The translations under genes were made by a program, and so were the position numbers. The notes under the pieces are model-generated. The model saw only the letters and a list, made by a program, of their open reading frames with translations, did not search any database and was not told where the DNA came from. From an uncultured Chloroflexia bacterium (GTDB taxonomy: Bacteria > Chloroflexota > Limnocylindria > Limnocylindrales > CSP1-4), in NCBI GenBank assembly GCA_963713975.1, contig OY970218.1, positions 1,177,683-1,241,682 on the forward strand: a DNA stretch of 64,000 bases, read 5' to 3'. This document shows positions 1 through 64,000 of this stretch, piece after piece. Numbering within the stretch: position 1 is the first letter of the stretch; every line of letters begins with the position of its first letter.

Positions 1-1
1 C

Positions 2-202
2 GGCCAGAAGCTGGGCACGTTCATGTCGAAGGAGAAGAACGAGGACCTGCACTCCCTGAAGGCCTTGATCGAGTCGGGCAAGGTCACTCCGGTTATCGAC
101 CGGACCTACCCGCTGGACGAGGTTCCCGACGCGATCCGCTACCTGCACGAGGGACATGCCCGGGGCAAGATCGTGATCGGCGTTGACCGTGCGACCGCCT
201 GA
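2..202 (+). CDS. C-terminal end of a medium-chain dehydrogenase/reductase (quinone oxidoreductase-like); 5' part lies outside the window
   Basis: Translation ...PVIDRTYPLDEVPDAIRYLHEGHARGKIVIGV* matches the C-terminal motif of zinc-type ADH/MDR proteins. Its tail is nearly identical to the other MDR paralogs in the window. Confidence 0.7.
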   Translation, partial: GQKLGTFMSKEKNEDLHSLKALIESGKVTPVIDRTYPLDEVPDAIRYLHEGHARGKIVIGVDRATA

Positions 203-268
203 CGAGGTGGATGCCGTGACCCTTCGCCCGGTCGGTGCGCCAGCGAAGAACTCAGGGAGGGTTGACCC

Positions 269-430
269 GTGCACAACAAGCGATTGAGCCAGGGGGCGTG
301 CGTCGCCCTCGGTGCCGGGATCGGCGCCACCATCGGGATCGCCATCGGCAACGTCGGCGCTGGCATCGGCGTGGGTGTCGCCATCGGTGCTGCCCTCGCA
401 ACCAGGGTGTCGGGCGGTGAGGCGAGGTGA
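269..430 (+). CDS. Small glycine-zipper membrane peptide (~53 aa); possibly GlsB/YeaQ/YmgE-like
   Basis: GTG start with GGAGG 7 nt upstream. Translation VHNKRLSQGACVALGAGIGATIGIAIGNVGAGIGVGVAIGAALATRVSGGEAR has GxxxG repeats. Its stop overlaps the GTG of the next gene (GTGA). Confidence 0.45.
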   Translation: MHNKRLSQGACVALGAGIGATIGIAIGNVGAGIGVGVAIGAALATRVSGGEAR

Positions 431-1400
431 AGGCGATCCGCCGAGACAGGTACGGCCCGCCCGACATCCTGGAACTCAACGAAGTCGAGAAGCCCGTCCC
501 GAAGGACGACGAGGTCCTGGTCCGTATCCGGGCGTCATCCCTGAACCAGGCTGACCTCGATTACCTGCTGGGCAAGCCCTTCCTCACGCGCATGGGCACC
601 GGGCTCCGCACGCCGAGGAACCGCGGCCTGGGCTTGGACGCGGCCGGGCAGGTCGAGGCCGTTGGCCCCGACGTGACGGCGTTTCAGCTGGGCGACGACG
701 TGTTCGGAGACCTGACCGCGTTCGGCTACGGTGCCTTCGCCGAGTACGCGTGCGCTCCGGAGGACGCCTGGGCGCGGATGCCCGCGGGCCTGACCTTCGA
801 GGAAGCGGCGACCATTCCCCAGGCGGCCATCCTGGCCCTGCAGGGCCTCAAGCGAGGGAGCGGCTCGGGTCGGGAACGAGGGTGCTGATCAACGGTGCGT
901 CAGGCAACGTGGGCCCGTTCGCCGTCCAGATCGCGAAGGCCTTCTGCGCCCACGTGACCGGCGCCTGCAGCACCGCCAAGGTGGACATGGTGCGGGGGCT
1001 CGGCGCCGACGAGGTCATCGACTACACCCGCGAGGACTACACCCGGCGGGGACAACGGTACGACTGGATCGTCGATGTCGCGGGCAACCGTTCGATCCTC
1101 GAGTGCCGGCGGGCGCTGAAGCCTGGGGGCGTCTACGTCATTGTCGGCGGTCCCACGAGCCGCATCCTGGGCGCCCTGCTGCTCGGTCCGCTGATCTCGC
1201 TGGCCGGGAGCAGGACGATGGGTCTCATGCTGGGGTGGAAGCTCTTCAAGAAGGAAGACGTGGTCCTTCTGAAACAGCTCATCGGGGCTGGGAAGATCCG
1301 GCCGATGATCGATCGGAGGTATCCACTGACGGACGTTGCTGCAGCGCTTCGGTACCTGCATGGCGGACACGCTCGGGGGAAGGTCGTCATCACCGTGTGA
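427..1400 (+). pseudogene. Zinc-type alcohol dehydrogenase / MDR oxidoreductase, disrupted by a frameshift near 860-890
   Basis: ORF 427-888 encodes the MDR N-terminal catalytic domain (MKAIRRDRYGPPDILELNEVEKPVPKDDEVLVRIRASSLN...). ORF 750-1400, in another frame, encodes the Rossmann/C-terminal part (VLINGASGNVGPFAVQIAKAF...RYLHGGHARGKVVITV). The two halves overlap, so a +/-1 frameshift or a sequencing error lies between them. Confidence 0.75.
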
Positions 1401-1508
1401 GGTCCCGCGCACGGCCCAGACCGAGGCGTTGTCGCGCAACGGATCGTCCGCAAGGCGTAGCACCACGGGCGAATAGACCGCAGCGCCCGCCCCGTCGACG
1501 ATTCGGGG

Positions 1509-1952
1509 GTGAAGCTGTGCACGGTCTGCGGTGTCATCACCAGCCGCGCGGGTAGTCGCTGCACCGAGCACGCTCGCCAATCCAACCGCAGCAGGCACAA
1601 CGCCATGTACAGCACGCGGGCCTGGCAACGAATCAGCGCCCGCGTGCTTCGTGCCTGGCGTGGTGAGCACGGCAACTGGTGCCCCGGCTACCAGCGCCCC
1701 GCCCACCCCGCGCGTGACCTGACCGTCGATCACGTCGTATCACTCTCGGTTGGCGGTGCGCCGTTCGACATCGGCAACACCGCCGTGCTCTGCCGCTCGT
1801 GCAACTCGACCAAGGGTGCGACGACCGAGGGGGGCGGGGTAGCCCATGGGGGGACGCGGCTGCTCCCTGACCGCGCCCGGCGAGTGTGTGCACGCGGCCG
1901 AGTTTCGTGCTTAATGGGGGGTTTTCGCCAGGGGGCGATGCGCGAGCTCTGA
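1509..1952 (+). CDS. HNH endonuclease (phage/mobile-element type)
   Basis: Motifs CTVCG...C and DHVVSLSVGG...NTAVLCRSCNSTKG are typical of HNH/Zn-finger nucleases. It is isolated from any other phage genes. Confidence 0.7.
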   Translation: MKLCTVCGVITSRAGSRCTEHARQSNRSRHNAMYSTRAWQRISARVLRAWRGEHGNWCPGYQRPAHPARDLTVDHVVSLSVGGAPFDIGNTAVLCRSCNSTKGATTEGGGVAHGGTRLLPDRARRVCARGRVSCLMGGFRQGAMREL

Positions 1953-2468
1953 CGCCCTCGACACAATGGCCGCGGCCGCGACGATGACCCTCCGCGCGAG
2001 CCTCGCACCGCCGCGCCACTGCCCGGCCTGCGGTGCCGGGCTCCCGTATCTCGGCGGGCGGGGCAGGCCGCGCCGGTGGTGCGAGGCCCACCATCCCCGT
2101 CCCGCGCGTCTTCGCCCACGGACGGCACTGGACGCCGGCGTGTCTGCCGCCACGGCCTGAGGCGCCGCACCGAGACCGGCCCCGCGACCTCGCCGATCTT
2201 CGCCCGTGCGGGCCTACGTTGGTCGAAGGGCGGCTCTGAGCCTGCGGGAGCCACCAGTGCCACCGGCCCCGGGCCTGGCGTAGCGCGAGGGCGACCCGTC
2301 CGTCGATCGCCCTCGTCCCGTTGGCGGTGATGGTCGGCGGGCCCCGGTTGGCGGTGTAGGGCCCGCCCGCCGCCGACGGCTCGGCGCCGATGCGCTGGCG
2401 GGCAGGCCGTCTGCTGGGCAAGGCCCGTTCGATGGCCGTCTCCGTGCAGACCCTGTCCCGCGCCCCGA

Positions 2469-2536
2469 GCAAACACCGCAGACGCCGCTGGGCTGACTCC
2501 GTTGGAGGTCGGAGGCAACGGGCCTACGGTCGAGCC
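2469..2536 (+). promoter_or_regulatory. Conserved upstream element, copy 1 (CCCCGAGCAAACACC...CTGGGCTGACTCCGTTGG...CCTACGGTC), ~67 nt upstream of the MDR gene at 2604
   Basis: Clear nucleotide similarity to 10729-10795, which sits at equivalent spacing upstream of an unrelated gene. Contains a conserved CUCCG/CGGAG hairpin. Confidence 0.45.
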
Positions 2537-2603
2537 AGCTCGAGCGACGGTGCACTGAGCCCGTCCCCCGGGAGCACGGATCGACCACCACGAGGAGCGT
2601 CCC

Positions 2604-3641
2604 ATGAAAGCGATCGTCCAGGACCACTACGGCTCGGAGGACGTCCTCCAGCTCCGCGACATCGACCGGCCGGTCATCGGCAACGGCGACGTGCTGGTGC
2701 GCGTCCATGCCGCGTCGATCCATATCGGCGACCGGCTGATCATGCAGGGGAGCCCCTTCCTGGTCCGCATGGCCACCGGCCTCGGGCGCCCGAAGCAGCC
2801 CATTCCGGGCACCGATATCGCCGGCACGGTCGAGGCCGTGGGCAACGACGTTACGCGCTTCAAGGTCGGCGACGAGGTCTTCGGCTGGACGTCTGGCGCC
2901 TTCGCCGAGTACGCCTCGGTGCCCGAGGACCACCTGGCGGCCAAGCCGGCACGGCTGAGCTTCGAGGAGGCCGCGGCCGTGGGCGTTTCCGCGACGGTGG
3001 CGCTCCAGCTCCTTCGCGACGATGGCAAGGTGAAGCCCGGTCAGAAGGTGCTCATCAACGGGGCGTCGGGCGGGGTCGGCACGTACGCCGTCCAGATCGC
3101 CAAGGCGTTCGGCGCGGAGGTCACGGGCGTGACCAGCACTCGCAACGCGGAGATAGTCAGGTCAATCGGCGCCGACCACGTCGTTGACTACACCAGGGAG
3201 GACTTCACGAAGGGGACCGAGCGGTACGACTTCATCCTCGACAACGTCGCCAACCACTCCCTGGCCGAGACGCGTCGCGCCCTCTCCCCGACGGGAACCC
3301 TGCTTCCGAATGGTGGCGGCCACACGGGTGGCGGCGTGGGCCGGCTGATCCGCGCCACGATCGCCTCGATGGTCTTCCGCGGCCAGGGCCGCCCATCCGT
3401 GAAGTTCCAGAACGCCGCGGACTTGGCTGCCCTCGTGGGGCTCGTCGAGACCGGCAAGATCACGCCGGTCATCGACCGCACCTATCCGCTGGCCGAGACC
3501 GCCGCGGCGCTGCGCCAGGTGGGCACTGGGCATGCACGCGGCACCGTCGTGATCAGCATCGCGGGGCCGGCGGCCGGCACCACGACCTCGGCAGGCACCG
3601 TGGGCGCGGCCACACCGCTTGCCGCGGGCGGTGTGGCATGA
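2604..3641 (+). CDS. Zinc-binding dehydrogenase / NADPH:quinone oxidoreductase (MDR family)
   Basis: Full-length 345 aa with GxGxxG-like VLINGASGGVGTYAVQIAKAFGAEV and the C-terminal PVIDRTYPLAE...GHARGTVV motif. Confidence 0.85.
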   Translation: MKAIVQDHYGSEDVLQLRDIDRPVIGNGDVLVRVHAASIHIGDRLIMQGSPFLVRMATGLGRPKQPIPGTDIAGTVEAVGNDVTRFKVGDEVFGWTSGAFAEYASVPEDHLAAKPARLSFEEAAAVGVSATVALQLLRDDGKVKPGQKVLINGASGGVGTYAVQIAKAFGAEVTGVTSTRNAEIVRSIGADHVVDYTREDFTKGTERYDFILDNVANHSLAETRRALSPTGTLLPNGGGHTGGGVGRLIRATIASMVFRGQGRPSVKFQNAADLAALVGLVETGKITPVIDRTYPLAETAAALRQVGTGHARGTVVISIAGPAAGTTTSAGTVGAATPLAAGGVA

Positions 3642-4810
3642 CCCTCCTGCGCGAGCTGGGCCGCCGGAAGCTGCGGACCACGCTGACGGTGCTCGGCATC
3701 ACCATCGGCATCTGGGCGCTGGTGGTGTTCAGCTCCATGGCCAACAAGATCAACTCGTTCGTGGCGAGCGGCAGCGACTACTACACCGGCAAGGTCCTCG
3801 TGAGCGACGGCTCGAGCGGCGGGATCGGCATCAGCCTCGTGCCCGTCGACCTGTCCGTCGCCGACCGGATCGGCGAGATGGCCGGCGTGGCCGCCGTCGA
3901 CCCCCAGGTGCAGATCCCCTACGACGAGGCGGGCACCACGATGTTCAGCATGCCCCGCATGATCGTGGGCGCCGTGGCGGACGCGGACAAGGGCCTCGCG
4001 CGCCTCGATCTGCAGCCTGCCGTCGGGCGACGGCTGACCGCTGCCGACGAAGGATCCCGCGTCATCGTCCTGGGCAGCGACCTGGCAAGAGAGCTGGATG
4101 TCGCCGTCGGCGAGCAGATGCTGCTCCGCGGCGGCACGTTCGAGGTCGTGGGCGTCCTGCAACCGACGCTCAGCACGCCGGACACGACGGCGATGGTGCC
4201 GCTGGCTGCAGGCCAGGACCTCTTCCTCGCGACCCTCCCGCACACCCTGGGCTCGGCCCTCGACCCGACCAGAATGGCGTCGCAGATCGTCGTGTATGCC
4301 GAGGATGGCACCGACCCCGTCGAGCTTGGCGGCCATATCGAGGCCGCGGTCGATCAGGTCACCACGATGACCAGCGCCGACTTCGACCAGCAGGTGGGTA
4401 CGACCACCCTGATCTTCAACGCCATCATCGTCGGCGTCGCGGTCATCAGCCTGATTGTCGGCGGCCTCTCGGTGATCAACACGATGGCCATGAGCGTCAC
4501 CGAGCGCACCCGGGAGATCGGGATCAAGCGCGCGATCGGCGGCTCTCGCCACCGGATCATTCGCGAGCTGGTCGCCGAGGCGGCCCTCATCGGCTTGATC
4601 GGCGGGGTCATCGGCCTCGCGCTCGGCGCCGTCGGGGTCACGCTGGCAAACGAGGCCGGCCGAAGTTCCGGGATGAACCTGTTCGACCTGACCCTCGGCA
4701 CGGCCGTGTTCGCCGTCGCCTTCAGCACGATCCTCGGCATGGTCGCCGGCGTCGTGCCCGCCTGGAACGCGGCCCGGCTCGACCCGGTCGCCGCGCTGCG
4801 ATACGAGTGA
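3638..4810 (+). CDS. ABC transporter permease, FtsX/MacB-like
   Basis: ATGA overlap with the upstream gene. N-terminal TM helix, a large periplasmic-type domain, and C-terminal 3-4 TM helices with the FtsX-like conserved segment (SVTERTREIGIKRAIGG). Confidence 0.8.
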   Translation: MTLLRELGRRKLRTTLTVLGITIGIWALVVFSSMANKINSFVASGSDYYTGKVLVSDGSSGGIGISLVPVDLSVADRIGEMAGVAAVDPQVQIPYDEAGTTMFSMPRMIVGAVADADKGLARLDLQPAVGRRLTAADEGSRVIVLGSDLARELDVAVGEQMLLRGGTFEVVGVLQPTLSTPDTTAMVPLAAGQDLFLATLPHTLGSALDPTRMASQIVVYAEDGTDPVELGGHIEAAVDQVTTMTSADFDQQVGTTTLIFNAIIVGVAVISLIVGGLSVINTMAMSVTERTREIGIKRAIGGSRHRIIRELVAEAALIGLIGGVIGLALGAVGVTLANEAGRSSGMNLFDLTLGTAVFAVAFSTILGMVAGVVPAWNAARLDPVAALRYE

Positions 4811-4817
4811 GGACGAG

Positions 4818-5534
4818 ATGACCACACTGCTGGCAGGTCGCGACCTGCGCAAGACCTACCGCCTGAGTCGGGACAACAGCCTGCATGCCCTTCGCGGCGT
4901 GAACGTGGCCATCGATGCCGGCGAAATGGTGGCCATCATGGGAGCGTCGGGATCGGGCAAGAGCACGCTCATGCACATCCTGGGCCTGCTCCATGCCCCA
5001 GATGGTGATCCTGGTCCGATGCCGCAGCTCCACTTCGACGGCACGGATGTCACGCGCCTGTCGGACGCCGAACGAACCCGCCTCCGCGCCAACCGGCTGG
5101 GCTTCGTCTTCCAGTCGTTCAACCTGGTGCCGACCCTGACCGCGATCGAGAACGTGATGCTGGCCGCGGACTATGCGGGCGAGGACCGGAGAACCGCGCG
5201 ACGTGTCGCCACCGAGGCGCTGTCCTGGGTGGCACTAGAGGCCAGGGCCGGCCACCGTCCAATGGAGCTCTCGGGCGGGGAGCAGCAACGAGTAGCCCTC
5301 GCGCGGGCCCTGGTGAACCAGCCTACGTTGCTGCTCGCCGACGAGCCGACCGGCGCCCTCGACTCGGCCCGATCGACCGAGGTCATGGCCCTCCTCCGAC
5401 GCTTCAACCGGGAGCGCGGGCAGACGATGGTCATCGTCACCCACGACCCCGTCGTCGCTCGGGCCACAGACCGCGTCATCCACATGCAGGACGGCCTTGT
5501 CGTTGACGCGCCGCCCGTGGCGCTCGTCGCGTGA
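4818..5534 (+). CDS. ABC transporter ATP-binding protein (MacB/LolD-like)
   Basis: Walker A GASGSGKST, signature LSGGEQQRVALARAL, Walker B LLLADEPT. Confidence 0.9.
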   Translation: MTTLLAGRDLRKTYRLSRDNSLHALRGVNVAIDAGEMVAIMGASGSGKSTLMHILGLLHAPDGDPGPMPQLHFDGTDVTRLSDAERTRLRANRLGFVFQSFNLVPTLTAIENVMLAADYAGEDRRTARRVATEALSWVALEARAGHRPMELSGGEQQRVALARALVNQPTLLLADEPTGALDSARSTEVMALLRRFNRERGQTMVIVTHDPVVARATDRVIHMQDGLVVDAPPVALVA

Positions 5535-6445
5535 CGGCGATGCGGGCCGTCGTGCTCCCGCGGCCGGGGTCGGCGGACGTCCTCGAGCTCCGGGAGTTGG
5601 AGGTGCCCACCCCGGGCGAGCACGAGGTCCTGGTCCGCGTTCGGGCCGCGACAGTCACGCGCGGCGACGTGGCCCTCAGGCGCGTGCCGCGACTCATGTG
5701 GCCCTTGCTCCGCATCGGGATGGGGCTCCGGCGCAAGCGGATCCTGGGCCACGAATACGCGGGCGAGGTCGAGGCGGTGGGCCGCGACGTAACCCGCTTC
5801 GCTCCCGGGGATGCCGTGTTCGGCACTACCACCGGGCTGGCGACCGGATCACACGCGGAGTACGTGTGCGTGCCGGACGATGGCGTGCTCGCCGCGAAGC
5901 CCACGAGCGTCGCCTTCGAGGAGGCGGCGGCGGTCCCGGTCGGCGCGATGACGGCTCTTCGGCTCCTTCGCGACGCTGGCGTCACGACAGGCTCGAAGGT
6001 CCTTGTCCACGGCGCCTCCGGCAGCGTGGGGACGTTCGCGGTGCAGTTGGCGCGGCACGAGGGCGCCGTGGTCACCGGCGTGTGCAGCACTGCCAACATG
6101 GAGTTGGTGGCGTCGCTGGGAGCCACCACGGTCATCGACTACAACACCATGGACTACGCGGCGGGCGATGTCCGGTATGACGTGGTTGTGGATGCCGCCG
6201 GCAAGGCCTCGCGCGACCGCGCCAGGGCGGTGCTGGCCGAGGGCGGTCGGTTCGTCTCGGTCCGATCCGCTGCCCGCGAACGCGCCGCCGACCTGGTGCA
6301 CATCGCGGGCCTGCTGGAGCAGGGAGCTATCAGGCCCGTCATCGACCGCGCCTACCCGCTGGCGCGGATCGCGGAGGCCCACCGGTACGTCGAGGGTGGT
6401 CACAAGGTTGGGAACGTCGTCATCACGCTGGGGCCCTCGACATGA
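5531..6445 (+). CDS. MDR family NADPH:quinone oxidoreductase / zinc-binding dehydrogenase
   Basis: 304 aa with VLVHGASGSVGTFAVQLAR Rossmann motif. Start and stop overlap the neighbouring genes, indicating an operon. Confidence 0.85.
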   Translation: MTAMRAVVLPRPGSADVLELRELEVPTPGEHEVLVRVRAATVTRGDVALRRVPRLMWPLLRIGMGLRRKRILGHEYAGEVEAVGRDVTRFAPGDAVFGTTTGLATGSHAEYVCVPDDGVLAAKPTSVAFEEAAAVPVGAMTALRLLRDAGVTTGSKVLVHGASGSVGTFAVQLARHEGAVVTGVCSTANMELVASLGATTVIDYNTMDYAAGDVRYDVVVDAAGKASRDRARAVLAEGGRFVSVRSAARERAADLVHIAGLLEQGAIRPVIDRAYPLARIAEAHRYVEGGHKVGNVVITLGPST

Positions 6446-6998
6446 AGGCGTGGATGCGGGAGCAGTACGGCCCGTCGGACGAGCTCGAGCTCAGGGACGT
6501 GCCCAAGCCCGCCATCGGCGATGACGGGGTGCTGGTCCTCGTCCGCGCTTCGTCCCTGAACCAGGCGGATCTCGACTACCTCTACGGTCGGCCATTCCTC
6601 ACCCGCCTGGGCACGGGGCTTCGCCGGCCCAGGAACCGTGCCTTCGGGCTGGACGTGGCGGGGCAAGTCGAGGCGGTCGGCAGCGGAGTGACCGCCTCCC
6701 GGCCGGGCGATGAGGTGTTCGGGGACCTCACGCAGTTCGGATACGGCGCCTTTGCCGAGTTCGCAGGTGCGCCGGAGCGAGCCTGGGCGCACAAGCCGGC
6801 GCCCGTGACGTTCGAGGAGGCCGCGACCGTCCCGCAGGCGGCCGTCCTCGCCCTGCAGGGGTTCCAGGGCTCATCGAGACCGGCAGGATCAAGCCGGTCA
6901 TCGACAGAATATTCCCCCTGCACGAGGTCCCCCAGGCACTGCGGTATCTCGAGGAGAAGCGCGCCGTCGGGAAGATCGTCGTGACTGTGTCACCGTGA
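6442..6998 (+). pseudogene. MDR oxidoreductase remnant with an internal deletion
   Basis: The first ~135 aa match the N-terminus of the paralog at 427 (MKAWMREQYGPSDELELRDVPKPAIGDDGVLVLVRASSLNQADLDYL...). The Rossmann domain is missing. The last ~40 codons, in another frame, read LIETGRIKPVIDRIFPLHEVPQALRYLEEKRAVGKIVVTVSP*. Confidence 0.7.
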
Positions 6999-7768
6999 TA
7001 TCCGGCGAAGCGGACGAGAACACCATGCAGGCGATGGCTGATGCCGGGGACAGCTCCATGGGCGGAACACCTCCAACCGTGGCGGACCATCCACCCGCCG
7101 CGCGCCGCTGGCTCGAGGCAGCGATCCCCTCGGCCCCGGTCCCGATCGACCATGATCCCGGCCCAACCCGACTCCGCGTCCGGGGCTCGATCTGTCGTTC
7201 CCCCGGCGGGAGCTGGATGGACTGGGAAGGGCACCATTCGATCGAAGCCGACGGGCTCGGCTTTCGGTGGCAAGCCAGGCTGCGGTTGGCGCGGTGGGCA
7301 TGGGTCGACGCCGAGGACCGGCTCGATGTCGGGGGCGGATACGGTGGCGCGCGACTTTTTGGCGTCATTCCGGTTGGGTCTGCCCGAGGGCCCGAGGTGA
7401 CGCGGTCGCAGGTCGTCCGCAATCTCGCGGAACTTGCGTTCGCTCCACTCGCCGCGTCGCGAGCACGAGGGATCGTCTGGGTCGCGGACGGCGACGACGC
7501 CTTCACACTCGCGGCTCCTGGGATCGACGCCGCCGCGATCGTCCGAGTCACCATCGATGAAGCTGGCGACGTTCGATCGGCCCGGTCGCCGGATCGGCCT
7601 CGAGAACACGGACGAGCCGGATACCTGCATGAGCCATACCGACTCGAATTTGGCCGCCACGAACGCCGATCGTCGGGCGAACGGATCCCGCTCCGCGCCT
7701 CGGGCACCTTCGAGACTGCCAACGGGGACTGGCCCTACTGGCGGTTCGAGGTGCTCGACGCGTTGTGA
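6995..7768 (+). CDS. Hypothetical protein
   Basis: 257-aa ORF (GTG start; ATG alternative at 7025) with no recognisable motif. It fills the gap between the oxidoreductase cluster and the two-component system. Codon usage appears coding. Confidence 0.4.
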   Translation: MISGEADENTMQAMADAGDSSMGGTPPTVADHPPAARRWLEAAIPSAPVPIDHDPGPTRLRVRGSICRSPGGSWMDWEGHHSIEADGLGFRWQARLRLARWAWVDAEDRLDVGGGYGGARLFGVIPVGSARGPEVTRSQVVRNLAELAFAPLAASRARGIVWVADGDDAFTLAAPGIDAAAIVRVTIDEAGDVRSARSPDRPREHGRAGYLHEPYRLEFGRHERRSSGERIPLRASGTFETANGDWPYWRFEVLDAL

Positions 7769-7840
7769 TCGGTCGCTCGCGTCCAGCTTGCTCGAAAGGC
7801 CGAGCCCGGACGGCACCCACCCTCGATCGAGGCGATCGCG

Positions 7841-8497
7841 TCAACCCGGACCGCGAAGGTGCGCGAGGACCGCGAGCACGCGACGGTGGTCGTCGGCGGC
7901 GGGTTCCAGCTCGAGCTTCGAGAAGATGTTGGCAATATGGGCCTCAACCGTCTTCCGCGCCATCCCGAGGCGATCGCCGATCGCCTGGTTCGATCGACCC
8001 TCGGCCATCAGCGCCAGGACGGCGCGCTCCCGCTCGGTGAGGTCATCCAGCGGGACGCGCGAGCGGCGACCGACCAGTACCGCGACAACCGCCGGGTCGA
8101 TGACCGAACCTCCCTTGGCGATCCGCCTGATTGCGTCTGCGAGGTCGTCGATGTCTGACACGCGGTCCTTGAGCAGATATCCGACGCCTCCGGCGCCATC
8201 GCTCATCAGGCGAAGCGCAAACGATGGCTCCACGTGCTGCGAGAGCACCAGGATGCCGACAGCCGTTCCATGCTCCGCGCGGATCGCTTGCGCGGCCCGC
8301 AACCCCTCGTCGGTGTGGGTCGGGGGCATCCGGATATCGACGATCGCCACGTCCGGGAGCAGCTCTCGGGTGGCCTTTAGGAGCGCATCGGCGTCGCCGA
8401 CCTGCGCGACCACCTCGAAACCGACATCACCGAGCAGGCGTGCGACCCCCTGGCGGACAAGCACCGTGTCGTCGGCAAGGACGAGCCGCAGCGTCAT
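7841..8497 (-). CDS. NarL/LuxR-family response regulator (REC + GerE HTH)
   Basis: N-terminal receiver with LADDTVLVRQG...DVAIVDIRMP. C-terminal HTH LTERERAVLALMAEGRSNQAIGDRLGMARKTVEAHIANIFSKL. Confidence 0.9.
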   Translation of the reverse strand: MTLRLVLADDTVLVRQGVARLLGDVGFEVVAQVGDADALLKATRELLPDVAIVDIRMPPTHTDEGLRAAQAIRAEHGTAVGILVLSQHVEPSFALRLMSDGAGGVGYLLKDRVSDIDDLADAIRRIAKGGSVIDPAVVAVLVGRRSRVPLDDLTERERAVLALMAEGRSNQAIGDRLGMARKTVEAHIANIFSKLELEPAADDHRRVLAVLAHLRGPG

Positions 8498-8850
8498 CCC
8501 CGCTCCACCAGCGCCTGGATCCTGGCCCCGGAGACCTGCTCCTTGGGAATGAATCCCAGGCAGTCGCTGGTCCTCAGCCGGCGCCCATACGCACGCGCAT
8601 CGCGGCTCGACGTCAGCACGACGAGCGGAGGCGGTCCGTCGACCGCCAGCTCGCGCGCCACCGAGAACCCCTCGACATCGGGCAGTCCGATGTCGAGGAG
8701 GACGAAGTCCGGCCGGAGTGATCGGGCAGCGGCCAGTCCCGATGCCCCGTCAACGGCCTCGCCGACAACGACGAAGCCATCCGCCTCGAGGAGCTCACGC
8801 GCCTGCATGCGGAACCGCGCGTCGTCGTCGACGATCAGGATCGTGCTCAT
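8494..8850 (-). CDS. Single-domain response regulator (receiver only)
   Basis: ILIVDDDARFR...PDFVLLDIGLPDVEGF are CheY-like receiver motifs. Overlaps the neighbouring genes. Confidence 0.8.
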   Translation of the reverse strand: MSTILIVDDDARFRMQARELLEADGFVVVGEAVDGASGLAAARSLRPDFVLLDIGLPDVEGFSVARELAVDGPPPLVVLTSSRDARAYGRRLRTSDCLGFIPKEQVSGARIQALVERG

Positions 8851-8892
8851 GGGGCCATCGTGCCATGTGGGCGAGCCGTCCTCCTACAGGGT

Positions 8893-10662
8893 TCACACGG
8901 GGCCCGGCATAGGTTGATTGGTCGGGATCTGCGCCGAGATTCGTGTCCCGCCACCAACCGGGCTCACGACCGTGATCGTCCCGTCGAGCGCTGCGAGTCG
9001 GTCGGCGAGACCACGCAGGCCACTGCCGGAGCGAGGGTCGGCGCCGCCAATCCCGTTGTCGTCGACCTCGATGGTCAGGTGATCGTCGAGTCCCGTCACG
9101 CGCACCGTCGCCTTGCTGGCATTTGCGTACTTGGTCACGTTCGCGAGGGCCTCAGAGATGACGAAGTACGCGGCCCCCTCGACGGCCGGCGCGTAGCGCT
9201 CCGGGCCGACGTCGACGGCAACGTCGACCGAGGTTCGATCGGCGAGGGACTCCACGGCGGCGCCCAGCCCGCTCTCGGTGAGGATCAGGGGATGGATCCC
9301 GAGCGCCAGGTCGCGGAGCTCGGCGAGCGCTTCCAGGGCTTCTTGTGCCGCTCGATCCAAGCTGCGTCGGATGGCCGGATCGCCATCATCGCCAAGAGCG
9401 CGTCGCGCGACCTGCAACTCGAGGCTGAGCGAGACGAGCCGTTGCTGGGCGCCGTCATGGAGGTCTCGCTCCACACGCCGGCGCTCGACGTCTCCGGCCT
9501 CGACGATCCGTGCGCGCGAGGCGCGGACCTCCTGGAGTCGTGCTTCGACCTCGGCAGTAAGCCGATCGTTCTCGACGGCCAGCCGCATGGCGCTCGCAAC
9601 CGACGCGATCAGCCCCGGTTCCTCGAGGAGCGCCGCGTCGTGGATGATCGCGGCCTCGGTGACGCCGTCCCGCTCGAGCAGCGTCACTGCTTGGCCAGCG
9701 CCGTCTCCAGGTAGCTCGACCATCCCGCCCCCCGCATCGACGAACGCATCCCGCGCTGGGTCCCACCACGCTACCTGGAGAGAGGGGTCACCGAGCGCGT
9801 TGGCGAGGGCATCCCGGAGCCGGGCCGGTGTCGGGGTCTGTCCCAGCTCGACGACGAGGTCCGCGACGCCGGCCCGGGCGAGCTGGGACCGGAGCATGAC
9901 GCCGACGATGGCGATGGGAATCGCGATCTGCGCCGCGAGCACCAGGTTGTTCAGCTCCGGCACGGTGATGCCGAGGGGCTGGAGGATCCAGGATGCCGAC
10001 GCGAGGAGGATGGCAGCGGCACCGACGAGGACCGGCGTCGTCTGGCGTCGGGCTGGTCCGCTCGACCGCAGCCAGCGGCGGCCAACGGACCCGACGAGCA
10101 GGACGGCGGCGAAGGCCAGCGAACTGCGCTGCACCGCGTCGATCACCTGGGCGGCGCGTTCATCCGGCGCGATGGCGAGGACGTTCAAGCCACCTTGGAG
10201 TTCGTAGAACAACAGCCACAGGAACTCGAGCGGGACTGACACGAACAGGAAGATCGCGGCGATCGCACGGTCGACGCGTGAGGCGATGCGGCCACTCGGG
10301 AAGGACAGGAGGAAGATCGCGAAGGCGGCGGCAGAGAGGTCGGAGATCCAGAGGCCGGCGGTGAACAGGATCGGCTGCTGGATGAGCAGGAGGGACCGTC
10401 CGAGCAGCCATAGCCCCCCGAAGGCCACCATCAGGTAGCCGATACGGCTGCTGGGACGCCGTGCCCAGAGGAAGGTGCCGGAGGCGACGAACGACCAGCC
10501 GACCAGCACGGCGAGGAGCGCGCTGATCGTGAGCGGGCCGGGTTGTGTGCCGCCGACCAGCATCCATAGACCGAGCGTGACCGCGGTGATCAGCAGCAGG
10601 GCGCGCGCCCATGTGCGGCCTGACGACGGCAACGAAGAAGTCCTGCCCAATCGGGTCTCCAT
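8893..10662 (-). CDS. Sensor histidine kinase (NarL-type HisKA_3 + HATPase), multi-pass membrane N-terminus
   Basis: H-box RDLHDGAQQRLVSLSLELQ. C-terminal ATPase G-boxes (DDNGIGGA...GSGLRGLADR). ~8 TM helices. Start is most likely the ATG at 10662 (METRLG...); the ORF extends to 10824. Confidence 0.8.
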   Translation of the reverse strand: METRLGRTSSLPSSGRTWARALLLITAVTLGLWMLVGGTQPGPLTISALLAVLVGWSFVASGTFLWARRPSSRIGYLMVAFGGLWLLGRSLLLIQQPILFTAGLWISDLSAAAFAIFLLSFPSGRIASRVDRAIAAIFLFVSVPLEFLWLLFYELQGGLNVLAIAPDERAAQVIDAVQRSSLAFAAVLLVGSVGRRWLRSSGPARRQTTPVLVGAAAILLASASWILQPLGITVPELNNLVLAAQIAIPIAIVGVMLRSQLARAGVADLVVELGQTPTPARLRDALANALGDPSLQVAWWDPARDAFVDAGGGMVELPGDGAGQAVTLLERDGVTEAAIIHDAALLEEPGLIASVASAMRLAVENDRLTAEVEARLQEVRASRARIVEAGDVERRRVERDLHDGAQQRLVSLSLELQVARRALGDDGDPAIRRSLDRAAQEALEALAELRDLALGIHPLILTESGLGAAVESLADRTSVDVAVDVGPERYAPAVEGAAYFVISEALANVTKYANASKATVRVTGLDDHLTIEVDDNGIGGADPRSGSGLRGLADRLAALDGTITVVSPVGGGTRISAQIPTNQPMPGPV

Positions 10663-10728
10663 GCGCGTGCGGCATCGTCCCACAAGCGCGCGCCGGTGCA
10701 ACCCCCGGAATCCGTGCAGGCCCTCTCT

Positions 10729-10795
10729 CCGTCCCCGTGCAAACACCCGCCGGAACGCTGGGTTGTCTCCGTTGGCCGGAGGTCCATGCGGCCCT
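10729..10795 (+). promoter_or_regulatory. Conserved upstream element, copy 2, in the divergent intergenic region between the kinase and the hydrolase gene
   Basis: CCCCGTGCAAACACCCGCCGGAACGCTGGGTTGTCTCCGTTGGCCGGAGGTCCATGCGGCCCTACGGTC aligns with 2469-2536. It lies ~73 nt upstream of the ATG at 10868. Confidence 0.45.
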
Positions 10796-10867
10796 ACGGT
10801 CTCGGTGAGACACGAGCGGGCCATTTACCACAGCCCGATCGCTGCTCGCCTGTCCACGAGGGATGAG

Positions 10868-12196
10868 ATGACTGACAGATCGATGAAAGGCCCGGATCGC
10901 CCCACCGCCGGAGCGTTCGAGCAGCCAGCCGCAGGCACGCGGTCCCCGGTCCCCGGCATCATCGCGTCGCTCGCCGCCGGCGGAGTCCTTGCCGTTGCTC
11001 TCCTCCTCGGTCCCGTCGCTGGCGGGTCGGAACCCCTGGTCACCGGGTCGGTGCTGCTTGCTTTCGGGCTCGGCTGGGGCCTCATGGCCGTACTGACGAC
11101 CCGCTTCAGCGCACAGCCGCAAACCTGGATGACTGTGCCCGCCATGTTTCTCGGCTCGATCGGGCTCGTCCTGATCGCGTTCCAGCCGGGTCCGGCGGCC
11201 ATGGACCTCCTGAGCTGGATCTGGCCGGTCGCCCTGGCCATCGTGGCGATCTGGATGGTTGTGCAGGTCCGCCGTCATCTCGGTGGTCGCGGCCGGTGGC
11301 TGGTGATCCCGATGATCGCGACGCTCCTCGTCTTCGCCGTCGGCGGCGCCATCGCGACCGTCAGCGCGGCCACCCGTTCGAGCGCCTCCGCACCATCCGG
11401 CCGGATGGTCGACGCGGGCGGTCGTAGCCTCTACCTCGAGTGCGCCGGTTCCGGGGGCCCGACCGTCATCCTCCAGGCGGGCCTCGGCGAGTCGTCCGCC
11501 TCCTGGGGACGCATCGCGCCGCAGGTGGCCGCGTCGACCACGGTCTGCGCCTACGATCGCGCGGGTCACGGACGCAGCGATGAGGCCGGGCCGCAGGACG
11601 GGATCGCCCTCGCCACTGACCTGCACGGCTTGCTCGACAGCGCGGGCGTGACCGGACCGTTTGTCCTGGTCGGCCACTCCTCTGGCGGCGACTATGTGCG
11701 GGTCTTCGCCGCCCGCTATCCCGACGAGGTCGCGGGCCTGGTCCTGCTCGACGCCCAGCCGGCGGATGCGTTCAGTGCACTGCCCGACTACCCCGCCTTC
11801 TATCAGAACTACCGACGCGTCGCGACGCTGTCGCCCTCGCTGGCTCGCATCGGACTCGTCGGGCCGATGCTCGGGCTACCCGCCGACCAGTCGACGCCGG
11901 CGGCGGCGCGCGGCGCGCGCGACGAGGTTCTCGCACTTCCTGCCGCCCTGCAGCAGGCGCAGGCGCTCACGAGTCTCGGCGACCGACCGCTCGTCGTGGT
12001 CACGGCCGGAACCGGCCAGCAGGCTGGCTGGCTCGAGGCGCAGAACAGGCTCCCGCACCTCTCGACGGACAGCGCCCACCGCGTCCTCGAGGCCGCCACG
12101 CACGCCTCGATCATCTCTGGCCCGGATGCCTCCACGTCCACGCAGGCGATCCTGGATGTCGTGGCGTCCATCCAGTCCGGGACGGCCCTCCGATGA
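10868..12196 (+). CDS. Alpha/beta-hydrolase fold protein with an N-terminal membrane domain
   Basis: After ~4 TM helices: HGRSD, GHSSGG (nucleophile elbow GxSxG) and a LVLLDA segment. Start set at the in-frame ATG 10868 to avoid overlapping the kinase. Confidence 0.7.
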   Translation: MTDRSMKGPDRPTAGAFEQPAAGTRSPVPGIIASLAAGGVLAVALLLGPVAGGSEPLVTGSVLLAFGLGWGLMAVLTTRFSAQPQTWMTVPAMFLGSIGLVLIAFQPGPAAMDLLSWIWPVALAIVAIWMVVQVRRHLGGRGRWLVIPMIATLLVFAVGGAIATVSAATRSSASAPSGRMVDAGGRSLYLECAGSGGPTVILQAGLGESSASWGRIAPQVAASTTVCAYDRAGHGRSDEAGPQDGIALATDLHGLLDSAGVTGPFVLVGHSSGGDYVRVFAARYPDEVAGLVLLDAQPADAFSALPDYPAFYQNYRRVATLSPSLARIGLVGPMLGLPADQSTPAAARGARDEVLALPAALQQAQALTSLGDRPLVVVTAGTGQQAGWLEAQNRLPHLSTDSAHRVLEAATHASIISGPDASTSTQAILDVVASIQSGTALR

Positions 12197-13056
12197 GCGC
12201 CCGGTCCGATGCGCTCCTGAGTCGCATGGGTCGGCCGATCCCGGCGATCGCGATCGGCGGCCGCCTGACGCGCGCGGTCGTGGCCTCGCTCGTGGTTGGC
12301 GGCTACACGGCCCTCGGCGCCACGTTCAGGCTCAGCGCCGAGGGGTACCTGCTTCTGGGCATCCCGATCACCATAGCCTTCCAGGCACTGGTCGTCCGCC
12401 GCCCGCTCCGGGCGCTGTGGCTTCGCAATGCCGCACCTCTTGCGCTCACGCCACGATCGATTCTGGCGATCGTCGCCGTCGCGATCGCCCCGGCCGCGAT
12501 CGCCGTCCGAGGCGCGCAGCAGGGTGACCCGGTCCTGACCGCCTACGGGGTCGCCGCGATGTTCGGCGCGGTCGGAGCTGTCTACGCCATCCGTGCGATG
12601 AGCCGCGACGCAGCACGCGCGAGCGCTCAGGCATCCCTGGTCAACGGCGCCATCCTCGCAGGCGTCATGGTCGCCTTCCGGCTCGCCACGGGTGGGTTCC
12701 ACGGGAGTCTTGGCGAGGCGGTCGTCACGGCCGTCATCTCCGTCGCCACCTACCTGCCCGTCGTCTTCGTCATGGAGGAGGTCTTCTTCCGCGGGCTCCT
12801 CGATCCCTACCTGCACGGCTTCACGCCCGGACGCGATCGCGCCTCGGCCCTGTACGGATCGGCCCTCTGGGGGCTATGGCACCTGCCGGTGATGTCCCTC
12901 GACCTCGGGCCCCTCACGATCCCGTACCTCGTGGCCATCCACACCGCGATGGGCTACGTCCTCGTTACCGCGTGGCGGCGGACGGGGAACCTCGCCGCTC
13001 CGGGCATCGCACACGCCGTGGCCGACGCCTTGAGAAACGCGGTGGCGGTCCTGTAG
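12193..13056 (+). CDS. CPBP family intramembrane metalloprotease (CAAX protease-like)
   Basis: Motifs EEVFFRG and ...WGLWH... are on TM helices. ATGA overlap with the upstream gene. Confidence 0.75.
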   Translation: MSARSDALLSRMGRPIPAIAIGGRLTRAVVASLVVGGYTALGATFRLSAEGYLLLGIPITIAFQALVVRRPLRALWLRNAAPLALTPRSILAIVAVAIAPAAIAVRGAQQGDPVLTAYGVAAMFGAVGAVYAIRAMSRDAARASAQASLVNGAILAGVMVAFRLATGGFHGSLGEAVVTAVISVATYLPVVFVMEEVFFRGLLDPYLHGFTPGRDRASALYGSALWGLWHLPVMSLDLGPLTIPYLVAIHTAMGYVLVTAWRRTGNLAAPGIAHAVADALRNAVAVL

Positions 13057-13101
13057 CTGACCACAACGGACCGGTGGTCCTGCCTCGCGGCTGCACCGAG
13101 A

Positions 13102-14808
13102 TCAGTCGTCCAAGTGGTGCTCGAGGTATTCGTGGACGTAGCGGACCGCGACGGAGCCTTCCCCGACGGCCGAGGCGATCCTCTTCGTGGACCCGGCCCG
13201 GGCGTCACCGACGGCGAAGACCCCGGCCATACTTGTCCGGAGTGGTGATCCTTGGAGGCCCGGAAGGTACTCGCTCGCATCGCCCGTGAGCACGAACCCG
13301 CTCTCATCACGCCGGATGTCCGGCGGCAGCCAGTCCGTTCGCGGCGTCGCCCCGATCAGGATGAAGGCTGCCGCCACCAGGCGCTCGGTGGTCTGTCCGG
13401 TCAACGCGTCCCGCAGCGTCACCGCGGCGAGCCGGTGCTCGCCAAGGGCGTCGACAACCTCCGTGTTGGTGACGACGACCACCTTGCCGGAGGCTTCGAT
13501 CTCGCGGACCAGGTACTCCGACATCGTCTCCTTGATCGATGGGCCGCGGACCACGAGCGTTACAGTCCGGGCGAATCGACACAGATGGACCGCGGCCTGC
13601 CCCGCCGAGTTGGCGCCGCCCACAACGATCACGTCCTCGTCGCGCATCGCCGGCGCCTCGGATGTCGCGGCCCCGTAGTACACGCCACGGCCCACGAGGC
13701 GCTCGAGCCGGGCGACTCCGAGGCGACGGTACTCGACACCGGTCGCCAGGATCACGGCGCGGCCCTGAACATCGGTCCCGTCATCGAGCGCAACGGCACG
13801 GTCGTCGCCGTCGGCTCGAAGGCCGACCGCCCGGCATCCGAAGAGGAACTTCGCGCCAAGGAAGTAGGCCTGACGGTAGGCGCGCGCCGCAAGGTCCTGA
13901 CCGGAGATGCCGGAGGGGAACCCGAGGTAGTTGCGGATCAACGAGCTCGTTCCCGCCTGGCCACCATGGGTGTCGTGGTCGATGACCAGCACGTCGAGGC
14001 CCTCTGACGCGCCATACACGGCCGCCGCGAGACCGGCAGGACCTGCCCCGACGATGATCAGGTCGCAGCGCGCGTCGGCCGGGCCGGCGTTCGCCCCGAC
14101 AGCCATGGCAATGTCGGTGACGCTCGGCTGGACCAGGACCCGTCCGTCGTGGAAGACGGCGACCGGCAGGCCCGCGTTGGCGCTCGCCAGGCGGAGCAGG
14201 CGTTGGCCCACCGACGAGCCTGGTTCGTGGAACGCTGCCGGGATCGAGCTCCGCTCGAGCATGTCGCGGAGCGTGTGGGTCTCCGGCGACCATCGCTCGC
14301 CCACGACCTGGACGGCCTCGAAGCCAGAGTGTCGCCGTCGCGCCCAAAGGTCGAGCAGCTCGCTGATACCGCCGAAGAACGCCTCATCCGGGTCGGCCGT
14401 CGGTGCAACCACGAGCCTGTCGAACTGGCCCAGGACCGATGCTCGGACCAGGTCGCTCTTCGCCTCGGGGTCACGGCCCCATGCCTCCGCCCAGTCGACG
14501 AGCAAGCCCCTGCTGGCACCCGGCGCCGTCACGAGCGCGTCGGCGAGGACCTCCCCCCCAGATGCGTCGGCGAGGCGACGGCCGACAATGACCAGGGCCG
14601 CGTCACGTCCGGCGGCCGTGAGCTCCGATAGCCGTGCCAGGCTTTCGGCACGAGTGGTGCATCCCAGGATCTCGTAGTCGCTGCCGAAGCGGCGCTGGAG
14701 CACGGCGCGTACCTCCGCGAGCCGTCCGGCATCAGCGAGGACGACCAGGAGCACCGGCGCCGACGGCTGGGAGTTGGTGTGGGCTGGGCTCCGCGGGTCG
14801 TCGTCCAT
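13102..14808 (-). CDS. FAD-dependent pyridine nucleotide-disulfide oxidoreductase (thioredoxin-reductase-like) with an N-terminal REC-like domain
   Basis: C-terminal half has DLIIVGAGPAGLAAAVY (FAD), GGANSAGQAA (NAD) and GVFAVGD. The N-terminal ~230 aa look like a CheY-like fold (VLLVVLADAGRLAEVRAVL...). Confidence 0.75.
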   Translation of the reverse strand: MDDDPRSPAHTNSQPSAPVLLVVLADAGRLAEVRAVLQRRFGSDYEILGCTTRAESLARLSELTAAGRDAALVIVGRRLADASGGEVLADALVTAPGASRGLLVDWAEAWGRDPEAKSDLVRASVLGQFDRLVVAPTADPDEAFFGGISELLDLWARRRHSGFEAVQVVGERWSPETHTLRDMLERSSIPAAFHEPGSSVGQRLLRLASANAGLPVAVFHDGRVLVQPSVTDIAMAVGANAGPADARCDLIIVGAGPAGLAAAVYGASEGLDVLVIDHDTHGGQAGTSSLIRNYLGFPSGISGQDLAARAYRQAYFLGAKFLFGCRAVGLRADGDDRAVALDDGTDVQGRAVILATGVEYRRLGVARLERLVGRGVYYGAATSEAPAMRDEDVIVVGGANSAGQAAVHLCRFARTVTLVVRGPSIKETMSEYLVREIEASGKVVVVTNTEVVDALGEHRLAAVTLRDALTGQTTERLVAAAFILIGATPRTDWLPPDIRRDESGFVLTGDASEYLPGLQGSPLRTSMAGVFAVGDARAGSTKRIASAVGEGSVAVRYVHEYLEHHLDD

Positions 14809-15182
14809 GAGGCAACCCTACAAAGGGCCGTAGCTGGACAGCCGCCGCACGTTTCGTAGGACACACAATCGAGCAATGGCGATTGTGACGCCGTGTCTGG
14901 CGCCGGCTGGATCTAGGTGTCGATCGCGGCCGCCAGGGCATCGAACCAGGCGTCGAGCACTGCCGAGAATGCCGACCCAAGAACGCCCGTGTCCGGTCTC
15001 GGCAGGCCAGAGGGCTGCCGTATCGGCGCCATGTCGCGCATGTCAAGTGCGCGAAACGCGCGTTTGAAATGCGCGGCCGTGCTGCCGGCAGCTCGGCCCA
15101 CGGAAGTCGGGCAGCGAGCGACTACCCGCACGTATCCCGATGTGTCGGGAAGTGCCACTCGACCGCGATGGGGATCTCTGCG

Positions 15183-15740
15183 TCAGGGCGCGCGCCGGTA
15201 GTGCATGGCGACCGCGCCGCAGCGAAGCGGCTTCGCGGAGACCAGCTCGAGCCGGCGCGTGCTCGCCAGCCCGCTCTGATACAGGGTCGGGCCGTGACCA
15301 GCGACCCTCGGGTGGACGAGGAATTTGTACTCGTCGATCAGATCCAGCCGGTCCAGCTCGGTCGCCAGCTTGCCGCTACCGAGGAGCACGCCGCCCGGGG
15401 TCTCGTCCTTGAGCTGCTGCACGCCCGTGCGCAGGTCGCCCGCGATGTGGTGGCTGTTGCTCCACGGGAAGTCCGTTCGCGTCGACGACACCACGTACTT
15501 CGGCTTGGCATCCAGCTTGACCGCCCACTCGCGCATCGCCGGCGGCGCCTCCTCGTCGCCCCGGGCGACCGCCGGCCAGTAGCTCTCCATCATCTCGTAG
15601 GTGACGCGGCCCCAGAGGATCGCCCCGCCCTCGTCCATGAGGCGAGTGAAGTAGGCGTGTGTCTCGTCGTCGGCGATCCCCTCCTGGTGGTCGACGCAGC
15701 CGTCCAGGGTGACGTTGATGCTGAAGGTCAGGAGTCCCAT
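15183..15740 (-). CDS. Dihydrofolate reductase family protein (RibD C-terminal domain-like)
   Basis: MGLLTFSINVTLDGCVDH...ILWGRVTYE...VLLGSGKL pattern of the YwjB/RibD_C family. Confidence 0.7.
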   Translation of the reverse strand: MGLLTFSINVTLDGCVDHQEGIADDETHAYFTRLMDEGGAILWGRVTYEMMESYWPAVARGDEEAPPAMREWAVKLDAKPKYVVSSTRTDFPWSNSHHIAGDLRTGVQQLKDETPGGVLLGSGKLATELDRLDLIDEYKFLVHPRVAGHGPTLYQSGLASTRRLELVSAKPLRCGAVAMHYRRAP

Positions 15741-15953
15741 GCGGCGAGTCTATCGGCCTTGGCGACTCGCCCTTCGAGCCGTGCGGTTCAATCGGGTCGG
15801 AGCGTCTGATCAGGGGTTCCCGGTACACTCCGCGCTGCGCCCAGACCGCTTCCGCCGCGCCTGTACGGATGGCGACGGATCCACGTCGACGAGGTCGGGC
15901 TCCGCAGGCCCCGAGTTGCCGCATCAGCCCATGGCACCCGACACGGAGGCATC

Positions 15954-16619
15954 ATGAAGCTGCTCCTCACATCCGGGGGCGTCACGAACACGAGCATTCA
16001 TGACGCGCTGATCGACCTGCTCGGCAAGCCGATCGCCGAATCGACGGCGCTCCTCATCCCGACGGCGCAGTGGGGTCACCCGATGTGCGGACCCGCCTCG
16101 GTGCGGGGCTTCGTCACCGGCCTGCCCCCGTGGGGCGGCATGGCCTCCCTTGAGTGGAGGTCGCTCGGTCTCCTCGAGCTGACTGCCCTGCCCACGATCA
16201 CCGCGGAGCGCTGGGTCCCTTGGGTCCGAGAGGCGGATGCGCTGCTCGTGGACGGCGGCGACGCGACCTATCTGTGCCACTGGATCCGAGAGTCCGGCCT
16301 CGCCGACCTGCTGCCGTCGCTGACCGACACCACCTGGGTCGGGGTGAGCGCCGGGAGCATGGCGATGACGCCGCGGATCGGTGACTTCTTCGTGGAGTGG
16401 CCGTCCGCGCCGAACGACCGCACCCTCGGGATGGTCGACTTCTCGATCTTCCCGCACCTGGACGTCTTCCCGACGAACACCCTCGCGGCAGCGGAGCGCT
16501 GGGCCGCCGGCATCGACGGCCCCGCTTACGCCATCGACGACGAGACCGCCATCCGGGTTGTAAACGGCAGGGTCGACGTCGTTTCCGAGGGGACCTGGAA
16601 GCTACTCGGCTCCCGGTAG
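15954..16619 (+). CDS. Peptidase S51 (peptidase E / cyanophycinase-like) family protein
   Basis: MKLLLTSGG...ADALLVDGGDATYL...WVGVSAGSM is typical of S51 dipeptidase E. Confidence 0.7.
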   Translation: MKLLLTSGGVTNTSIHDALIDLLGKPIAESTALLIPTAQWGHPMCGPASVRGFVTGLPPWGGMASLEWRSLGLLELTALPTITAERWVPWVREADALLVDGGDATYLCHWIRESGLADLLPSLTDTTWVGVSAGSMAMTPRIGDFFVEWPSAPNDRTLGMVDFSIFPHLDVFPTNTLAAAERWAAGIDGPAYAIDDETAIRVVNGRVDVVSEGTWKLLGSR

Positions 16620-16647
16620 TCCGCCGCTGCGGGGATGCCGTCGGCAA

Positions 16648-16783
16648 GGGGGACGAGATGAGCGAGCAGGGCTGGCTGGCGTTCCTCGACGCCGAGGGTG
16701 TGGATGACTGGGTCAGAACCGCCGACGAGATCCTCGCCAAGGCGGTGCGCAAGCGCCCAGCCACTTCCGAATCGGGGCACTAG
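16648..16783 (+). CDS. Small hypothetical protein (45 aa)
   Basis: ORF with ATG start; MSEQGWLAFLDAEGVDDWVRTADEILAKAVRKRPATSESGH. No motif. Confidence 0.25.
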
Positions 16784-17067
16784 GGCATCGAGCCGGAGCA
16801 TGTCGGCCTCGCCCGGGCGGGGTCCCGGGCGGCGCGGTCACACGGCGCAGTCGCGGCCTGGAGTGAGGTGCAGGAGGTGCAGCTGGCGGTCGCCGCGAAG
16901 CCGGACGCCATCGACTTGGGTTTCTGGCGAGCCGGCCTCGACTACGCACCGATGCACGAGGACAACGCGATCGACCCGCCCTCACGCCGACTCGCGGCGA
17001 GGCGACCGTCCCGGTCCCCAATGTCGAACTCGACCCTGACGAGGAGGCGCTGGACCTCGCAACGCAG

Positions 17068-18165
17068 CTACTCGCCAGCTGCCATGAGTTCAACAAGCTC
17101 CGGGACATGAAGGGGCAAGGCGCTCAATCGCTCGGACGGCGCATACCAGCGCCCTCGCGTGGCGCCGCGCGGCTCGAGCCAGCCAGCCCTCGAGAGGCGG
17201 CCGAGTTCAGCCCGAGCGGCTGGCAGCGAGCGGCCGGTGAGCCCGGCGAGCGCTGCGGTGCGCAGCCGACCGACACGGGCGGCGAGAAGCGTCGGGGCCC
17301 ACTCGAACGGCTCGCCTGCGTCGGCGAGCACCGAGACCAAGAGCCCGATGTCGGTCGGGAGCCGGCCCAGGAGCCGATTCCGAGCTTCGAGTCGATCCAG
17401 CGTGATCCTGGTGTAGTAGTCGAGCCATTCGGTGACCGGATGTTGATCAGCGTCGTAGGTTGGTCCGAGCGTCGTGCGCAAGGCGTCGATGTACTCGTCT
17501 CGGTTCCGGCGAAGGTACGCCTCGATGCTGATCAGCTCCGGCGAGTGAATGCCGTCTCGGACGAGCTCCATCGCGGCGAGGATCCGCGCCGTCCGGCCAT
17601 TGCCGTCGTTGAACGGATGGACGGCGATGATGTTGAGATGGAGTAGCGCCGAGCGAACAAGCGGCGGAGTTTGGTCCGCGAGCCTGAGCCAACCGATCAG
17701 CTCGTTCATCAGGTCCCGGACTACGAGCGGGCTCGGTCCTGTGAAGATCCCCACGAAGACGTCTTCGCCCGGACCCCGGTAGTCGCCGCGGGTGTCTTGC
17801 GGGAGCCCTTCCATGACGGTCGCATTGATCAGCTGGATCACCTCATGCGACCAGGCGAACCCCGGACGGGCCGCGGCGTCGCTGGCAAGGTTGAGCGCCC
17901 GGTTGTAGTTCTCTACCTCGCGGATGTGACCGGCGTCGGCGTCGACCGCTGCGCCGGCCAGGATCTCCTCAACCTGATTCGGCGAAAGAGGATTGCCCTC
18001 GATGCCTGTGCTTCCTGAGATCGCCGCATCTCGGGCCGCTGGCCACATGGCGAGCATTCGCCAGTTTCCAGGGCCAAGCTCCACATCGCGACGGGCAGCG
18101 TCTTCCCACCGGTCGAGCCGTTCCCGAATGGTCATGGTGGGCGTGTACGTGAGGTGGAGAGTCAT
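17068..18165 (-). CDS. Fic family protein (AMPylase/filamentation induced by cAMP), full length
   Basis: Canonical Fic motif HPFNDGNGRTARI. ~366 aa counted from the ATG at 18165 (MTLHLTYTPTMTIRERL...). The ORF extends to 18474, but that upstream part is low-complexity. Confidence 0.8.
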   Translation of the reverse strand: MTLHLTYTPTMTIRERLDRWEDAARRDVELGPGNWRMLAMWPAARDAAISGSTGIEGNPLSPNQVEEILAGAAVDADAGHIREVENYNRALNLASDAAARPGFAWSHEVIQLINATVMEGLPQDTRGDYRGPGEDVFVGIFTGPSPLVVRDLMNELIGWLRLADQTPPLVRSALLHLNIIAVHPFNDGNGRTARILAAMELVRDGIHSPELISIEAYLRRNRDEYIDALRTTLGPTYDADQHPVTEWLDYYTRITLDRLEARNRLLGRLPTDIGLLVSVLADAGEPFEWAPTLLAARVGRLRTAALAGLTGRSLPAARAELGRLSRAGWLEPRGATRGRWYAPSERLSALPLHVPELVELMAAGE

Positions 18166-18233
18166 TCGCTTGGCGCACGAGCGGTTACCGTCGAGAGGAT
18201 GATAGAAGCAATTCGCTCGTCGCGCAAGCGGTT

Positions 18234-18300
18234 TCTTGGCGCGCCCACAGGTGTCGGGCGCGCGGCCACCATGCGTTTCGTCAAGGTCCCGATCGCGCCC
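18234..18300 (+). repeat. Diverged copy (D) of the serine-recombinase 3'-end repeat family
   Basis: TTGGCGCGCCCACAGGTGTCGGGCGCGCGG...CCCGATCGCGCCCC. Encodes ...APTGVGRAATMRF..., homologous to the ARPTGVGRAISTYTIPI tails at 19094, 20872 and 28656. Confidence 0.5.
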
Positions 18301-18310
18301 CGAGGCCTGT

Positions 18311-18919
18311 ATGGGCGCGCTCGAACTGTTCCTGCACGCTCCGGATCCGGGCGTGCCCGAGCTTGTGCGCGCCGCTATCGTCCACGTCCAGTTCGAGACG
18401 ATCCACCCGTTCCTCGATGGGAACGGACGTGTCGGGCGGCTCCTGATCCCGGTCATGCTCGCGCACGCTGGCATCCTGCGGCAGCCGCTGCTCTATCTGA
18501 GCCTGTTCTTCCGCGAGCACCGGGACGAGTACTACCGGCTCCTCGGGCAGGTCAGGACCGACGGTGACTGGGAGGCCTGGGTTGACTTCTTCCTCGAGGG
18601 CGTGGAGCAGACCGCGGGTGGTGCCGTTGCGACGGCGAACCGGTTGCTGGAGCTGATGCGCAGGGATCAGGTCAGGGTCGCGGGCCTGCAGCGGTCGGCT
18701 GGCGCGGCGTCCCGTGTGTTCTCGGTTCTCTGCGAGCGGCCGATCGCGTCGGTGGGCGATGCGGCCTCGCGTCTCGGCGTCTCCCTGCCGACTGCGACGC
18801 GCGGCATCGGGGCCCTCGCGGGCCTCGGCATTGTCAGCGAGATCACCGGGCGTCAGCGCAGCCGCCTCTACGCGTACGACGAGTACCTCTCGATCCTGAC
18901 GCGGGAGCCGGCGGCCTGA
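18311..18919 (+). pseudogene. 5'-truncated Fic family gene (Fic core + C-terminal wHTH only)
   Basis: HPFLDGNGRVGRL motif and C-terminal winged HTH. It lacks the ~130-150 N-terminal residues seen in the full-length neighbour. The truncation point abuts repeat D. Confidence 0.6.
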
Positions 18920-19093
18920 GTGCGGCCAGGCCCGCGAGCGACTCTCTCCCGCGGCCGGACACGGACATTGTCGCGACAACTGCACGCAACTCGCTTGATC
19001 CGAGTGAGCCTCTGGGGCACGCTCTGGGCACCAGGTCCAGCGGATCGGATGGCTCGACCACCCCGGCCGCCAAGAGGGCGGCTGGTGCGGCTC

Positions 19094-19200
19094 TTTGGCG
19101 CGCCCGACAGGTGTTGGACGCGCGATTTCAACCTACACCATCCCGATCTGGGGCCGCGACGAGTGGCTCGCCGCGGCGGGCCTGAGTGCGTGCGGCCAGG
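19094..19200 (+). repeat. Direct repeat A: recombinase-tail repeat (56 nt identical to 20872-20927, then ~85% similar)
   Basis: TTTGGCGCGCCCGACAGGTGTTGGACGCGCGATTTCAACCTACACCATCCCGATC, then a diverged continuation. Encodes ARPTGVGRAISTYTIPIWGRDEWLAAAGLSA. Confidence 0.7.
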
Positions 19201-19395
19201 ACCCGGAGCTAACGAAGTCAGCCCATGCATCCTCCTGCCGCTCCCGGGCGCGATCCTTCGCGCTCCTGGGGCTCGAGGCCTCGGCCTTCTGGCGGGGCGT
19301 GACGTGAGGACGGTTAAGGCATGAACGCAGCGGACCCGACTCTGCGTTTCTGCGCGTGCTTCGCGCTCCTGCGAGTCGCGTATGCTCTGACCCCC

Positions 19396-20373
19396 ATGGC
19401 CGACTTCGTCACTTCTCTTCCCAAGGCCGAGCTGCACATTCACGTCGAGGGGACGCTCGAACCCGAGGTGATGTTCGCCCTTGCGGATCGCAACGGGATC
19501 ACGCTTCCCTTTGCCACGGTCGAGGCGGTGCGGGCCGCCTACGAGTTCACCGACCTGCAGTCGTTTCTCGACCTGGTCTACCAGGGCGCTGCGGTGTTGC
19601 ACACCGTCGAGGATTACGACGGCCTGATGTGGGCGTACCTGCAGCGGGCGCACGCCGATGGAGTGCGTCGCGCCGAGATCTTCTTCGACCCCCAGGTCCA
19701 CACCGAGCGGGGCATCGGGTTTGAGGTATTCATGAATGGCTTCGCCCGAGCAAGGCAACGCGCCGCGGCCGAGCTCGGGATGACCACGGCTCTGATCATG
19801 TGCTTTCTCCGTCACCTCCCTGAGTCGGCGGCGCTGCGCACGCTCGAGGCCGCAGGGCCGTACCTCGATCAGATCGTTGCGGTGGGCCTGGACTCGTCAG
19901 AGGTCGGACATCCACCCTCCAAGTTCGAGCGCGTGTTTGCCCGGGCGCGGGAAGCGGGGTTGCGGGCGGTGGCGCACGCCGGGGAAGAGGCGCCACCGCA
20001 GTACGTGTGGGAGGCGCTCGACCTACTAGGGGCGGAGCGCATCGACCACGGTGTCCGTGCCGAGAGCGACGCGGCACTGGTGTCCCGGCTGGCTGCCGAC
20101 CGCATCCCGTTGACGATGTGCCCGCTCTCCAACGTGCGGCTGCGGGTCATCGATCGGATCCAGGACCACAACCTCAAACGGCTGCTCGATCGCGGGGTGG
20201 TGGTGACGGTCAACTCCGACGACCCTGCGTATTTCGGCGGCTACATCGGGGACAACTACCGGGCGGCCCAGGCCGCTCTCGGGTTGAGCGACGCCGAGAT
20301 TCGAACCCTCGCCCGGAACTCGATCGGGGCGAGCTTCGCCGACTCAGCGGAGAAGGCGCGCCTGCTGGCGTAA
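19396..20373 (+). CDS. add: Adenosine deaminase
   Basis: LPKAELHIHVEG, SLGY-like core, HAGE and TVNSDDPAYFG motifs of the adenosine/AMP deaminase family. The ORF starts at 19321; the ATG at 19396 gives the typical N-terminus. Confidence 0.85.
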   Translation: MADFVTSLPKAELHIHVEGTLEPEVMFALADRNGITLPFATVEAVRAAYEFTDLQSFLDLVYQGAAVLHTVEDYDGLMWAYLQRAHADGVRRAEIFFDPQVHTERGIGFEVFMNGFARARQRAAAELGMTTALIMCFLRHLPESAALRTLEAAGPYLDQIVAVGLDSSEVGHPPSKFERVFARAREAGLRAVAHAGEEAPPQYVWEALDLLGAERIDHGVRAESDAALVSRLAADRIPLTMCPLSNVRLRVIDRIQDHNLKRLLDRGVVVTVNSDDPAYFGGYIGDNYRAAQAALGLSDAEIRTLARNSIGASFADSAEKARLLA

Positions 20374-20399
20374 CTGCCGCTCGCGTTCGTCTGAAGCTC

Positions 20400-20961
20400 T
20401 CTGGCTGGCGGTGACGTGATCTAACGACCTCACGCAGGTCGAGGGAATCGAGCTCGACGACGCGACCATCGGCGCCGTCGTCGCCAGCCTCGGGTCCGGT
20501 CCCCGGCCGGTGGCGATCGACCAGGCGCGGATCGATCGCCAGATCCGCGAGCTCGCCCTGGAGCACGCCGCGGCCGCCTCCAGGACGCCGTCTACCTCGA
20601 GCGGCTCCACGAGCTCCGGGGGGCCAGGGAGAACTTCGAGCGAACGAGCGCCGACGGGATCTCGCCCGAGCGGGCCGTGGCCCGGCTGCGCGAATTGTCA
20701 GCGACGTGGCGCGCAGCCGAGGTTCCTGCGGAGAAGGCCGACCTGCTCCACGCCATCTACGACCGAATCACCGTCGCAGGGAGGAGGAACGTGTCCGTCA
20801 GGCTCACTCCGTCGGCACACACCCACGGAATCGCGCTGGCTCTGCCGGAAAAAGGTCGCAATTTGGCGCGCCCGACAGGTGTTGGACGCGCGATTTCAAC
20901 CTACACCATCCCGATCGACGGCCGCGATGAGTGGCTGGCAGCGGCAGGGCTGCGGGCATGA
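20400..20961 (+). pseudogene. 3' remnant of a large serine recombinase gene (C-terminal coiled-coil/tail region), frameshifted; includes direct repeat B
   Basis: Joined frames give ...IDQARIDRQIRELALEHAAAA / QDAVYLERLHELRGARENF...LSATWRAAEVPAEKADLLHAIYDRITVAGRRNVSVRLTP...ARPTGVGRAISTYTIPIDGRDEWLAAAGLRA*. This matches the C-terminal tail pattern of actinobacterial large serine recombinases. No catalytic or recombinase domain lies upstream. Confidence 0.6.
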
Positions 20962-21260
20962 GGGACGGCTACCAGCGCGGCGAGCTGACGCGAACTCGAA
21001 CCGCCCGTCAGGTGGAGGTGCTCGCCGCATTCGTGGCGGCCGGAGGCTCCGTGCTGGCGGCAGCACAGGTGGTCGGGATTCGGCCGAGTACCGCCAAGCG
21101 ACACCTCGCCGACCTGCGTGCCCGGTCGGGCCTCACGACCCAGCAGCTGATCTACAGCGGTCGAGCTGAGGGCTGGCTCGTTGTTCCCAGCCTGGAGCCG
21201 ACATGTGGGACGGGGCGGTGGCCAGCCGGGCCGGTGCTCCATTCGCTGTCGGACGTCTGA
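20958..21260 (+). CDS. Small GerE/LuxR-type HTH protein
   Basis: TARQVEVLAAFVAAGGSVLAAAQVVGIRPSTAKRHLADLRARSGL resembles a sigma-70 region 4/GerE HTH. Confidence 0.5.
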   Translation: MRDGYQRGELTRTRTARQVEVLAAFVAAGGSVLAAAQVVGIRPSTAKRHLADLRARSGLTTQQLIYSGRAEGWLVVPSLEPTCGTGRWPAGPVLHSLSDV

Positions 21261-21323
21261 ACACGGTCATGGGTCACCGGAGTGGCCAGAGCCCTACGGG
21301 CTGTCTGACCTTCCCCAAGATCC

Positions 21324-21731
21324 CTACCCGGCAGAGGTGGTCGCGATGTAGCCGACGAGTAGCGCGGCCACGATCGTGACTGAGGCCATGCCCCATCGCT
21401 CGAAAGGGTGCCGCCCGGTCAGGTTGGACACGGTGTTGAGCGCCAGGAAGCCGGCGACAACCCATGCCGCCCAAACCAGTGCCTGGCTGCCAAGGAAGAT
21501 CGGCGTGACGTGAGCCCGGCCGAGCACGATCCAGGCTGCGAGAACCAGGATGACCGCGCTGCCCAAGGCGATCGCACGGTACGGCGGCTGCAGGACACCG
21601 TCGACCGTCGCCGCGCGGCCGCCCATCGTGGCTTCACCAAGTGGCAGCCCGGCCGCGAGCGCCACCTGGAAAGCGGCAACACCTGCCATCAGCACTGCCG
21701 CGGCAACCGCCGCAAGCTCGACGGGGGTCAT
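21324..21731 (-). CDS. Small integral membrane protein
   Basis: 4 predicted TM helices from the ATG at 21731 (MTPVELAAVAAAVLMAGVAAF...). The upstream ORF extension is Arg-rich and non-protein-like. Confidence 0.5.
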   Translation of the reverse strand: MTPVELAAVAAAVLMAGVAAFQVALAAGLPLGEATMGGRAATVDGVLQPPYRAIALGSAVILVLAAWIVLGRAHVTPIFLGSQALVWAAWVVAGFLALNTVSNLTGRHPFERWGMASVTIVAALLVGYIATTSAG

Positions 21732-22234
21732 CGATCTATCCAGACGATCGTGAGTGCGACGGCCGTGACGAGGAGACCGACGCCGTAGACGGTGTGGGTC
21801 GCGAGGTTCCGAAGCCGCGCCGCGCGGGGATCCGGTGTCTTCGACCCTGCGATGCCGGCGCCCATCCCGGGCTGAAGGATGAACCAGGGAGCGACGATCG
21901 TGCCCAGGCCGATCAGCATCGGGGGCAGGATGGTTGGAGAACGAGCCCAATCAAGCCCCCAGACCGCAAGGAGCAGGAACGCGAACGCGATGCCGATCGA
22001 GTAGTGGGCCACCCAGCCGAGCGGCCGTTCCCCGCGGATCGGTTCGGCGGACGCGATGCGTTCGTGGAAGAAGCGCCGCCGCGGGAAGTGGCCGATCCAC
22101 CGCCCCAACATGGCGTAGTCGAGGCCTCGGATGTCGAATGCGCGACGCGCGAACAGCGCCCAGGCATCCATCAAGACGGCAGCTCCGACACCGATGAGCA
22201 CACCCCGCGCGAGAAACTCCACAGCGTCAATCAT
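21728..22234 (-). CDS. DUF2938-like membrane protein
   Basis: Hydrophobic 4-TM protein (MIDAVEFLARGVLIGVGAAVLMDAWALF...) with ATGA overlap to its neighbour. Confidence 0.5.
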   Translation of the reverse strand: MIDAVEFLARGVLIGVGAAVLMDAWALFARRAFDIRGLDYAMLGRWIGHFPRRRFFHERIASAEPIRGERPLGWVAHYSIGIAFAFLLLAVWGLDWARSPTILPPMLIGLGTIVAPWFILQPGMGAGIAGSKTPDPRAARLRNLATHTVYGVGLLVTAVALTIVWIDR

Positions 22235-22333
22235 CGGAGCACTCGGTGACCCGGTATATCGCTCTGCGGAGCCCCCAGAGGATGCGGAGGACATGGCGTG
22301 GGACCGGCCGCTCCTCCGGAGCCCCTTCGATGG

Positions 22334-23083
22334 TCACGCGGCACCTGCCTTGGCCGCGAGCCCGACCGGCGCCGGCCCGGACGGCTGAGCCCGACCTGGC
22401 TCTTCCGAGAGCGCGATCGGGGAGTTCTCGTTGAAACCCTTGAACGTCAGCCAGAGACCGAGCACCAGTTCCCAGATGAAGAACGGCAGGACCGCGACGA
22501 CGTGGAACGGGGTCCCGGGTGCAGTCAGGCCGAGCATCATGGCGATGACCCAGGTGATGAGGATCGGCGCGCCGATGAGGCCGAGGGCCGGGATCGCGCG
22601 AGGGACCAGCCGCGCCCGGTAGAGTGCCGTGCCGAGCATGAGCGCGTTGAACGCTGCCATGTTCCCGCCGATGACCATGGCCCACGTCCGGATGTCGATG
22701 AGGGCGAGTGCGGCGGGCTGGAAGGACGCGGCGTCGGCCGCGGTCGCGGCTTGCTGGTGCAGCGAGGTGACGGCAAGCAGGCCGAGAACGCCCACGGTGA
22801 TCATCGCGCCCTCGAACAACCGGGTTGACAGGTAGCCGATCGCCAGGCCCTCGTGGGCCTTCTTGATGACCGAGAACAGGGCGACTCCGCAGCCAATGAG
22901 TGCGAACACGTTGACGAGCTCGAAGATGGCTCCGAGGGCGACCTGCTGGTCCGCCCCGGGGCCGGTGATGTAGTTGGGATCGCTGATGGCCGGGCCGACG
23001 AGGGCCGCTGCCCCAATCGATCCGAGGAACGTCACCAAGTAGAGGATCCCGCCGACTAGCGCGGTCTTTCGATACGAGGTCAT
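22334..23083 (-). CDS. DUF4386-like polytopic membrane protein
   Basis: 249 aa with ~6 TM helices; MTSYRKTALVGGILYLVTFLGSIG... Confidence 0.55.
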   Translation of the reverse strand: MTSYRKTALVGGILYLVTFLGSIGAAALVGPAISDPNYITGPGADQQVALGAIFELVNVFALIGCGVALFSVIKKAHEGLAIGYLSTRLFEGAMITVGVLGLLAVTSLHQQAATAADAASFQPAALALIDIRTWAMVIGGNMAAFNALMLGTALYRARLVPRAIPALGLIGAPILITWVIAMMLGLTAPGTPFHVVAVLPFFIWELVLGLWLTFKGFNENSPIALSEEPGRAQPSGPAPVGLAAKAGAA

Positions 23084-23177
23084 TGATAGTTCCCTTCGTG
23101 TCTGTGGTCTCCGGCGGCGTCAGCGCGCCGCCGGAGAGGTCGCGACTCCACCCCGGGGTTCGGTCGCGTTGGGAGGA

Positions 23178-23864
23178 TCAGTCGACCGCGACGGGCTCGA
23201 GCCTTGAAGTCACGGGACTCACCGCGGGCACGAGGCTTGAGGCGCGCTGCGCACGCCAGAGGGAGTAGCCGAGGCCGACCAAGGCGAGGCCGGTCGGGAT
23301 AGCAAACAGCCGCTCATATTGCGGAACGATGCCGGCACCGATGGCTGACAGGGTGCCCACGGCGAGGAGCGCTGACGCCCAGCGGGCGAGGACGTTGGCA
23401 CGGAAGAGGGCGACCGCGAAGAGGACGCCGCCGGCGATGTAGGTGAGTCCAGTGAACATGATCGCGACCTGCATCGATCCGATGTCGCCGGTCGTCGGGC
23501 GGTTGTTTGCGATCGAAATGACGTCGTTCACCCAGCCCGTCGAGGTGTCAGCGATGGACGGGAGCACGAGCGCGGCCACGTACTGGGTCCCCAGCATGCT
23601 CAGGTAACCGGCAGCGAAAACGACGTAGCCGATCAGGCCCAGGACGCCGATCCTGGTCACCTGGAACAAGTAGACACCGGTGATCCCGGCAAGCGCGAGA
23701 GCGGCCATGAGCAGCTTCAGCGAGTTTCGGACGATCACGTCGGTCGTGGTGATCGAGGTGGAGTCAAGGTATGGGTGGCCGATCTGGACGCCGATGAAGA
23801 TGAGTCCAGCGGCGGCTGCGGCAACGGAGGCCGCCCGGAGCAGGAATCCGTGGGTGATGGTCAT
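23178..23864 (-). CDS. Polytopic membrane protein (paralogous in topology to 22334-23083)
   Basis: ~6 TM helices counted from MTITHGFLLRAASVAAAAAGLIFIG... Confidence 0.5.
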   Translation of the reverse strand: MTITHGFLLRAASVAAAAAGLIFIGVQIGHPYLDSTSITTTDVIVRNSLKLLMAALALAGITGVYLFQVTRIGVLGLIGYVVFAAGYLSMLGTQYVAALVLPSIADTSTGWVNDVISIANNRPTTGDIGSMQVAIMFTGLTYIAGGVLFAVALFRANVLARWASALLAVGTLSAIGAGIVPQYERLFAIPTGLALVGLGYSLWRAQRASSLVPAVSPVTSRLEPVAVD

Positions 23865-23960
23865 TTCATTCTCCTGGGAAGTGATGGGTGAGCACCGGAT
23901 CTCGGCGCGATGACTTGGGTTGGGCAAGCTCATTCCTGTCGCAGATTCACGCTCCGGCCA

Positions 23961-24179
23961 TCAATCGCCCCCTTCCAGCGTTGGGATCGACGTGAGGGCG
24001 ATGACCTCGGAACCGCGCAACGCTTCCAGGAAAGGCTGGAAGCTGCCACTCACCAAGCAGGTCAGCCGGCGGCCGTTGACCTTGACTTCGCTGACCCCCG
24101 AAGCGCGCTTCAGTTGCCGCGCGGGTGGGGTGCCGACGAAGGTCACGTGAACTCGCTGCTGGAGTCGCGGTTGCGTCAT
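23961..24179 (-). pseudogene. Possible C-terminal remnant of an ABC-transporter ATPase
   Basis: Translation ends ...VTFVG...VKVNGRRLTCLVSGSFQPFLEALRGSEVIALTSIPTLEGGD, resembling the C-terminal PTLEDVF tail of DrrA-like ATPases. No upstream ATPase core is present. Confidence 0.3.
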
Positions 24180-24272
24180 GCCCCGAGACTGACCACCCGT
24201 CGGGCCGCGCATATCGTCTGAATTGATGATTGGCGGTCGGTTGACCTGCTCGTCGCGTACCCTGCATGGATC

Positions 24273-26573
24273 GTGGCAAGGCCCAGGCGCCGATCCGGCA
24301 ACCTTCCAGCCGAGGCGACCAGCTTTGTTGGGCGTCGGCGTGAGCTCGCCGAGATTCGCAAGAAGCTGACGACCGCCCGAGTCATTAGCCTCGTAGGCCC
24401 CGGAGGCGTCGGCAAGACGCGGCTGGCGATCCGCGCGGCAGACAGCCTGGGGCGTGGGTTCGCGGACGGTCCCTGGCTGGTCGAGCTTGCCGACCTGCAC
24501 GATCCGGCCCTCGTGACCAACGCCGTGGTCGCCGCGCTGGACCTGCGAGATCAGACTGCAGCGGAGCCGCTCGACGTCCTCGCCACGTATCTCCAGGACA
24601 AGCAGGTGCTGCTTGTCGTCGACAACTGTGAACACCTTCTCGACGCGACCGCGCAGCTTGTGGCCCTCATCGTCCGAACGTCGACGAACGTGCGGGTGCT
24701 CACGACCAGCCGTGAGCCGCTCCAGATTTCGGGCGAGTACGTGGTTCCTGTGCCCCCGCTGGAGCTACCAGAACCCACGACGACGGCGTCGCTCGCAGAG
24801 CTGCGCCAGAACGAAGCGGTGATGCTCTTCACGGAGCGCGCTGCGGCGGCATCCGGGACGTTCGAGTTGACCGAGGCCAATCGCGCGGCGGTCGTCCAGT
24901 TGTGCCGCCGTCTGGACGGTCTGCCCCTGGCGATCGAGCTCGCGGCGGTGAGAACGAGAGCCCTGACGGTCGAGGAGATCGTCGCTCGCTTGACCGACCG
25001 ATTTGCGCTGCTCACCGGCGGGCGACGGGAAGCGCTGCCGCGGCACCAAACCCTGCAAGCCACGATCGACTGGAGTCACGATCTCCTGCCGCCCGAGGAG
25101 CAAACCCTGCTGCGGCGCCTCTGTATCTTCGGTGGGTCGTTCACCGCCGAAGACGCGGGGTCGGTGTGCTCGTTCGACGAGCGATCCACCGCGGGGACCG
25201 CGGACATGCTGGCCTCGCTGATGGAGAAGTCGTTGATCGTCCGAGAGGACTTCGCGCAGCGTGCCGGCTATCGCCTGCACGAGACGATGCGTGAATACGC
25301 GCGTGTCAAGCTGCAAGAGGCCGATGAGTCGGACCTCGTCGAGGAACGGTGCCTCGAGCATTACCGAACCAGGTGCCTTGGGTCGGCGGATCAAGCTCGA
25401 TATGAGCTTCTCGAGTGGCTCGAGTGGGTCGACCTGGAGATCGACAATCTCCGGGCGGTGCTGCAACGCTGCATCGCGCGCGGCGACCTCGCCCATGGGT
25501 TGGATATCGCTGCCTCGCTCGGATACTTCTGGATCACTCGCGGGACCACGGAAAGTGTGCGCTGGCTCGACCAACTCCTGCCAGCCGGCGATGCGTCTCC
25601 GGAGACGGAAGTGCGGGCGTGTCTCGTGCGCGGGCGGCTGAGCCTCCTGCGGGCCGAGTCGGCCGATGCTCGGCGCTGGCTGGCTCGCGCGGTGACAATT
25701 GCTCGCCGTGCTGGGCTCCGGTCTGAACTCGCCCAATCGCTGTCTCTCGCTGCCATGGCCGCGAACGCCGGCGGCGACGCAGCCGCCGCCGGCCGCCTCA
25801 TCGACGAGGCGGCAACAGTGACGAAGGAGCTCGACGACTACCAGGCCACGATCGAGCTGTTGCAGGCTCAGGCCGTCCATGCGGTCTTTTCGGGGGCTAT
25901 GCAGGAAGCCAAGGACTTCGCCACCGAAGGTGTGCGCTTGAGCCAAGCGGCTGGTGACGTCTACTACCTCGAATCTTTCCGGCGCAACCTCGCGAGTGTC
26001 GCGATGTTCGCCGGCGACCTCGACACTGCAAAGGTGCAGACGGTCCTCGCGTTACGCCTGGCCCGGGACCCGGACAACCGAGTCGCCATGTATTACGGGT
26101 TGTCGGCTCTGGGATGGCATGCGGCCAACTCTCGACAGCCGCGACTTGGGGCACGGCTACTGGGTGCGGCCGCGGCGATCGGCATCGGTGCCGGCGCCGA
26201 CATCAGCGGGCCGTTCGAGCCATTTCTGCGTCAGGCCACGGAGTCGGCTATCTCGGTGCTGGGGAAGGCCAAGTTCGACGCCGAGTTCGGCGCTGGTAGA
26301 AGCATGAGCCGTGAGACGGCGTTGCGGCTGGCGCTCGGCGAATCCGCCGACGTCGCGGTCGATGGGACAGACGACATCGAGAGCGGACCGTTGGCGAAGC
26401 GGGAGGTCGAGGTCGCGCGCTTGATCGCGCAAGGCATGAGCAACAAGGAGATCGGAGCTCGGCTGTTCATCTCGCAGCCGACCGTGGCGACCCATGTTCG
26501 GAACATTATGAACAAGCTCGGGTACAACTCGAGGGCACAGATCGCCGGCTGGGTCGCGTCGGGAAGTCGGTAA
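24273..26573 (+). CDS. Large ATPase-LuxR family transcriptional regulator (AAA/NB domain + TPR-like + GerE HTH)
   Basis: Walker A LVGPGGVGKTRLA. Long helical repeat region. C-terminal REVEVARLIAQGMSNKEIGARLFISQPTVATHVRNIMNKLG. Confidence 0.85.
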   Translation: MARPRRRSGNLPAEATSFVGRRRELAEIRKKLTTARVISLVGPGGVGKTRLAIRAADSLGRGFADGPWLVELADLHDPALVTNAVVAALDLRDQTAAEPLDVLATYLQDKQVLLVVDNCEHLLDATAQLVALIVRTSTNVRVLTTSREPLQISGEYVVPVPPLELPEPTTTASLAELRQNEAVMLFTERAAAASGTFELTEANRAAVVQLCRRLDGLPLAIELAAVRTRALTVEEIVARLTDRFALLTGGRREALPRHQTLQATIDWSHDLLPPEEQTLLRRLCIFGGSFTAEDAGSVCSFDERSTAGTADMLASLMEKSLIVREDFAQRAGYRLHETMREYARVKLQEADESDLVEERCLEHYRTRCLGSADQARYELLEWLEWVDLEIDNLRAVLQRCIARGDLAHGLDIAASLGYFWITRGTTESVRWLDQLLPAGDASPETEVRACLVRGRLSLLRAESADARRWLARAVTIARRAGLRSELAQSLSLAAMAANAGGDAAAAGRLIDEAATVTKELDDYQATIELLQAQAVHAVFSGAMQEAKDFATEGVRLSQAAGDVYYLESFRRNLASVAMFAGDLDTAKVQTVLALRLARDPDNRVAMYYGLSALGWHAANSRQPRLGARLLGAAAAIGIGAGADISGPFEPFLRQATESAISVLGKAKFDAEFGAGRSMSRETALRLALGESADVAVDGTDDIESGPLAKREVEVARLIAQGMSNKEIGARLFISQPTVATHVRNIMNKLGYNSRAQIAGWVASGSR

Positions 26574-26606
26574 GCTGCCAAGCAGGCGTGGTCGTGCACC
26601 GTGCCC

Positions 26607-27878
26607 TCAGCGGACACCCTTCACGGGCAGGATGGCGAACGCGCCGATGATCGCGCAGAGCCCGGCGGCTGCATAGAGCACACCGTAGCTGCCGCTGCCG
26701 ATGGCCAGGATTGCGGGCGCGATCGCTGGTGCGATGGCGAACGGGACCGCGCTCGCCATGTTGAACACGCCGAGATCCTTGGCGACATCGTCGTTGTCCG
26801 GCAGCACGTCGAGCACAAGCGCGAGGTCCACAGCGAAGTACATGCCGAAGCCGAGGCCGCTGATGGCCATGCCGACCAGGAAACCGTTGAAGTCGCTGGC
26901 GACGGCGATCACGAACAGCGCGATGCCGTACACGACTGACGCGGCGAAGACGAAGATCTTTCGCCGGCCGGTCCGGTCAGTGAGCTTGCCGCCGATGAGG
27001 GAAGCGGCGATGAGGAACACGGACTGGGTTAGCGTGCCGAGGAAGATCTGTTGGGGCACGTCGGCCTCGGCGCTGCCGATCTTGTCGAGCAGGTAGTAGG
27101 CCAGGTACGTGACCAGGAAGGCATAGGCCAGAACGAATAGGAAGCGACTGATGAACGCCCAGGCGAAGTCCGGGCTCTTCCGCGGATCGACGTAGAACGA
27201 CCTGGTGAATTCCCGGAGCGACCAGTCTGGCCTGTCCTCTCTGGCAAGCCGGCGATCGTTCAGCGTCACGGCAAAGAGCAGGATGAAGAACCCGCCGATC
27301 GCACTCGGGACCAGGAGCATCGCGAGTTCGTTACCCGTGAAGAGTCCTACCAGAAATGTGCCGCTGACCGCCGCTATCGGCAGACAGACGCCGACGAGAC
27401 CGGAGACCATGCCGCGTTGAACGGTCGGGACTTGATCCGGGATCACCGCGACCTGGGCAGCGAGGAGTGCATTGAAGGACAGCTGGGCGAGGCACCACCC
27501 GACGAGGACGACCGGGATGGTCGGTGCCAGCCCGACGATGAGGATGCCGATGGAACCGCCCGCCAAGCCGAGGAACAGCCACGGCCGCCGCATGCCCAGC
27601 CGCGACGTTGTGCGGTCGCTCATCCTGCCGAAGAATGGATTGGCGAAGATGGCCAAGAGTGCGCCGACGCCGGCGACAAGCGCCAGGCTGTTCGGCGCCT
27701 GGTCGATCCCCACGAGCGAGTTCACCTTCAATGGCAAGGTCACGAGCAGCGGCGCCAGGAACACGAGGTTCGTTCCGATGAACGCTAGCGTGTACAGCGA
27801 GATGAAAACCCAGCCAACCCGGTGTGCCGCCGGCGACGCTGGCGCGAGCGCGACCTCGGCTGCGGTTCGGTACGGCAT
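26607..27878 (-). CDS. MFS transporter
   Basis: 12 TM helices, GRMSDRTTSRLGMRRPW (MFS motif A-like) and a second GKLTDRTGRRK repeat. Start uncertain: 27878 or upstream, with the ORF reaching 28037. Confidence 0.75.
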   Translation of the reverse strand: MPYRTAAEVALAPASPAAHRVGWVFISLYTLAFIGTNLVFLAPLLVTLPLKVNSLVGIDQAPNSLALVAGVGALLAIFANPFFGRMSDRTTSRLGMRRPWLFLGLAGGSIGILIVGLAPTIPVVLVGWCLAQLSFNALLAAQVAVIPDQVPTVQRGMVSGLVGVCLPIAAVSGTFLVGLFTGNELAMLLVPSAIGGFFILLFAVTLNDRRLAREDRPDWSLREFTRSFYVDPRKSPDFAWAFISRFLFVLAYAFLVTYLAYYLLDKIGSAEADVPQQIFLGTLTQSVFLIAASLIGGKLTDRTGRRKIFVFAASVVYGIALFVIAVASDFNGFLVGMAISGLGFGMYFAVDLALVLDVLPDNDDVAKDLGVFNMASAVPFAIAPAIAPAILAIGSGSYGVLYAAAGLCAIIGAFAILPVKGVR

Positions 27879-28161
27879 CGCGTCCAGCCCGGCGGTGGGA
27901 GGCACATGGGGCTGGCTTGGCCCGCTTGGGAGCGGACCGGAAGGCTTCGGCATTGCGCTCCCTTCAGGGGTCGGCGGATACGCAGTGTGACAGCAAGGCG
28001 GTCCGTGACCGGGCGCAGTCGTCCTCGGGCTCATCACCCGCAGCCAAGTGAGCCCGGTGTGAGGGACGGGTCGCGTAAGCCGAGCTGACGGCGCGTCGTC
28101 GCTGGGCTCTCAAGTCCGCCTGCGAGCAGCCGGCGCAGATTTCTGGCCCGATCCATTCCTA

Positions 28162-28620
28162 TTGCCCCGCATATGGCGCATCATCGAACGCCCCTGCGGA
28201 GCAGCCGAACTGACAACGCTGGACAACGCACCCCCGCTGATCGAGACGAAGTTCTACGTCCCCAGGCGCCGAGGCGTGGTCGCACGTCCGAGACTGCACG
28301 AGCGTCTGTCCCGCGGGGTCGAGTCGAAGCTGTCGTTGGTCTCCGCCCCGGCAGGCTTCGGCAAGACGACGCTCCTAGCCGAATGGCTCGCCTCCGCTCC
28401 GAGCGGCCGAAGGTCGGTGGCGTGGCTCTCGCTCGACCCAGGCGACAACGAGCCCACCTCCTTCTGGGCTTACGTGATCGCGGCGCTGCAGGTGGCGGCG
28501 CCGGGGGTCGGCGCGAATTCTCTCCCGCTGCTGCGGGACCCGCCAAGGGCTACTGGCGCAACCTACGACGAGACCCCGGCCGATGGCCGGGGTCTCCAGC
28601 GACTGACTGACTCACATGTC
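28162..28620 (+). pseudogene. N-terminal fragment of a MalT/LuxR-type ATPase regulator, truncated
   Basis: ...ETKFYVPRRRGVVARPRL...LSLVSAPAGFGKTTLLAEWL...WLSLDPGDNEP..FWAYVIAAL is the canonical N-terminus of large LuxR-family regulators. The coding signal ends at ~28600, where repeats begin. Confidence 0.65.
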
Positions 28621-28655
28621 CCGACTCATGTGACTCATATGTCGCGACTCATGAC
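28607..28655 (+). repeat. Degenerate short tandem repeats GACTCA(C/T)(AT)ATGTC x4
   Basis: GACTCACATGTC-CC-GACTCATGT-GACTCATATGTC-GC-GACTCATGACATGG, immediately 5' of recombinase-tail copy C. Seen directly in the sequence. Confidence 0.6.
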
Positions 28656-28763
28656 ATGGCGCGCCCGACAGGAGTCAAACCGCCGGGTACCCACTCTGGA
28701 TTCAAGTCGATCCCGATCGCGGGCGCGCACGATTGGGAGGTCGGAACAATGCGCAGCGCGTAG
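28656..28763 (+). repeat. Copy C of the recombinase-tail repeat (encodes MARPTGVKPPGTHSGFKSIPIAGAHDWEVGTMRSA*)
   Basis: Starts GGCGCGCCCGACAGG and ends CCCGATCGCGGGCGCGC, like copies D, A and B. The reading frame and stop are conserved with the A/B tails. Confidence 0.55.
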
Positions 28764-28883
28764 CCGTGTTCGAGCGCTGGTCGACACCTGGACTGAAAGC
28801 TGCTGAAGCGGGACGCGTGCCATTGACAATTCGCCCAGCGAGTTCCCTGGGAGCGCGGCGCCCACAGGTTGGCGTGAACGCCC

Positions 28884-30125
28884 ATGCCGAGATGGGAATC
28901 GGCGTCGGCGATGATCCTCACGAATCGCCCGCTCGTGCCCTCTTCGTCCGACTATCATCTGGCCATTCGGTCGGCGCCGGTTCGGGGGGCATCCTTGAGC
29001 TCAGAACGTTTCGACGCGTGGGGGCTCCGCGGAGCATCCCCCATCGCCGAACCGCGCCTGCGGCTGAACGTCGTATGCCCCTACTACACGATGTTTCCGC
29101 TGTCCTTCCCGCTTGCTGCGCTGGCGGACGCCCAAGTTGGTGACGCGGTTCTGGACCCATTCTGCGGGCGGGGGACGACCGCGTACGCGGCCCGGCTGCG
29201 GGGCATGAGGTCGGTGGGAGTCGACGCAGACGCTGTGGCAGTCGCGGTTGCGAGGGCGAAGCTCGCATCCGGCTCGCCTGAGCAGGTCGAGGCCCGATTA
29301 GAGGAGCTCTTGGGGACAGTGCCCATACCGGCACACGTGCCCACTGGGGACTTCTGGAAGCTGGCATTCGACCACGGGACCCTGCTGGACATCTGCCGTG
29401 TCCGGGAAGCCCTCCTCACCCGTGACACGGCCTCCGACGTGCTGCTTCGGGCGATCCTCCTCGGCGTGCTCCACGGACCGCAATCGGTCAAAGCGCCCAA
29501 CTACCTGTCGAACCAGATGCCGCGCACGTATGCGACGAAGCCCGGACCGGCCGTGAGCTACTGGATTCGAACCGGGCACCTCGCCAGGCGCGTCAACATT
29601 CGCGAGGTGGTGCGCCGACGTGCGCGGTACATCCTGCGCGACGTGCCGGACGTGTCCTTCGGGAGGGTGCTGCGTGGCGATTCGCGGCGCCTCCTTGACC
29701 TCGGCATAGTCGAGCGATTCGACTACGTCGTGACTTCCCCGCCATACCTCGGAATGCGGAGCTACCGGCCCGACCAGTGGTTGCGGCACTGGTTCCTCGG
29801 CGGCCCTGAGGACGTGGACTACGGTATGACCGACATGATGTCGCCGCGGCTCGAGTCGTTCTCATCGGAATTGGCCAAGGTCTGGCATGGGGTAGCGAAG
29901 CTGAGCAGGCCGAGAGCCTCACTGACCGTCCGCTTCGGCGCGCTTCCCAGCGTCAAGGCCGATCCGGAGCGCGTCATGCGTGCGTCCTTGGTAGACACGG
30001 GCTGGGAAGTCACCTCAGTGAGGTCCGCGGGCACGGCGTCTGCGGGCAAACGTCAGGCGAACCACATGAACAACATTGGCGAGCCGGCGGACGAGATCGA
30101 CCTCCGCGCTCGCTTGATCGCTTGA
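28884..30125 (+). CDS. DNA methyltransferase (N6-adenine/N4-cytosine, amino-MTase)
   Basis: Motif I VLDPFCGRGTT and motif IV TSPPY ~190 aa later (alpha-type order). Stop overlaps the next start (ATGA). Confidence 0.8.
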   Translation: MPRWESASAMILTNRPLVPSSSDYHLAIRSAPVRGASLSSERFDAWGLRGASPIAEPRLRLNVVCPYYTMFPLSFPLAALADAQVGDAVLDPFCGRGTTAYAARLRGMRSVGVDADAVAVAVARAKLASGSPEQVEARLEELLGTVPIPAHVPTGDFWKLAFDHGTLLDICRVREALLTRDTASDVLLRAILLGVLHGPQSVKAPNYLSNQMPRTYATKPGPAVSYWIRTGHLARRVNIREVVRRRARYILRDVPDVSFGRVLRGDSRRLLDLGIVERFDYVVTSPPYLGMRSYRPDQWLRHWFLGGPEDVDYGMTDMMSPRLESFSSELAKVWHGVAKLSRPRASLTVRFGALPSVKADPERVMRASLVDTGWEVTSVRSAGTASAGKRQANHMNNIGEPADEIDLRARLIA

Positions 30126-31288
30126 TGTTCGACGACGAGAGCCTGCCGCGGATCCGGGCGGCAATCCGTGAGCAAACTGTCGGCGACCGTGTCTTGCTCG
30201 ACGGCATTCGCTCGGAGGTAAGGCCAGTTGCCGGGAACGTGAGAGCTATGCGCCCGCGGACCGCAACTGCCGTCTCGCTCGTTGCCAGTGATGGCGGCAA
30301 CAACAAGCTCGAGTTCGATCCGTTCTACGTCCAGCTCGTTCGGGTTGTCGATTCCTACGGGAAGGAGCTCTTCTTCGACGTGATTTCGCCGTCCACGGAC
30401 ACCGATGAACTCAGCAATCGGCAGTTCGATGCCGACGGTGCCCCGCAGACAGCCCTGGGTCTCCTAATGAAGGACCTAGGGGTCGACCGACTATACCGAT
30501 TGAGCCCGATGATCCCGACCGGTAGGAAGACGCGCGAAGAACCAGAGAAGGTCGCCCCGGGTTGGGTGATGACCTACCGGGACCTGTGCGAGTGGGCGGT
30601 CCTCTACGAGCGCATCGTAACGACCAGGTTCGGCACCGACACCCTCATCGTCCGCGACGGCTTCCTTCGCTCGAAGGTCTTCTCAGGCGACCTGTTTGTC
30701 AAGATGGGCGAGCATGTGCAGGCAGCGATCGACCGGATCTACCGCCAGGATCGACTCCGGGTCTTTCTCGTCGGACTGGCTAAGCACAGCCAAGTGCTCA
30801 CGCGATACAGCCTTGCGATGGCCATCGAGGGCACTCTGCCTCCTGGTGAGCCCAGGTACCTCCCGATTCCACGAGAGATGGAGGCTCGGGCGTACCGCTG
30901 GTCTGAGTACGCCCGTGGGCGCGAGGACGAGGCTGCCAGGGAGGGTGAAGCCGCCAAGTTCGTCCTTGGTTCGATGTACTTTGCCCGCTTCGGGAAAATG
31001 GCTGGCGACCCGGTGTGGGCGATCGACCTCCTAAGCTCCCAGACTGGGGCGGCGGCGGAGATCTTCGGCTATCTACTGCAGGATGCCATCGATGGTTTCC
31101 CGGTCCCGTACTACCCGCGGTGCCTGCAGCGCGCCCACGAGCACGCTCAGATCGTCGACTTCGACCTCCAGATACTTCAGGACGAGGTCTATCGGGCCGT
31201 CCGAGACCTTCTCCCTGGTGACAAGCAACCGGTACTCGACGCGCTGCAGCTGGGCGTGGGCGATGTCGCCGCAAGGAGGTATGGGTGA
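30122..31288 (+). CDS. NurA-like 5'-3' nuclease domain protein
   Basis: N-terminal LVASDGGNNKLEF...VQLVRVV fits the NurA (V/I)DGS catalytic motif. A second Asp block is LIVRDGFL. Translationally coupled to the MTase and to the HerA-like gene. Confidence 0.55.
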   Translation: MMFDDESLPRIRAAIREQTVGDRVLLDGIRSEVRPVAGNVRAMRPRTATAVSLVASDGGNNKLEFDPFYVQLVRVVDSYGKELFFDVISPSTDTDELSNRQFDADGAPQTALGLLMKDLGVDRLYRLSPMIPTGRKTREEPEKVAPGWVMTYRDLCEWAVLYERIVTTRFGTDTLIVRDGFLRSKVFSGDLFVKMGEHVQAAIDRIYRQDRLRVFLVGLAKHSQVLTRYSLAMAIEGTLPPGEPRYLPIPREMEARAYRWSEYARGREDEAAREGEAAKFVLGSMYFARFGKMAGDPVWAIDLLSSQTGAAAEIFGYLLQDAIDGFPVPYYPRCLQRAHEHAQIVDFDLQILQDEVYRAVRDLLPGDKQPVLDALQLGVGDVAARRYG

Positions 31289-33417
31289 GGATCTTCCCGA
31301 AGGACAAGGTTGTCGGGATCTTTCGGGGATTCAGCGAGGGCGGGCTCGAGTTCCACGCGGATCTCGTCCTCCCGTACCGCCCCGAGTTCCAGGCCTCGCC
31401 CATGCATGGCCAGTTCGTCGTGGTCGCGCTCGAGTCCGATGACGAGGCCGTCCTTGGCAGGATCACCTCAGTCAGCGCCCAAGGCCGCCTCGCCTCTGGT
31501 CCAGGTGAGGACTACAGCCTTCGGGCTGTCCGCGACGAGCGGTCTGTTCCGGAAGACCTTCGCGAGCAATACTTGAAATACCAGGTCGACATCCGGGTCC
31601 TCGGGGTGATTCGTGCGGTGAACGGCGAGGTCGTCTACGCGGCATCGCATCGACGACTCCCCCACGTCGGCAGCAAGGTCGCCTTTCTCGGCGACGAGCT
31701 CGTCTGCGAACTTGCCGGGGCAAACGCTGAGGGAGCCGAGCTTGGCTACTTCGCGCTCGGTGAGTTCATCTATGCGGGCGCAGACGAGAGATTCCAGGCG
31801 GAGCCGTGGATGCGGATGATGGCGCCGCGGGTGACGCCGAAGTTCCCGGTCCAGCAATTGGTTTCGCGTCGGACCTTCGTCTTCGCGAGGGCGGGCTTCG
31901 GGAAGTCGAATCTCGTGAAACTCCTGTTCAGCGACCTTTACAGCCAGACGCCGACCGTCGAGAAGCGCGGTGGTCGACGCGTACCGGTTGGGACGGTCAT
32001 CTTCGACCCCGACGGCGAGTACTTCTGGCCGGACGACAAGAATCGGCCCGGTCTGTGCGACGTACCAGGCCTGCGCGACCAAATCGTCGTTTTCACCAAC
32101 CGAAAGGGTCCAAGCGCCTACTACCAGTCGTTCGTGGTGGGCGGGATCAAGCTCGACATCCGTCGCCTACGGCCGGCGGATGTTGTCGCGATCGCCCTCG
32201 CCCCTGAGAAGCAGGATCAGCAGAACGTGCGGAAGCTGAAGGGCCTGAGCGACGGCCGCTGGACACAGCTTGTCGACGAGATCTACCGAAACGGAAACAA
32301 CGCGGACGAGCAGAAGCTGATCGAGATCCTAGGGCTGCAGGATCGCCAGGAGATGGAACTCTACGCAGCCCGAGCAAACATGACAGAGATCGTTCGGATG
32401 CTCCACGATCCGAGCAGCCAGATGATGGATATGCTCCTCGCGGCACTTCGCGACGGGAAGCTATGCGTCATTGATGTCTCCCAGATGCGGGGAACTCCCG
32501 CACTCGTTCTCTCGGGCCTAGTCCTCAATCGCATCTTCGACCACAACCAGCAGGAGTTCACCGAGGCTGCCCCTAAGACGATCCCGACAATCGCGGTCGT
32601 CGAGGAGGCACAGTCGGTCCTGTCGAACACGGGAAGCTCCGGATCAGGGCCCTACATCTCGTGGGTGAAGGAGGGCCGCAAGTACGACCTAGGCGCCGTC
32701 TTGATCACGCAGCAGCCGGGGAGCATTCCTCAGGAGATCCTCAGCCAGGGCGACAACTGGTTCATCTTTCACCTGTTGTCGGCTGGGGATCTCGCAGCCG
32801 CGAAACGTGCAAACGCTCACTTCAGCGACGACCTCCTCAGTTCGCTGCTGAACGAACCGCTCCCAGGACACGGCATCTTCTGGAGCTCTGCCGGGGGCCG
32901 GGCCTACCCAGTGCCAATCCGCGTTCTTCTGTTCGAATCGCTTTACCACCCATCCGATCCAACGTACACAAGAGATGCCGAGGACACCTACGCTGCCGGC
33001 CTCCGGGAGCGCTTCAGGAACACCGTCTCGCAGGTAAGCGATGCCGCGGGTGGGGCGACAGAAACACCCGCATCCGCCGATGATACGGCCACCGACGAAC
33101 ATACGATCGACTTCCTCGAGACCCTTAAGGAGTCGGCGATCCGCAAGGTCGAGAGGGACGGCGAGGTAGGCCGGCGCGTGAGGGGCGGCGGCATGCCATG
33201 GCGCGGGGTGGTGCAGTCCCTCGAGGACGCGCTACCCGACGAGATCGATGACAAGAACAATCTCGCCTACCAACTCGTGCGGCCCGCCCTCGACCAAATC
33301 CTCGGCCTTAACGGCTGGCATACAGAGCGCCGCGAGTCTAGATCAGTGGCCGGCAGGACGACCGTGTGGGTCGTTATGGGTCCCGAGCCTGCAGCTGATC
33401 GTCCTGCAGAGTCCTAA
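31285..33417 (+). CDS. HerA-like (DUF87/FtsK-HerA superfamily) ATPase
   Basis: N-terminal HAS-barrel-like segment, Walker A FARAGFGKSN, Walker B IAVVEEAQS. 710 aa. Confidence 0.7.
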   Translation: MRIFPKDKVVGIFRGFSEGGLEFHADLVLPYRPEFQASPMHGQFVVVALESDDEAVLGRITSVSAQGRLASGPGEDYSLRAVRDERSVPEDLREQYLKYQVDIRVLGVIRAVNGEVVYAASHRRLPHVGSKVAFLGDELVCELAGANAEGAELGYFALGEFIYAGADERFQAEPWMRMMAPRVTPKFPVQQLVSRRTFVFARAGFGKSNLVKLLFSDLYSQTPTVEKRGGRRVPVGTVIFDPDGEYFWPDDKNRPGLCDVPGLRDQIVVFTNRKGPSAYYQSFVVGGIKLDIRRLRPADVVAIALAPEKQDQQNVRKLKGLSDGRWTQLVDEIYRNGNNADEQKLIEILGLQDRQEMELYAARANMTEIVRMLHDPSSQMMDMLLAALRDGKLCVIDVSQMRGTPALVLSGLVLNRIFDHNQQEFTEAAPKTIPTIAVVEEAQSVLSNTGSSGSGPYISWVKEGRKYDLGAVLITQQPGSIPQEILSQGDNWFIFHLLSAGDLAAAKRANAHFSDDLLSSLLNEPLPGHGIFWSSAGGRAYPVPIRVLLFESLYHPSDPTYTRDAEDTYAAGLRERFRNTVSQVSDAAGGATETPASADDTATDEHTIDFLETLKESAIRKVERDGEVGRRVRGGGMPWRGVVQSLEDALPDEIDDKNNLAYQLVRPALDQILGLNGWHTERRESRSVAGRTTVWVVMGPEPAADRPAES

Positions 33418-33476
33418 GCGCAAACGGGAAGTCTAAAGTCCCACTCCGGGGCATCGCGAAGGTTCTCGAGCGTTCG

Positions 33477-34028
33477 ATGAGCGCGGACACGATCGGACGC
33501 TGGGAGCGCCGAGGCGAAGAAGGCCGCGAAGGGCGTCGGGGCGTCCTATCAGCCGGTCGGCTTGCCCGTGGACGAGATGCTGCACCCGTGATCATCTACG
33601 AGCCAGTCGAGGCCCACGCGCCACTCGGCGAGGATGACTACTGCGCGGCCCATGACCGCGAGCCGGGCCGCGACCGTTGGGACGCCGACGCGTATCACCG
33701 CAGACTCGCGGCCAGCGGCACCCGGGCCTGGCAGATCACCACCACGGGAGCGCGTGCGTTGTGGATCCAAGCCAGGGCTGGGTTCTCGTTCGCGGACGTC
33801 GGTCCCGAGCATGAGCCGTCGGCGCTGATCGCCCTCGCGCCCGGCACTCGGCTGCGCCTCGACTCTGTCAAGGTCGAGCGCTGCTACACACCCGAGGACC
33901 ACGAGTCCACGACACGGCGTTTCTGCGTCCTCGACGGGCCTTTCGCGGGCACATGCTGGAGCGCCAACGAGTCGGTCGCGCACGGGTCCGACTGGCGCTC
34001 GGACGACCCTGTCGACCCGCTCGCCTGA
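33477..34028 (+). CDS. Hypothetical protein
   Basis: 183-aa ORF. The likely real start is the internal GTG ~33577 (VIIYEPVEAHAPLGEDDYCAAHD...). No motif recognised. Confidence 0.35.
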   Translation: MSADTIGRWERRGEEGREGRRGVLSAGRLARGRDAAPVIIYEPVEAHAPLGEDDYCAAHDREPGRDRWDADAYHRRLAASGTRAWQITTTGARALWIQARAGFSFADVGPEHEPSALIALAPGTRLRLDSVKVERCYTPEDHESTTRRFCVLDGPFAGTCWSANESVAHGSDWRSDDPVDPLA

Positions 34029-34060
34029 GCGGTCGCGGATGCGCGATCGTGTCGACAGCC

Positions 34061-34520
34061 ATGACTGATCCGCGACTCGTGGCCTTCACATATCCAGGCG
34101 AGGACAAGCCGGTCGGCGTGATCGAGCGCGGGATGGCGCCAGACGTGGTCGGCATCATCGTCTCGGCCGCCGCCGCTGTTCGCCGCAGCCTCGACGCATT
34201 CCCTGGCCGCCGGATTGGACTGCCGCCATGCCTGCAGGGTGTGGGAGGTGGTTCTGAGGGACGAGAGACTCGCCGTGTGGACGAACGGCGGCGAGGGCGT
34301 GGACGACGACGTGGTGTCGTCCGACTACCGCATAGTGCCCCTCGACAAGCGCAGCGGCTATCGGGAGCGCGACGGCCAGGTTCACCGGCACTACTGGCTC
34401 GAGATCGGCCCCGAACGTTTCCTCTTCGACCCGACGGCCCACCAGTTCGACGACACAGGCGGCGTCTCGCTCGACCGGTACACGGTCAACGGCGAGGCCC
34501 TAAACCCTGCTGGCGAATAG
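34061..34520 (+). CDS. Hypothetical protein, apparently frameshifted near 34215
   Basis: ATG 34061 gives MTDPRLVAFTYPGEDKPVGVIERGMAPDVVGIIVSAAAAVRRSLDAFPGRRIG, then degenerates. Frame +1 continues protein-like (LDCRHACRVWEVVLRDERLAVWTNGGEG...NPAGE*). Confidence 0.3.
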
Positions 34521-34538
34521 GTCGGCGGCAGGCCGCCG

Positions 34539-35300
34539 CTATGCAGTCGCCCGTGGCAGGGTGAAGCCCGCGGCCTCGAGGACGGCGTTGAGGCGATCGT
34601 CGGCGATCCGGCGCTGCTCGTAGACGGCCGTCGCTACGAAGATCAGGCCTCCCTCGTTCTCCGCGATCAGCGCGTCGGCGCGGACCTCGGCGTCGGCGAC
34701 GAGTTCTTGGATCCGCACGATCGTGCGGGTCTTGACGTCCGACGTGAGATAGCCGTGCGGGAGACCGTCCTCGCCGCGGCAGAGGTCCGGGCCGCCGAAG
34801 CCCGCCTTGATGAACCGCATCGCGATCGCCGTGGCGGTGTCGTAGTCGTTCTCGCAGCCGCTGGTGTGCTCCCCTAGGATGCATCGCTCCGCTGCGGCCC
34901 CGGCCATCGCAACCAGGAGTGTGTCGAGCATTCGGCCCTTGGTCTCCCAGGGCACCGATGTGTCCTCGAACGGCCCGCCGAGCATGGTCGCCCCGCCGTG
35001 GCGAAGGGGTGATGTCAATGCCGCGCACCAGCACCTTGGTCGGCGAGGCCGCGGCGGCAATGGCATGCCCCTATTCGTGGATGGCCACGAGCCGCTGGCT
35101 GGCGTCCCACGCGAGGATGTGGTCGCGGGCCGCCGGGCGGACGGTCATCTCGACCATCTCGGTGTTGGACTTGAGGGCCGGGATCGTCAGGGCTGTCGTG
35201 CCCGTCTGCGCTTCTTCGTTCATGCAATTCACGCTGCGGCAGAAGGCTCGCAAACGCAATGGGGTCCGGGATCAAGCGTCCGCGAATTTGACGGCCGGCC
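34539..35300 (-). pseudogene. Degenerate FtsH-like M41 peptidase domain remnant (multiple frameshifts, no AAA domain)
   Basis: Three frames carry consecutive FtsH C-terminal blocks: ...SQRLVAIHE* (the HEXXH region), GHA...VLVRGIDITP..RRG, and GATMLGGPFEDTS...LLVAMAGAAAERCILGEHTSGCENDYDTATAIAMRFIKAGFG. Confidence 0.5.
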
Positions 35301-35358
35301 GCTCAGGCCGAGGGTCCGGCATCCAGACCACCGTCCCGCCCTGAAGAAGGACCTCGTC

Positions 35359-35802
35359 ATGACAATCCGGATCCCCGCCGCCTGCGCGGTTGCCTTGCTC
35401 GCCGCCGCATGCGGCGCCCCGCAGCACTCGATCACAGGCATTGTCGTTCTCGAAGACAGCGCGTCGGCGTTCTACAACGGCCTCACCGATGGCGTGGTCA
35501 CATCTCCAGACGGTTGGAAGGGGATCGACGGCTACGACGACATCGCCCGCGGCGCGGTCATCAAGTTGGTCAACGAGGCCGACACCGTCCTAGCCGTCGG
35601 CTCCCTGGGCATCGGGGTCCTGGGCACCGATGGCAAGCCGGGAGAGAACGGGTGCACCTTCCCGTTCACGTTCGAGAAGGTTGGCCGATGCAATGTCCTA
35701 CTCCGTGACGATCGGCACTCGCGGCGGACCGGACTGGACGCAGGCCCAGATGGAGTCGAACCACTGGAACATGGCGCTCACGCTCGGCACGTCCTAGCGC
35801 CG
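35359..35802 (+). CDS. Putative lipoprotein (possible frameshift near 35690)
   Basis: MTIRIPAACAVALLAAACGAP has a lipobox LAAAC. The protein-like sequence then runs to ~35700. The downstream in-frame part is low-complexity, and an alternate frame gives MSYSVTIGTRGGPDWTQAQMESNHWNMALTLGTS* ending at 35802. Confidence 0.4.
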
Positions 35803-35830
35803 ATTCTTGCCACACTTCAGGCCGGCGGCC

Positions 35831-37033
35831 CTACTTGCGCTTGCGGACAGACGTCTCCTTGGACCACTTCGAGTACAGGACCATTGCGCGCTCGATGTCG
35901 TCCGCCCAGCCCGGCAGGCGCTCGAGCGCCAGTTCAGGCGTTATCAGGCTCACATCGGGGTTGGCCGAGATCGTGAATGTGTTCCAGTGACTTGAGGGCC
36001 CTGACGTGGTGCCCTGAGGCGGGCTGAACCGCCCGATGCGCTCGGCCGTGCGCTGGACTTGGCCCCACTTGTCGTTGCTCCACGCCGTGTCCTTGGTCAG
36101 CGGCTCCTTCGCCAGCCTGCCGTCGAGCGACGTCGGGTGGCGCTCGATCAGTTCGACGAGGCGCGGGTCCACCGGCCCGGCATCGATCAGCACCGCCAAG
36201 GGTGAGACCGGCCGAGGAACCAGAATGTTGGGATCGAGGTCCCGGGCATTCCAGCGCCTCCGGTGGTCGCAGGCGAAGCACTGCTTGGTTCGGGGTTCCC
36301 GCTCGGTCAGCGCCCACGGGCCGTCCCTCTTGCCACAGAGCGTCTTCCGGCCATCGCCGGCGTGATAGCCGGCCCGGAGCACGGTCTTGCCTTCCCCACG
36401 CTGGGCCAGCCGCATCATGTAGACCTGCTGGACGATGTCGAATCGCGCCAGGTCCACCTCCGGCATTGCGGCCATGGCCGTAAGGCACGCCTTGCACATG
36501 GAGCCCCTCGGCCAGCGCTTCAGCGATGACGTCCAGCGCCCGGCGGCCTCGCAGAGCGGCGTCTGCGCGCCGACGTGCCATGTCGACGACCCGCGACTGC
36601 CCGCCCGGTCGGACAGCAGCCTCAACTCCTGGTCGCCGACACGCTGGATGTAGGTCGGGGGCTTGGGCTTGGGCTCCGCCCGGGGGCGGGTCGGCCTGAG
36701 GACCGGTCTCGGCGCGGGTCGCTCCGTCACCAGGGGCTTCGGGGCGGGCGGCGGGACCGGCACCTCGCCGCCGCCCGCGTCGATCCACTCGTCCAGCCAT
36801 GCGCGCCTGAACCGGATCCGGTCGCCGACCCGAGTGGAGCGGACCTTGCCGCCCACGGCGAGGTTGCGCACCGTCGTGGTCGAGACGGCCAGGTAGCGGG
36901 CGGCGTCAGCGATCGAGAACAGCGGCTCCGGAGCGGCGGCGGACGCCGGCTCGCCGCCCGCGGCCGAGCGAACGAAGTCCGCGAACGCCCGGATCAGCGT
37001 CGCCTCGGCCGAGTCGTCCACCTCCTCATCCAC
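35831..37033 (-). CDS. Excisionase/MerR-type HTH DNA-binding protein with a Pro-rich linker and a C-terminal Cys-rich (Zn-ribbon-like) domain
   Basis: FSIADAARYLAVSTTTVRNLAVGGKVRSTRVGDRIRFRRAWLDEWI is an HTH_17/excisionase-like motif. Cys pairs CEAAGRW...CKAC...CGKRDG...CFACDH follow. Confidence 0.6.
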   Translation of the reverse strand: MDEEVDDSAEATLIRAFADFVRSAAGGEPASAAAPEPLFSIADAARYLAVSTTTVRNLAVGGKVRSTRVGDRIRFRRAWLDEWIDAGGGEVPVPPPAPKPLVTERPAPRPVLRPTRPRAEPKPKPPTYIQRVGDQELRLLSDRAGSRGSSTWHVGAQTPLCEAAGRWTSSLKRWPRGSMCKACLTAMAAMPEVDLARFDIVQQVYMMRLAQRGEGKTVLRAGYHAGDGRKTLCGKRDGPWALTEREPRTKQCFACDHRRRWNARDLDPNILVPRPVSPLAVLIDAGPVDPRLVELIERHPTSLDGRLAKEPLTKDTAWSNDKWGQVQRTAERIGRFSPPQGTTSGPSSHWNTFTISANPDVSLITPELALERLPGWADDIERAMVLYSKWSKETSVRKRK

Positions 37034-37168
37034 CGCACGAATCTAGCCCGCAGTCCTCTCGCCGGCGCGTCGAGAACGTTGACGCGGTGATGGACTCGCC
37101 GATGTTCCGGTCAGCGGCTTGCGACCGGCGACACCAGTCGTCGAACGGGCCCGACCGAGGGCCCGAAT

Positions 37169-37703
37169 GTGGTGAGCAGGAACGACCGCCGGACCGAGGA
37201 TCTCGTCCGCGACCACTTCAGGCGAGACGCGTACCCGCGTCTGACCTCAGAGGAGCAGAAGAGCGCAGCCCCCCGGATCACGAAGTGCCTCGGGGCCGCC
37301 AGCAAGCAGGGCCCCGGGATCGGCAAGCCCGAGTTCCTGCTCCATAGCCCTGACGCTCCCGGGTTCGTCGTGGTGATCGAGTGCAAGGCCAATTCGGCCA
37401 AGCACGCGAGCCGGAGCGTCGACCTCGCAGCCCCGTGACACGCGGGAGGCCAAGGACTACGCCGTCGACGGCGCCGTCCACTACGCCAAGCACCTCTCCA
37501 CCGCGTTCGACGTCATCACGATCGGCGTCAGCGGCGAGACGGCCGGGACCATGAAGGTCTCCACCTTCCGCCGTCTCAAGGGCGCGACGACCGCAGAGGA
37601 ACTGCGCGACGAGAACGGCCCGATCACGACCCTGCTCGGGTTCGACGACTACCAGCGCCTCCGCAACTTCGAGCGCATGAGTCTCGGGAGCACGGCGCTC
37701 TAG
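37169..37703 (+). pseudogene. Stand-alone PD-(D/E)xK restriction-endonuclease-like domain gene (HsdR_N/MmeI-N-like), frameshifted near 37430
   Basis: KPEFLLHSPDAPGFVVVIECKANSAKH shows a PD...ExK motif. The frame then shifts to ...RDTREAKDYAVDGAVHYAKHLSTAFDVITIGVSGE...STAL*. Confidence 0.45.
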
Positions 37704-37781
37704 TCAAGCACGTTTCGAGGGTCGAGAGATCACCCAGGTCACGACCAGCCAACAGATCGTCACGCATCCGGGCAGCGATGC

Positions 37782-40700
37782 GTGACTACAGCCCGTAGGC
37801 TGTCTCTCATGAATGTCAGTCGGGGGACCATTCGCTCCTACCTCAAGGGGCTCCAAGACATCTCGCTCGTCTCCGGCGCGACGGAGCACACGTACCGCGA
37901 GCCGCTCGTGACCTTCCTCGTGGCGGCGAGCAAGGACCTCGGCCTCGGGCAGGTCGGCGTCCACGGCGAGTTGCGCCTCGCGTCCGTCGGCCAGCCCGAC
38001 CTCCAGGTCGTCAACGCGGCCGGCTCGCCGATCGGCTACGGCGAGACCAAGGTCCCGGGCTCCGCGACCGACTTCGCCAGGACCCTCGAGAGCGAGCAGG
38101 TCGAGCGGTACCGAGCCAGCATCCAGAACCTCCTCGTCACCGACTTCATCCACTTCTCGCTGTTCCGCGCCGACGTCGGCCGCCTCGACGTGACGCTGGT
38201 CGAGACACCCGCCAAGATGGCCGCCGGCTCGCACGCGGTCTCGGAGCCCGTGCTCCTACAGTTCAGCCAGATGCTGGCGGCGTTCTTCTCGGCGTCCGCC
38301 CCGAGCGCGACCTCGGCCGAGCAACTGGCGGACGGACTGGCCCGCCGGGCGACGCTGCTGCGCGACGCCATCCGGACGCTCATCGGCGCGTCCCTGCCCG
38401 AGGGCGAAGCGCTGCGGCGTCTCTGGGACTTCTACAAGCGCAGCCTGATGTCGGACATGGACGCGGACGACTTCGCGGACACGTACGCCCAGACGCTGAC
38501 CTACGCGCTGTTCCTCACCCGCCTCGAGAAGGGGCCGATCACCGATCTCGAGGCGGCCTGGAAGGCGATCCCGACGGACGTCCCGATCATGAAGTCGGCG
38601 ATCGAGCCGCTCCGTGCCGCGGGCAAGATCCCCGACCCGCTGGCTGTCTGGCTCGAGGACTCGCTGCACCTGCTGGCCGCTACGCCGGACTCGGTCATCG
38701 AGACGATCGGCCACCCGAGCGCCGGCAAGTCCGACCCGATCCTGTACTTCTACGAGCACTTCCTCGCGGCCTACGACAAGGTCGAGCGGATCAAGAAGGG
38801 CGTCTACTACACGCCCCGCCCGCTGGTCGACTACTTGGTCCGGGCGGTGGACGACACCCTCCGCGCCTCCTTTGGCAAGCCACTGGGCCTCGCCGACAAG
38901 GACGTGCGGCTCCTGGACCCGGCCCTCGGGACCGGCACGTTCCTCCTCGCCGGCGCCCAGAAGGCGGCAGACGAGACGGAAGCCGCTCTCGGCTCCGGCG
39001 CGGTCAAGGGGGTCCTCGAGGACCACGTCCTGCGCCACTTCTACGGGTTCGAGTTGCTGCCGGCGCCGTACACGATCTCGCACCTCAAACTCGCCCTCTT
39101 CGCCCGCGACCACAACGTCAAGTTCCTCGACAAGCGCGCCCAGGTCTTCCTGACCAACACGCTCGGCGACCCGGTCCAGCGCGCCGACGATGGCGGCCTG
39201 CTCGCGTTCTTCGTGCCGGGGCTCATCGAGGAGGCGGCGGCTGCCGAGCGGGTCAAGGCCGACCAGCCGATCCTCGTGGTCATCGGCAATCCGCCCTGGT
39301 CCGCGACGAGTCACAACAAGCAGCCCGAGATCGAGCGCCTCTTCGACGCCTGGAAGAACGTCGACGGTCGACCCGGGAGCCCGAAGATCAAGGACGCCCG
39401 GATCGCGCTCAACGACGACTACCTGAAGTTCCTGCGCTGGGCGGTCTGGAAGGTCGTGGAGCAGCCCGGCGGCGCACGCCACGGCATCGTCGCCTTCGTC
39501 ACGAACCACGGCTTCATCAACAACCGTGTCCACCGCGGCGTCCGCAAGGCGCTCCTCGATGCCTTTGACGACATCTACGTCCTCAACCTCCAGGGCAACC
39601 AGCGCCTGTGGGTCAAGGGCGTCGTCGACGAGAAGGTGTTCCCCGACGTGCAGCAGGGCGTCGCGATGACGGTCCTGGTACGGCGGGATGTCGAGAAGAC
39701 CGGCCTGGCGAAGGTGCGCTATCGCGACCGACGCGGAACACGCGCCGAGAAGTACGACACGGCGAATAGCGCAAGGCTCGACGATGACGGGTGGGTTCAC
39801 GTCCCGCAATCGGCCCCGTACTGGTCATTCGCCCCGGCGGACGCGCCGGTGGAGGGGGAGGAAGCCGGCTCCTACGACACTTGGCCGTCCGTCGTGGACA
39901 TCTTCCCTGTGTCGAGTTCGGGGATCCAGTCCTCACACGACGACCTGGTGTCCGACTTCAGCGCTGCCGCCGTCGGGAACAAGATCGCCGAGGTAGCCGA
40001 TCGGTCGATCTCCGACGACACGCTTCGCGAGCGCTACAAGATCAAGGAGAACGATCGCTGGCGGTGGGCCGTCCAGCGCAAGGCGTTCGCGGGGCTCGAC
40101 TCCGCGAAGGTGATTCCCTGGCTCTACCGCCTCTTCGACCGACGCTACGTGTACTGGGATCCGCTGTTCGTACAGTGGCCTCGAACGAAGGTGATGCGCC
40201 ACCTGCTCCCTCGCCCGATCGGTCTCGGCGGCGACAAGCGGCTGGCGCTCGTGGTGCAGCGCGCCCGTCCGATCACCACGATCGCGACCGTCGTCCGTGG
40301 CCCCGCGACGGCGCATGTCACGAGCGAGTGGTGCCACGTCTACCCGCTGAGGCTGTCTGACGCGACTGAGGAGGAAGTCCTCCTGCCCGCGCCCGACGAG
40401 TGGCGAGAGAACCTGAACGCCGACCTCTCCAAGCGCCTCGCTGCGGCATACGGCCGGCGCCCGTCGGTCGACGAGGTGGCCTGGTACGTCTTCGCGATCC
40501 TGTCTGCTCCGTCGTACCGTCGCCAATTCGCGGCTGCGCTGGCGATCGACCATCCTCGAATCCCGTTCGCGTCCGCCGAGGCGACCTTCAGGATCGGCGC
40601 ATCACTGGGCGAGAAACTTGGCCGCGTCCACCTCCTCGAGGCCGAGGTATCGCCCGACATTCGCTTCGTTGGCAGCGGCACGAACGTGATCGAGGGAGTC

Positions 40701-40973
40701 CGCTACGACCAAGAGTGCGAGCGAGTCTGGGTGAATGCCACCCAGGCCTTCACGGGCGTCCCGAACGAAGCCTGGATCTGGGGCGAGCACTTCCGACCTC
40801 TCGAGCACTTCCTTGATGACCGTCAGGGGCGACGGCTCGACACGGAGCAGATCGGCGCCTTCCAGTCGGCTATCCACGCTGTCCGCGAGTGCATCCGCCT
40901 TGGCCCGATCCTGGACGCGGCGCTGGACAGCGTTCTGTCAGAACCACTCGACGTCACCGAGCCCTTGGTTTAG
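37782..40973 (+). CDS. Type IIL/IIG restriction-modification enzyme (MmeI-like: N-terminal PD-ExK nuclease + gamma-class N6-adenine MTase + TRD), 1063 aa
   Basis: N-terminal QPDLQVV...GYGETKV (D-x12-ExK). MTase motifs YYTPRPLVDYLV, LDPALGTGTFLL (motif I) and VIGNPPW (motif IV). A long C-terminal target-recognition region follows. Confidence 0.75.
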   Translation: MTTARRLSLMNVSRGTIRSYLKGLQDISLVSGATEHTYREPLVTFLVAASKDLGLGQVGVHGELRLASVGQPDLQVVNAAGSPIGYGETKVPGSATDFARTLESEQVERYRASIQNLLVTDFIHFSLFRADVGRLDVTLVETPAKMAAGSHAVSEPVLLQFSQMLAAFFSASAPSATSAEQLADGLARRATLLRDAIRTLIGASLPEGEALRRLWDFYKRSLMSDMDADDFADTYAQTLTYALFLTRLEKGPITDLEAAWKAIPTDVPIMKSAIEPLRAAGKIPDPLAVWLEDSLHLLAATPDSVIETIGHPSAGKSDPILYFYEHFLAAYDKVERIKKGVYYTPRPLVDYLVRAVDDTLRASFGKPLGLADKDVRLLDPALGTGTFLLAGAQKAADETEAALGSGAVKGVLEDHVLRHFYGFELLPAPYTISHLKLALFARDHNVKFLDKRAQVFLTNTLGDPVQRADDGGLLAFFVPGLIEEAAAAERVKADQPILVVIGNPPWSATSHNKQPEIERLFDAWKNVDGRPGSPKIKDARIALNDDYLKFLRWAVWKVVEQPGGARHGIVAFVTNHGFINNRVHRGVRKALLDAFDDIYVLNLQGNQRLWVKGVVDEKVFPDVQQGVAMTVLVRRDVEKTGLAKVRYRDRRGTRAEKYDTANSARLDDDGWVHVPQSAPYWSFAPADAPVEGEEAGSYDTWPSVVDIFPVSSSGIQSSHDDLVSDFSAAAVGNKIAEVADRSISDDTLRERYKIKENDRWRWAVQRKAFAGLDSAKVIPWLYRLFDRRYVYWDPLFVQWPRTKVMRHLLPRPIGLGGDKRLALVVQRARPITTIATVVRGPATAHVTSEWCHVYPLRLSDATEEEVLLPAPDEWRENLNADLSKRLAAAYGRRPSVDEVAWYVFAILSAPSYRRQFAAALAIDHPRIPFASAEATFRIGASLGEKLGRVHLLEAEVSPDIRFVGSGTNVIEGVRYDQECERVWVNATQAFTGVPNEAWIWGEHFRPLEHFLDDRQGRRLDTEQIGAFQSAIHAVRECIRLGPILDAALDSVLSEPLDVTEPLV

Positions 40974-40975
40974 CC

Positions 40976-41676
40976 GTGTCGATTCGGCCGAAGCCGGAGG
41001 ACATAGAGGAGTTGGCACGGCTCATGGAGATCCGTGACAGCGCCCACCTGGCCGGCCACCGGCTGGACCCCTTCACGCTGTTCAACTTCAGCGGGACCGA
41101 AGCCCTGTTGGTGAGTCCCGGGCGGACCCAGGGGGACAGCGTCTCGAAGGTAGCGATGCGCAGACTCGAGGACCTCGACTTGTTCCGGGTGATCGACCGG
41201 TCGGAGAAGGGCTTCACGTTCGACCTCGTCGATGATGTCAGCGATCGCCTCGAGGAGATGCGCGTCGAGGTGGGGCTTCCCTCGCGCATGGGCGAACTCG
41301 AGGCGTCGGTCCTGCGGAGGCTGCGAGGAAGTCGGCCGAGGCGGCGACGGAGGCCCTTGAGGCCCGCGTCGGGGACGACCGGCGGGCGCGAGCGGAGCGC
41401 CGGACGGCATTCGCACACCGAGTAGGCCGCTGGGCTCGATGGCTGACGCGGATCGCGCTGGGCCTCCTGTACGTCGGCGTCGTCGTGGTCGCCGGCTACT
41501 TCGTGTCCTCGAACCTGCCGCTCGCGCTCGTCGTGGGCGTTGTCGGGGTTGCCGTCGTCCTGGCGGCGCTCGACTGGCTGCTGCACGTCGACGGCTTCGC
41601 GCTCGCCGCTGCGCTCGAGGCGCGGGTGGTCAAGCGCGTCACCGGGTGGCTCGAGTCCTTCGATCCGGGGTCGTGA
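40976..41676 (+). CDS. Hypothetical protein with C-terminal TM helices; probable frameshift near 41320
   Basis: GTG start 3 nt after the RM-enzyme stop. A soluble N-terminal part (…FDLVDDVSDRLEEMRVEVGLPSRMGELEASVLRRL) is followed, in a shifted frame, by AEAATEALEARVGDDRRARAERR...GLLYVGVVVVAGYFVSSNLPLALVVGVVGVAVVLAALDWLL...*. Confidence 0.35.
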
Positions 41677-41721
41677 TCCGCGGCGTCCTGAGGCCCGCAG
41701 ACAGCCTCGAGGGCAGGCCGG

Positions 41722-42807
41722 TTGCCTCAACGCCTCTCGCACGGCGACTATGTGCCAGTGAAGTACGTCGAGTGGGTCCAGGTCGTGGCCGATGCGTACG
41801 CCTCGGACCCTGGCGGCTCGCACGACCTCGTCGGCAGTGATCGCATCGCCAAGCGGCTCAACATCGCCGCCGACGACCGTGCTCGTGATGATGCCCTGAC
41901 CAATGCACTGGACGACCTCCGCGGGATCAGCGCGTTGGCGTTCACCGACTACGGGTGGATCGAGCCGACCGCAGCGACCTGGCAGACCCGAGAGGGCGTC
42001 CGCCTTCAGAGCGGATGGCCGACCCTGGTTCGCGCGCCGCTGAACACCGAACGAGAAGAGGTTCTGGCCGCGGCAGTGCGGCTGTCGGAGACGCGGCACG
42101 ATGACTGGGCGGACATGACGTGGACGACAGGACAAGAAGTCCGAGTTGAACTCGGGTGGTCCGAGGATGAGCACGACATCCACCTGATCGCGCACGACCT
42201 CGAGGCCGCCGGACTGATCGAACTGACCGCAATGGCTGGCGGAGACGCCTCTCTCCACATCCGTCCGACGTACGCGGGCGTCGTGCGGGCAACCGAGCGG
42301 ATCTCCACGGAGTGGGATATCCGTCTGCGCGAGATGGTCGCTGAGTGGGAAACGACGACCGTCGAGTTCAAGCGCACGGTCGAACTCGGAACGACGGCCA
42401 GAAACGCCGAGTTCGCCAAGGACATCGACTCCCTGGCGAACACGAAGTCGAGCGGATCAGCCCGGCACCTGATCGTCGGATACGACCCGAAGACGCACGA
42501 GTTCGCCTACCCAGTCGACCCCGCACAACTGCAGCAGGACCGTCTGGAGCAGATCCTGAACCCATACGCGACGCCGGCGCACGACATTCGGTCATTCACC
42601 CTCGAACACGAATCCGGCAAGGGCCTGGTCGGCATCATCGAGGTCAGGCGCGATCCAACCAAGTTGCCCCATCGGATCGCCAAGGCGGGAGGCAACGTGG
42701 TCGTCGGCACCATTCATGTCCGGCACGGCAGCCAGGTCGAACCGGCGACGCCGGTTGAGGAGTTGGCTCTCATCGCGGAGGGCAAGGCAGCCCGCGCCGA
42801 AGCCTAG
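41722..42807 (+). CDS. AlbA_2 (Schlafen-like putative DNA-binding) domain protein
   Basis: EWETTTVEFKRTVELGT...RHLIVGYDPKTHE matches the AlbA_2 / divergent-AAA N-terminal signature (E..EFK). 361 aa. Confidence 0.55.
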   Translation: MPQRLSHGDYVPVKYVEWVQVVADAYASDPGGSHDLVGSDRIAKRLNIAADDRARDDALTNALDDLRGISALAFTDYGWIEPTAATWQTREGVRLQSGWPTLVRAPLNTEREEVLAAAVRLSETRHDDWADMTWTTGQEVRVELGWSEDEHDIHLIAHDLEAAGLIELTAMAGGDASLHIRPTYAGVVRATERISTEWDIRLREMVAEWETTTVEFKRTVELGTTARNAEFAKDIDSLANTKSSGSARHLIVGYDPKTHEFAYPVDPAQLQQDRLEQILNPYATPAHDIRSFTLEHESGKGLVGIIEVRRDPTKLPHRIAKAGGNVVVGTIHVRHGSQVEPATPVEELALIAEGKAARAEA

Positions 42808-42977
42808 CCGAGCCAGCAGGCCCACCTGGACGTGCGCAGGCTGGATGCCCGACGAGATAAGCGCCAGCAAAGTGGCCGCCCCTAGGCTGGCGTCCGGCCG
42901 CGCTCCGGTTCAGGTAAGCGTCGGTCCGGCGGGGCTCAGAACCCGACCGGACGCCTGGTCCTGGCCGACGCGGCCGA

Positions 42978-43196
42978 CTACTCGTTTGCCGGGGCGCGCC
43001 ACTGGTGGAGGACGACCTCGCCGCAGTCGCGGCAGACCCAGGTGCTCCGGTACGACTTGGGCTGGCCGTCATTGAGGACCGGGATCGTGCGGTCCATCCG
43101 GACCCAGCGCTCGCCGTGGCGGTGCTCGAGGCGCGGGGTCTGCTCGCCCAGGACTCTGAACTGCGCCGCGTGGATCACCGAGGCCTCCGGAGACAT
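42978..43196 (-). CDS. Small Zn-ribbon-like hypothetical protein (72 aa)
   Basis: ...WVCRDCGEVVLHQW... The ORF sits between convergent genes. Confidence 0.3.
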   Translation of the reverse strand: MSPEASVIHAAQFRVLGEQTPRLEHRHGERWVRMDRTIPVLNDGQPKSYRSTWVCRDCGEVVLHQWRAPANE

Positions 43197-43244
43197 TGGC
43201 CTCGATGATACCGAACGGGTGTTCTATCGAGGTCTGCCGAACGG

Positions 43245-43499
43245 CTAGTCCGACAGGGCGATGTCGCCCCGGCGCAGGAAGCCGCGCTCGGCGGCATCGG
43301 TGAAGGTTGCGGCCCAGCCGGCCCGCGGCGCAGGAATGCCGAGGCGCGATGGGCTCTCGCGGTCCCAGGTGCGAGCGATCAGGATGATCTGCGCGACGCG
43401 ATCCGGGAACCGCTGCGGCAGCGCTCGCGACCGCGCGCGGGTTCGGCTCGCCTGAGCCTGCTCGGTGACCATCGGATTATCCATGGGTGGGTCACCCAC
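43245..43499 (-). CDS. Hypothetical small protein (84 aa)
   Basis: ORF only; weak. Confidence 0.2.
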   Translation of the reverse strand: MGDPPMDNPMVTEQAQASRTRARSRALPQRFPDRVAQIILIARTWDRESPSRLGIPAPRAGWAATFTDAAERGFLRRGDIALSD

Positions 43500-43579
43500 C
43501 TTCCGGCCGACGCCGTCCGGGCGATACCGACCAGAAGGCCTATGCCTCCGGCCGCCGGCCGCTCTGGATTCGCAAGACC

Positions 43580-44773
43580 CTACCGCTTCGTGGCGGCCCG
43601 GCGCACGAGGACCATCAGGTCACGCGCCATGGCCGGCCGCTGTTGGCTCAGGTCGTCGCGTGTCTGCGCTGGCGCTGAGAGGTGACTGACGATCCGGTCG
43701 CCACCGCTCATGTTCATGGTCATGGAGGTCGGGCTGGCTTCCTGCTCCGCGCGAGTCCGCCAGGCCGTGTAGGAGGCGCCGAGGAGGGCTGCAACGAGGA
43801 CCACGTGGCTCGCCCGCCGGCCGGCATCTATCCGCTCGAGGACTCGGTCCACGAAGGTCAGATCCGCCTCCAGGTCGTCCAGCACCTCCTCCTCGACGAT
43901 TCCGCGGAGGTACATGCCGCGTTCCGCAGTACGGATGACGGGGCGCGTGACGACGACGGTGCCCTCCTCGTCGATGGCGACCCAGCCACGGGATTGGCGG
44001 GCCACCAGGCTGTTGCCGCTGATGCCGGTGGTTGTTCCTTCACCCCGCTCGAGGACCGGTCGGTCGCCGTAGAGCGCCTCCCGCTCGAGCCAGGACGCGA
44101 GGGTCGGGTCCTCGAGTTCGGACGGCCGAAGGAGTGCGGAACGAGGCGTGGCCGTCCCGACCAACACGAGCGTGGCCTCGCCGACTGTGTTCCGGGCCTG
44201 CGGCACCAGAGCGAGCGCTCGCTCGAGCCCGTCCTTGGCCGCCTCCGCCGCGAGGGCCGGGGCGGCACCTGCGCGCGGTGGCGCGGATCGGGTGGGCGTG
44301 GCGAGCGGCTCGTCGACGGCATCCGGGACATCGACGTCGAAACCCCAGGCCTTGAGTTGTTCGAGCGCCGCCGCGAAGGCCGGTTCGGGATGTTCAGGGT
44401 CGAGGTGGCGGTACACCGGATTGGTGTTGCTGGCCAGGGTGACCCCGCTCTGCTTCAACACGCAGATGCGACTGCGCAGGCGCGGCATTGTGCGGGCACG
44501 AGCAATCTCGTCGGCGATGTTCGGTCGGGTGAACTTGCCGGCCTCCTGGTCGACGGTCGCGAACACGACCACCGCCTGCGATCGCTCGAGGTATGCGTTC
44601 ACGTTGTCTTCAGGGGAGTACGCATCGTCGATCAGGGGCAGATCAGACACGATGTAGCCCTGAACGCTGGGGCGAAGCAGATCCCGGAACGGTCGCGCCA
44701 AGGCAGCCTTCTGTCCCTCGGTGACGCTGAGGAATACCGCTGGTCGCGCCCGCACGCCCGCATCCGTTGTCAT
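43580..44773 (-). CDS. Hypothetical protein with an N-terminal TIR-like/flavodoxin-like fold (tentative)
   Basis: Alternating beta-strand blocks VFLSVTEG...VVVFATVDQE...ICVLKQSG are reminiscent of TIR/SLOG domains. Start taken at the ATG for MTTDAGVRARPAVF... Confidence 0.35.
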   Translation of the reverse strand: MTTDAGVRARPAVFLSVTEGQKAALARPFRDLLRPSVQGYIVSDLPLIDDAYSPEDNVNAYLERSQAVVVFATVDQEAGKFTRPNIADEIARARTMPRLRSRICVLKQSGVTLASNTNPVYRHLDPEHPEPAFAAALEQLKAWGFDVDVPDAVDEPLATPTRSAPPRAGAAPALAAEAAKDGLERALALVPQARNTVGEATLVLVGTATPRSALLRPSELEDPTLASWLEREALYGDRPVLERGEGTTTGISGNSLVARQSRGWVAIDEEGTVVVTRPVIRTAERGMYLRGIVEEEVLDDLEADLTFVDRVLERIDAGRRASHVVLVAALLGASYTAWRTRAEQEASPTSMTMNMSGGDRIVSHLSAPAQTRDDLSQQRPAMARDLMVLVRRAATKR

Positions 44774-44817
44774 GGCCACATCGTCGCATCCCGACGCCGA
44801 CGTACGCTTGCATCCAT

Positions 44818-45697
44818 GACGGATGCACTGCTCGACGCGATCAAGAAGGGGGTTGCCGACCCGGCCCAAGCGCCGGCGATCCACGACCTCATGCACCAGC
44901 AGGTCGCGGACGTGGTCAAGGTCATCGGGACGGACGAGCGGTTCGCGATCGGCATCGCTTTCTCAGACGAGGAACTGGCGCGCCGAACGGATGCCCTCGA
45001 GGAAGTCGCGGCTCCCATCGTCCGAGCGGCCGCGTGGGGTGGCTTCTACGGCGCTGCGAATACGCGCCCGTTGTGGCCCGGGCTCGTCGGACGGCTCGCC
45101 AACGGCGTCGACCGGACCCGGAAGAACCCCGCGCACGACGTCTGGCCATTGCTCGACCTGCACCCCGCGGTTCTCCTCTCGTACGCGGCAGGAGTCGGCG
45201 CGATGGCGGGCGGTCGTCCAGACCTACTCGGCGCTTTGCTCGCCGGCCGCACCGTGCTGGAGGGAAACGAACTTCGCGCCGTCGGCCTGCAGATCCACGC
45301 GACGACGCCCTTCCTCAACGACAGCATCGCCAACCGTCTGCCGGGACGAAGGACAACAACGCCGGCAAGCGATCGGGTCTACCAGGCGTTGGCGTCAGCC
45401 TTCGATGGTCTGGTCGTTGACGAGTCTGTGCTCGCCCATGCCTTCGACCGATACGAGTACGTCCTCAGCCTGATGCGGTTCGACGCGTCGAGAGGCGACG
45501 GCGACCGAGGCTGGGCACCCGCTGGCAGATTCGCTTGGCGACGCGAGGACGGCAGCCGCGTCATGGACGAGATGAAGGCAGAGATCGAGGCGAGGGGCAC
45601 GGAGTGGCCGCTCCTCCGCGAAGGGCTATTCAAGGGTTCGTCGGACCGACTGGCGACCGCCGTCGAGGGGCTCGGAAAGACACTCCAGCGCTGGTAG
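44818..45697 (+). CDS. Hypothetical protein (divergent from 43580-44773)
   Basis: ~290 aa counted from MTDALLDAIKKG... No motif recognised. Confidence 0.4.
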
Positions 45698-45703
45698 CCG
45701 CGC

Positions 45704-46615
45704 CTAGCTGTTGGACTCGAGTGCCTCCTCGAGAACTGGCCGCTGGAAGTCGTACCCAGCGGCCAGCGCCTTCGCCGGCCAGACACGTCGGCTCCCCAGT
45801 GCCAACGTGGCCTGATCCCGAAGCAGTAGCCGCACAATCCATGCAGGCGTGCGGAACTGAGCCGGACGATGCAACGCCGCCGCCAGCGCGCGTGCGTAGG
45901 CCACCTGAGGCCGCGGGTCTGGTGCTGACACGTTGAGGGGTCCGTTGATCGATCCCGACTCGATCGCAAGCAGGTAGAGACCCACCGCGTCGACGAGATC
46001 GACCCAACTCACCCACTGGCGTCCTGACCCGATCCGCCCGCCGACGAGCAGCCGGTAGGGCAGCGAGATGACGCGAAGGTAGGGCGCGTCGTGGGCGATA
46101 ACGGAACTTGTGCGGAGAAACACGACGCGTACGCCGAGAGCCTCCGCCTCGGCGGCCTCGGCCTCCCAGTCAAGGCAGAGCGTTGCGAGGAACGACCGGC
46201 CGGGTGGGGTGTCCTCACCCGCCGGTGTCTCGTCCCGGCCCTCGTACACATCGGTCCCGGACGCATTGAGAAGGACTCGGGGCCGCGCGTGGTCCGGCAA
46301 CCCAGCGAGGACTCCGACGATGGTCCGCGTGGCCGACAAACGACTGTCGCGCAAGACCTGCTTCCGCCGTGACGTCCATGGCCAACGCCCGATGGACGCT
46401 CCGGCGAGGTTGACGATCGCGTCCGCACGTGCGATCTCTGCCGTCCACGCGCCGCGGTTCGGTGGGTCCCAGACAACCGCACGGACTCCCGGCAACGGCG
46501 TCGCCGGTTCGGTCGTGCCGCGCGTGAGGATGACGACTTCGTGGCCGGCCGTGGAGAGAGCGCTGGAGAGGGCGCGGCCGATCAGGCCAGAGCCTCCGGC
46601 GATCACGACCTTCAT
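45704..46615 (-). CDS. TIGR01777/YfcH-like NAD-dependent epimerase family protein
   Basis: MKVVIAGGSGLIGRAL Rossmann motif. C-terminal DUF1731-like segment. Confidence 0.7.
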   Translation of the reverse strand: MKVVIAGGSGLIGRALSSALSTAGHEVVILTRGTTEPATPLPGVRAVVWDPPNRGAWTAEIARADAIVNLAGASIGRWPWTSRRKQVLRDSRLSATRTIVGVLAGLPDHARPRVLLNASGTDVYEGRDETPAGEDTPPGRSFLATLCLDWEAEAAEAEALGVRVVFLRTSSVIAHDAPYLRVISLPYRLLVGGRIGSGRQWVSWVDLVDAVGLYLLAIESGSINGPLNVSAPDPRPQVAYARALAAALHRPAQFRTPAWIVRLLLRDQATLALGSRRVWPAKALAAGYDFQRPVLEEALESNS

Positions 46616-46619
46616 CCAG

Positions 46620-47525
46620 TCAGGCTCGGAATGCCACGACGGCAAGCAGGACCGCCATCGAGTTGAGGGCGCCGTGGGTTCGCACCATCGTGTCGAGGTC
46701 AACGAACGACTGCCCGGTCAAGATCGCCAGTGACCAGGCGATGCCCATATGCACCCCGACGAGCAGTGCCATGCCGGCGGTGCGCGATAGCCAGTCCGCT
46801 CGCACTTCGATATGTCGGCTCAGGAGTGCGATCCCGACGCCGATCCCGGAGGACCCGACGATGAGGGCTCCGACTGCGTTGATCGGGTTGCTCGAGAGGA
46901 TGAAACCGAGCGCCGTGAGCGGGATCCCGATGATGAGCCCGAGCACCGACACGCGTAGCCACGGACGGGACGCGGCGAGAAGGCTGGCGACGGCGAGCAG
47001 TCCGAACCCGGCGAAGTGGAAGTGGGTCGCAGTCAGCAGGACGATCACCGGCGAGAAGCCAGTATCGACTCCCAGGCGGTCCATCAGGGCAAACGTGGCA
47101 CCCACGCTCCAGAACCCGAGAGCGACGTCGATCCCGAGGTCTGGGAGGTGGCGCGGGAGAAGGATCGACGGCACATGCACTAGGCCATGCCGGATCGCCG
47201 CCGCCGTGCCAATCAGTGCGAGACCCAACCATGGAAGCGCGAATGCTGCGGCCAGCGGCCCTGGGGTCAGTGAGAACGCGATCACGAGAGGCAACGCCGC
47301 GATGAGCGACCCCCATCGACCGATGCTGCCGATCCACGGTCGCGCCGGCAGCAGCGGGACCAGACGCGGCAGGACAACGAGCGGCGCAAGGAGCAGGATG
47401 CGGGCCGCCAGCGGAGCCGGTGCCAGCACGAGGGCCGCGAGCCAGGTTGCCAGCCCCAGCAGGAGCGGCAGCGAATTCTTGGGTGCCAGCGTCGGCGTCA
47501 CGGGATCCGCGTCTGGATGGAGCAT
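46620..47525 (-). CDS. Polytopic membrane protein
   Basis: 301 aa, ~8 TM helices. Confidence 0.55.
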   Translation of the reverse strand: MLHPDADPVTPTLAPKNSLPLLLGLATWLAALVLAPAPLAARILLLAPLVVLPRLVPLLPARPWIGSIGRWGSLIAALPLVIAFSLTPGPLAAAFALPWLGLALIGTAAAIRHGLVHVPSILLPRHLPDLGIDVALGFWSVGATFALMDRLGVDTGFSPVIVLLTATHFHFAGFGLLAVASLLAASRPWLRVSVLGLIIGIPLTALGFILSSNPINAVGALIVGSSGIGVGIALLSRHIEVRADWLSRTAGMALLVGVHMGIAWSLAILTGQSFVDLDTMVRTHGALNSMAVLLAVVAFRA

Positions 47526-47899
47526 GCGTCCTCACCCAGGAGACGACTGATCCGATGGCGATTGCCGGCAACCCGGGCATAGGTCCACTCCACGAACCGA
47601 GCCACGACTGGGTTGCGGGCAACGATTGCGATGGGTCGAAGCAGCGGAATCTCCTCCGCGATCCTGGTGCAAGCGGCGCCGGCCGAGGTCCAACGGCCTT
47701 CCGGATCCCGGACATGCATCGCGTCGAGAAGCAACTCGACAGGCGGCGCATCCGCGATCTGGCTGCCTGCCTGGAGCGGGAGGAGTCGCAGATGCCGCGC
47801 CCTGTCGAGGCGGCGCAGCAGCCTCGCGGAACGACTGCATATCCCGCAGTCAGCGTCGTACAGGACGAGGAGTCGTCGGTCGGCAGGCATCGTGGTCAC
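47498..47899 (-). CDS. DCC-family thiol-disulfide oxidoreductase (DUF393)
   Basis: LVLYDADCGICSRSARLL motif. Confidence 0.7.
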   Translation of the reverse strand: MTTMPADRRLLVLYDADCGICSRSARLLRRLDRARHLRLLPLQAGSQIADAPPVELLLDAMHVRDPEGRWTSAGAACTRIAEEIPLLRPIAIVARNPVVARFVEWTYARVAGNRHRISRLLGEDACSIQTRIP

Positions 47900-48357
47900 C
47901 GGGTCTCAGCGGCTTGCTTGAGCGCCTCGTTACGGATGACCAGGAGGGACCGCATGTATCGGCCGAGCACGCCCCGATCCACCAGCCGGCCGAGTGGACC
48001 AAGTGGCGACCGGTGTTCCCAGTGGTCGTGCATCCTCGTCAGGCCGCCGTGCGCCTCAAAGCGATGCTCGTGACGGAACCAGGCGAACGGCCCGCGCTCC
48101 TGGACATCCTCGAAGCGCATGGGCGCCTCGACCGCCGTGATCCGGCTGGTCAACGACCACCAAAGCCCGAAGTGGCGGGCGCGCCACGTGACCATGTCGC
48201 CGACCTCGACCCGGCCGGTCGTCCGACCGGCGATTGCCTGTTCACCGGTGTGCGCCATCGATGACGCGTGAAGGTCGAGATCCCGGGCAAGGTCGAAGAC
48301 GCGCTCGATGGGCGCGTCGATGTCCGTCGTGAGGTCGATGACGGTCATGCCCGACAC
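47896..48357 (-). CDS. SRPBCC (polyketide cyclase/START-like) family protein
   Basis: ~150 aa; IERVFDLARDLDLH and ...WRARHFG... are typical. Confidence 0.6.
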   Translation of the reverse strand: MSGMTVIDLTTDIDAPIERVFDLARDLDLHASSMAHTGEQAIAGRTTGRVEVGDMVTWRARHFGLWWSLTSRITAVEAPMRFEDVQERGPFAWFRHEHRFEAHGGLTRMHDHWEHRSPLGPLGRLVDRGVLGRYMRSLLVIRNEALKQAAETR

Positions 48358-49274
48358 CAGCGGAGGTCGCGGCAGCCGAAGGCACCGGCTTTCGGCAGCC
48401 CGGCGCGAATGACGTCGGCGGAGAACGGCGTCTGCGGCATGAGGTCGGTCGGTGGCTCCGGCGCCGGCGGTGATGTCTCGACCACCCCCTCGGCGAGGAT
48501 GTGAACCTGCGCGAGGGAGATCAGCGGCACATCCATCACGGCCTCGCAGACCCTCGCCAGGGCGAGGTGGGCAAGGATCGGGAGTCGCACATAGACGGGA
48601 CGGCGCCCGATCGTGTCGGCGACTCGACGGACGGCATCCTCGAGTCGCATCTCCTCGGGTCCCAGGACAGCGATCGTCTGGTTCCGCAGGCGTTCGTCGC
48701 CCGTGGCCGCTGCTTCGAGGATCCGCGCGACATCATCGACCGCCACGGGTCGGACCGGCTGCTCGTGCATCCCGACGAGGCCGAAGACCGGGAACGTGTA
48801 GAGGGCGTGGCTGAGGTGGTCGAGCATGTGGTCGCCACGACCATGGATGACGCCGGCCTTCAACACTGTGTAGGGGATACCGCTCTCGCGGATCAGAGCC
48901 TCGGCCGTCCACTTGGTCCGGTGGTACGCGGTGGGCCCGTCGGGACGGGCGCGAAGGAAACTCAGGACGCTGATGTGTCGGACTCCAGCGGAGCGCGAAG
49001 CCTCGATGAGCGCCTGAGTCCCGCGGACATGGACCGTGTCGAACGTCTGGGGGCCGATCTCACGGTTGATCCCGGCGCAATGGACGACGGCGCTGCAGCC
49101 GTTCAAGGCGTCACGAAGCGCGGCGGGGTCGGGCCAGCCGAGGTCGGTTCCCGTTCGACGGGAGAGGGAGAGAACCTCGTGACCGGCGAGTTCCAGGCGT
49201 CGGACAACCTGTCGGCCAACGAAGCCGGTTGCCCCGGTCACCGCGATCCGCTTCGACTTCTCGTCGACGCTCAT
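48345..49274 (-). CDS. NAD(P)H-binding SDR (NmrA/CIA30-like) protein
   Basis: KRIAVTGATGFVGRQVVRRL Rossmann motif. The ORF extends to 49334. Confidence 0.7.
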   Translation of the reverse strand: MSVDEKSKRIAVTGATGFVGRQVVRRLELAGHEVLSLSRRTGTDLGWPDPAALRDALNGCSAVVHCAGINREIGPQTFDTVHVRGTQALIEASRSAGVRHISVLSFLRARPDGPTAYHRTKWTAEALIRESGIPYTVLKAGVIHGRGDHMLDHLSHALYTFPVFGLVGMHEQPVRPVAVDDVARILEAAATGDERLRNQTIAVLGPEEMRLEDAVRRVADTIGRRPVYVRLPILAHLALARVCEAVMDVPLISLAQVHILAEGVVETSPPAPEPPTDLMPQTPFSADVIRAGLPKAGAFGCRDLRWCRA

Positions 49275-49438
49275 GCCATCCCAACGTGCTACTGGTGGAG
49301 CGCAAGTATCTGCCTGAGAACTAGCTACTGTCAAGTGGCATGTTTGGCTTGGGGCTTGGCCGGAGAGCCATATGTGTGCTGCCCGTCAAGGCGCGAGTCG
49401 CTCGCCGACCGAGGCGCAGGCGACCCGGTGGCCGCCTT

Positions 49439-50680
49439 TCAGCGAATGCCGTGCGCGTTCGCCCAGGCGTACGGTCCGGACACGATCGAGGCGCCGACCC
49501 GGGAGATGGCGCCGATGTCCATCGCGGCTACGGCGGCGAGCCCATCGACCTGCCCCTCGTCGAGCAGCCTCGCTGCCCCCGTCCACCCGGTGGGGCGTGT
49601 GTGCTGCTTGTTCGCACCCACGAGGAGTGCCGCCCACGCGAGGGCTGCCTGACGGAAAGGATCGCCTGGCGCGGCGGCTTCCATGTCGCGGACTCGGCAC
49701 CGGTTGAAGAGCGCGTCCGCGATGGCGATCAGCCGCTCGACCGTCAGACCCTCGACGAGCCCCCTCGTCAGCGCAGCAATATTCGGATCCCGGCTCAAGA
49801 GGACGCCCGCCGAGGTCGGGGAGCCAGGCCGCAAGATCTCGGGCCAGCCGGGAGCGCCGCCAGGCGTCGTCGGTCGAGAGCGGGGTCGCGGCTCCAGAGT
49901 CCGCGCCGTGGCTGCGGGTGGGTCGGCTGAGAGCCCCTTGTCCACGTCGAGCCTGCCGTCCGGAGCTGGGTCGCCGTGCCCGATCGGCGCGTCCGCGAGA
50001 CGCCAGAACTCGTCCCAGATCGAGCCGTAGCGCTCGCGGTAGTACGCGGCGGCGCTCGCGAGCATCCCGGCGTCGCCGCTGACGTCGATCCACGCCGCAG
50101 GCTTCTTGGGCACGTAGAAGACGTTGAGCGGGTGGACGTTCCGCACAAACCGCCAGGCCGCGGTCTGCCTCGCCCAGTCCGCCCAGGCGACGTCGCGGTT
50201 CTTGACGCCGAGGATGTGCGCGACGTACCAGCCCTTGGCGTTCAGGGTCTCTCGGCCATTCGGCGCCTTGAACATGTGGAACGGCGTCGCGGCGATGTAC
50301 GAGGCAAACACCGCGGGGTCGAGCAGGTCGTTGTAGAGCACCGCGTGCCACCACCAGGCCGGGGAGTTGTCGCCGGGGATGAGCCTGCTGCCATCGCGGG
50401 CCGTGACCGGGACTCCGCGCTCCAGCCCTGCGACGGCACGGACGAGGTGCAGCGTGTCAGGCCGGCCGAGGTAGCCGACGAGCGCCCGATGGAACGCCTC
50501 GACCACGCGGACATCGGGGAGGAGTGGCTCGAGGTGGCGCTCGATGTACTGCGACCTCGCGCCGTGGAAAGCGGACGGAGCGAACGGGATCGGCCGCCTC
50601 GACAGGTCGTCACGGGATGTGCCGGCGGGTCCCGAACCGTTTGCGCTCGCCATCACGGCTGCGGCCCACAAGCCGGACAC
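49439..50680 (-). CDS. Hypothetical protein (413 aa)
   Basis: Long ORF with protein-like composition (…GWYVAHILGVKNRDVAWADWARQTAAWRFVRNVHPLNVFYVPKK…). No motif recognised. Confidence 0.45.
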   Translation of the reverse strand: MSGLWAAAVMASANGSGPAGTSRDDLSRRPIPFAPSAFHGARSQYIERHLEPLLPDVRVVEAFHRALVGYLGRPDTLHLVRAVAGLERGVPVTARDGSRLIPGDNSPAWWWHAVLYNDLLDPAVFASYIAATPFHMFKAPNGRETLNAKGWYVAHILGVKNRDVAWADWARQTAAWRFVRNVHPLNVFYVPKKPAAWIDVSGDAGMLASAAAYYRERYGSIWDEFWRLADAPIGHGDPAPDGRLDVDKGLSADPPAATARTLEPRPRSRPTTPGGAPGWPEILRPGSPTSAGVLLSRDPNIAALTRGLVEGLTVERLIAIADALFNRCRVRDMEAAAPGDPFRQAALAWAALLVGANKQHTRPTGWTGAARLLDEGQVDGLAAVAAMDIGAISRVGASIVSGPYAWANAHGIR

Positions 50681-50765
50681 ACGCCGGCAGTCGCGACGAT
50701 CTTGGCCTCAGCGTCGGGATCGCTCCGGCGACGCCGACTGCGCATGAAGATGTAGCCGAGGGGCG

Positions 50766-51173
50766 TCATCGTCCGATGAGCAAGGGACGCGGCCGACCCC
50801 GCCTCCATGTCGATGCCAGGGCCTCGAGGGCGGCGTACAGGGCGGTGCCAAAGCCCCGGCCCTGTCGAGCGGGGTCGATGGCCACATCGATCGAGACGGG
50901 ATGGTCCGGGCCGATGGATCCGACGATCGCGCCACCGAGGACCCGGCCACGATCATCCCTGAGCACCCACCAGTCTTCGCGCTCCTGGGTGACGCCCGGC
51001 TTGCCCTTGCCGTACTCCTTGAACTTCGGGAACAACGGCTCGTCGTCGTTGTCCGGGATTAGGCGCTCGGCGATGACGGCCGGGAGGGGTGCAATTGGCC
51101 GCTCGGCGTCATGTGTCGAGCGGCCGCGTGAGTGACCTCGTTCCCGGACGATCGCGGCGCGGAGTCGATCCAT
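50766..51173 (-). CDS. GNAT-family N-acetyltransferase (short)
   Basis: RQGRGFGTALYAALE = motif A (Q/R-x-x-G-x-G/A). Confidence 0.5.
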   Translation of the reverse strand: MDRLRAAIVRERGHSRGRSTHDAERPIAPLPAVIAERLIPDNDDEPLFPKFKEYGKGKPGVTQEREDWWVLRDDRGRVLGGAIVGSIGPDHPVSIDVAIDPARQGRGFGTALYAALEALASTWRRGRPRPLLIGR

Positions 51174-51182
51174 GGTCGGGAC

Positions 51183-51635
51183 CTATTGCACGCCAGCGCG
51201 TTCCATGATCTCGACGATGTGGTGCAGGCCACGTTCTTCGAGCGCCTGACGGAACTGCGGCCACGGCGGCCGGTTGCTTCTGTAGGCGTTGGGTCCCGTT
51301 GAGAGTCCGCCGCCCGGTCCGGTCGAGAGACCACCGCGAGGCCCCGTTGAGAGACCACCGCCCGGCCCGGTCGAGAGGCCCCCGCCTGGACCTGTCGAGA
51401 GGCCGCCTCCGGGCCCCGTTGAGAGCCCGCCCCCCGGTCCAGTCGACATGCCGCCTCCGGGCCCCGTCGAGAGCCCGCCGCCCGGTCCGGTCGATGCACC
51501 GCCGCCCGGGCCCGTAGAGAGCCCGCCCCCCGGGCCTGTCGAGAGTCCGCCACCAGGACCGGTGCTGCGATTGCGCGGCCACGTCGCCATGAGTACCCCC
51601 GTCATCGCTAGGGCAGTTCGCCCCGTCACGTCCAT
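51183..51635 (-). CDS. Glycine-rich tandem-repeat protein: (S/L)TGPGGG(L/M/A) x13
   Basis: Translation [48 protein letters not shown]...(13 units)...[35 protein letters not shown]. The non-repeat termini look protein-like. Confidence 0.5.
51289..51600. repeat. 24-bp tandem repeat x13 (GGNCCNGGNGGNGGNCTCTCNACN family), coding on the minus strand
   Basis: Direct inspection shows gtccggtcgagaga(c/g)c(a/g)cc(g/c)c(c/g)(a/g)gg(c/t)cc-type units. Third-position variation occurs between units. Confidence 0.8.
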
Positions 51636-51653
51636 TGTCGCTCCGCGCGACCT

Positions 51654-52655
51654 CTACCAGAGGTGCGTACGCGCCAGGGCCGAGGCGGCTTTGAGTGAGC
51701 CCGGGATCGGAACGGCACTCGCGCAGGCCGCGAGGTTCGCGGCGCCAGTGTGGTGCGCGAGGTAGATCTCAACGGTCACGAGGGTCGCGGCGACGATGTC
51801 GCACAGCGCGGCATGGAAGTCCGCGGCGTCCTCGGCCGAGAGTGCGCCCGAGAGGAACGCGTCGCCCTCCTTGTAGTTCGAGCGGATCCGCAACCGCCAG
51901 AGCAGGTCGAACAGGGTCGTTGGCCGCATCTTCGTCGCGTTCGCGGTCAGCGCCGCGGTCGCCAGCGTCTTGCGCTTCGTGCCGGACTTGGTCGGCGGCT
52001 GCGCGCGGATCCACCCGTCGCGGCTGTCCGCGATCTGATCGCGCCTCGTCGTCCTGAGGGCCATCGCCAGCAGCGATGGTGCCGTCGCGGCTGTGACCGC
52101 CTTCAGGTTGCTGATCTTGAGGTCGAGCGGGTCGGGACCGAAGTCCTGATAGGTCCAGGCGCTCGGCGGCCCGCCGACCCTGGCCGTCCACGGCACGACG
52201 AACGGGGTCCTCGTTCCTGCCGCCGCTGTCGCGGCCCACGTCAGCAGTTTCGCGTGCGTCAGCGGCGGGTTGGGCGTGACGACGTGCGTCAGGGCGGTGA
52301 TCGCGTTGAAGACCGCGTAGTACGCCTGCACCGGCGCCCACAGGTTCGCGAAGGACACCAGATCGCCCCCGCCGAGGGTCCGCGGGGCGTTGAGCAGGAC
52401 CTCGGTCGCCCAGGCGTTCCGCAGGACCTCGCCGGCGCGGGCCGAGAGCACCTTCGTGCGCGGCGGGTCCGACCGCCACGGCTTCGACTTCACGGACTGC
52501 GCCACGCCAGCGACCATCCCGTCCGGATGCGGGTGGAGGGCGGTCGCCCACACGCAGACGGCCTCGAGGTAGCCGCGGAACGTGTGGAACGTCATCTCCT
52601 CGTCCGAGCCGGTTGGGATCCGGATCGAACTCAAATTGATCGTCACGATGGGCAT
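51654..52655 (-). CDS. Hypothetical protein (333 aa)
   Basis: ORF with RBS-less start [23 protein letters not shown]... No motif recognised. Confidence 0.45.
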
Positions 52656-53157
52656 GACCGCAGGGTAGAACGGAACTGGGTGACAAACATCGATCCGCCC
52701 GTCATCAGGGTGGGCATTGTGGTTGTAGGAGAGTGGGTCCTAGCCGCGGGATAGCCCATTCGGCCGGTCCTTGCGAGCGCAATTACCACGCATTTCACAT
52801 GCCCCCCCGGCTCGCCCTACGGATGGTTGTGGACGAGTGCGCGCCGTAGTGGGAGCGGCGCGGGTCGGCGCGATGGCCAGATGTCGAGAACCGGCCGGAG
52901 GCCAGCATGCGGGCATGATCAGATCGAGCCGACGGAGGGAGACCGTCGGGGCGGGCTGTCCAGATCTCGTGGCCGCCGGCGATCAGTCCTCATCGCCGCC
53001 AACGTCCGGCTTCGTGTCCGCCTGCGTCCAGATTCCTATGGCCGCCGTCAGACATTCAGAACCGAGTCCCTTGACACCATGACGCCGGAAGAGCTACTCG
53101 GCCGGACCGTACACAATCCGGCTTGACTAGCGTCCACAGGCAGCGCAGCATGCCGCC

Positions 53158-53466
53158 ATGCAGAACGTCATCGGCATCCGAACCCTTCGCCGGCAGGTGA
53201 ACGAGTCGCTCCTGCGCGTGGCGCGCGGCGAGACGATCGTCATCGCCCGGCACGGGCGTCCGGTCGCAATCATGCGGCCGATCACCGACGGCGACACGGG
53301 CCGGCGGGTATCGGTCACGACGTTCCGCCGCAACCTGCGGCGGGCCCTGGTCGTGACGCGACGCCGGCCGATCGTGCTCACCTGGTATGGCGACGGGGCC
53401 GCGGTCATCGCGCCCGTGCCCCCGGAGCTTGAGATCGCGTACGACGACGAAGAGGAGCTGGAATGA
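53158..53466 (+). CDS. Phd/YefM-family antitoxin-like protein
   Basis: IGIRTLRRQVNESLLRVARGETIVIARHGRPVAIMRPI matches the YefM N-terminal pattern. Confidence 0.65.
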   Translation: MQNVIGIRTLRRQVNESLLRVARGETIVIARHGRPVAIMRPITDGDTGRRVSVTTFRRNLRRALVVTRRRPIVLTWYGDGAAVIAPVPPELEIAYDDEEELE

Positions 53467-54062
53467 CGGCGGGCGGCATGATCCAGGCGCTCGGGATGCG
53501 CGAGGTCCGCGGCAACATGCGCGCGGTCGTGGCCCGGGTCGAAGAGGGCGAGGCGCTCGTCGTCCTGCGCGACGGCCAGCCGAGTGCTGTCATGCTCGCC
53601 TTCGCGGAGGCGCAGCGCTGGCAGCAGATCGAGCGCGCCCTGTCCGCGTTCCACGGCCTCGAGATCTACCCGGAGCTCGCCCGCGACACGCCCGAGCTGG
53701 CCCGGATCGTTCGGCGCGAGACCCGGCCGTCGGGTGCCGCGGTGCGCCGGCTCGCTGACCAGTCGCGCGACATCCTTGCGCCGCTGCGGACGATGGGGAT
53801 CACGGACGCCCGCACGACGTTTGCAGCGATCCTCGACGAGATCGAGGCCGGGCGGACACTCACGATCGTGTCGTCGGGCCGGTTCGCCGCGACGCTCGTG
53901 GCCCCCCGGGAGTTCGACCGTCTGCGAACGCTCGACCGCACCGTGAGCTGGTTCCGCGCGGCCGGCCTCGACCTCAGCATCGCCGACGAGGCCGCTGTCG
54001 GTGCCTTCGTCCGGGAGTTCGCGACTCGGTCGGCTGCCTCCGACGCCGCGGCGGCCGGGTAG
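53463..54062 (+). CDS. Tandem double Phd/YefM-like domain protein
   Basis: Two repeats: MREVRGNMRAVVARVEEGEALVVLRDGQPSAVML... and ITDARTTFAAILDEIEAGRTLTIVSSGRFAATLVAP... No toxin partner is adjacent. Confidence 0.55.
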   Translation: MTAGGMIQALGMREVRGNMRAVVARVEEGEALVVLRDGQPSAVMLAFAEAQRWQQIERALSAFHGLEIYPELARDTPELARIVRRETRPSGAAVRRLADQSRDILAPLRTMGITDARTTFAAILDEIEAGRTLTIVSSGRFAATLVAPREFDRLRTLDRTVSWFRAAGLDLSIADEAAVGAFVREFATRSAASDAAAAG

Positions 54063-54070
54063 GGACGGCG

Positions 54071-54466
54071 ATGATGCGGCGGTTCCCGCGCCACGCGATG
54101 GTCGCCCGCCTGTGGGTCGCGGCCCCCTTCGTCGTCGTGCTCCTGTGGCTCGCCGCCGGGTCGACCGTCCTCGGCGCGGACAGCGTCCCGCGGGGCGCCA
54201 AGGAGGCGCTCGCGCCGGTGACGAAGATGATCGGGACCCTGGTCGCGATCGCGATCGGCTTGGGGATCGCGATCTGCGGCGCGGTGATCGTCTGGGGCGG
54301 GATCGAGAAGACGCTCGCGGGCGCGAACCAGGACGCCGAGCATCGCGCCTCGCGGCGGATCCAGAACGGGATCCACGGCCTCGTCTGGATGATCCTGGCG
54401 TCCGTCATCGTGTCCACGATCACGGCGATCGCGGTCGCCTACGGGCTTATCAACACGCCCTTCTGA
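54071..54466 (+). CDS. Small membrane protein (signal peptide + 2 TM; VirB2/TrbC-like topology, tentative)
   Basis: N-terminal signal-like segment, then two long hydrophobic helices; 131 aa. Confidence 0.4.
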   Translation: MMRRFPRHAMVARLWVAAPFVVVLLWLAAGSTVLGADSVPRGAKEALAPVTKMIGTLVAIAIGLGIAICGAVIVWGGIEKTLAGANQDAEHRASRRIQNGIHGLVWMILASVIVSTITAIAVAYGLINTPF

Positions 54467-54479
54467 GGTACCCCTGAGC

Positions 54480-55613
54480 ATGCTGACGACCGGGGGCTTG
54501 GTTCCCCATGCCCTCCAGAGCCCGGAGACGGGTGCCGATGCGACCTGGCAGGTGCCGCCTGTGGGCCTCGCCCTCGCCCTTCTCGCGGTCCTGGGGCTTG
54601 GGCTCGCGCTGCTCGGGCAGGCCATGCCGTCGCCGATCGCACCCGTGCCGACAACGGCGGAGCGCGCCGCGCCCCAGGCGCCGGTCGGCGACATCCCGAT
54701 CCTGGGCGATCCGGTCCGCGACCTCACGGTCTGGTACTCGGACCGCGTGCGCGACGCCAACCGCGCGGCGCTCGACAACCTGCGGGGCCAACTCCTCACG
54801 CCGATCGACCCGCTGAACGACAAGGTCACCCGCACCCTGTACGGCCCGATGGTGCTGATCACGATCCCGCTGCTGACGTTCGGCGGCCTCGTCCTGGGCT
54901 ACCTGATCATGGTCAGCGGGACGAGCGGGGAGACGGCGTACGCGGCCCGCTCGGTCGCACCGCGGTTCGTCGTGGGGGCGACGCTCGCGATCCTGGGCAT
55001 CTTCCTCGTGTCGGTGATCACCCAGTTCGTCTCGGCGCTCGACGCGGCGATGGTCGGCGTCGCGCTGCCGGCGTCGGCGGTTGGCGATGCGGCCGCCTGG
55101 CCATCGACCGGCGGTGTGTTCCTCGTCCTCCAGCAGGGCGGCTTTGATCCCCAGGTCGCCCAGGGGCCCGACAACTGGAACAGCGGGGCGTGGCTCTCGT
55201 CGGGGCTGCTCGCGGGGATCCTGACGACGTGCCTCGCGATGCTGAACTGGCTGTTGGCCGGGGTCGAGCGGCTCCTCGTGCTCGTCGGGCCGCTGTGTCT
55301 GGCCGCCTACGCGATCCCGGCCACCGAGCGCGTGACGAGGCTCTGGTTCAAGGTGCTCATCGTCGTCCTGGCGATGCGGTTCGCCTGGGCGATCACGTTC
55401 GTCCTGTTCAGCCTCCAGGCGGGCGCCTACATGGGCGCTTCGGGGGCGCCGGCGACGGTGGCCGACATGAATGTCCTGCTCGGCCTGGCCGCGGGTGCGG
55501 CGGCGATGATGCTCGGCCTCCCGCTGGTGCTGATCCCGGTCGCACTTGCGGGGCCGCAGATCCTCGACGTCGGGAGCGCCGCGCGGACCGTCGCCGCGCT
55601 GCGGTACCTCTAG
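54480..55613 (+). CDS. Polytopic membrane protein (VirB6/TrbL-like topology, tentative)
   Basis: 377 aa, ~7-8 TM helices. Confidence 0.45.
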   Translation: MLTTGGLVPHALQSPETGADATWQVPPVGLALALLAVLGLGLALLGQAMPSPIAPVPTTAERAAPQAPVGDIPILGDPVRDLTVWYSDRVRDANRAALDNLRGQLLTPIDPLNDKVTRTLYGPMVLITIPLLTFGGLVLGYLIMVSGTSGETAYAARSVAPRFVVGATLAILGIFLVSVITQFVSALDAAMVGVALPASAVGDAAAWPSTGGVFLVLQQGGFDPQVAQGPDNWNSGAWLSSGLLAGILTTCLAMLNWLLAGVERLLVLVGPLCLAAYAIPATERVTRLWFKVLIVVLAMRFAWAITFVLFSLQAGAYMGASGAPATVADMNVLLGLAAGAAAMMLGLPLVLIPVALAGPQILDVGSAARTVAALRYL

Positions 55614-55615
55614 CG

Positions 55616-57043
55616 ATGCCGAACCTCGTCGACGTGCCCGAGAACGCCGTCCGCGAGGAGCCGCTGGCGTTTGGGCTCACGGCGCCACAGCTGCTGATCT
55701 GCGGGATCGCGGTGGCGATCGGCGCGGTGATCCAGCTCATCCCCATGTGGTTACCTCTCCAGATCCTGTTGACGGTGCTGCTCGCGGGCCCGGTGCTGCT
55801 CGCGGCGATCCTGCCGATCCGGGGTGAACCGGCCTACCGGTGGTTGCTTCGCTGGGTCCGCTACCGGCGCGGTCCGCGCACCTGGCACGCCGTGCTCGGT
55901 CCGGATCCACATAAGTCGCAGATAAGTGAGGAGGCGCACCCTGTCGTGGCTCCGCCCCTCGCGGCCGCAAGCGCGAATACGGCAAGTCTCGGACTTGACG
56001 GCAGGGAGGGACAGGTAGACCTTGCGGGGGATTCGGCTCCGAGCGTCCAGGAGCAGACATCGATGGGTGAGCGCACCGTCCGACTCCGGGTCGTCGAACT
56101 TGACGACGAGGGTCCGGCGCCCGACCGTTCGAACACGGAAGGCGCGCCACACGAGCGACCCTCGGCAATCCCGCACGTGCTCCCTGGCCTGCGCGTCGTC
56201 GCCATCACGAGCTTTGCCGGTGGGGTGGGCAAGACCACGCTCGCGGTCGAGGTCGCGACGCTGGTCGCGTCCCGTGCCCGGATCCGCTCGCTCGAGGGCA
56301 CAGAACAGGCGGTCCGTGTCCTGATCCTCGACGCGTCGCGACTCGCGAGCGCCGTCGGCCTGCGCCTGGGGCTCGACCCGGCCGCCCTGGCAGCCGCCTG
56401 GAGCCATCGGATCTGGCGTGATCCCTCCGCCATCGGGGACCTCGCTGCGGGCACGCGGTGGGGGGTTGATGTGCTCACCCTGCCGCCCCACCCCCAGCTC
56501 ACCGCGCACGACGGACAGGCCGACCCACGAGCTGGGGTCTTCGGTGCTGTCGAAGCCGACGCGCTCCTCGAGGGCGTCCAGCGCGCGGGGTATCACCTGC
56601 TGGTGACGGACCTGGGCGGCGTGCTGGAGGACGGCCACCGCCAGCTCATCGACCAGGCCGATGTCGTCCTTGGCGTTGTCCGACCGACCCTCGAGTCGCT
56701 CCCGGACGTGTTCCGGCTCGCGACCGTGCTTCGGCTCCAGGGGATGGGTCGCAAGCTCGGGATCGTCGCCAACGGCGCGGACGACGACACCGAGGTCAAG
56801 CGGCTGGCGCGCGAGGCCGACGTGCCGCTGCTCGGGCGCGTCGGCATCGATCCGGTGTTCACGGTCGCGGCCGACCGCGGCGAGCCCGCCTGGTCCATCG
56901 CACCGGCGCGGACGGGCGAGCTCGTCGGTGTCGCGCGGGCCGCTTGGCCGCTGCTCTCCGATGCGCCCGGGCGCATGACGCGCAGGCGCTCGGTGCTGCG
57001 TGCCGTCCGCGACGCGATGCCGGCTCCCGGAGGCAACCAGTGA
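55616..57043 (+). CDS. CpaE/TadZ-like ParA/MinD-family ATPase with N-terminal TM helices
   Basis: Deviant Walker A VVAITSFAGGVGKTTLAVEVA. Positioned immediately upstream of cpaF. N-terminal 2 TM helices. Confidence 0.65.
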   Translation: MPNLVDVPENAVREEPLAFGLTAPQLLICGIAVAIGAVIQLIPMWLPLQILLTVLLAGPVLLAAILPIRGEPAYRWLLRWVRYRRGPRTWHAVLGPDPHKSQISEEAHPVVAPPLAAASANTASLGLDGREGQVDLAGDSAPSVQEQTSMGERTVRLRVVELDDEGPAPDRSNTEGAPHERPSAIPHVLPGLRVVAITSFAGGVGKTTLAVEVATLVASRARIRSLEGTEQAVRVLILDASRLASAVGLRLGLDPAALAAAWSHRIWRDPSAIGDLAAGTRWGVDVLTLPPHPQLTAHDGQADPRAGVFGAVEADALLEGVQRAGYHLLVTDLGGVLEDGHRQLIDQADVVLGVVRPTLESLPDVFRLATVLRLQGMGRKLGIVANGADDDTEVKRLAREADVPLLGRVGIDPVFTVAADRGEPAWSIAPARTGELVGVARAAWPLLSDAPGRMTRRRSVLRAVRDAMPAPGGNQ

Positions 57044-58344
57044 GCACGGAACAGTCACCAGGGTTCGCCCGTGCCCCGCTCTCGTCGGCCACGCTGGGGA
57101 CCGTCCGGCGGATGCTCGTCGCGCGCCTCGCGCCCGAAGTGCTCAACCCGTTCGGGCGCACCGAGGAACAGGAGGCGACGCTCCGTCGGACGATCGGCGA
57201 GATCCTGGCCGAGCCAGAGCTCGACCTCGACACGTCGCCGGCACTCGTCGCTGCGGTCGAGGCCGCCGTCTGTGGCCTCGGGCCGCTGCAGCCGCTCGTC
57301 GATGACCCGCTGATCGGGGACATCCTGGTCAACGGCCCAGGAGAGATCTTCATCGAACGCGAGGGCCGCCTCGAGCCGACCGCCGTCACGCTCGGATCCG
57401 CCCGAGAGGTCATCGAGCTTTCCGAGCGGATCGCCGCCCTGGCCGGGCGCGAGCTCTCCGTCGCCCACCCGGTGGTCGATGCCCGGATGCCCGACGGGTC
57501 GCGGGTCAACGCCGTCATCCCGCCGGTCGGCGGCCCGTACCTCTCGATCCGCAAGTTCAACCGGCTGCGACTCGACCTCGTGCCGGGCGGCCGGCATGGT
57601 CGCAACTGGGTCGCCGAGGGCGGCCTCGATCCCGCCATGGCCGACCTCATCGCCCGTCTCGTGCGAGCGCGCGCGAACATCCTGGTGGCGGGCGAGACGG
57701 GCGCCGGCAAGACGACGTTCCTGCGCTCGGTGACCGACCTGTTCGATCCGGCCGAGCGCATCGGTGTGGTCGAGGACACCGCTGAGCTCGCGCTCGAGAA
57801 CCCCGACCGGTTCAACCTCGAGACGCTCCACCCGCACGACCTCACGGGGGGCGAGGCGGACGCGCGCCTGCTCGACGTCGGGGACCTCGTCGCGAACGCC
57901 CTGCGGATGCGGCCCGACCGGCTGATCGTGGGCGAGATCCGCCTCCCCAAGGAGGCGTTCTACACGCTCCAGGCGCTCCACACAGGACACGACGGATCGG
58001 CCACGACCATCCACGCCAGCAGTGCCGAGGATGCCCTGTTCCGGCTCGAGCTCCTGGCGCGCCAGAGCATGCGCGACCTCACGATCGTCGACCTGCGGAC
58101 CTACATCGCGCGCGTGTTCGACCTCGTCGTCGTGCTGCGCCGCCTGCGGTCGGGCCGGCGCATCGTCCGCCAACTGACCGCGGTCGACGGCCTCGCCCCC
58201 GACGGGGGCTACCGCCTCGTCGACGTGTTCCGTGCCGAGGCCTCGCAGGGGTCAGAGGTGATCCGGTTCGTGCGCGACCTCGAATGGCGGCCATCGCCGC
58301 GGCTCCTGGCGCGTTTCGAGATCGAGGGCGAACGATGGAGCTGA
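57040..58344 (+). CDS. cpaF: CpaF/TadA-family secretion ATPase (VirB11 superfamily)
   Basis: Walker A ILVAGETGAGKTTFL, Asp/His boxes, GEIR and TGHDGSATTIHA motifs. GTG start overlapping the upstream stop. Confidence 0.85.
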   Translation: MSTEQSPGFARAPLSSATLGTVRRMLVARLAPEVLNPFGRTEEQEATLRRTIGEILAEPELDLDTSPALVAAVEAAVCGLGPLQPLVDDPLIGDILVNGPGEIFIEREGRLEPTAVTLGSAREVIELSERIAALAGRELSVAHPVVDARMPDGSRVNAVIPPVGGPYLSIRKFNRLRLDLVPGGRHGRNWVAEGGLDPAMADLIARLVRARANILVAGETGAGKTTFLRSVTDLFDPAERIGVVEDTAELALENPDRFNLETLHPHDLTGGEADARLLDVGDLVANALRMRPDRLIVGEIRLPKEAFYTLQALHTGHDGSATTIHASSAEDALFRLELLARQSMRDLTIVDLRTYIARVFDLVVVLRRLRSGRRIVRQLTAVDGLAPDGGYRLVDVFRAEASQGSEVIRFVRDLEWRPSPRLLARFEIEGERWS

Positions 58345-59210
58345 TCGGGGCCCTCGCGGTCGGTGTCGCGGTGTTCGCGGCCCTGATGGCGTTGCTGCCA
58401 TCGCGGGCGCAACCTTCGCTTGGACTCGGGATGCGGTTGCGAGTGGCGTACGCGGCACGGATCGAGGCGGCCGCGTCACTGCTCGGCCGGGCCCGCTTGG
58501 AGATCTCGCCACGCAGCTACCTCGCGCTCTCGGTCGCGGCCCCGGTCGCCCTGGGACTCCTGGGGCTGCTGCTCTCGGTGCCGATGGGGATCCTGGGGGT
58601 CATCGTCGGCGGCCTCGTCCCGCGCTGGTACGTCCGCTATCTCGTGGGCTCCGAGGCACGCGCCGCGGCCGACGATGCGCCACGGGTCCTGCGCGCCATG
58701 GTCAACCGGGCAGCGTCCGGCGGCACGTATCCGGACCTGTTCGCGGCGGCGGCCGAGGCGGCCCGCCACCGCTGGGTGAAGGCCGACTTCGAGGAAATTC
58801 TCGGTCGCTACTACGCGAACGAGCCCCCGGCAGAGGTGCTCATCGACGTCCGCCGGCGCCAGGCGGGGCGGAACCTCGCCCTCGTCTACGACGCGCTGAT
58901 CACCCTCACCCGGACCCATCAGCCGGTCTCGGCCGCGGCCGACGTCCTGGGCTCGCTCGGCGAGGCGGCGCGCGCGAACCAGTCCATCGCCCGCCAGGCC
59001 GCCGCCGAGAGCAAGGGGCTGCGGCTCCAGGCGGCGATCCTCGCGATCGTCATCCCTGCCCTGTTCCTGTACCTCACGCTGGTCAACGGGGAACTGATTG
59101 CGCCCGTCATGGCGACCCCGCTCGGGCGCTACGTCCTGCTGCCCGCAGCCGCCCTGCTCGAAGTCGCAGGCATCGTCCTGTCCTGGCGCGTCACGAGGCT
59201 GGAGGCGTAG
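58335..59210 (+). CDS. tadB: TadB-like (T2SSF family) inner-membrane pilus assembly protein
   Basis: Topology and position after cpaF. MELIGALAVGVAVFAALMAL N-terminus. Confidence 0.65.
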   Translation: MELIGALAVGVAVFAALMALLPSRAQPSLGLGMRLRVAYAARIEAAASLLGRARLEISPRSYLALSVAAPVALGLLGLLLSVPMGILGVIVGGLVPRWYVRYLVGSEARAAADDAPRVLRAMVNRAASGGTYPDLFAAAAEAARHRWVKADFEEILGRYYANEPPAEVLIDVRRRQAGRNLALVYDALITLTRTHQPVSAAADVLGSLGEAARANQSIARQAAAESKGLRLQAAILAIVIPALFLYLTLVNGELIAPVMATPLGRYVLLPAAALLEVAGIVLSWRVTRLEA

Positions 59211-59214
59211 GGCG

Positions 59215-60120
59215 ATGGAGCTCGTGGGAACGGCCGCGGTTGCACTCGCGGTGTTCTGCCTGTGCATGGCGGTGTTCGGCGGATCGCTGCTCACGCCGCG
59301 GCGACTCGACGCGATCCGCGCGGTCGCGCTTCCGAGGCAGCAGTACGAGCGCCTCGTGTCGGACGACCAGCCGCTCTGGGAGCGGATCCTGCGCCCCGTC
59401 GCGGTGCGCCTCGCCGCCAGGGCGCCCGCATTCGCGTCCCAGGTGAGCGAGCGCGACCTCATCCGGGCTGGGTTCGACCCGCAGGTCCTCACTCCCGCCG
59501 AGGTCTACGCCGCCAAGGTGGTGCTTGCTGCCGCCATCCTCGCGGTCGGCTTCGCCCTCACCCCGCTGTTCTCCGCGGCGCTGCTGGTCGCGCTCCCGAT
59601 CGCCTTTGTGGGCTACGTGTTCCCGACCGAGTACCTGGCGTCTCGCGCCAAGGCGCGCCAGGCCCAGATCGGGCGCGAGCTCCCGGACTTCCTGGCGCTC
59701 GTGCGTCCGCTCGCCGCGAAGCACGGCCTCGAGCACGCGGTGGCGGACGTGGCCGACGCGCTCCACGAGGCGTCCGGCGGCGGCAACCTGCTCGCCCGCC
59801 AGATCCGCGGCGCCGTGGCGGCGTACGGCACGGGCACGGATCTGTACGCCGCGTTGCGCGACGTCGCGGCGGCATCGGACATCGAGGCGCTCGACGAGCT
59901 GGCCGCTGCCCTGGCGCAGTCACGAAAGCTCGGCAAGGGCGTCGGCGAGACCCTCGGCGAACACGAACGTTCGCTCCGCGACGCCGAGCGCAACCGGCTC
60001 ATCGGTGCCGCCTCGACGGTGCAGCCGAAGCTTGCCGCAATCCTGGCCGGGATCTATCTGCCCGCGTTCGTCCTGCTCATCGTGGTCCCGCTGTTCGCCT
60101 CGACACTCGGTCGAATCTAG
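59215..60120 (+). CDS. tadC: TadC-like (T2SSF family) inner-membrane pilus assembly protein
   Basis: Paralogous to the upstream gene (MELVGTAAVALAVF...). C-terminal TM LPAFVLLIVVPLFAS. Confidence 0.65.
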   Translation: MELVGTAAVALAVFCLCMAVFGGSLLTPRRLDAIRAVALPRQQYERLVSDDQPLWERILRPVAVRLAARAPAFASQVSERDLIRAGFDPQVLTPAEVYAAKVVLAAAILAVGFALTPLFSAALLVALPIAFVGYVFPTEYLASRAKARQAQIGRELPDFLALVRPLAAKHGLEHAVADVADALHEASGGGNLLARQIRGAVAAYGTGTDLYAALRDVAAASDIEALDELAAALAQSRKLGKGVGETLGEHERSLRDAERNRLIGAASTVQPKLAAILAGIYLPAFVLLIVVPLFASTLGRI

Positions 60121-60136
60121 TTACCGGAGGTGCGCC

Positions 60137-60334
60137 ATGAACCTAACTGACCTGCGACACCTGCTCCGGCGGATCTGGGCCGCGGTCCACGCCGATGAAC
60201 GGGGCCTGACGACGCTCGAGTACGTGATTGCGGCCGGGATCATCCTCGTCGTGCTGGCGGCGGCGATCCTCGCCTGGAACAACGGGCTCGCCGCGAAGAT
60301 CGGCGATCTCGTTCGTCAGCTGTCGGGGTCATGA
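60137..60334 (+). CDS. flp: Flp-family type IVb pilin
   Basis: 65 aa. Flp motif G-LTTL-EY, then a hydrophobic helix IAAGIILVVLAAAILAW. Confidence 0.8.
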   Translation: MNLTDLRHLLRRIWAAVHADERGLTTLEYVIAAGIILVVLAAAILAWNNGLAAKIGDLVRQLSGS

Positions 60335-60756
60335 GACCGCCACGGAACGCGCTGCCGGCGTGGCAGCGGCGACGAGGCGAGGCGGGAGCGGCGGCGGTCG
60401 AGGCGGTCCTCGTCGTGCCGCTCGTGCTGATCCCGGTTCTGTTTGCGGTCTTCATCTTCGGTCGTCTCGCGCACACCCGGATCGTGCTCGACGCCGCCGC
60501 TGCGGCGGGGGCGCGCCAGGCTGCCGTCGCAGGCGCAGACACGCCGACCGTCCGTGGCCGCATCGCGACCGAGCTGCGCGACGGGGGATTGAATCCGGCC
60601 CATGTCAGTGTGACCATCGAGCCATCGGTGGCCGGCTGGGGCGAGCCGATCCACATCCGCCTCGCGACCGACGAGGAGGCCGGCATCCCGTTCCTGGGCA
60701 CCTGGCCCATTCCGATGTCGTCGGAGTTCGTCACCCGGAGCGAGGTGACCCACTGA
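60331..60756 (+). CDS. TadE-like pilus assembly protein
   Basis: N-terminal AAVEAVLVVPLVLIPVLFAVFIFG = TadE-like pseudopilin motif (E-x-x-L/A-V-x-P). Confidence 0.7.
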   Translation: MRPPRNALPAWQRRRGEAGAAAVEAVLVVPLVLIPVLFAVFIFGRLAHTRIVLDAAAAAGARQAAVAGADTPTVRGRIATELRDGGLNPAHVSVTIEPSVAGWGEPIHIRLATDEEAGIPFLGTWPIPMSSEFVTRSEVTH

Positions 60757-61253
60757 TGACGCGATCGCGGACCCGGGTCGGCGAGCGTGGCCAGGTCGCC
60801 GTCTACGCGATCCTGCTGTTCCCGCTGCTCATGCTCGTCCTCACGCTGGTGCTCGCGGTCGGTTCGATCGAGGGCCTGCGGACCCGGATCCGGGCGCAGC
60901 TCGACATGGCGGCGCTCACCGCCACCCAGGCGCTCGACATCGCCGCGCTCGCGCGCGGTGGTGAGCCCGTGCTGGACGCCGCTACAGCCGACGCGCTTGC
61001 CCGTGAGTACCTCGCCCGGAACCTCGCCACCCTCGGTGATCAGATCGTCGCGTCGCCGACGTCGATTGCCGCCGCGGCCGAGGTCGTGGTCACGAACTCA
61101 GCAGGCGTCGACCCCATCACCGGCGCCTCCAATACCGCGCCGACGGTGAGCATCCGTATCAGGGTGCCGGCACGCATTCCGCTGCTCGGCCTCGCCGGGC
61201 TGGACACCACCGTCGAGCTGACGCTCACCGGCTCGGCGGCTGCGAGGAGCTGA
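60756..61253 (+). CDS. TadE/TadG-like pilus assembly protein
   Basis: GQVAVYAILLFPLLMLVLTLVLAVGS is a TadE-like N-terminus. TGATG overlap with the upstream gene. Confidence 0.6.
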   Translation: MTRSRTRVGERGQVAVYAILLFPLLMLVLTLVLAVGSIEGLRTRIRAQLDMAALTATQALDIAALARGGEPVLDAATADALAREYLARNLATLGDQIVASPTSIAAAAEVVVTNSAGVDPITGASNTAPTVSIRIRVPARIPLLGLAGLDTTVELTLTGSAAARS

Positions 61254-61255
61254 CG

Positions 61256-61822
61256 ATGACGACCCCCAGCCGCATTCGGACCCCGATCCTGGCAGTGGCA
61301 GCGATCGCTCTCGGGCTCGCGGTCGTCGGCGGAATTCTGCTCGCCGGCCGGGTGGGCGTGTCCGATGCCACGCCTTCGCCGTCGATCGCGACATCGGCGG
61401 CGCCGACCGCGACGCCGACGCCCGCCCCGACGGATCCGCTCTCGAGCCCCGAGGGGGCGGTTCGCGCGTTCTTCGCGGCTTTCGGCGAGGCTCGACGAAC
61501 CGATGATCCGTCGGCGCTCGTGGCACTCGTCACCAGCACCGACTCCTCGGCCTACCTCACGGCATCGGGGTTCCTCGCGGGTCAGAAGGCGGACGGGAAG
61601 GCGTCGGTCTTGACGACCAACGAGATCCGCGACCTGGTCGTCGTCCCCGATGGTGATCGAGCGACCGTGACGTTCCTCCACCACCAGGTTGGCTTCGACA
61701 TCGACCTCGCGACCGGCGAGCCGAAGGAGAGCCCAACTGCCCTGCCCGACGCCACCGTGCGGGTCGTCGTCGTCCGAACTGGCGATCGATGGCTCGTGGA
61801 CTCCTTCGAGAACGTCCCATGA
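61256..61822 (+). CDS. Hypothetical membrane-anchored, Pro/Thr/Ala-rich protein
   Basis: N-terminal TM, then low-complexity PSPSIATSAAPTATPTPAPT, then a globular part. Confidence 0.45.
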   Translation: MTTPSRIRTPILAVAAIALGLAVVGGILLAGRVGVSDATPSPSIATSAAPTATPTPAPTDPLSSPEGAVRAFFAAFGEARRTDDPSALVALVTSTDSSAYLTASGFLAGQKADGKASVLTTNEIRDLVVVPDGDRATVTFLHHQVGFDIDLATGEPKESPTALPDATVRVVVVRTGDRWLVDSFENVP

Positions 61823-63024
61823 GGCGGCGGCTCCTATGGCTCGGAGCTGTGGTCGCAGCCACGGCGCTCGCCCTTGTGCCGCAGGGCAGCGCCCTTGCCA
61901 TTGACGATGTCAGCGTCACGGTCAAGACCTGGCACGCGGGCGCCGGCCGCGCCTACGTCGGCGTCCAGACGGCCGGGCAGTGGGCGCCCCCGAACAGGCG
62001 GTCCTGCGTCGGCTACTACTCGACCTGGGACCACATCGCAAGGATCGACACCCGACCGGTCCGCGACGAGTGGTACGTCAAAGCGCACACGTGCTCCGGC
62101 AGCACCGTGAACCCCTTGAGTCCGACGATGGTGCTCACGAGTCGCACAAGCCCGGGCATCGGGATCCGGCGTGAGACAACGGGACGGCTCCGGCTCGACC
62201 TCGGGGTCGCAGTCGACCCTGTGACTGCTCCCGCAGGCACGGTCCGGACGGTCACGGCAGCGCTTGCCGGCGACTGGTTGGACGCGATCGGGGACGAGAT
62301 CAGCGCCTACGTCATCCGCGACTCCGTCCGCGTCCGGCGCTGGACGGTCGACTTCGGGGACGGCACGGTGCGGACCATCGCGCCCGATCCTGCTGCGCCC
62401 ACTCGGCTCGCGACGACGCATCCCTATGGCCCAGGCGAGTTCCAGGTGACGGTGACGGCGCGCGTCACGGGCACTGCCTACGGCGCCTTCTTCACGCCCG
62501 CCGGAACCCCGTTCGAGGACAGTGTCCCGTTCGCGCTCGACCTCACCAATGCCGCCACGGGGATCGCGGGGCTGCCGATCGAGTACGTCCCGCCGGTCGT
62601 CACCGTCGGTGGCAGCCCGTCGGGCTCCCTGCCGGACGGCACCACAGCCACGCCCGATGCTACCGGGCACGCGGCGATCTTCTGGCCCCGGGGCCTGCCG
62701 TGTGACCTCTTCGTCCGCCCAATCATCGAGCGGGAGGGCTTCATGCGATCGGGTGGCGTGGTCATCGGCGGCGGCAGGACGCGGCTCGTCGGGTACCGCT
62801 ACACAGCCGGCACCAACGATGCTGTCGATGCAAGCAGGAACGGCGTGTATCCCGCCGCTGTGCCCATCCGGATCCAGTGGAACACGCCGCTGCCTGGGAC
62901 AAGGTCATACCCCGTCCGGCTCGTGCTCGACCTCGAGACGACCTATGACGACGGGACCGTTCGTGCCTCGCAGGTCTCAGGGACGGTGGACGTGACCGTC
63001 GTTTACTCCGCGGTCAGCCAGTAG
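61819..63024 (+). CDS. Secreted hypothetical protein (signal peptide), possibly pilus-associated
   Basis: MRRRLLWLGAVVAATALALVPQGSALA signal peptide. ~400 aa, beta-rich composition. Confidence 0.5.
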   Translation: MRRRLLWLGAVVAATALALVPQGSALAIDDVSVTVKTWHAGAGRAYVGVQTAGQWAPPNRRSCVGYYSTWDHIARIDTRPVRDEWYVKAHTCSGSTVNPLSPTMVLTSRTSPGIGIRRETTGRLRLDLGVAVDPVTAPAGTVRTVTAALAGDWLDAIGDEISAYVIRDSVRVRRWTVDFGDGTVRTIAPDPAAPTRLATTHPYGPGEFQVTVTARVTGTAYGAFFTPAGTPFEDSVPFALDLTNAATGIAGLPIEYVPPVVTVGGSPSGSLPDGTTATPDATGHAAIFWPRGLPCDLFVRPIIEREGFMRSGGVVIGGGRTRLVGYRYTAGTNDAVDASRNGVYPAAVPIRIQWNTPLPGTRSYPVRLVLDLETTYDDGTVRASQVSGTVDVTVVYSAVSQ

Positions 63025-63037
63025 GGGAGGTGCCACC

Positions 63038-63730
63038 ATGCGTGCCCGCCGGACCGTCTACATCGTCATCTTCGTCGCGGCGAGCCTGATCGCCGCGGGC
63101 GCCTACTACCTTGCCCAGCCGCGCATCGACGTGGTGCGTGCCCGCCAGGACATCGCGGTGCTCACCCCGATCAGCGCCGACATGGTCGAGCTCGTCCGGG
63201 TCAGCCCGCTCGGTGCCCCATCCTCCTCGGCCCGCTCGCTCGACGCCGTCGTCGGGCAATATGCGGCGCTGCCGATCCTCGCCGGTCAGGACGTCGATAC
63301 CCGGGCGATCGAGGTGACGCCCGGGTCGCAAGCCTTCGGCTTCGGAGCACCGCTCGGTCCCGGCGAGGTCGCCTTCGCGCTCCCTGTCGCTGCCGACCAG
63401 GCGGTCGGCGGTGCGTTGTCGCCTGGTGCCCGTGTCGACGTCATCGCCGTCCCCAACGAGCTCAAGACCGGCTTGGCTGCGGCGAGTCCCGGGCCCGGCG
63501 CGGTCACGATGGGCCAGGGTCTCACGATCCTTGCGCTGCGGACGAGCGACGGACACCAGCTCACCGATGTGGCAGCCGGCGGATCGACGGCGGTCGTCCC
63601 GCCGAAGCTCGGCTCCGTGGTCGTCGCCATTCCCGCAGAGCGAGTCGCCGACTTCGCGACCGCGGCGCTGACCTCGACGTTCTACCTGGCCCTCGACCCG
63701 GGACAGCCGGGGGCGGCGGCGGTGCCGTGA
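63038..63730 (+). CDS. cpaB: CpaB/RcpC-family Flp pilus assembly protein (SAF domain)
   Basis: N-terminal TM, then ARQDIAVLTPISADMVELVRVSP...ILAGQ (SAF-domain pattern). Confidence 0.65.
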   Translation: MRARRTVYIVIFVAASLIAAGAYYLAQPRIDVVRARQDIAVLTPISADMVELVRVSPLGAPSSSARSLDAVVGQYAALPILAGQDVDTRAIEVTPGSQAFGFGAPLGPGEVAFALPVAADQAVGGALSPGARVDVIAVPNELKTGLAAASPGPGAVTMGQGLTILALRTSDGHQLTDVAAGGSTAVVPPKLGSVVVAIPAERVADFATAALTSTFYLALDPGQPGAAAVP

Positions 63731-64000
63731 CCAGAACCTTGCGCTGATTGGTCGTCGAGCCCGCTGGCCCTGAGGATCGGGCACCTGCCGGTCCGCTGAC
63801 CGGCGATCTGCCTGGGACCAGCCGCGGGTCGGCCAGGCCCTCGCGGAGCGCAACGCGAGACGGAGGCGTCCTGCCTGCTATCGCAGGATCGACGCGACCG
63901 CCTGCTCCCTCTTCTTTGAGAGCGCGCCGATCTGATCTCGCGGATGTTGCCGTCCGCGCTGATGAAGATGTGCGTCGGGATCCCCGCGAAACGGTAGGCG

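What the first reader, a model, noticed from the sequence alone, without database searches (positions are those of the whole stretch)
2469..2536. Conserved ~65-nt non-coding element present twice at the same distance upstream of unrelated operons
2469-2536 and 10729-10795 align as CCCCG(A/T)GCAAACACC-GC-G-ACGC-GCTGGG-TG-CTCCGTTGG...GG...CGG-CCTACGGTC with a conserved CUCCG/CGGAG hairpin. Both end 67-73 nt before the start codon, of the oxidoreductase/ABC exporter operon at 2604 and of the hydrolase/CPBP protease operon at 10868. Copy 2 also lies in the divergent promoter region of the NarL-type two-component system. I could not match it to a riboswitch class from memory. It may be a cis-regulatory RNA leader, or the operator of the adjacent NarL-family regulator, which would make the two operons a small regulon.
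Basis: seen in the sequence. Interest (0 to 1): 0.55.

Follow-up and report, generated by a model that had tools for sequence, protein, structure and literature searches.

The report
Shared two-component-system promoter/operator module
The two similar ~95-bp stretches are most likely DNA control regions, a weak promoter preceded by three repeated protein-binding boxes, through which the neighbouring two-component regulator switches on its two flanking operons; this is an ordinary kind of element in an unstudied group of Chloroflexota, not a structured RNA.

Summary
Two copies (2440-2532 and 10710-10802, + strand) share several exact blocks, against 0.00 matches expected by chance, and a profile finds no third copy in the window.

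The same module is in every close orthologous locus I recovered from Chloroflexota MAGs. It is always either divergent from the HisKA_3 kinase / receiver-only RR / GerE-type RR operon, or in front of the ADH-MacB/FtsX-ABC operon beside that system.

Anatomy: three 16-bp direct repeats (nnCnGnGCnRnCnCYG) 23-24 bp apart. The third abuts TTGGnn, then a 17-bp spacer of fixed length and free sequence, then TACGGT, about 72 (copy 1) or 66 (copy 2) nt before the ATG.

RNA tests are negative. Rfam gives nothing, RNAalifold finds no compensatory pair, and folding z-scores run from -0.95 to +1.1. Variant orthologues keep TAnnnT but break the only inverted repeat.

Verdict: an activator-dependent promoter with a tandem operator for the adjacent NarL-family regulator, forming a small local regulon. 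Binding and the transcription start are inferred, not shown. It is a new member of a known kind, of low-to-moderate interest.

The parts
2440..2455 (+). Copy 1, direct repeat R1 (CTCCGTGCAGACCCTG)
   Evidence: Coordinates. Repeat family and 23-24 bp spacing. Conserved in all orthologues.
2463..2478 (+). Copy 1, direct repeat R2 (CCCCGAGCAAACACCG); the most conserved box
   Evidence: GCAAACAC is invariant in the 19 aligned sequences, but CAAACAC was part of the retrieval pattern for most of them.
2486..2501 (+). Copy 1, direct repeat R3 (CGCTGGGCTGACTCCG), which abuts the -35 hexamer
2502..2507 (+). Copy 1, -35-like hexamer TTGGAG
   Evidence: The gap between the GG of the -35 box and CTACGGT is 18 nt in 20 of 21 sequences, which puts 17 bp between the hexamers.
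2525..2530 (+). Copy 1, -10-like hexamer TACGGT (TAnnnT)
   Evidence: The variants TAGGTT in L088b and L100 keep T1, A2 and T6.
2537..2603 (+). Copy 1, inferred 5' leader of the ADH / MacB-FtsX / ABC operon, with the SD GAGGAG; differs from the copy 2 leader
   Evidence: The transcription start is inferred, not mapped.
2604..7768 (+). Target operon A: quinone-oxidoreductase-like ADH (2604-3641), MacB/FtsX permease (3638-4810), ABC ATPase (4818-5534), a second ADH (5531-6445), an ADH fragment (6442-6984) and DUF6544 (6995-7768)
   Evidence: Pfam and NCBIfam. The same ADH-FtsX-ABC-ADH2 order follows the element in L097; L086 has ADH and ABC at the matching offsets, and L088 and L093 show ADH only.
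7841..8497 (-). Response regulator, REC + GerE (NarL/LuxR-type HTH); the proposed binder of R1-R3
   Evidence: Pfam. Closest solved relatives are VraR, DevR, DesR and NarL. It is 86-95% identical in the related loci over the aligned part (89-92% where aligned full-length).
8494..8850 (-). Receiver-only response regulator
   Evidence: Pfam Response_reg only. Conserved between the kinase and the RR in the orthologous loci where that stretch was fetched.
8893..10662 (-). HisKA_3 histidine kinase with a long hydrophobic N-terminal region that has no Pfam domain. The start codon is uncertain: ATG at 10662, or about 10 codons downstream as in P0001.
10710..10725 (+). Copy 2, direct repeat R1 (ATCCGTGCAGGCCCTC)
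10733..10748 (+). Copy 2, direct repeat R2 (CCCCGTGCAAACACCC)
10756..10771 (+). Copy 2, direct repeat R3 (CGCTGGGTTGTCTCCG)
10772..10777 (+). Copy 2, -35-like hexamer TTGGCC
10795..10800 (+). Copy 2, -10-like hexamer TACGGT
10807..10867 (+). Copy 2, inferred 5' leader (GAGACACGAGC... weak hairpin, SD GAGGGA)
10868..13056 (+). Target operon H: alpha/beta hydrolase (10868-12196) and CPBP/Rce1-like intramembrane protease (12193-13056)
   Evidence: Pfam. In many orthologous loci a DUF4386 gene precedes the hydrolase.

Best explanation
Each copy is a DNA-level control region of about 95 bp: an activator-dependent sigma-70-type promoter with a tandem operator.

Three 16-bp direct repeats (R1, R2, R3; consensus nnCnGnGCnRnCnCYG) lie 23-24 bp apart. 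They sit at roughly -89, -66 and -43 from the inferred transcription start. R3 abuts a weak -35 hexamer (TTGGnn), which is followed by a 17-bp spacer and a -10 hexamer TACGGT.

The proposed mechanism is as follows. A membrane signal activates the multi-pass HisKA_3 kinase (8893-10662). The kinase phosphorylates the REC-GerE response regulator (7841-8497). The regulator occupies the three repeats cooperatively and recruits RNA polymerase to the otherwise weak promoter. This turns on the two operons that flank the system: ADH / MacB-type ABC exporter, and alpha/beta-hydrolase / CPBP protease. Because copy 2 lies in the divergent kinase-operon region, the same sites may also autoregulate that operon.

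Shown here: the sequence anatomy, its conservation, its exclusive linkage to this two-component system, and the absence of RNA-structure signals.

Inferred: that TTGGnn/TACGGT is the active promoter, that the adjacent regulator is the binding protein, and the sign of regulation.
For: 1. Linkage. A collection-wide DNA pattern scan gave 16 hits, all in Chloroflexota MAGs. Wherever the flanks held a recognisable gene, each hit lay either divergent from the HK-RRrec-RR(GerE) operon, driving DUF4386/hydrolase/CPBP, or upstream of the ADH-FtsX-ABC operon beside the same system. Two MAGs with two paralogous systems carry one element at each.
2. Unbiased retrieval. All 6 loci fetched through the kinase protein rather than the DNA pattern carry the module (L001, L002, L088b, L100, L101, L102). 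Kinase paralogues at 35-56% identity lack the full module.
3. Promoter signature. The -35 box to -10 box gap is 18 nt in 20 of 21 sequences. The spacer carries 0.68 bits per column, against 1.9 and 1.8 bits in the boxes. L088b and L100 change TACGGT to TAGGTT, keeping T1, A2 and T6. The -10 box ends 72 nt (copy 1) and 66 nt (copy 2) before the ATG, and an SD lies in between.
4. Operator signature. R1, R2 and R3 share 9 of 16 positions. Spacing is 23 bp (14/21 and 13/21) or 24 bp. Self-similarity peaks at an offset of 23, the highest of 42 offsets tested.
5. The shared part stops at the -10 box. The downstream leaders differ between operon types.
6. RNA tests are negative.
7. The regulator is a REC+GerE protein related to VraR, DevR, DesR and NarL. 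In this family, DesR activates Pdes from two adjacent upstream sites that must both be occupied (PMC4251995). LnrK activates the ABC-exporter operon next to its own genes (PMC7472640).
Against: - The hexamers are poor matches to TTGACA/TATAAT, and the tool's sigma-70 scan lists nothing in either region.
- No transcription start is mapped, and no binding data exist.
- Most sequences in the alignment were retrieved with a pattern that required CAAACAC, CTCCGTNGG and CTACGGT, so conservation of those boxes is inflated.
- GerE-type regulators usually bind inverted repeats (my own knowledge). Here the repeats are direct, show no dyad symmetry, and are only moderately similar to each other (6-7 of 10 core positions).
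- A 23-24 bp period is not an integral number of helical turns.
- CTCC, just upstream of the -35 hexamer, is more conserved than a -35 element needs. An alternative sigma factor or another protein could account for that.
Confidence: 0.68

Rival explanations
1. The element is a transcribed cis-regulatory RNA (a riboswitch-like leader or protein-binding leader) made from a promoter further upstream.
For: It has a fixed orientation and a fixed distance to the start codon in every instance. An invariant inverted repeat, CCGTWGG ... CCTACGG, could form a 6-7 bp stem, and in some sequences it extends to 10 bp. Copy 2 plus its leader folds slightly better than shuffles (z = -0.95).
Against: - There is no Rfam hit, even at E<=10.
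- RNAalifold gives -4.26 kcal/mol with 0 compensatory pairs.
- Three of four folds are worse than shuffles.
- The inverted repeat is broken without compensation in L088b (CCATTGG / CCTAGGT) and L100.
- One-nucleotide indels fall between the boxes, and the variable segments show no pairing.
- In copy 2 only about 50-80 bp separate R1 from the kinase start codon, leaving little room for an upstream promoter.
Confidence: 0.06
2. The module is a promoter read by a dedicated alternative sigma factor (for example an ECF type). The conserved CTCCGTTGG and CCTACGGTC boxes are its -35 and -10 elements, and the upstream boxes are accessory.
For: The -35 and -10 boxes are conserved over 8-9 bp, more than a housekeeping promoter needs. 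The boxes match the sigma-70 consensus poorly.
Against: - No sigma or anti-sigma gene is found in the annotated neighbourhood in the window or among the called genes of the loci whose gene tables were returned. The conserved linkage is to the two-component system.
- The TAGGTT variants keep the housekeeping TAnnnT pattern but lose CGGTC.
- This reading does not explain three phased upstream repeats reaching to about -95.
Confidence: 0.1
3. The module is a promoter plus an operator for some other transcription factor, such as a repressor encoded elsewhere, and not for the adjacent GerE-type regulator.
For: No binding data exist. The direct-repeat architecture is atypical for GerE HTH dimers (family knowledge). 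Some related loci also encode a MalT/STAND-type GerE regulator a few kb away.
Against: The only regulator gene consistently adjacent to the element across the recovered instances whose flanks were long enough to show it is the REC-GerE regulator with its kinase. The STAND regulator is absent from the annotated part of the window. Box positions from -95 to -40 fit activation rather than repression.
Confidence: 0.12
4. The similarity is a non-functional leftover of a local duplication, or a mobile repeat (MITE/REP).
For: The window has only two copies, 8.3 kb apart.
Against: The module is conserved box by box across MAGs whose kinases are only about 73-82% identical. Its spacers are free to vary and it sits in front of different genes. 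The flanking coding sequences are unrelated. There are no dispersed copies and no terminal inverted-repeat architecture.
Confidence: 0.03

Closest known systems
DesK-DesR / Pdes of Bacillus subtilis (HisKA_3 multi-pass kinase, NarL-family regulator)
   Same: Both have a multi-pass membrane HisKA_3 kinase and a REC-GerE regulator. In DesR, activation needs occupation of several adjacent sites upstream of the promoter, and the regulator oligomerises on DNA (PMC4251995).
   Different: DesR has two sites separated by 2 nt on one helical face. Here there are three direct repeats at 23-24 bp. An extra receiver-only RR is encoded in the operon. The targets are an ABC exporter, oxidoreductases and a hydrolase/CPBP protease, not a desaturase. 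NCBIfam scores fall far below every named equivalog cut-off.
LnrJK-lnrLMN of B. subtilis and similar 'two-component system next to its ABC exporter' detoxification modules
   Same: In both, the two-component system lies beside an ABC exporter operon, and the regulator activates the neighbouring operon's promoter in a very small local regulon (PMC7472640).
   Different: The exporter here is MacB/FtsX-type and comes with ADH genes. There is a second target operon (hydrolase/CPBP or DUF4386). The inducing signal is unknown, and the organism is an uncultured Chloroflexota lineage.
VraSR / LiaRS cell-envelope stress systems
   Same: The closest solved relatives of the regulator are VraR/LiaR-type proteins (E about 1e-22). 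The target genes are membrane-associated.
   Different: No LiaF-like partner is present. The kinase has a much larger hydrophobic N-terminal region. I did not test for the published LiaR/VraR site consensus, and I saw no dyad symmetry in the repeats.
Riboswitches and other cis-regulatory leaders in Rfam
   Same: Only the position, upstream of operons at a fixed distance.
   Different: No covariance-model match, no covariation and no excess folding stability.

Membership tests
Rfam cis-regulatory RNA / riboswitch | Match to a curated covariance model | tested here: not met
   There are 0 gathering-score hits in the whole window. Around both copies only chance-level hits appear, with E>=2.5 and bit scores far below the gathering scores.
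Rfam cis-regulatory RNA / riboswitch | Conserved secondary structure supported by compensatory changes | tested here: not met
   RNAalifold on 19 sequences gives -4.26 kcal/mol, a covariation term of -0.37 and 0 pairs with changes on both sides. The only stem is invariant, and it is broken in L088b and L100.
Rfam cis-regulatory RNA / riboswitch | Folding more stable than composition-matched shuffles | tested here: not met
   z = +0.76, +1.12, +0.74 and -0.95.
Rfam cis-regulatory RNA / riboswitch | The element lies within the transcript (5' UTR) | not testable with these tools
   This needs TSS mapping. The inferred -10 box lies at the 3' end of the shared element.
Sigma-70-type (activator-dependent) promoter | -35 and -10 hexamers close to consensus, 16-18 bp apart | tested here: inconclusive
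   TTGGAG or TTGGCC, 17 bp, then TACGGT. This is 3-4 of 6 and 3 of 6 matches, below the scan's threshold, so nothing is listed.
Sigma-70-type (activator-dependent) promoter | Spacer length conserved while spacer sequence is free | tested here: met
   The gap is 18 nt in 20 of 21 sequences even though 17-19 was allowed. The spacer carries 0.68 bits per column, against 1.8-1.9 in the boxes.
Sigma-70-type (activator-dependent) promoter | Substitutions in the -10 hexamer spare T1, A2 and T6 | tested here: met
   TACGGT becomes TAGGTT in L088b and L100, both retrieved through the kinase protein.
Sigma-70-type (activator-dependent) promoter | Transcription starts 5-9 nt downstream of the -10 hexamer | not testable with these tools
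   No transcript data are available.
Operator of a NarL/LuxR (GerE)-family response regulator; local two-component regulon | A REC+GerE regulator with a HisKA_3 kinase is encoded next to the site | tested here: met
   Pfam. PDB relatives are VraR, DevR, DesR and NarL.
Operator of a NarL/LuxR (GerE)-family response regulator; local two-component regulon | The site co-occurs with the regulator genes across genomes | tested here: met
   Wherever the fetched flanks held a recognisable gene, pattern hits and protein-retrieved loci are linked to the system. The full module is absent from loci of distant kinase paralogues.
Operator of a NarL/LuxR (GerE)-family response regulator; local two-component regulon | Repeated recognition boxes upstream of or overlapping the -35 hexamer | tested here: met
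   Three direct repeats lie 23-24 bp apart, and R3 abuts the -35 hexamer.
Operator of a NarL/LuxR (GerE)-family response regulator; local two-component regulon | Inverted-repeat (dyad) half-sites typical of GerE HTH dimers | tested here: not met
   By inspection of the consensus, R1-R3 have no dyad symmetry; the repeats are direct.
Operator of a NarL/LuxR (GerE)-family response regulator; local two-component regulon | Specific, phosphorylation-dependent binding by the regulator | not testable with these tools
   This needs EMSA or footprinting.
ECF-sigma promoter | GGAAC-like -35, CGT-like -10, and a linked sigma/anti-sigma gene | tested here: not met
   GGAAC is present only in copy 2, by chance. 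No sigma gene is among the annotated neighbours. The TAGGTT variants lose CGGTC.
Mobile or dispersed repeat (MITE/REP) | Many dispersed copies, terminal inverted repeats, no fixed gene context | tested here: not met
   There are two copies in 64 kb, and the gene context is always the same.

The most novel reading that the evidence does not exclude
The GerE-type regulator may not bind as a dimer to a palindrome. Instead it may bind head-to-tail as an extended oligomer along three direct repeats with an unusual 23-24 bp period that reaches the -35 hexamer. From the same array it may control both the target operon and, in the divergent arrangement, its own kinase operon, with the co-encoded receiver-only RR acting as a phosphate sink. 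That would be an atypical recognition mode for the NarL family, defined in an uncultured Chloroflexota clade. A still more novel reading, that the core acts as an unstructured protein-binding RNA, is not strictly excluded, but I put it at no more than 0.06.
Probability: 0.25. Interest if true: 0.4.

Novelty: new member of a known kind. Interest (0 to 1): 0.27.

Why it matters
The result gives a concrete, testable operator/promoter model with base-level coordinates for an uncharacterised but very widespread two-component system. More than 7,000 kinase relatives scored E<=1e-30, and the listed best 120 (71-82% identical) are mostly from metagenomes; the related genomes recovered are soil/freshwater Chloroflexota MAGs. 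It also defines the system's minimal regulon: a MacB-type exporter with oxidoreductases, and a hydrolase with a CPBP protease or DUF4386 protein. That gene set looks like a membrane or antimicrobial-stress detoxification module. The work also removes a false riboswitch candidate. Conceptually it is an ordinary arrangement.

Tried and rejected
- The look-up of encoding contigs with the window's regulator and with P0001 found nothing on record. P0016 returned no DNA.
None carries the full module, so that scan gave only a negative control.
- The Rfam gathering and E-value scans found nothing.
- The inverted repeat CCGTWGG / CCTACGG, as an RNA stem or a dimer site, is invariant in the pattern-retrieved sequences but broken without compensation in L088b and L100. 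Rejected.
- I considered a small ORF or uORF. The boxes are contiguous rather than codon-periodic, and 1-nt indels occur between them. The (A/G)TG after the -10 box in some class-H leaders is not universal, and the frames differ. Rejected.
- Sigma-54 and ECF promoter readings were rejected by inspection: there is no GG-N10-GC pattern, no conserved GGAAC, and no linked sigma or enhancer-binding gene.
- A fourth repeat in the leader (CGAGCnGACGG) matches the repeat consensus weakly but is not at the 23-bp phase. Left open.
- The NarL heptamer TACYYMT is not matched on either strand (inspection).

Full report
**Observation.** A composite pattern taken from the shared blocks matches only at 2469-2505 and 10739-10775, with 0.00 matches expected in shuffles. 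The promoter-like half, CTCCGTTGG-N17-CCTACGGTC, likewise matches only these two sites. A profile HMM of the core recovers the two copies at E about 1e-20; since both were in the training alignment, the informative result is that nothing else in the 64-kb window scores better than E=4.

The similarity also extends about 25 nt further upstream, through a block TCCGTGCAGRCCCT, to 2440 and 10710. It ends at CTACGGTC, 72 and 66 nt before the ATGs at 2604 and 10868. The flanking coding sequences are unrelated, so this is not a segmental duplication.

**Gene context.**
- Copy 1 precedes a quinone-oxidoreductase-like ADH (2604-3641), a MacB/FtsX permease, an ABC ATPase, a second ADH, an ADH fragment and DUF6544.
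- Converging on this operon, on the minus strand, are a REC-GerE response regulator (7841-8497), a receiver-only regulator (8494-8850) and a HisKA_3 kinase with a long hydrophobic N-terminal region (8893 to about 10662).
- Copy 2 lies in the roughly 205-bp divergent region between the kinase and an alpha/beta-hydrolase / CPBP-protease operon.
- The regulator's closest solved relatives are VraR, DevR, DesR and NarL. No NCBIfam equivalog cut-off is reached.

**Relatives.** The kinase has thousands of relatives, and the listed best 120 (71-82% identical) come mostly from metagenomes. One is named as Candidatus Limnocylindrales, in the Chloroflexota.

Loci fetched through the kinase protein, and so unbiased with respect to the DNA element, all carry the module in the divergent region. 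These are L001 and L002, L100, L101 and L102, and the kinase-proximal copy in L088.

A collection-wide DNA pattern scan of species-representative genomes gave 16 hits, all in Chloroflexota MAGs. By tblastn, wherever the fetched flanks held a recognisable gene, each hit is of one of two kinds. 'Class H' is divergent from the kinase operon and drives DUF4386/hydrolase/CPBP. 'Class A' lies upstream of the ADH-FtsX-ABC operon adjacent to the same system. Two MAGs with two paralogous systems have one element at each.

Loci of distant kinase paralogues (35-56% identity) lack the full module. The element therefore belongs to this two-component system and to a clade of close orthologues.

**Anatomy.** In 19-21 non-redundant sequences the module is a set of near-invariant boxes separated by segments of fixed length and free sequence.

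The 3' part is CTCCGTWGG, then 18 variable nucleotides, then CTACGGTC. That reads as TTGGnn, a 17-bp spacer, and TACGGT. The spacer carries 0.68 bits per column, against 1.8-1.9 in the boxes. Two protein-retrieved orthologues (L088b, L100) have TAGGTT instead of TACGGT, which retains T1, A2 and T6 of a -10 hexamer. L088b also has CCATTGG.

Upstream lie three 16-bp direct repeats:
- R1: aTCcGTGCAGACCCTn
- R2: ccCCGaGCAAACACCG
- R3: cgCtGgGcTGnCTCCG

They share nnCnGnGCnRnCnCYG and are spaced 23 bp apart, or 24 bp in about a third of the sequences. Self-similarity of the region peaks at an offset of 23, the highest of 42 offsets tested. R3 abuts the -35 hexamer. Taking the start about 7 nt after the -10 hexamer, the repeat centres fall near -89, -66 and -43.

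Downstream of the -10 box the sequence differs between operon classes, and each class has its own leader.

**RNA hypothesis.**
- Rfam gives no hit at gathering score in the window, and only chance-level hits at E<=10 around either copy.
- RNAalifold on the shared core gives -4.26 kcal/mol, a covariation term of -0.37 and no compensatory pair.
- Single-sequence folds are no more stable than dinucleotide shuffles (z = +0.76, +1.12, +0.74, -0.95).
- The one recurrent pairing, CCGTWGG with CCTACGG, never covaries. It is broken without compensation exactly where the -10 and -35 boxes vary while keeping promoter-critical bases.
- One-nucleotide indels occur between the boxes.

Together with the shared part stopping at a -10-like box, this points to a DNA signal rather than an RNA.

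**Mechanism.** The best-supported reading is an activator-dependent promoter. The -35 and -10 hexamers are weak; they fail the tool's sigma-70 scan. They are preceded by a tandem operator that extends to about -95 and touches the -35 hexamer. The only regulator gene consistently linked to the element is the adjacent REC-GerE response regulator.

I therefore infer a four-step mechanism. The membrane kinase phosphorylates the regulator. The regulator occupies R1-R3 cooperatively. RNA polymerase is recruited. The two flanking operons are induced. In the divergent arrangement the same sites may also autoregulate the kinase operon.

This resembles two characterised systems. DesK-DesR acts at Pdes through two adjacent upstream sites that must both be occupied, with the regulator tetramerising on DNA (PMC4251995). 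LnrJK-lnrLMN has a regulator whose only target is the neighbouring ABC-exporter operon (PMC7472640).

The target genes (MacB-type exporter, oxidoreductases, hydrolase, CPBP protease, DUF4386 membrane protein) suggest a membrane or antimicrobial-stress response. That is inference only.

**Caveats.**
- No TSS or binding data exist.
- Conservation of CAAACAC, CTCCGTNGG and CTACGGT is inflated, because the pattern used for retrieval required them. The six protein-retrieved sequences do agree.
- The direct repeats are only moderately alike, lack the dyad symmetry usual for GerE-type regulators, and have a period that is not a whole number of helical turns.
- The invariant CTCC next to the -35 hexamer could instead reflect an alternative sigma factor or another protein.

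The rivals, with my probabilities:
- An operator for another transcription factor: about 0.12.
- An alternative-sigma promoter: about 0.10.
- A transcribed RNA leader: about 0.06.
- A non-functional or mobile repeat: about 0.03.

**Verdict.** The feature is a new, uncharacterised example of a well-known kind of system: a two-component-system-dependent promoter shared by a small local regulon. Interest is low to moderate. The value lies in a base-resolution, testable model for a widespread system in uncultured Chloroflexota, and in removing a false riboswitch candidate.

Noticed in passing
window 19094-19195 and 20862-20963 (+): A second repeated segment. About 55 nt are perfectly identical (TTTGGCGCGCCCGACAGGTGTTGGACGCGCGATTTCAACCTACACCATCCCGATC). 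The next ~50 nt differ mostly at positions spaced by multiples of 3, which suggests the 5' ends of two paralogous genes with an identical leader or N-terminus, possibly by gene conversion.
   Followed up: partly
window 51295-51557: A tandem array of 10.7 copies of a 24-nt unit (CCCGTCGAGAGACCGCCGCCCGGC), 74% matches and no indels. It probably encodes an 8-residue proline-rich protein repeat.
   Followed up: no
window 427-1400, 2604-3641, 5531-6445, 6442-6984: There are four or five paralogous zinc-ADH / quinone-oxidoreductase genes within 7 kb. The first is split into two overlapping ORFs (427-888 and 750-1400), which may be a frameshift. The one at 6442-6984 has only the N-terminal domain.
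   Followed up: partly
window 10807-10867; the same stretch in L001, L085, L089, L092, L095, L096, L098: The class-H leader is itself highly conserved (GAGACACGAGCCGACGGTCCA ... AACCGATCGCTGCTCG) and can form a modest hairpin (CGAGCCGA.GG / CC.AUCG..GCUCG). Almost no covariation supports it: 1 pair with compensatory changes, consensus -4.5 kcal/mol. L088 has this leader in front of an ADH gene.
   Followed up: partly
L086 and L093, leaders after the -10 box (sequences): These class-A leaders have a long-range stem, UCCAGCA ... UGCUGGA, that overlaps the SD. They also have inner hairpins that differ between the two MAGs in a compensatory-looking way (CCGCG/CGCGG versus CGCC/GGCG). This was seen by eye only, and the window's copy 1 leader lacks it.
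   Followed up: no
L002 about 9905-9950 (- strand), upstream of R1: A partial second, tandem copy of the promoter half (GCTGGGCTGAC-CTGTCGG-N15-CCTACGGC). On the opposite strand it reads CCGTAGG-N18-ACAGGTC, facing the kinase gene. It may be the kinase-operon promoter.
   Followed up: no
L016 843-909 (- strand): A weak HMM hit (E=0.0045) next to a kinase paralogue of about 40% identity. GGGCTGGCTCCGCTGACA-N17-TACCGT looks like a diverged promoter of the same design.
   Followed up: partly
L084/L090 (MAG CAVXVP01) and L087/L094 (MAG CAVRKB01): Two MAGs carry two paralogous kinase / RR / RR systems. Each has its own copy of the module, and one of each pair is a sub-variant (GTGCAGTCCC ... GGGTGGGCTCCGT).
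   Followed up: partly
window 1509-1952 (+): An HNH-endonuclease ORF lies between an ADH paralogue and copy 1.
   Followed up: no

What the first reader, a model, noticed from the sequence alone, without database searches (positions are those of the whole stretch)
18234..20961. Four decayed copies of a large-serine-recombinase gene 3' end; two are near-identical direct repeats flanking adenosine deaminase
Segments at 18234 (D), 19094 (A), 20872 (B) and 28656 (C) all begin GGCGCGCCC(G)ACAGG and end CCCGATC(GCG). In the same reading frame they encode the same protein tail (ARPTGVGRAISTYTIPI[W/D]GRDEWLAAAGL..A*, and MARPTGVKPPGTHSGFKSIPIAGAHDWEVGTMRSA* for C). Only copy B is preceded by ~170 codons of a frameshifted serine-recombinase C-terminal region. 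A and B are 56/56 identical, then ~85% identical for ~50 nt. They bracket a 1.77-kb unit containing only add. D sits at the 5'-truncation point of a Fic gene, and C at the 3'-truncation point of a LuxR-type regulator. These look like scars of repeated site-specific recombination events that each duplicated the recombinase-gene tail. Possible mechanisms are tandem accretion or decay of integrative elements whose att site overlaps the recombinase 3' end, or cassette capture.
Basis: seen in the sequence. Interest (0 to 1): 0.7.

Follow-up and report, generated by a model that had tools for sequence, protein, structure and literature searches.

The report
Prophage attachment-site scars at tRNA-Arg
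The four repeats are leftover attachment-site junctions from temperate phages that used a large serine integrase to insert, one after another, into a tRNA-Arg gene; they are inert scars here, but they reveal an unusual integrase whose attachment site lies inside its own gene.

Summary
A profile built only from tails in other genomes finds exactly four copies in the window: B (E=1e-22), A (2e-20), C (5e-11) and D (4e-7).

The shared start motif TGGCGCGCCCGACAGG is the reverse complement of the 3' end of tRNA-Arg(CCG). In related Chloroflexota (Ca. Limnocylindrales) genomes, a ~500-aa large serine recombinase (LSR) reads straight into that tRNA; this is attR. I also found the other three site types:
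- the free-phage attP form (LSR + tail + small HTH gene) on a 41.7-kb viral contig with terminase genes;
- 30 unoccupied attB sites;
- attL junctions (native tRNA flank + tail).

attP is a ~52-bp palindrome centred on GG, inside the last ~30 codons of the LSR gene. Integration therefore swaps the C-terminal 26 residues for 15 tRNA-encoded ones. The distal tail is under purifying selection as a peptide.

In the window:
- D is an old attL.
- B is an internal junction (truncated, frameshifted LSR + tail).
- A is an inherited junction whose left flank is unexplained.
- C abuts the last ~120 bp of an IS481-family element that inserts into the att core.

There is no intact LSR and no tRNA in the window. 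Tandem accretion and decay is supported. Cassette capture and an excisable A-add-B unit are not.

The parts
18238..18292 (+). Copy D: att core (1-nt deletion) plus the first ~40-80 nt of a tail of a third subtype. It is an attL-type junction: the left boundary of the prophage-remnant array.
   Evidence: nhmmer E=4.2e-7, with the alignment running to 18318. Closest to the tail of L083, which sits behind the canonical attB flank. L016 has the orthologous Fic(-) gene, then 170 nt, the canonical flank caaatagaacaagtgttct, the core and a tail; the match to the window ends exactly at 18234.
18296..18919 (+). Fic' : a 5'-truncated Fic-family gene lacking about 140 N-terminal codons, lying between D and A.
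   Evidence: PF02661 match to profile positions 38-93 only. Full-length homologs are about 350 aa. The ortholog in L121 (82.7% identity over 906 nt) is preceded by a core plus the left end of the IS481-family element.
18920..19093 (+). Spacer forming the left flank of copy A. Its origin is unresolved.
   Evidence: No similarity to the LSR 3' end or to the canonical attB flank. It is conserved next to the core and tail in L121 (131/188 identity), so the junction is inherited.
19094..19213 (+). Copy A: att core (19097-19111) plus a full tail whose stop codon is mutated (TGA to TGC). An isolated tail with no LSR to its left.
   Evidence: Aligns with the L003 tails through 19213. The HTH gene that normally follows is missing.
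19212..19307 (+). 3' fragment of a small membrane (holin-like) phage gene, fused in frame behind tail A.
   Evidence: 82-88% identical to segments in L048, L056, L071, L074, L017, L003, L076 and L002. In the five loci displayed (L048, L056, L071, L074, L017) it reads into the start of the next ORF; ORFs were called in L048, L056 and L071. The L007 counterpart was typed as an endolysin (Amidase_2+LysM, phrog_833).
19396..20373 (+). add (adenosine deaminase): an intact gene occupying the place of the endolysin and the rest of the phage genome.
   Evidence: PF00962, E=1.6e-97. No homolog in any related locus by tblastn.
20429..20864 (+). Pseudogene fragment of the large serine recombinase (residues ~336-480). 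It lacks the catalytic, recombinase and Zn-ribbon parts and has one frameshift between 20551 and 20578.
   Evidence: tblastn with full-length LSRs gives two HSPs in different frames. 298 homologs. 66-87% nucleotide identity to LSR 3' regions in about 60 loci.
20862..20961 (+). Copy B: att core (20865-20879) plus an intact 31-codon tail ending at the stop codon 20959-20961. Contiguous with the LSR fragment, it is an attP-like internal junction of a tandem array.
   Evidence: This is the same junction type as 34 LSR|tail junctions in related genomes.
20958..21260 (+). Small LuxR/GerE-type HTH gene whose ATG overlaps the tail's stop codon (ATGA). It is the first gene of the phage after attP.
   Evidence: 48 tblastn hits across about 35 loci, many of them directly behind a tail. 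The L007 ortholog matches PF00196 (E=2.9e-6) and phrog_3282. Present behind the tail in the viral contig (L118:869-1192).
28229..28545 (+). N-terminal fragment of a STAND/MalT-like LuxR regulator, inverted relative to its orientation in related loci.
   Evidence: AAA_16/AAA_22 weak matches. 76-78% identical to L001:16239-15923, L021, L030 and L051, on the opposite strand relative to the LSR there.
28539..28656 (+). Right-end remnant (end of the transposase ORF plus the terminal inverted repeat) of an IS481-family insertion sequence that had inserted into the att core.
   Evidence: 79% identical to positions 1189-1314 of the 1315-bp element L044:10783-12097. That element has rve, rve_3, HTH_32 and LZ_Tnp_IS481 domains and scores 257 bits on NCBIfam IS481 (cut-off 224). 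It has a 15-bp target duplication of the core in L044 and L048.
28657..28763 (+). Copy C: att core (28658-28672) plus a complete tail of the 'C type' (MARPTGVKPPGTHSGFKSIPIAGAHDWEVGTMRSA*), whose P' arm still resembles the tRNA T-loop.
   Evidence: nhmmer E=5e-11. 88% identical to L053:10775-10892, which is an LSR|C-type tail junction. The same tail type is seen in P0085, L031, L085 and L089.
17068..18136 (-). Intact Fic-family gene flanking the array on the side away from the tRNA.
   Evidence: PF02661, E=4.6e-16. A 50%-identical ortholog sits in the same position relative to attL in L016.

Best explanation
The four repeats are junction scars left by temperate phages of Chloroflexota (Ca. [quoted passage not shown]

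**The phage attP.** It is a ~52-bp near-palindrome, AGGTTGaaaTGGCGCGCCCGACA-GG-TGTcGGGCGCGCgatagCAACCT, lying inside the last ~30 codons of the LSR gene.
- The left arm (P) carries a copy of the last 14-16 nt of the tRNA, so the tRNA is rebuilt on integration.
- The right arm (P') and the sequence after it encode the conserved C-terminal tail ...GVGRAxxTYxIPIEGRDEWLAAARRLA*.
- The tail's stop codon overlaps the start of a small HTH gene.

**What integration does.** Recombination with attB (native flank aaataGAACAnGnGTTC + tRNA) gives two products:
- attR: the LSR, now ending ...ARPTG-FEPATFGSGGRRSIH*, reading into the tRNA.
- attL: flank + core + tail + HTH, at the far end of the prophage.

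**How arrays form.** Later phages integrate again at the tRNA-proximal junction. This pushes older prophages away from the tRNA and creates internal 'LSR + tail' junctions. The older units then decay by deletion, IS481 insertion into the core, and rearrangement.

**In the window:**
- D is the old attL.
- B is an internal junction.
- A is an inherited junction that has lost its LSR side.
- C is a junction into which an IS481-family element inserted.
- No copy is active here: there is no intact LSR and no tRNA in the 64 kb.

**Shown versus inferred.**
- Shown: the identity of the core with the tRNA 3' end; the four att configurations; the palindrome; the phage nature of the element; the polarity of arrays; peptide-level selection on the tail.
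- Inferred: that the LSR is the catalyst; that crossover is at the central GG; that arrays grow by re-integration at attR.
For: **The core is a tRNA end.** The core is the reverse complement of the 3' end of tRNA-Arg(CCG) (ARAGORN; sequence).

**Junction census in species-representative genomes.**
- 42 LSR|tRNA, 34 LSR|tail, 14 other|tail.
- Many ~497-codon ORFs read straight into the tRNA.
- Full-length proteins have PF00239 Resolvase (E=1e-10 to 1e-12) and match phrog_95 integrase at 6e-40.

**attP symmetry.** LSR|tail junctions average 16.2/25 symmetric positions (up to 20/25), against 9.7/25 for tRNA junctions. The centre GG coincides with the right edge of the attP/attB identity block.

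**A prediction that held.** The flank recurring at isolated tails should be the native attB flank. A metagenome scan found 33 contigs. Thirty have the flank plus an intact tRNA-Arg and no LSR (attB). Three have the flank plus a tail (attL).

**Free-phage form.**
- IMGVR_UViG_3300037086_000245 is a 41.7-kb viral contig.
- The LSR N-terminus is at one end; the LSR C-terminus + tail + HTH is at the other.
- It carries terminase small (1e-31) and large (5e-82) subunits, primase, helicase and HNH.
- A second viral contig shows LSR|tRNA-Arg.

**Polarity of arrays.** Intact LSRs occur at 19/38 tRNA junctions against 4/28 internal junctions (Fisher p=0.004). All 14 tails lie on the LSR side of the tRNA in the same orientation.

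**Selection on the tail.** Entropy at codon positions 1/2/3 is 0.33/0.28/0.80 in the distal tail and 0.47/0.11/0.44 in the P' arm.

**Window-specific evidence.**
- Orthology of D with the attL of L016.
- IS481 remnant at C.
- L121 as the ortholog of junction A.
Against: - No recombination was observed directly; everything is comparative.
- The window has no tRNA, no tRNA remnant and no intact LSR, so the tRNA-proximal end of this array is unseen.
- Nothing from 28776 to 64000 matches any related locus.
- The left flank of A is neither an LSR end nor the canonical attB flank, and simple accretion does not explain it.
- A phage-derived segment at 1439-2222 lies to the left of D, the proposed array boundary, so the region has been rearranged more than the simple model allows.
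- The Recombinase-domain match is below Pfam's cut-off (19.2 vs 21.1 bits). There is no sequence match to solved structures. The fold match to serine-integrase complexes is weak (E=0.012, TM 0.15).
- Only 20 of the 41.7 kb of the viral contig was inspected, so a second integrase there is not excluded.
Confidence: 0.85

Rival explanations
1. A and B, and perhaps the others, arose inside this genome by local duplication, unequal crossing-over or gene conversion of a single tail, rather than from separate integrations.
For: - A and B are 55/55 identical at their 5' ends but only 74% identical afterwards.
- A's ortholog in L121 carries a different P'-arm allele (28/37), whereas A and B match 37/37. 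This is compatible with conversion of A by B after the lineages split.
Against: - The same P'-arm allele is 36/37 identical in unrelated genomes (L046, L035), so perfect identity is expected from constraint on attP.
- The flanks of A and B share nothing.
- D and C belong to two other tail subtypes, each with its own relatives elsewhere.
- Junction A, with its flank, pre-dates the split from L121.
Confidence: 0.12
2. The unit A-add-B is a mobile gene cassette (integron-like capture, or a cis-mobilisable element) that a recombinase supplied in trans can excise and reinsert.
For: A 1768-bp unit with an intact metabolic gene is bracketed by direct repeats that contain a recombinase site.
Against: - A is X|P' and B is P|P', so they are not the attL/attR pair a serine integrase plus directionality factor would recombine.
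- add has no homolog in about 120 related loci.
- The unit also contains a holin-gene fragment and a frameshifted LSR fragment, which marks it as a gutted prophage.
- B's P arm carries a 3-nt insertion (EKGRNL in place of EKVEM), which puts its outer half-site out of register.
Confidence: 0.03
3. The repeats are displaced tRNA 3' fragments left by classical tyrosine-integrase islands, and the serine recombinase is only a neighbour.
For: tRNA 3' ends are the classical targets of tyrosine integrases. Use of tRNA genes by serine integrases is rare: 14/297 predicted cases, none verified (PMC7192596).
Against: - The att site lies inside the LSR ORF in 76 junctions.
- attP is a two-fold symmetric ~52-bp site around a dinucleotide, with no arm-type repeats noticed.
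- No tyrosine integrase domain was found in the complete 8.7-kb L007 unit.
- Only 16 nt of the tail is tRNA-derived in the A/B type.
Confidence: 0.04
4. The repeats are a REP/MITE-like intergenic repeat family with no coding meaning.
For: They are short, GC-rich, partly palindromic, and several lie between genes.
Against: - There are only four copies in 64 kb, all in one orientation.
- Third codon positions vary 2.5 times more than first and second positions in the distal tail.
- The sequence is the C-terminus of full-length integrases and is present once in a phage genome.
Confidence: 0.01

Closest known systems
Phage-encoded large serine integrases (phiC31, Bxb1, A118/LI, TP901-1 type) and their attP/attB/attL/attR logic
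   Same: - A ~500-aa protein with an N-terminal Resolvase catalytic domain, a match to the phage integrase family phrog_95, and Zn-ribbon-like Cys motifs with long helices after them.
- attP is a ~50-bp imperfect palindrome around a central dinucleotide.
- The hybrid attL and attR sites are stable.
- It is carried by a ~42-kb temperate phage with terminase genes.
   Different: - The target is a tRNA gene, which the literature describes as not previously reported or verified for serine integrases (PMC7192596).
- attP and attB share a 16-bp block because the tRNA end must be rebuilt.
- attP lies inside the integrase ORF, so the protein's last 26 residues change on integration.
- The family is very divergent: no sequence hit in the PDB, and only weak sub-threshold matches to CcrA/CcrB/XisF models.
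Myxophage Mx8 IntP/IntX (tyrosine integrase with attP inside int)
   Same: attP lies within the integrase coding sequence, and integration creates a recombinant gene with a new 3' end. The prophage-encoded integrase is altered, not destroyed (PMC6070905).
   Different: Mx8 Int is a tyrosine recombinase. Here the enzyme is a serine recombinase, the swap affects only the last 26 residues, and the replacement residues are encoded by the antisense strand of a tRNA gene. No functional data exist here.
SSV-type 'suicidal' integrases of archaeal viruses and plasmids
   Same: The recombination site is inside the integrase ORF, and integrated elements are flanked by integrase-gene pieces that persist as pseudogene fragments (PMC7253208).
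   Different: Those are tyrosine recombinases split into two inactive halves. Here the ORF stays open and nearly full length after integration (19 of 38 tRNA junctions have intact ORFs).
Tandem arrays of integrative elements at one tRNA gene (accretion; Islander/TIGER 'tandems')
   Same: Integration restores the core at both ends. Further elements integrate beside the first, giving same-orientation arrays that then decay and recombine (PMC7192596). The window and at least nine related loci (L001, L003, L007, L030, L042, L052, L057, L061, L075) show such arrays.
   Different: Described arrays are overwhelmingly made by tyrosine integrases. Here the internal junctions re-create a complete integrase C-terminus, because the P' arm is coding.
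IS481-family insertion sequences
   Same: The element at L044:10783-12097 passes the curated NCBIfam IS481 threshold (257 vs 224 bits). It has terminal inverted repeats and a 15-bp target duplication.
   Different: It is found repeatedly at one specific target, the centre of the att core: L044, L048, L072, L121 and window C. The window keeps only its last ~120 bp.

Membership tests
Large serine recombinase (serine integrase) | N-terminal Resolvase-type catalytic domain with the catalytic serine | tested here: met
   Met in full-length relatives (L007, L023, L043): PF00239, E=1.8e-10 to 2.8e-12, above the cut-off; motif WIRESTAGQ. The window copy lacks this part, since it retains only residues ~336 to the end.
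Large serine recombinase (serine integrase) | C-terminal recombinase domain, zinc ribbon and coiled-coil | tested here: inconclusive
   - PF07508 scores 19.2 bits, below the 21.1 cut-off, in one of three proteins.
- phrog_95 'integrase' matches over residues 10-457 at 5.9e-40.
- A CxC...PC motif is visible.
- The AlphaFold model shows long helices at residues 115-242 with pLDDT 80-97.
- Foldseek's top hits are serine-integrase complexes, but at E=0.012 and TM 0.15.
Large serine recombinase (serine integrase) | attP of about 50 bp made of two inverted half-sites around a central dinucleotide | tested here: met
   34 LSR|tail junctions average 16.2/25 symmetric positions, up to 20/25, centred on GG. 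tRNA junctions average 9.7/25.
Large serine recombinase (serine integrase) | Existence of attB, attP and both hybrid products, with arms exchanged at one point | tested here: met
   attR in 42 loci and attL in at least 9; attB in 30 metagenome contigs; attP in a viral contig and in L023.
Large serine recombinase (serine integrase) | Catalysis of attP x attB recombination with a 2-bp staggered cut | not testable with these tools
   Needs an in vitro or in vivo recombination assay. GG as the crossover is inferred only from the palindrome centre and the edge of the identity block.
tRNA-targeted prophage or genomic island in a tandem array | Intact tRNA regenerated at one end and a displaced tRNA 3' fragment at the other, in the same orientation | tested here: met
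   Met in relatives: 14 of 14 tails are on the LSR side of the tRNA in the same orientation. In the window only the displaced fragments are present; there is no tRNA and no tRNA remnant.
Temperate phage | Packaging, replication and lysis genes linked to the integrase | tested here: met
   In the viral contig: terminase small 1.3e-31, terminase large 4.8e-82, primase 4e-110, helicase, HNH. In L007: holin and endolysin. No capsid or tail genes were examined, because only 20 of 41.7 kb was held. The window itself has only fragments.
IS481-family insertion sequence (flank of copy C) | IS481 transposase above the curated threshold, terminal inverted repeats, target-site duplication | tested here: met
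   NF033577 scores 257 bits against a cut-off of 224. Inverted repeats and a 15-bp duplication are seen in L044 and L048. The window retains only positions ~1189-1314 of 1315.
tRNA gene or tRNA pseudogene | Cloverleaf detectable by ARAGORN or Rfam | tested here: not met
   No tRNA in the window. No Rfam match at the gathering threshold or at E<=10 over 17500-29500. Only 16 nt (24 nt in C-type tails elsewhere) match the tRNA.
Integron-like gene cassette | attC-type recombination sites bracketing promoterless genes, next to a tyrosine IntI integrase | tested here: not met
   The bracketing sites are LSR att junctions of unequal type. No IntI-like protein appeared among the roughly 50 window ORFs scanned. 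add does not recur in related arrays.
REP/MITE intergenic repeat | Many copies in both orientations, with no coding constraint | tested here: not met
   Four copies in one orientation. The codon-position pattern shows purifying selection.

The most novel reading that the evidence does not exclude
The in-ORF attP works as an integration-dependent isoform switch for a serine integrase.
- The free phage makes an LSR with a structured, selected C-terminal tail (a beta-strand plus an amphipathic helix, IPIEGRDEWLAAA), translationally coupled to a small HTH protein.
- The prophage makes an LSR whose tail is replaced by 15 residues encoded antisense to tRNA-Arg, and which is uncoupled from the HTH gene.
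- The two isoforms would differ in integration versus excision competence or in regulation, as reported for Mx8 IntP/IntX.
- The tail + HTH module left at attL might be expressed from the host flank, which carries a GAAC-N4-GTTC palindrome and an in-frame GTG.
Probability: 0.25. Interest if true: 0.7.

Novelty: new variant of a known kind. Interest (0 to 1): 0.5.

Why it matters
For this window, the finding explains a puzzling set of repeats as ordinary genome archaeology. They mark a decayed prophage array, so the Fic fragment, add, the small HTH gene and the truncated regulator should be read as island cargo and debris, not as a functional cassette system.

More broadly, it defines by comparison alone a complete attB/attP/attL/attR set for a divergent serine integrase that targets a tRNA gene. 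A large survey called that combination previously unreported and in need of proof (PMC7192596).

Serine integrases with known short att sites are useful genome-engineering tools. This one comes with a predicted 52-bp attP and a tRNA-embedded attB.

The family also places attP inside the integrase ORF, with a peptide-level-selected tail that is exchanged on integration. That is a testable route to studying how C-terminal elements influence serine-integrase directionality. It also gives a first look at temperate phages and their accretion dynamics in Limnocylindria, a lineage represented here only by uncultured MAGs.

Tried and rejected
**Tests that came back negative or uninformative**
- A tRNA gene or pseudogene at the repeats: ARAGORN and Rfam, both gathering and permissive, found nothing.
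- Pfam on the window's recombinase fragment found nothing. The assignment had to come from homologs and from full-length relatives.
- The first homology search returned only proteins of 110-310 aa. That briefly suggested a stand-alone domesticated C-terminal protein. I rejected this once the species genomes showed ~500-aa ORFs with the Resolvase domain.
- A sequence search of the PDB found nothing, and the fold search was only weakly indicative.
- No remnant of the tRNA body was found in the window.
- No add homolog was found in any locus (one search used the wrong frame and was repeated).

**Readings I took and then rejected**
- I first read the left flank of C as the native chromosome flank of the tRNA, because it matched L048 and L044. 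Those loci turned out to contain an IS481-family element inserted in the core.
- I tested whether the left flank of A is a decayed LSR 3' end; local alignment gives only background scores. I then tested whether it is a native tRNA-Arg flank of another lineage. The closest Fic contexts gave an ortholog of the junction itself (L121) and an unrelated tRNA-Glu context (L120), but no empty site. The flank remains unexplained.
- A possible fifth partial tail at 18909-18939 scores 34 against 18-23 for controls. The profile search does not support it.
- I tested whether B plus its HTH gene is the ortholog of L121's tail plus HTH, which would fit re-integration at junction A. The HTH genes are of different types, so this is not supported.

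Full report
**1. Checking the observation**

The four segments are there, all on the + strand.
- The exact 15-mer GGCGCGCCCGACAGG occurs at 19097 (A), 20865 (B) and 28658 (C). None is expected in 100 dinucleotide-preserving shuffles. D at 18238 carries it with a 1-nt deletion.
- A and B form a 102-nt direct repeat 1768 nt apart. They are identical for the first 55 nt and 35/47 identical afterwards.
- In one frame all four encode related peptides.
- A nucleotide profile built only from 58 tails of other genomes finds exactly these four places in 64 kb: B 1e-22, A 1.7e-20, C 5e-11, D 4.2e-7. The next hit has E=1.5.
- Only B is preceded by recombinase-like coding sequence: 20429-20864, in two frames, with one frameshift between 20551 and 20578.
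- Pfam confirms the neighbours: an intact Fic gene on the minus strand; a Fic fragment starting at profile position 38; add; a small HTH gene; a full STAND/LuxR regulator; and an N-terminal AAA fragment of another one.

**2. What the start motif is**

The motif looked like a reverse-complemented tRNA 3' end. ARAGORN and Rfam find no tRNA in the window.

The link came from relatives of the B-linked fragment. In locus L001 a decayed copy of the same protein reads ...KVAMARPTGFEPATFGSGGRRSIH*. ARAGORN places a tRNA-Arg(CCG) on the opposite strand exactly there. The tRNA ends ...CCTGTCGGGCGCGCCA, and its reverse complement TGGCGCGCCCGACAGG is the motif shared by every copy.

**3. Is it a serine recombinase?**

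- The fragment has 298 homologs, the best 120 all shorter than 310 aa and nearly all without Pfam hits. Their sequences nevertheless show the NPLYNGW motif, a Cys-rich stretch, long helices and the conserved tail.
- A scan of one genome per species returned 80 loci, nearly all from Chloroflexota/Chloroflexia or Ca. Limnocylindrales MAGs. In many, an uninterrupted ORF of ~497 codons precedes ARPTG.
- Three such proteins have the Resolvase catalytic domain (PF00239, E=1.8e-10 to 2.8e-12). The Recombinase domain is only sub-threshold.
- One matches the phage integrase family phrog_95 at 5.9e-40.
- An exhaustive search finds 1020 cluster representatives, including full-length ~500-520-aa proteins that match through the tail.
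- The family is divergent. There is no sequence hit in the PDB and only weak matches to CcrA/CcrB/XisF models. A model of the C-terminal 307 residues gives serine-integrase-DNA complexes as its top structural matches, but at weak scores.

I conclude that the family is a large serine recombinase. The window copy is a pseudogene retaining only residues ~336 to the end.

**4. The four att configurations**

Across loci L001-L082 and the window, the core is followed either by the tRNA body or by a tail. It is preceded either by the LSR 3' end or by something else. The counts are LSR|tRNA 42, LSR|tail 34, other|tail 14, other|tRNA 2.

*attP.* The LSR|tail junctions form a ~52-bp near-palindrome, AGGTTGaaaTGGCGCGCCCGACA-GG-TGTcGGGCGCGCgatagCAACCT. 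On average 16.2 of 25 positions are symmetric, and up to 20. tRNA junctions average 9.7. Two inverted half-sites around a central dinucleotide is the standard anatomy of a serine-integrase attP (established knowledge of the family). The centre GG is also where identity between tail junctions and tRNA junctions ends. That is what is expected if the phage only needs to copy the part of the tRNA between the crossover and the tRNA's 3' end.

*attB and attL.* Six isolated tails in different genomes share a left flank, aaATAGAACAnGnGTTCt. I predicted that this is the native sequence downstream of the tRNA, and scanned metagenomes for that flank fused to the core and the tRNA T-loop. Thirty-three contigs matched.
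- Thirty carry the complete tRNA-Arg and no LSR, so they are unoccupied attB sites.
- Three carry the flank plus a C-type tail, so they are attL.

*The free-phage form.* A 41,679-bp IMG/VR contig has LSR residues 1-77 at one end. At the other end, in the same orientation, it has residues ~214 to the end plus the full tail and the HTH gene. This is the signature of a circular or concatemeric genome broken inside the gene. It encodes terminase small and large subunits (1.3e-31 and 4.8e-82), a primase/polymerase (4e-110), helicases, an HNH endonuclease and a ParB-methyltransferase. A second viral contig shows LSR|tRNA-Arg. The elements are therefore temperate phages of about 42 kb. The small units in arrays, at most about 9 kb, are remnants. 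One of them (L007) still has holin and endolysin genes.

**5. How arrays form, and their polarity**

If each new phage integrates at the tRNA-proximal junction, two things follow. Older units should lie further from the tRNA and be more decayed. All tails should point the same way. Both hold.
- Intact LSR ORFs occur at 19 of 38 tRNA junctions but at 4 of 28 internal junctions (Fisher p=0.004).
- All 14 tails in loci that also hold the tRNA lie on the LSR side, in the same orientation. No core is found on the opposite strand.

Tandem arrays at one att site are a known phenomenon (PMC7192596). That re-integration uses attR, which shares the inner 14 nt of its left half-site with attB, is my inference.

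**6. The tail is a selected peptide**

Among 24 distinct intact tails, codons 14-31 (IPIEGRDEWLAAA...) have entropies of 0.33, 0.28 and 0.80 at codon positions 1, 2 and 3. This is the signature of purifying selection on the protein.

Codons 6-13, which are the P' half-site, show 0.47, 0.11 and 0.44, with no codon pattern. That fits constraint on the DNA site.

The structure model predicts an ordered tail. A strand at residues 287-290 is positioned to pair with residues 274-277, and a C-terminal helix spans 296-306 at pLDDT about 80-86.

Integration replaces these 26 residues by 15 residues encoded antisense to the tRNA. It also separates the LSR from the HTH gene, whose start overlaps the tail's stop codon (ATGA at 20958). 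Whether this changes enzyme behaviour is untested. The documented precedents for an attP inside the integrase gene are Mx8 (PMC6070905) and the SSV-type integrases (PMC7253208). Both are tyrosine recombinases.

**7. Reading the four window copies**

*D.* Locus L016 has a 50%-identical Fic gene in the same position. It is followed by 170 nt, the canonical attB flank, the core and a tail. The nucleotide match to the window ends at 18234, just before D. So D is the orthologous attL, with those 170 nt deleted. Its tail belongs to a third subtype, closest to L083, which is itself an attL with the canonical flank. D is cut off after about 55-80 nt by the 5'-truncated Fic' gene.

*A.* Contig L121 is orthologous to window 18301-19178 (82.7% over 906 nt). 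It has Fic', the same spacer, core and tail, there followed by an intact HTH gene. The junction is therefore inherited. In the window the HTH gene was later lost, and the tail's stop codon mutated from TGA to TGC. The tail now runs into the 3' end of a holin-like gene (19212-19307) and then add, which sits where the relatives have the endolysin. No related locus has add. The left flank of A is neither an LSR remnant nor the canonical flank. I could not explain it.

*B.* This is a standard internal junction: an LSR fragment plus an intact tail plus the HTH gene. The whole module is conserved in dozens of loci.

*A versus B.* Their shared P' arm (37/37) is also 36/37 identical in unrelated genomes, while A's ortholog in L121 has another allele (28/37). 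The perfect identity reflects a common constrained allele, possibly helped by gene conversion. It is not evidence of a recent duplication.

*C.* Its left flank (28539-28656) is the last ~120 bp of a 1315-bp IS481-family element (79% identity). That element has rve, HTH and LZ_Tnp_IS481 domains and scores 257 bits on NCBIfam IS481 against a cut-off of 224. In L044 and L048 it sits inside the att core with a 15-bp duplication of TGGCGCGCCCGACAG. Its ends also abut cores in L072 and L121. The regulator fragment to its left is inverted relative to related loci. Rearrangement linked to this IS, not the integrase, therefore made that breakpoint.

*Beyond C.* To the right lie a methylase, a HerA-type ATPase, a Type ISP restriction enzyme and Tad-pilus genes. 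None matches any related locus. The window contains no tRNA and no tRNA remnant, so the tRNA end of the array lies outside it or has been lost.

**8. Comparison with what is known, and novelty**

The window feature is a decayed prophage array, which is an ordinary kind of thing. The system it exposes differs from described serine integrases in three respects:
- It targets a tRNA gene. A large survey found 14/297 such predictions and stated that this use had not been reported and needed proof (PMC7192596). Tycheposons include a minority with a large serine recombinase (bioRxiv 10.1101/2020.12.28.424599).
- Its attP lies inside the integrase ORF.
- The exchanged tail is under peptide-level selection.

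I rate it a new variant of a known kind, of moderate interest.

**9. Limits**

- Nothing here shows catalysis.
- The crossover position, the use of attR for re-integration, and any functional meaning of the tail swap are inferences.
- The history of junction A is unexplained, and so is the presence of a phage-derived segment left of D (1439-2222).
- Only half of the viral contig was inspected.

Noticed in passing
L044:10783-12097, L048:4961-6277, L072:~15290-15321, L121:~600-735; window 28539-28656: One IS481-family insertion sequence is found repeatedly at a single target, the centre of the att core (after ...CCCGACAG). It shows a 15-bp target duplication in L044 and L048, and it occurs at both tRNA junctions and tail junctions. 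This suggests sequence-specific targeting of this palindrome or tRNA end.
   Followed up: partly
L083-L115 (positions); L016:~835-850; L057:2775-2793: A conserved aaATAGAACAnGnGTTC palindrome lies immediately 3' of tRNA-Arg(CCG), while the sequence further out differs between contigs. GAAC-N4-GTTC resembles, from my recollection, the LexA/Cheo box. It could equally be a small terminator hairpin or the outer part of attB. In many sites a GTG just before the core would start the tail ORF in frame at attL. The scan pattern forced GAACANGNGTTC, so only the 'aaata' extension and the six genome cases are independent observations.
   Followed up: no
window 1439-2222: A segment 82-88% identical to sequences in more than 15 LSR loci (L056, L061, L081, L046, L008, L017, L007 and others), often lying just upstream of the LSR gene and sometimes present twice per locus. 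It has no Pfam match on the 279-aa minus-strand ORF. It is probably another phage remnant, yet it lies to the left of the proposed array boundary D.
   Followed up: partly
window 7840-10635 and L053:13736-16535: A 2.8-kb block, 77% identical, that includes a HisKA_3 histidine kinase. In L053 it lies 3 kb to the right of an LSR|C-type-tail junction; in the window it lies 8-10 kb to the left of D. This hints at large-scale reshuffling of island content.
   Followed up: no
window 28884-42258: A defence-island-like stretch directly after copy C: DNA methylase (N6_N4_Mtase), an unknown 388-aa protein, a HerA/DUF87 ATPase, an HTH_17 protein and a 1063-aa Type ISP restriction-modification enzyme. No related locus shares any of it.
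   Followed up: partly
window 17068-18136 (-) and 18296-18919 (+): Two different Fic-family genes face away from each other across copy D: one intact, one 5'-truncated. Fic genes also appear as cargo in L007 and, near a tRNA-Glu, in L120.
   Followed up: partly
window 18909-18939 versus 19174-19209: A gapped match of about 31 nt between the end of Fic' and the end of tail A (score 34 against 18-23 for control pairs). It may be a fifth, vestigial tail end. The tail profile does not detect it.
   Followed up: partly
window 51654-52655 (-): A marginal tblastn hit (E=0.018, 31% over 75 aa) of the LSR recombinase-domain region to a 333-aa ORF with no Pfam match. This could be an unrelated recombinase-like remnant or simply chance.
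   Followed up: no
window 53463-54062 and 56944-60120: An ORF with two Phd/YefM antitoxin-like stretches, and a Tad/Flp-type pilus cluster (T2SSE ATPase, T2SSF). Both are unrelated to the finding.
   Followed up: no
window 28015-28071 and L048:3217-3277: A short match (84%) to the end of a small membrane-protein gene that precedes a tail-less HTH gene in L048. It is another isolated phage fragment, lying next to the MFS transporter gene.
   Followed up: no

Follow-up and report, generated by a model that had tools for sequence, protein, structure and literature searches.

Genes and remnants at the locus

The analyzed window is a stretch of 64,000 nucleotides from a high-GC genome, in which the block at positions 28162 to 45697 is flanked by an MFS gene (ending at 28037) and an epimerase gene (ending at 45704). 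Within ~17 kb, this block holds independent defense-type modules together with decayed genes. The intact modules are a methylase/NurA-like/HerA trio, a type IIL enzyme, and a TIR-like/PDC-S65 pair; the remaining genes are orphans or remnants. The features, with their strand and the evidence for each, are as follows.

28162-28542, plus strand: 5′ remnant of a MalT/LuxR-family STAND regulator (Walker A GFGKTT present; NCBIfam MalT, 7e-21)
28570-28596, no strand: perfect 12-bp inverted repeat with a 3-nt loop, directly after the regulator break (repeat search)
28608-28653, no strand: two tandem 23-nt repeats, TGACTCAyATGTCsCGACTCATG (repeat search, 91% identity)
28657-28735, plus strand: dispersed repeat of ~75 nt, one of three copies (the others start at 19096 and 20864)
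28911-30125, plus strand: SAM-dependent amino-methyltransferase (Pfam N6_N4_Mtase, 1.2e-7; PADLOC MTase_II, 9e-15)
30122-31288, plus strand: NurA-like (RNase H-fold) nuclease, TdpB-like (AF2 model and Foldseek)
31285-33417, plus strand: HerA/FtsK-family ATPase (Pfam DUF87, 4.6e-17; Walker A ARAGFGKS, Walker B VVEEAQ)
33477-34028, plus strand: orphan ORF, 183 aa (weak, patchy coding signal)
34061-34520, plus strand: orphan gene with one apparent frameshift (codon-usage segmentation, frame +1 then +2 near 34150-34230)
34539-35223, minus strand: decayed M41 (FtsH-type) metallopeptidase gene (Peptidase_M41, 1.3e-9)
35359-35700, plus strand: small putative lipoprotein gene (signal peptide ends LAAAC; coding signal by GC3 fades past ~35630)
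35831-37033, minus strand: 400-aa orphan with an N-terminal excisionase/MerR-type HTH (HTH_17, 1.6e-9; TIGR01764, 7.5e-10)
37169-37703, plus strand: small PD-(D/E)xK nuclease-domain gene, PEF...VIECK (PADLOC IIG N-terminal model, 1.4e-6)
37782-40973, plus strand: intact single-chain type IIL/IIG restriction-modification enzyme, MmeI/DrdV family (profile and PDB matches)
40976-41673, plus strand: small gene(s), with a soluble N-terminal part, a frame change near 41250-41340, and then two predicted transmembrane helices
41722-42807, plus strand: protein of 361 aa whose C-terminal part weakly matches AlbA_2/Schlafen (PF04326, E = 1.1e-4)
42978-43196, minus strand: 72-aa gene (68% identical homolog downstream of the TIR-like gene in another locus, L160)
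43580-44770, minus strand: TIR-fold protein, 396 aa, or 373 aa in the source genome call (82 homologs; AF2 and Foldseek)
44813-45697, plus strand: stand-alone PDC-S65 C-terminal domain, 294 aa (PADLOC PDC-S65, 7.9e-37)

The left junction lies in a broken regulator gene. The NCBIfam MalT match pairs residues 26 to 118 with profile positions 2 to 91 of 903, and six full-length MalT relatives aligned by tblastn at 28228-28542 only. Homology spans ~110 residues and ends at 28542, the open frame continues in unrelated sequence to 28806, and tblastn with the same six relatives detected no C-terminal part of the regulator throughout the 64 kb. The truncation proposed in a sequence-only reading of this DNA is therefore borne out. 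That reading had also placed tandem repeats, a recombinase-tail repeat, and a recombinase scar at this boundary. The two 23-nt repeats are present, and their motif occurs nowhere else in the window; the ~75-nt repeat gave 3 matches (0.04 expected) and no tRNA or Rfam match. The recombinase, however, was not recovered: the junction ORFs lacked Pfam matches at E ≤ 1, and no integrase domain was found among those ORFs of the window, a part of the total, that were scanned with Pfam.

Among the orphans and remnants, the region at 33477-34520, which had been singled out as one of the two most interesting unknowns, appears to consist of two short orphan ORFs, of which one carries a frameshift. The 183-aa ORF matched no Pfam or PADLOC family and gave no tblastn match among the fetched loci. 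The proposed FtsH-type peptidase remnant was confirmed by three-frame translation, which revealed an in-frame stop within HExxH (IHE*GH, 35065-35082) plus a frameshift, and the excisionase-HTH/Zn-ribbon assignment agrees with both HTH profiles and with two CxxC motifs (C180 and C252) in the 400-aa orphan, for which no match was found in plasmid or phage collections. For the lipoprotein region, Pfam matched neither the containing ORF (34864-35976) nor the interval 35358-35708, a query one base out of frame. For 40976-41673, Pfam gave nothing beyond weak membrane-protein matches. Two of the proposed genes proved weaker than claimed: the AlbA_2 match scores 23.2 bits against a Pfam cutoff of 25.3, with no PADLOC or NCBIfam support, and the stand-alone PD-(D/E)xK gene, matched by the PADLOC model only, is frameshifted in translation near the CCCC run at 37431-37434. 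Some apparent frameshifts in the block may be homopolymer assembly errors, and at least one coincides with a CCCC run. On a second contig, the gene calls for the 183-, 90-, and 148-aa ORFs were identical.

The enzyme encoded at 37782-40973 was correctly recognized from the start as an MmeI-like single-chain type IIL protein. It matches PADLOC REase_MTase_IIG (PDLC03610, 2.9e-160) and Pfam Type_ISP_C (8.7e-48) and N6_Mtase (7.9e-11), its best PDB match is DrdV (7lo5, 3.7e-31), and it carries the motifs D73...E88-T-K90, GTGTF, and NPPW. It shares the single-chain layout of MmeI/DrdV enzymes (PD-ExK nuclease, gamma-class N6-adenine methylase with NPPW, and C-terminal target-recognition domain) and is an ordinary new member of that family, with nothing notably different.

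The second region singled out, 43580-45697, contains a genuine, conserved candidate system of two genes. It had been described as a pair; the genes do not overlap but are divergent, with a 42-bp gap between them, and the N-terminal half of the 671-aa plus-strand ORF is an antisense shadow. The possible TIR-like nature of the first protein is supported at the level of fold: its N-terminal ~140 aa form a TIR/flavodoxin-like fold with an invariant E88, and the AF2 model (pLDDT 85) retrieved TIR-STING (6.7e-5) as well as SARM1, SPARTA, and ThsB TIR domains in Foldseek. Its distant homologs carry DUF4062. The second gene covers positions 302 to 587 of the 592-position PDC-S65 profile, which places its homology in the last ~290 aa of the PADLOC candidate (SIR2_2 plus C-terminal domain, ~590 aa). 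In PDC-S65 this domain is fused to SIR2, whereas here it stands alone, divergently paired with a separate TIR-fold protein. The domain is found in 1,395 cluster representatives (E ≤ 1e-3) and elsewhere is fused to SIR2_2, TIR_2, Pkinase, PilZ, or ParA-like domains. The pair is kept in L160 (74% and 77% identity), and the 72-aa gene travels with the TIR-like gene. We infer that the TIR-fold protein would serve as the effector and the PDC-S65-type domain as its sensor or regulator.

A widespread methylase/NurA-like/HerA trio

The trio is the most notable part of the block, and its recognition as an operon in the sequence-only reading holds, at 28884 (28911) to 33417. Its genes are translationally coupled, with 4-bp start/stop overlaps. 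The first ATG of the methylase lies at 28884; the putative start at 28911 has the top score in the codon model, and homology to relatives begins at about residue 55. Motif I (DPFCGRGTT, residues 91 to 99; 51/55 homologs) precedes motif IV (SPPY, residues 285 to 288; 54/54 homologs). Because of these motifs, the enzyme is probably an N4-cytosine or N6-adenine methylase, a class assignment to be read with the fact that significant matches are confined to the SAM-binding motif, where RNA and protein methylase families also match weakly.

The nuclease has more than 1,868 homologs and no match in Pfam, PADLOC, or NCBIfam; its invariant acidic residues include D57 (VASDGGNN) and D179 (VRDG). With its AF2 model (pLDDT 81), Foldseek ranked TdpAB chain G first (E = 1.3e-10, TM 0.61 to 0.66), followed by NurA and then PIWI. 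No sequence-level similarity to TdpB or Pfam NurA was detected, and the apparent kinship with TdpB rests on the predicted fold. The closest PDB sequence to the HerA protein is TdpA (6.3e-19); its 710 aa include a variable C-terminal tail of ~150 aa, the most variable part of the trio.

In informative loci from both bacteria and archaea, at ~62 to 65% identity, the gene immediately before the NurA-like gene is the methylase in 56 of 59 cases, and the gene immediately after it is HerA in 55 of 55. The distribution is patchy over both domains, with representatives at ~62 to 67% identity in Methanosarcina, ANME-2, Planctomycetota, Calderihabitans, and many metagenomes. DNA homology of the relatives is limited to 29034-32970; the trio therefore moves as a unit. 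The methylase diverges fastest (mean pairwise distance 0.54, versus 0.34 for NurA-like and 0.24 for the HerA core) and is only loosely tied to the phylogeny of its partners (r = 0.37, versus 0.85 for NurA-like/HerA); its partial correlation with the HerA tail is 0.23 (p about 0.003). Neighbors include Kiwa, Mrr-type nucleases, a Schlafen-type helicase, toxin-antitoxin pairs, type I restriction-modification genes, CRISPR RAMP proteins, and transposases. Defense genes turn up often in these neighborhoods but by no means always; the best-represented family, that of DEAD helicases, accounts for 5 of 125 neighboring ORFs. The family is nearly absent from viruses (2 partial matches in 2.9 million contigs), and none was found in PLSDB plasmids. 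The trio has no name in the profile libraries and literature searched.

Origin of the block

The sequence-only reading had taken the block for a horizontally acquired immunity locus. Its gene content and the mosaic homology of its modules uphold that view in part, but the recombinase boundary is not borne out. The block lacks the hallmarks of one integrative element: it has no integrase in the scanned ORFs, no tRNA was found in the window, and no att or flanking repeats were found around the block. Both the trio and the TIR-like pair have homologs of 72 to 81% DNA identity on unrelated contigs with unrelated flanks, often next to Kiwa, Hachiman, Mrr-type nucleases, toxin-antitoxin pairs, and transposases. 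Because these modules recur self-contained in unrelated genomes with differing flanks, horizontal acquisition of individual modules is supported. Among relatives of the flanking MFS gene, the best is only 79% identical, and it has nothing in common with the block or its right flank.

Alternatively, the block could be an old, slowly decaying variable region rather than an acquired island, its truncation and pseudogenes stemming from local deletion and decay and some frameshifts from assembly errors. Composition speaks partly for this, since GC3 over the whole block shows no difference from that of the flanks (p = 0.31) and neither the type IIL nor the HTH gene looks foreign; atypical composition is confined to the trio, whose GC of 0.625 to 0.66 is the lowest of the window and clearly under its surroundings. 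The lack of detected mobility genes and att sites, the 800 missing codons of the regulator, which point to deletion and not simple insertion, and the frameshift at the CCCC run fit decay as well. Against it stand the trio's composition, the homologs of both modules in unrelated contexts, and the identical calls of three ORFs on the second contig, and we consider it unlikely. Decay is partly compatible with a mosaic island. We conclude, with moderate confidence, that the block is a mosaic defense island built piecemeal at a destroyed MalT-type regulator and not one integrative element, with the three-gene restriction-modification-like system as its core and other layers added.

Proposed function of the trio and comparison with known systems

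In the mechanism that we propose for the trio, the methylase would mark host DNA, while the HerA-like hexameric ATPase and the NurA-like nuclease would assemble into a translocase-nuclease complex for threading and degrading incoming DNA. Phosphorothioate in self DNA blocks TdpAB, and by analogy methyl marks would be expected to stall or exclude the complex of the trio on the host's own DNA. The variable HerA tail shows weak co-variation with the methylase and may act as a reader or coupling element.

A different role is suggested by the integrase-bearing, tRNA-inserted element ICEth1 of Thermus thermophilus HB27, in which one operon encodes Tth111II (type IIG, 1,106 aa), a NurA-like protein (377 aa), TdtA (HerA-like, 568 aa), and a PF01555 methylase (410 aa) (PMC5365140). 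Tth111II, the NurA-like nuclease, and TdtA are required there for DNA donation, not defense (Blesa et al. 2017, PMC5365140). The trio, possibly with the type IIL enzyme, might likewise be a donation ("transjugation") machine for gene transfer and not immunity, with nicking or cutting of the chromosome falling to the restriction enzyme, and processing of DNA and its export from the cell to the NurA/HerA-type complex. Compared by kind of gene, the same four lie within 12 kb in the window. Yet the gene order differs, no integrase was found in the scanned ORFs and no tRNA or att repeat was found, and just 3 of 86 loci have a type IIG homolog close to the trio. In the window, the type IIL gene stands apart, 4.4 kb away beyond decayed genes, with a GC3 of 0.90 versus 0.77 to 0.80 for the trio. 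Furthermore, HerA has its extra tail, unlike the shorter TdtA, and the closest relatives of the trio sit among defense genes. Donation is thus quite improbable.

It is very improbable that NurA-like/HerA performs housekeeping double-strand-break end resection with an incidental methylase: although a DUF87 ATPase and an RNase H-fold NurA-type nuclease lie side by side as in archaea and Deinococcus, and NCBIfam repair-type HerA models match weakly (about 1e-13), the scores fall far short of the equivalog cutoffs (49 against 800 bits), methylase linkage is near-universal, Pfam NurA is unmatched, no Mre11/Rad50-type family is among the commonest 25 of 102 Pfam families in the 125 neighboring ORFs, and the unit is compositionally atypical, mobile, and patchily distributed despite >60% identity.

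SIR2-HerA and DUF4297-HerA also combine a HerA-family ATPase with an effector in a compact defense operon. In the trio, however, the effector is NurA-like and not SIR2 or a Cap4-type nuclease, a methylase is added, and the antiphage HerA models of PADLOC and NCBIfam match weakly, far under family cutoffs.

The restriction-modification-like trio looks like a methylation-based cousin of TdpABC, with methylation in place of phosphorothioation. TdpABC (An et al. 2025, Nat Chem Biol) was reportedly found in thermophiles, whereas the trio family is widespread in mesophilic bacteria and archaea. In both, three genes encode a modifying enzyme, a hexameric HerA-like ATPase, and a NurA-like nuclease, the latter two being TdpA and TdpB in TdpABC (PDB 8wet/8wfd). 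Among solved structures, the closest in sequence to the window HerA is TdpA; the window HerA is ~125 aa longer, with its variable tail. By structure, the NurA-like model matches TdpB best, despite lacking detectable sequence similarity to it. In PMC12914056 and PMC13223576, TdpABC is cited as a phosphorothioate-based restriction-modification system; its modification enzyme is the phosphorothioation enzyme TdpC, in contrast to the SAM-dependent amino-methyltransferase of the trio.

Composition and boundaries of the accessory block

The stretch between an MFS transporter gene and an epimerase gene (28162 to 45697) had been read from the sequence as a defense island. Because spurious long open reading frames (ORFs) are plentiful in the window, genes were called from third-position GC (GC3) together with a codon-usage model. 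The block and its immediate neighbors comprise the following genes.

Genes in and next to the block (window positions)
24273-26573, left flank: STAND/LuxR regulator, 766 aa
26607-28037, left flank: MFS transporter
28911-30125, plus strand: methylase
30122-31288, plus strand: NurA-like protein
31285-33417, plus strand: HerA
33477-34028: orphan
34061-34520: orphan with one apparent frameshift
34539-35223, minus strand: decayed M41 peptidase; HExxH reads IHE*GH at 35065-35082
35359-35700: putative small lipoprotein gene
35831-37033: protein with an excisionase-type HTH and two CxxC motifs
37169-37703: small PD-(D/E)xK domain, frameshifted
37782-40973: type IIL/IIG enzyme
40976-41673: frame change, then two transmembrane helices
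41722-42807: sub-threshold AlbA_2 match only
43580-44770, minus strand: TIR-like protein
44813-45697, plus strand: PDC-S65-type protein
45704-49274, right flank, minus-strand cluster: epimerase with DUF1731, YndJ, DCC1-like oxidoreductase, SRPBCC protein, second epimerase

The left flank, made up of ordinary accessory genes, also holds two Fic/DOC genes, an adenosine deaminase gene, DUF2938, and DUF4386. Gene content differs in both flanks, and the block coordinates therefore match a change in gene content. The two Fic/DOC-domain genes are adjacent (17068-18165, minus strand; 18311-18919, plus strand), the second carrying the C-terminal part of the domain only. Farther into the right flank (53463-58344), a T2SSE-type secretion ATPase is grouped with a PrgI-like/ParA-like protein and with a protein in which two stretches match the Phd/YefM antitoxin domain; the cluster may belong to a pilus or a conjugation-type apparatus. 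A comparison locus from a metagenome-assembled genome labelled Chloroflexia (L046) keeps the order DUF4386, unknown, STAND-LuxR, MFS found at 22334-28037, with 76 to 87% amino-acid identity in the two genes checked. As the window looks Actinomycetota-like, this sharing would mean either that these genes passed between phyla or that the binning or the label is at fault.

At the left edge, the frame from 28162 encodes the N terminus of a MalT-type regulator (TKFYVPRRR...GFGKTT...AWLSLD; NCBIfam MalT, 7e-21, profile positions 2-91 of 903). Six full-length relatives (828 to 986 aa), drawn from loci in which such a regulator adjoins the orthologous MFS gene, align to the window at 28228-28542 only; one further ORF taken from these loci (320 aa) is incomplete and is not among the six. 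The remaining ~800 residues of these relatives find no counterpart in the 64 kb beyond the other regulator's LuxR helix-turn-helix. Since these ~800 C-terminal residues are missing, the regulator has been truncated with loss of sequence rather than simply interrupted by an insertion, in agreement with the truncation proposed by the sequence-only reading. In a few of the comparison loci (L049, L055, and L035), the regulator and the MFS gene are transcribed divergently, the arrangement also seen in the window.

Directly past the break lie a perfect 12-bp hairpin (28570-28596) and then two tandem 23-nt repeats (28608-28653), the short tandem repeats that had been described at this point. A dispersed repeat of ~75 nt occurs in three copies, all on the plus strand (19096-19170, 20864-20940, and 28657-28735); the first two lie on either side of the adenosine deaminase gene, the last beyond the truncated regulator. 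Its core is TGGCGCGCCCGACAGG.GT...AC, followed about 50 nt further by ATCCCGATC, and on the minus strand its end (...CGGGCGCGCCA) resembles a tRNA 3′ end. Its identity as a tRNA or att site was rejected, with ARAGORN and Rfam negative and folding unremarkable. The supposed recombinase scar was not borne out: the junction ORFs had no Pfam match at E ≤ 1, recombinase remnants included. A search for direct repeats joining the left junction to the right end of the block returned chance-level matches only.

Across the whole window (GC, 68 to 72%), ARAGORN found no tRNA and no Rfam family reached its gathering score; no mobility genes, att repeats, or tRNA were found at the block. Individual modules recur elsewhere with unrelated flanks, and a contig scan anchored on the MFS gene gave no close relative (the best, 79%) and no synteny in common on the island side. 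Composition gave a divided answer: only the trio of methylase, NurA-like, and HerA genes deviates from the flanks, with the lowest GC in the window (0.625 to 0.66; GC3, 0.77 to 0.80 versus a flank median of 0.85), whereas the block taken together does not differ from them in GC3 (P = 0.31). The defense-island interpretation is reasonable: judged by gene content and modular homology, the block would be an island of separately acquired modules and need not be a single integrative element.

Outside the trio and the TIR-like/PDC-S65-type pair, the block is ordinary: its type IIL enzyme is unexceptional, and other genes are in decay. The genes at 33477-34520, earlier ranked among the most interesting unknowns, are two orphans, of which the second is apparently frameshifted. 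In the FtsH-peptidase remnant, an in-frame TAG (35071-35073) replaces the usual alanine codon of HExxH, breaking the M41 motif. The excisionase-HTH/Zn-ribbon protein is likewise present, and it has no relatives in the plasmid and phage collections. The gene just upstream of the type IIL gene does carry the proposed stand-alone nuclease domain (PEF...VIECK), but a frameshift near a CCCC run (37431-37434) splits it, which may reflect either genuine decay or faulty assembly. The 183-, 90-, and 148-aa gene calls are repeated on a second contig, which came from a different run; although possibly not independent, this match argues against purely random assembly errors. The type IIL enzyme is intact and of the single-chain MmeI family, as first described (PADLOC IIG, 2.9e-160; Type_ISP_C, 8.7e-48; best PDB match, DrdV, 3.7e-31). 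Its single chain combines an N-terminal nuclease of the D-X(n)-E-X-K type (D73...E88-T-K90), N6-adenine methylase motifs I and IV (GTGTF at 383 and NPPW at 503), and a target-recognition domain at the C terminus, and it is an ordinary member of its family. Overall, the sequence-only reading holds up for the most part but needs correcting on three points: the recombinase scar is absent, the pair consists of two divergent genes, and the AlbA_2/Schlafen-like assignment is weak. The trio is the part of the block most worth following, and the pair is second.

The trio: conserved linkage, intact motifs, and defense-type contexts

The MTase-NurA-HerA operon noticed in the sequence is present, its genes overlapping by 4 bp and its catalytic motifs intact. 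The modification gene encodes an S-adenosylmethionine (SAM)-dependent amino-methyltransferase with motif I DPFCGRGTT (residues 91-99) and motif IV SPPY (residues 285-288), both essentially invariant among 55 homologues. The NurA-like protein has no match in Pfam, PADLOC, or NCBIfam; Pfam NurA (PF09376) is absent from the window protein and matches 1 of 42 family members (E = 0.032). Its AlphaFold model (pLDDT 81) nevertheless finds TdpAB chain G as its best PDB match in Foldseek (E = 1.3e-10; TM, 0.61 to 0.66; 19% identity), followed by archaeal NurA and Argonaute PIWI domains. A profile search against PDB sequences gave nothing at E ≤ 10, so the link to TdpB is at the level of predicted fold. 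HerA carries DUF87 (Pfam, 4.6e-17), and its best PDB sequence match is TdpA (8wet_A, 6.3e-19 by phmmer), confined to the ATPase core at residues 358-554; Sulfolobus HerA (1.9e-9) and the SIR2-HerA and DUF4297-HerA ATPases rank behind TdpA as solved relatives.

The NurA-like family is both large (>1,868 clusters; 417 metagenome loci) and remarkably conserved: proteins from Methanosarcina, ANME-2 archaea, Planctomycetota, and Calderihabitans share 62 to 67% identity with the window protein. In 86 loci, the methylase lies immediately upstream of the NurA-like gene in 56 of 59 informative cases, and HerA immediately downstream in all 55. At the DNA level, homology to the closest relatives spans 29034-32970 only, and the trio therefore moves as a unit. 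Its neighbors vary widely, from toxin-antitoxin pairs and transposases to helicases, HNH nucleases, CRISPR RAMP proteins, and type I restriction-modification genes. Around the closest relatives there are also Kiwa, a Schlafen-type helicase, PIN/Phd, and an Mrr-type nuclease (L166) and IS1595, a methylase-Mrr fusion, and SocA (L164). The family was not found in PLSDB plasmids. Viral contigs (IMG/VR) gave only two partial matches, on the near-identical contigs L162 (4664-5242) and L163 (2951-3529); these span residues 2-192 only and are therefore truncated copies. In the two closest trio relatives, a 384-aa ORF without a Pfam match lies just upstream of the methylase (L164, 1642-2796; L165, 4444-5598); it is absent from the window and the other inspected loci.

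Among 32 complete trios, the mean pairwise distance was lowest for the HerA core (residues 1-555; 0.24), followed by the NurA-like protein (0.34) and the methylase (0.54), and was highest for the HerA C-terminal tail (residues 560-710; 0.64), the most variable part of the trio. The NurA-like protein and the HerA core coevolve tightly (r = 0.85), and the methylase is loosely tied to both (r = 0.37). With NurA-like divergence controlled, a small but significant partial correlation joins the methylase to the HerA tail (0.23, P about 0.003). What is shown directly for the trio is thus its architecture, its folds, its intact catalytic motifs, its conserved linkage, and its defense-type contexts.

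The divergent TIR-like and PDC-S65-type genes

The region from 43580 to 45697 had been described as a pair among the most interesting unknowns. It is conserved and of interest, and codon usage resolves it into two divergent genes, with a coding signal on the minus strand over 43680-44699 and on the plus strand over 44760-45599. The first ~377 codons (43682-44812) of a 671-aa plus-strand ORF (43682-45697) are an antisense shadow of the TIR-like gene, a typical high-GC artifact, and a homology search with the whole ORF returned nothing.

The TIR-like protein is 396 aa long (373 aa as called in the source genome) and has 82 homologues, the distant ones with DUF4062 (8.7e-20); the window protein itself has no Pfam match at E ≤ 1. 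The suggestion of a TIR-like protein found support in its predicted structure (pLDDT 85), the N-terminal ~140 residues of which match TIR-STING (6.7e-5), SARM1, SPARTA TIR-APAZ, ThsB, and plant TIR in Foldseek over about 135 to 150 residues. Nucleoside deoxyribosyltransferase/DNPH1 folds match the model about equally well. E88 is invariant in 39 sequences and is a candidate for the catalytic Glu. The PDC-S65-type protein (294 aa) matches PDLC05061 (7.9e-37) at profile positions 302-587 of 592. An exhaustive search found its domain in 1,395 cluster representatives, either by itself or C-terminal to SIR2_2 (as in PDC-S65), TIR_2, protein kinase, PilZ, or a ParA-like ATPase. PDB sequence searches with the TIR-like protein and the PDC-S65-type domain gave no matches.

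The divergent pair recurs together with a 72-aa gene (window 42978-43196) at one locus (L160), at 74%, 77%, and 68% identity; at another (L159), the TIR-like gene stands alone, adjoining Hachiman and an Mrr-helicase. Longer TIR-like homologues were considered as fusions with the PDC-S65 domain and rejected for want of similarity. From domain architecture only, we read the pair as a candidate split effector-plus-sensor system related to PDC-S65. The split pair lends support to the idea that the PDC-S65-type domain is a portable module for sensing or regulation that works with many different effectors, and it is itself a second testable candidate.

A restriction-modification-like reading and its relation to known systems

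In work by An et al. from 2025, TdpC reportedly modifies DNA, and a TdpA/TdpB complex is said to degrade DNA that is unmodified. The trio shares the TdpABC architecture, with a methyltransferase for TdpC, hence the restriction-modification-like reading, which would best explain the trio: the NurA-like protein and HerA would form one complex, the methylase would target DNA, and methylation would gate this translocase-nuclease by inhibiting it. More specifically, and tentatively, as something a little short of probable, the trio may be a distinct, unnamed restriction-modification class. A TdpAB-like, ATP-driven translocase-nuclease, in place of a classical restriction endonuclease, would destroy unmethylated DNA; the class, with identities above 60% between the two domains, would have spread recently between Bacteria and Archaea; and the HerA tail would read, or couple to, the specificity of the methylase. 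Neither PADLOC-DB v2 nor NCBIfam release 20 has a name for the trio, nor does the searchable literature, in which no named methylase-NurA-HerA system was found beyond ICEth1 and TdpABC.

The main alternative is an ICEth1-like "transjugation" machine, in which trio-type genes serve DNA donation. In Thermus ICEth1, Tth111II (type IIG) shares an operon with a NurA-like nuclease, TdtA (HerA-like, 568 aa), and a PF01555 methylase (410 aa), and this operon is needed for DNA donation (PMC5365140). All four kinds of gene are present in the window. However, a type IIL homologue lies near the trio in only 3 of 86 loci, a count on which the type IIL enzyme was also rejected as a trio member. The window's own type IIL gene is 4.4 kb downstream, past decayed genes and native-like in composition, and no integrase domain (ORFs scanned), tRNA, or repeat joining the block ends was found. 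As for a HerA-NurA repair complex, no linkage to Mre11/Rad50 appeared among the 25 commonest of 102 Pfam families (125 neighboring ORFs, 68 loci), and six annotated trio loci have no Mre11/Rad50 genes. Membership in the eight-gene methylation-associated defense system MADS (mad1-mad8) was rejected, the PADLOC matches being weak and at domain level only (mad8, 2e-10; mad2, 4.8e-9; mad1, 5e-4) and the NCBIfam scores below family cutoffs (MAD1, 22 versus 80 bits; MAD2, 14 versus 720 bits).

Should the trio restrict unmethylated DNA, the TdpAB-type HerA/NurA machine would also work with ordinary base methylation, the restriction-modification repertoire would gain a common, compact system of bacteria and archaea, and the Thermus ICEth1 operon, built of the same kinds of parts, would gain a second reading. 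The trio lends itself to testing: it has only three genes, its catalytic motifs are clear, and natural variants abound.

Among known systems, the HerA-NurA repair complex differs in that the window NurA-like protein lacks the Pfam NurA domain. The PDC-S65-type protein corresponds to the C-terminal domain of PDC-S65 (about 290 aa); unlike PDC-S65, it has no N-terminal SIR2-like domain, SIR2_2 being found in its relatives of about 580 aa only. Likeness to ICEth1 was judged by gene kinds and by the lengths of TTC1878-TTC1880 as given in PMC5365140; there the type IIG gene belongs to the one operon, whereas here the type IIL gene is separate from the trio. TdpABC, cited in PMC12914056 and PMC13223576 as a phosphorothioate-based restriction-modification system, has the same architecture, the trio's methyltransferase standing where TdpC does, and the window HerA matches TdpA by sequence in the ATPase core only. 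The trio differs in pairing its NurA-like gene with a DPFCGRGTT- and SPPY-bearing methylase, not with a phosphorothioate-forming TdpC.
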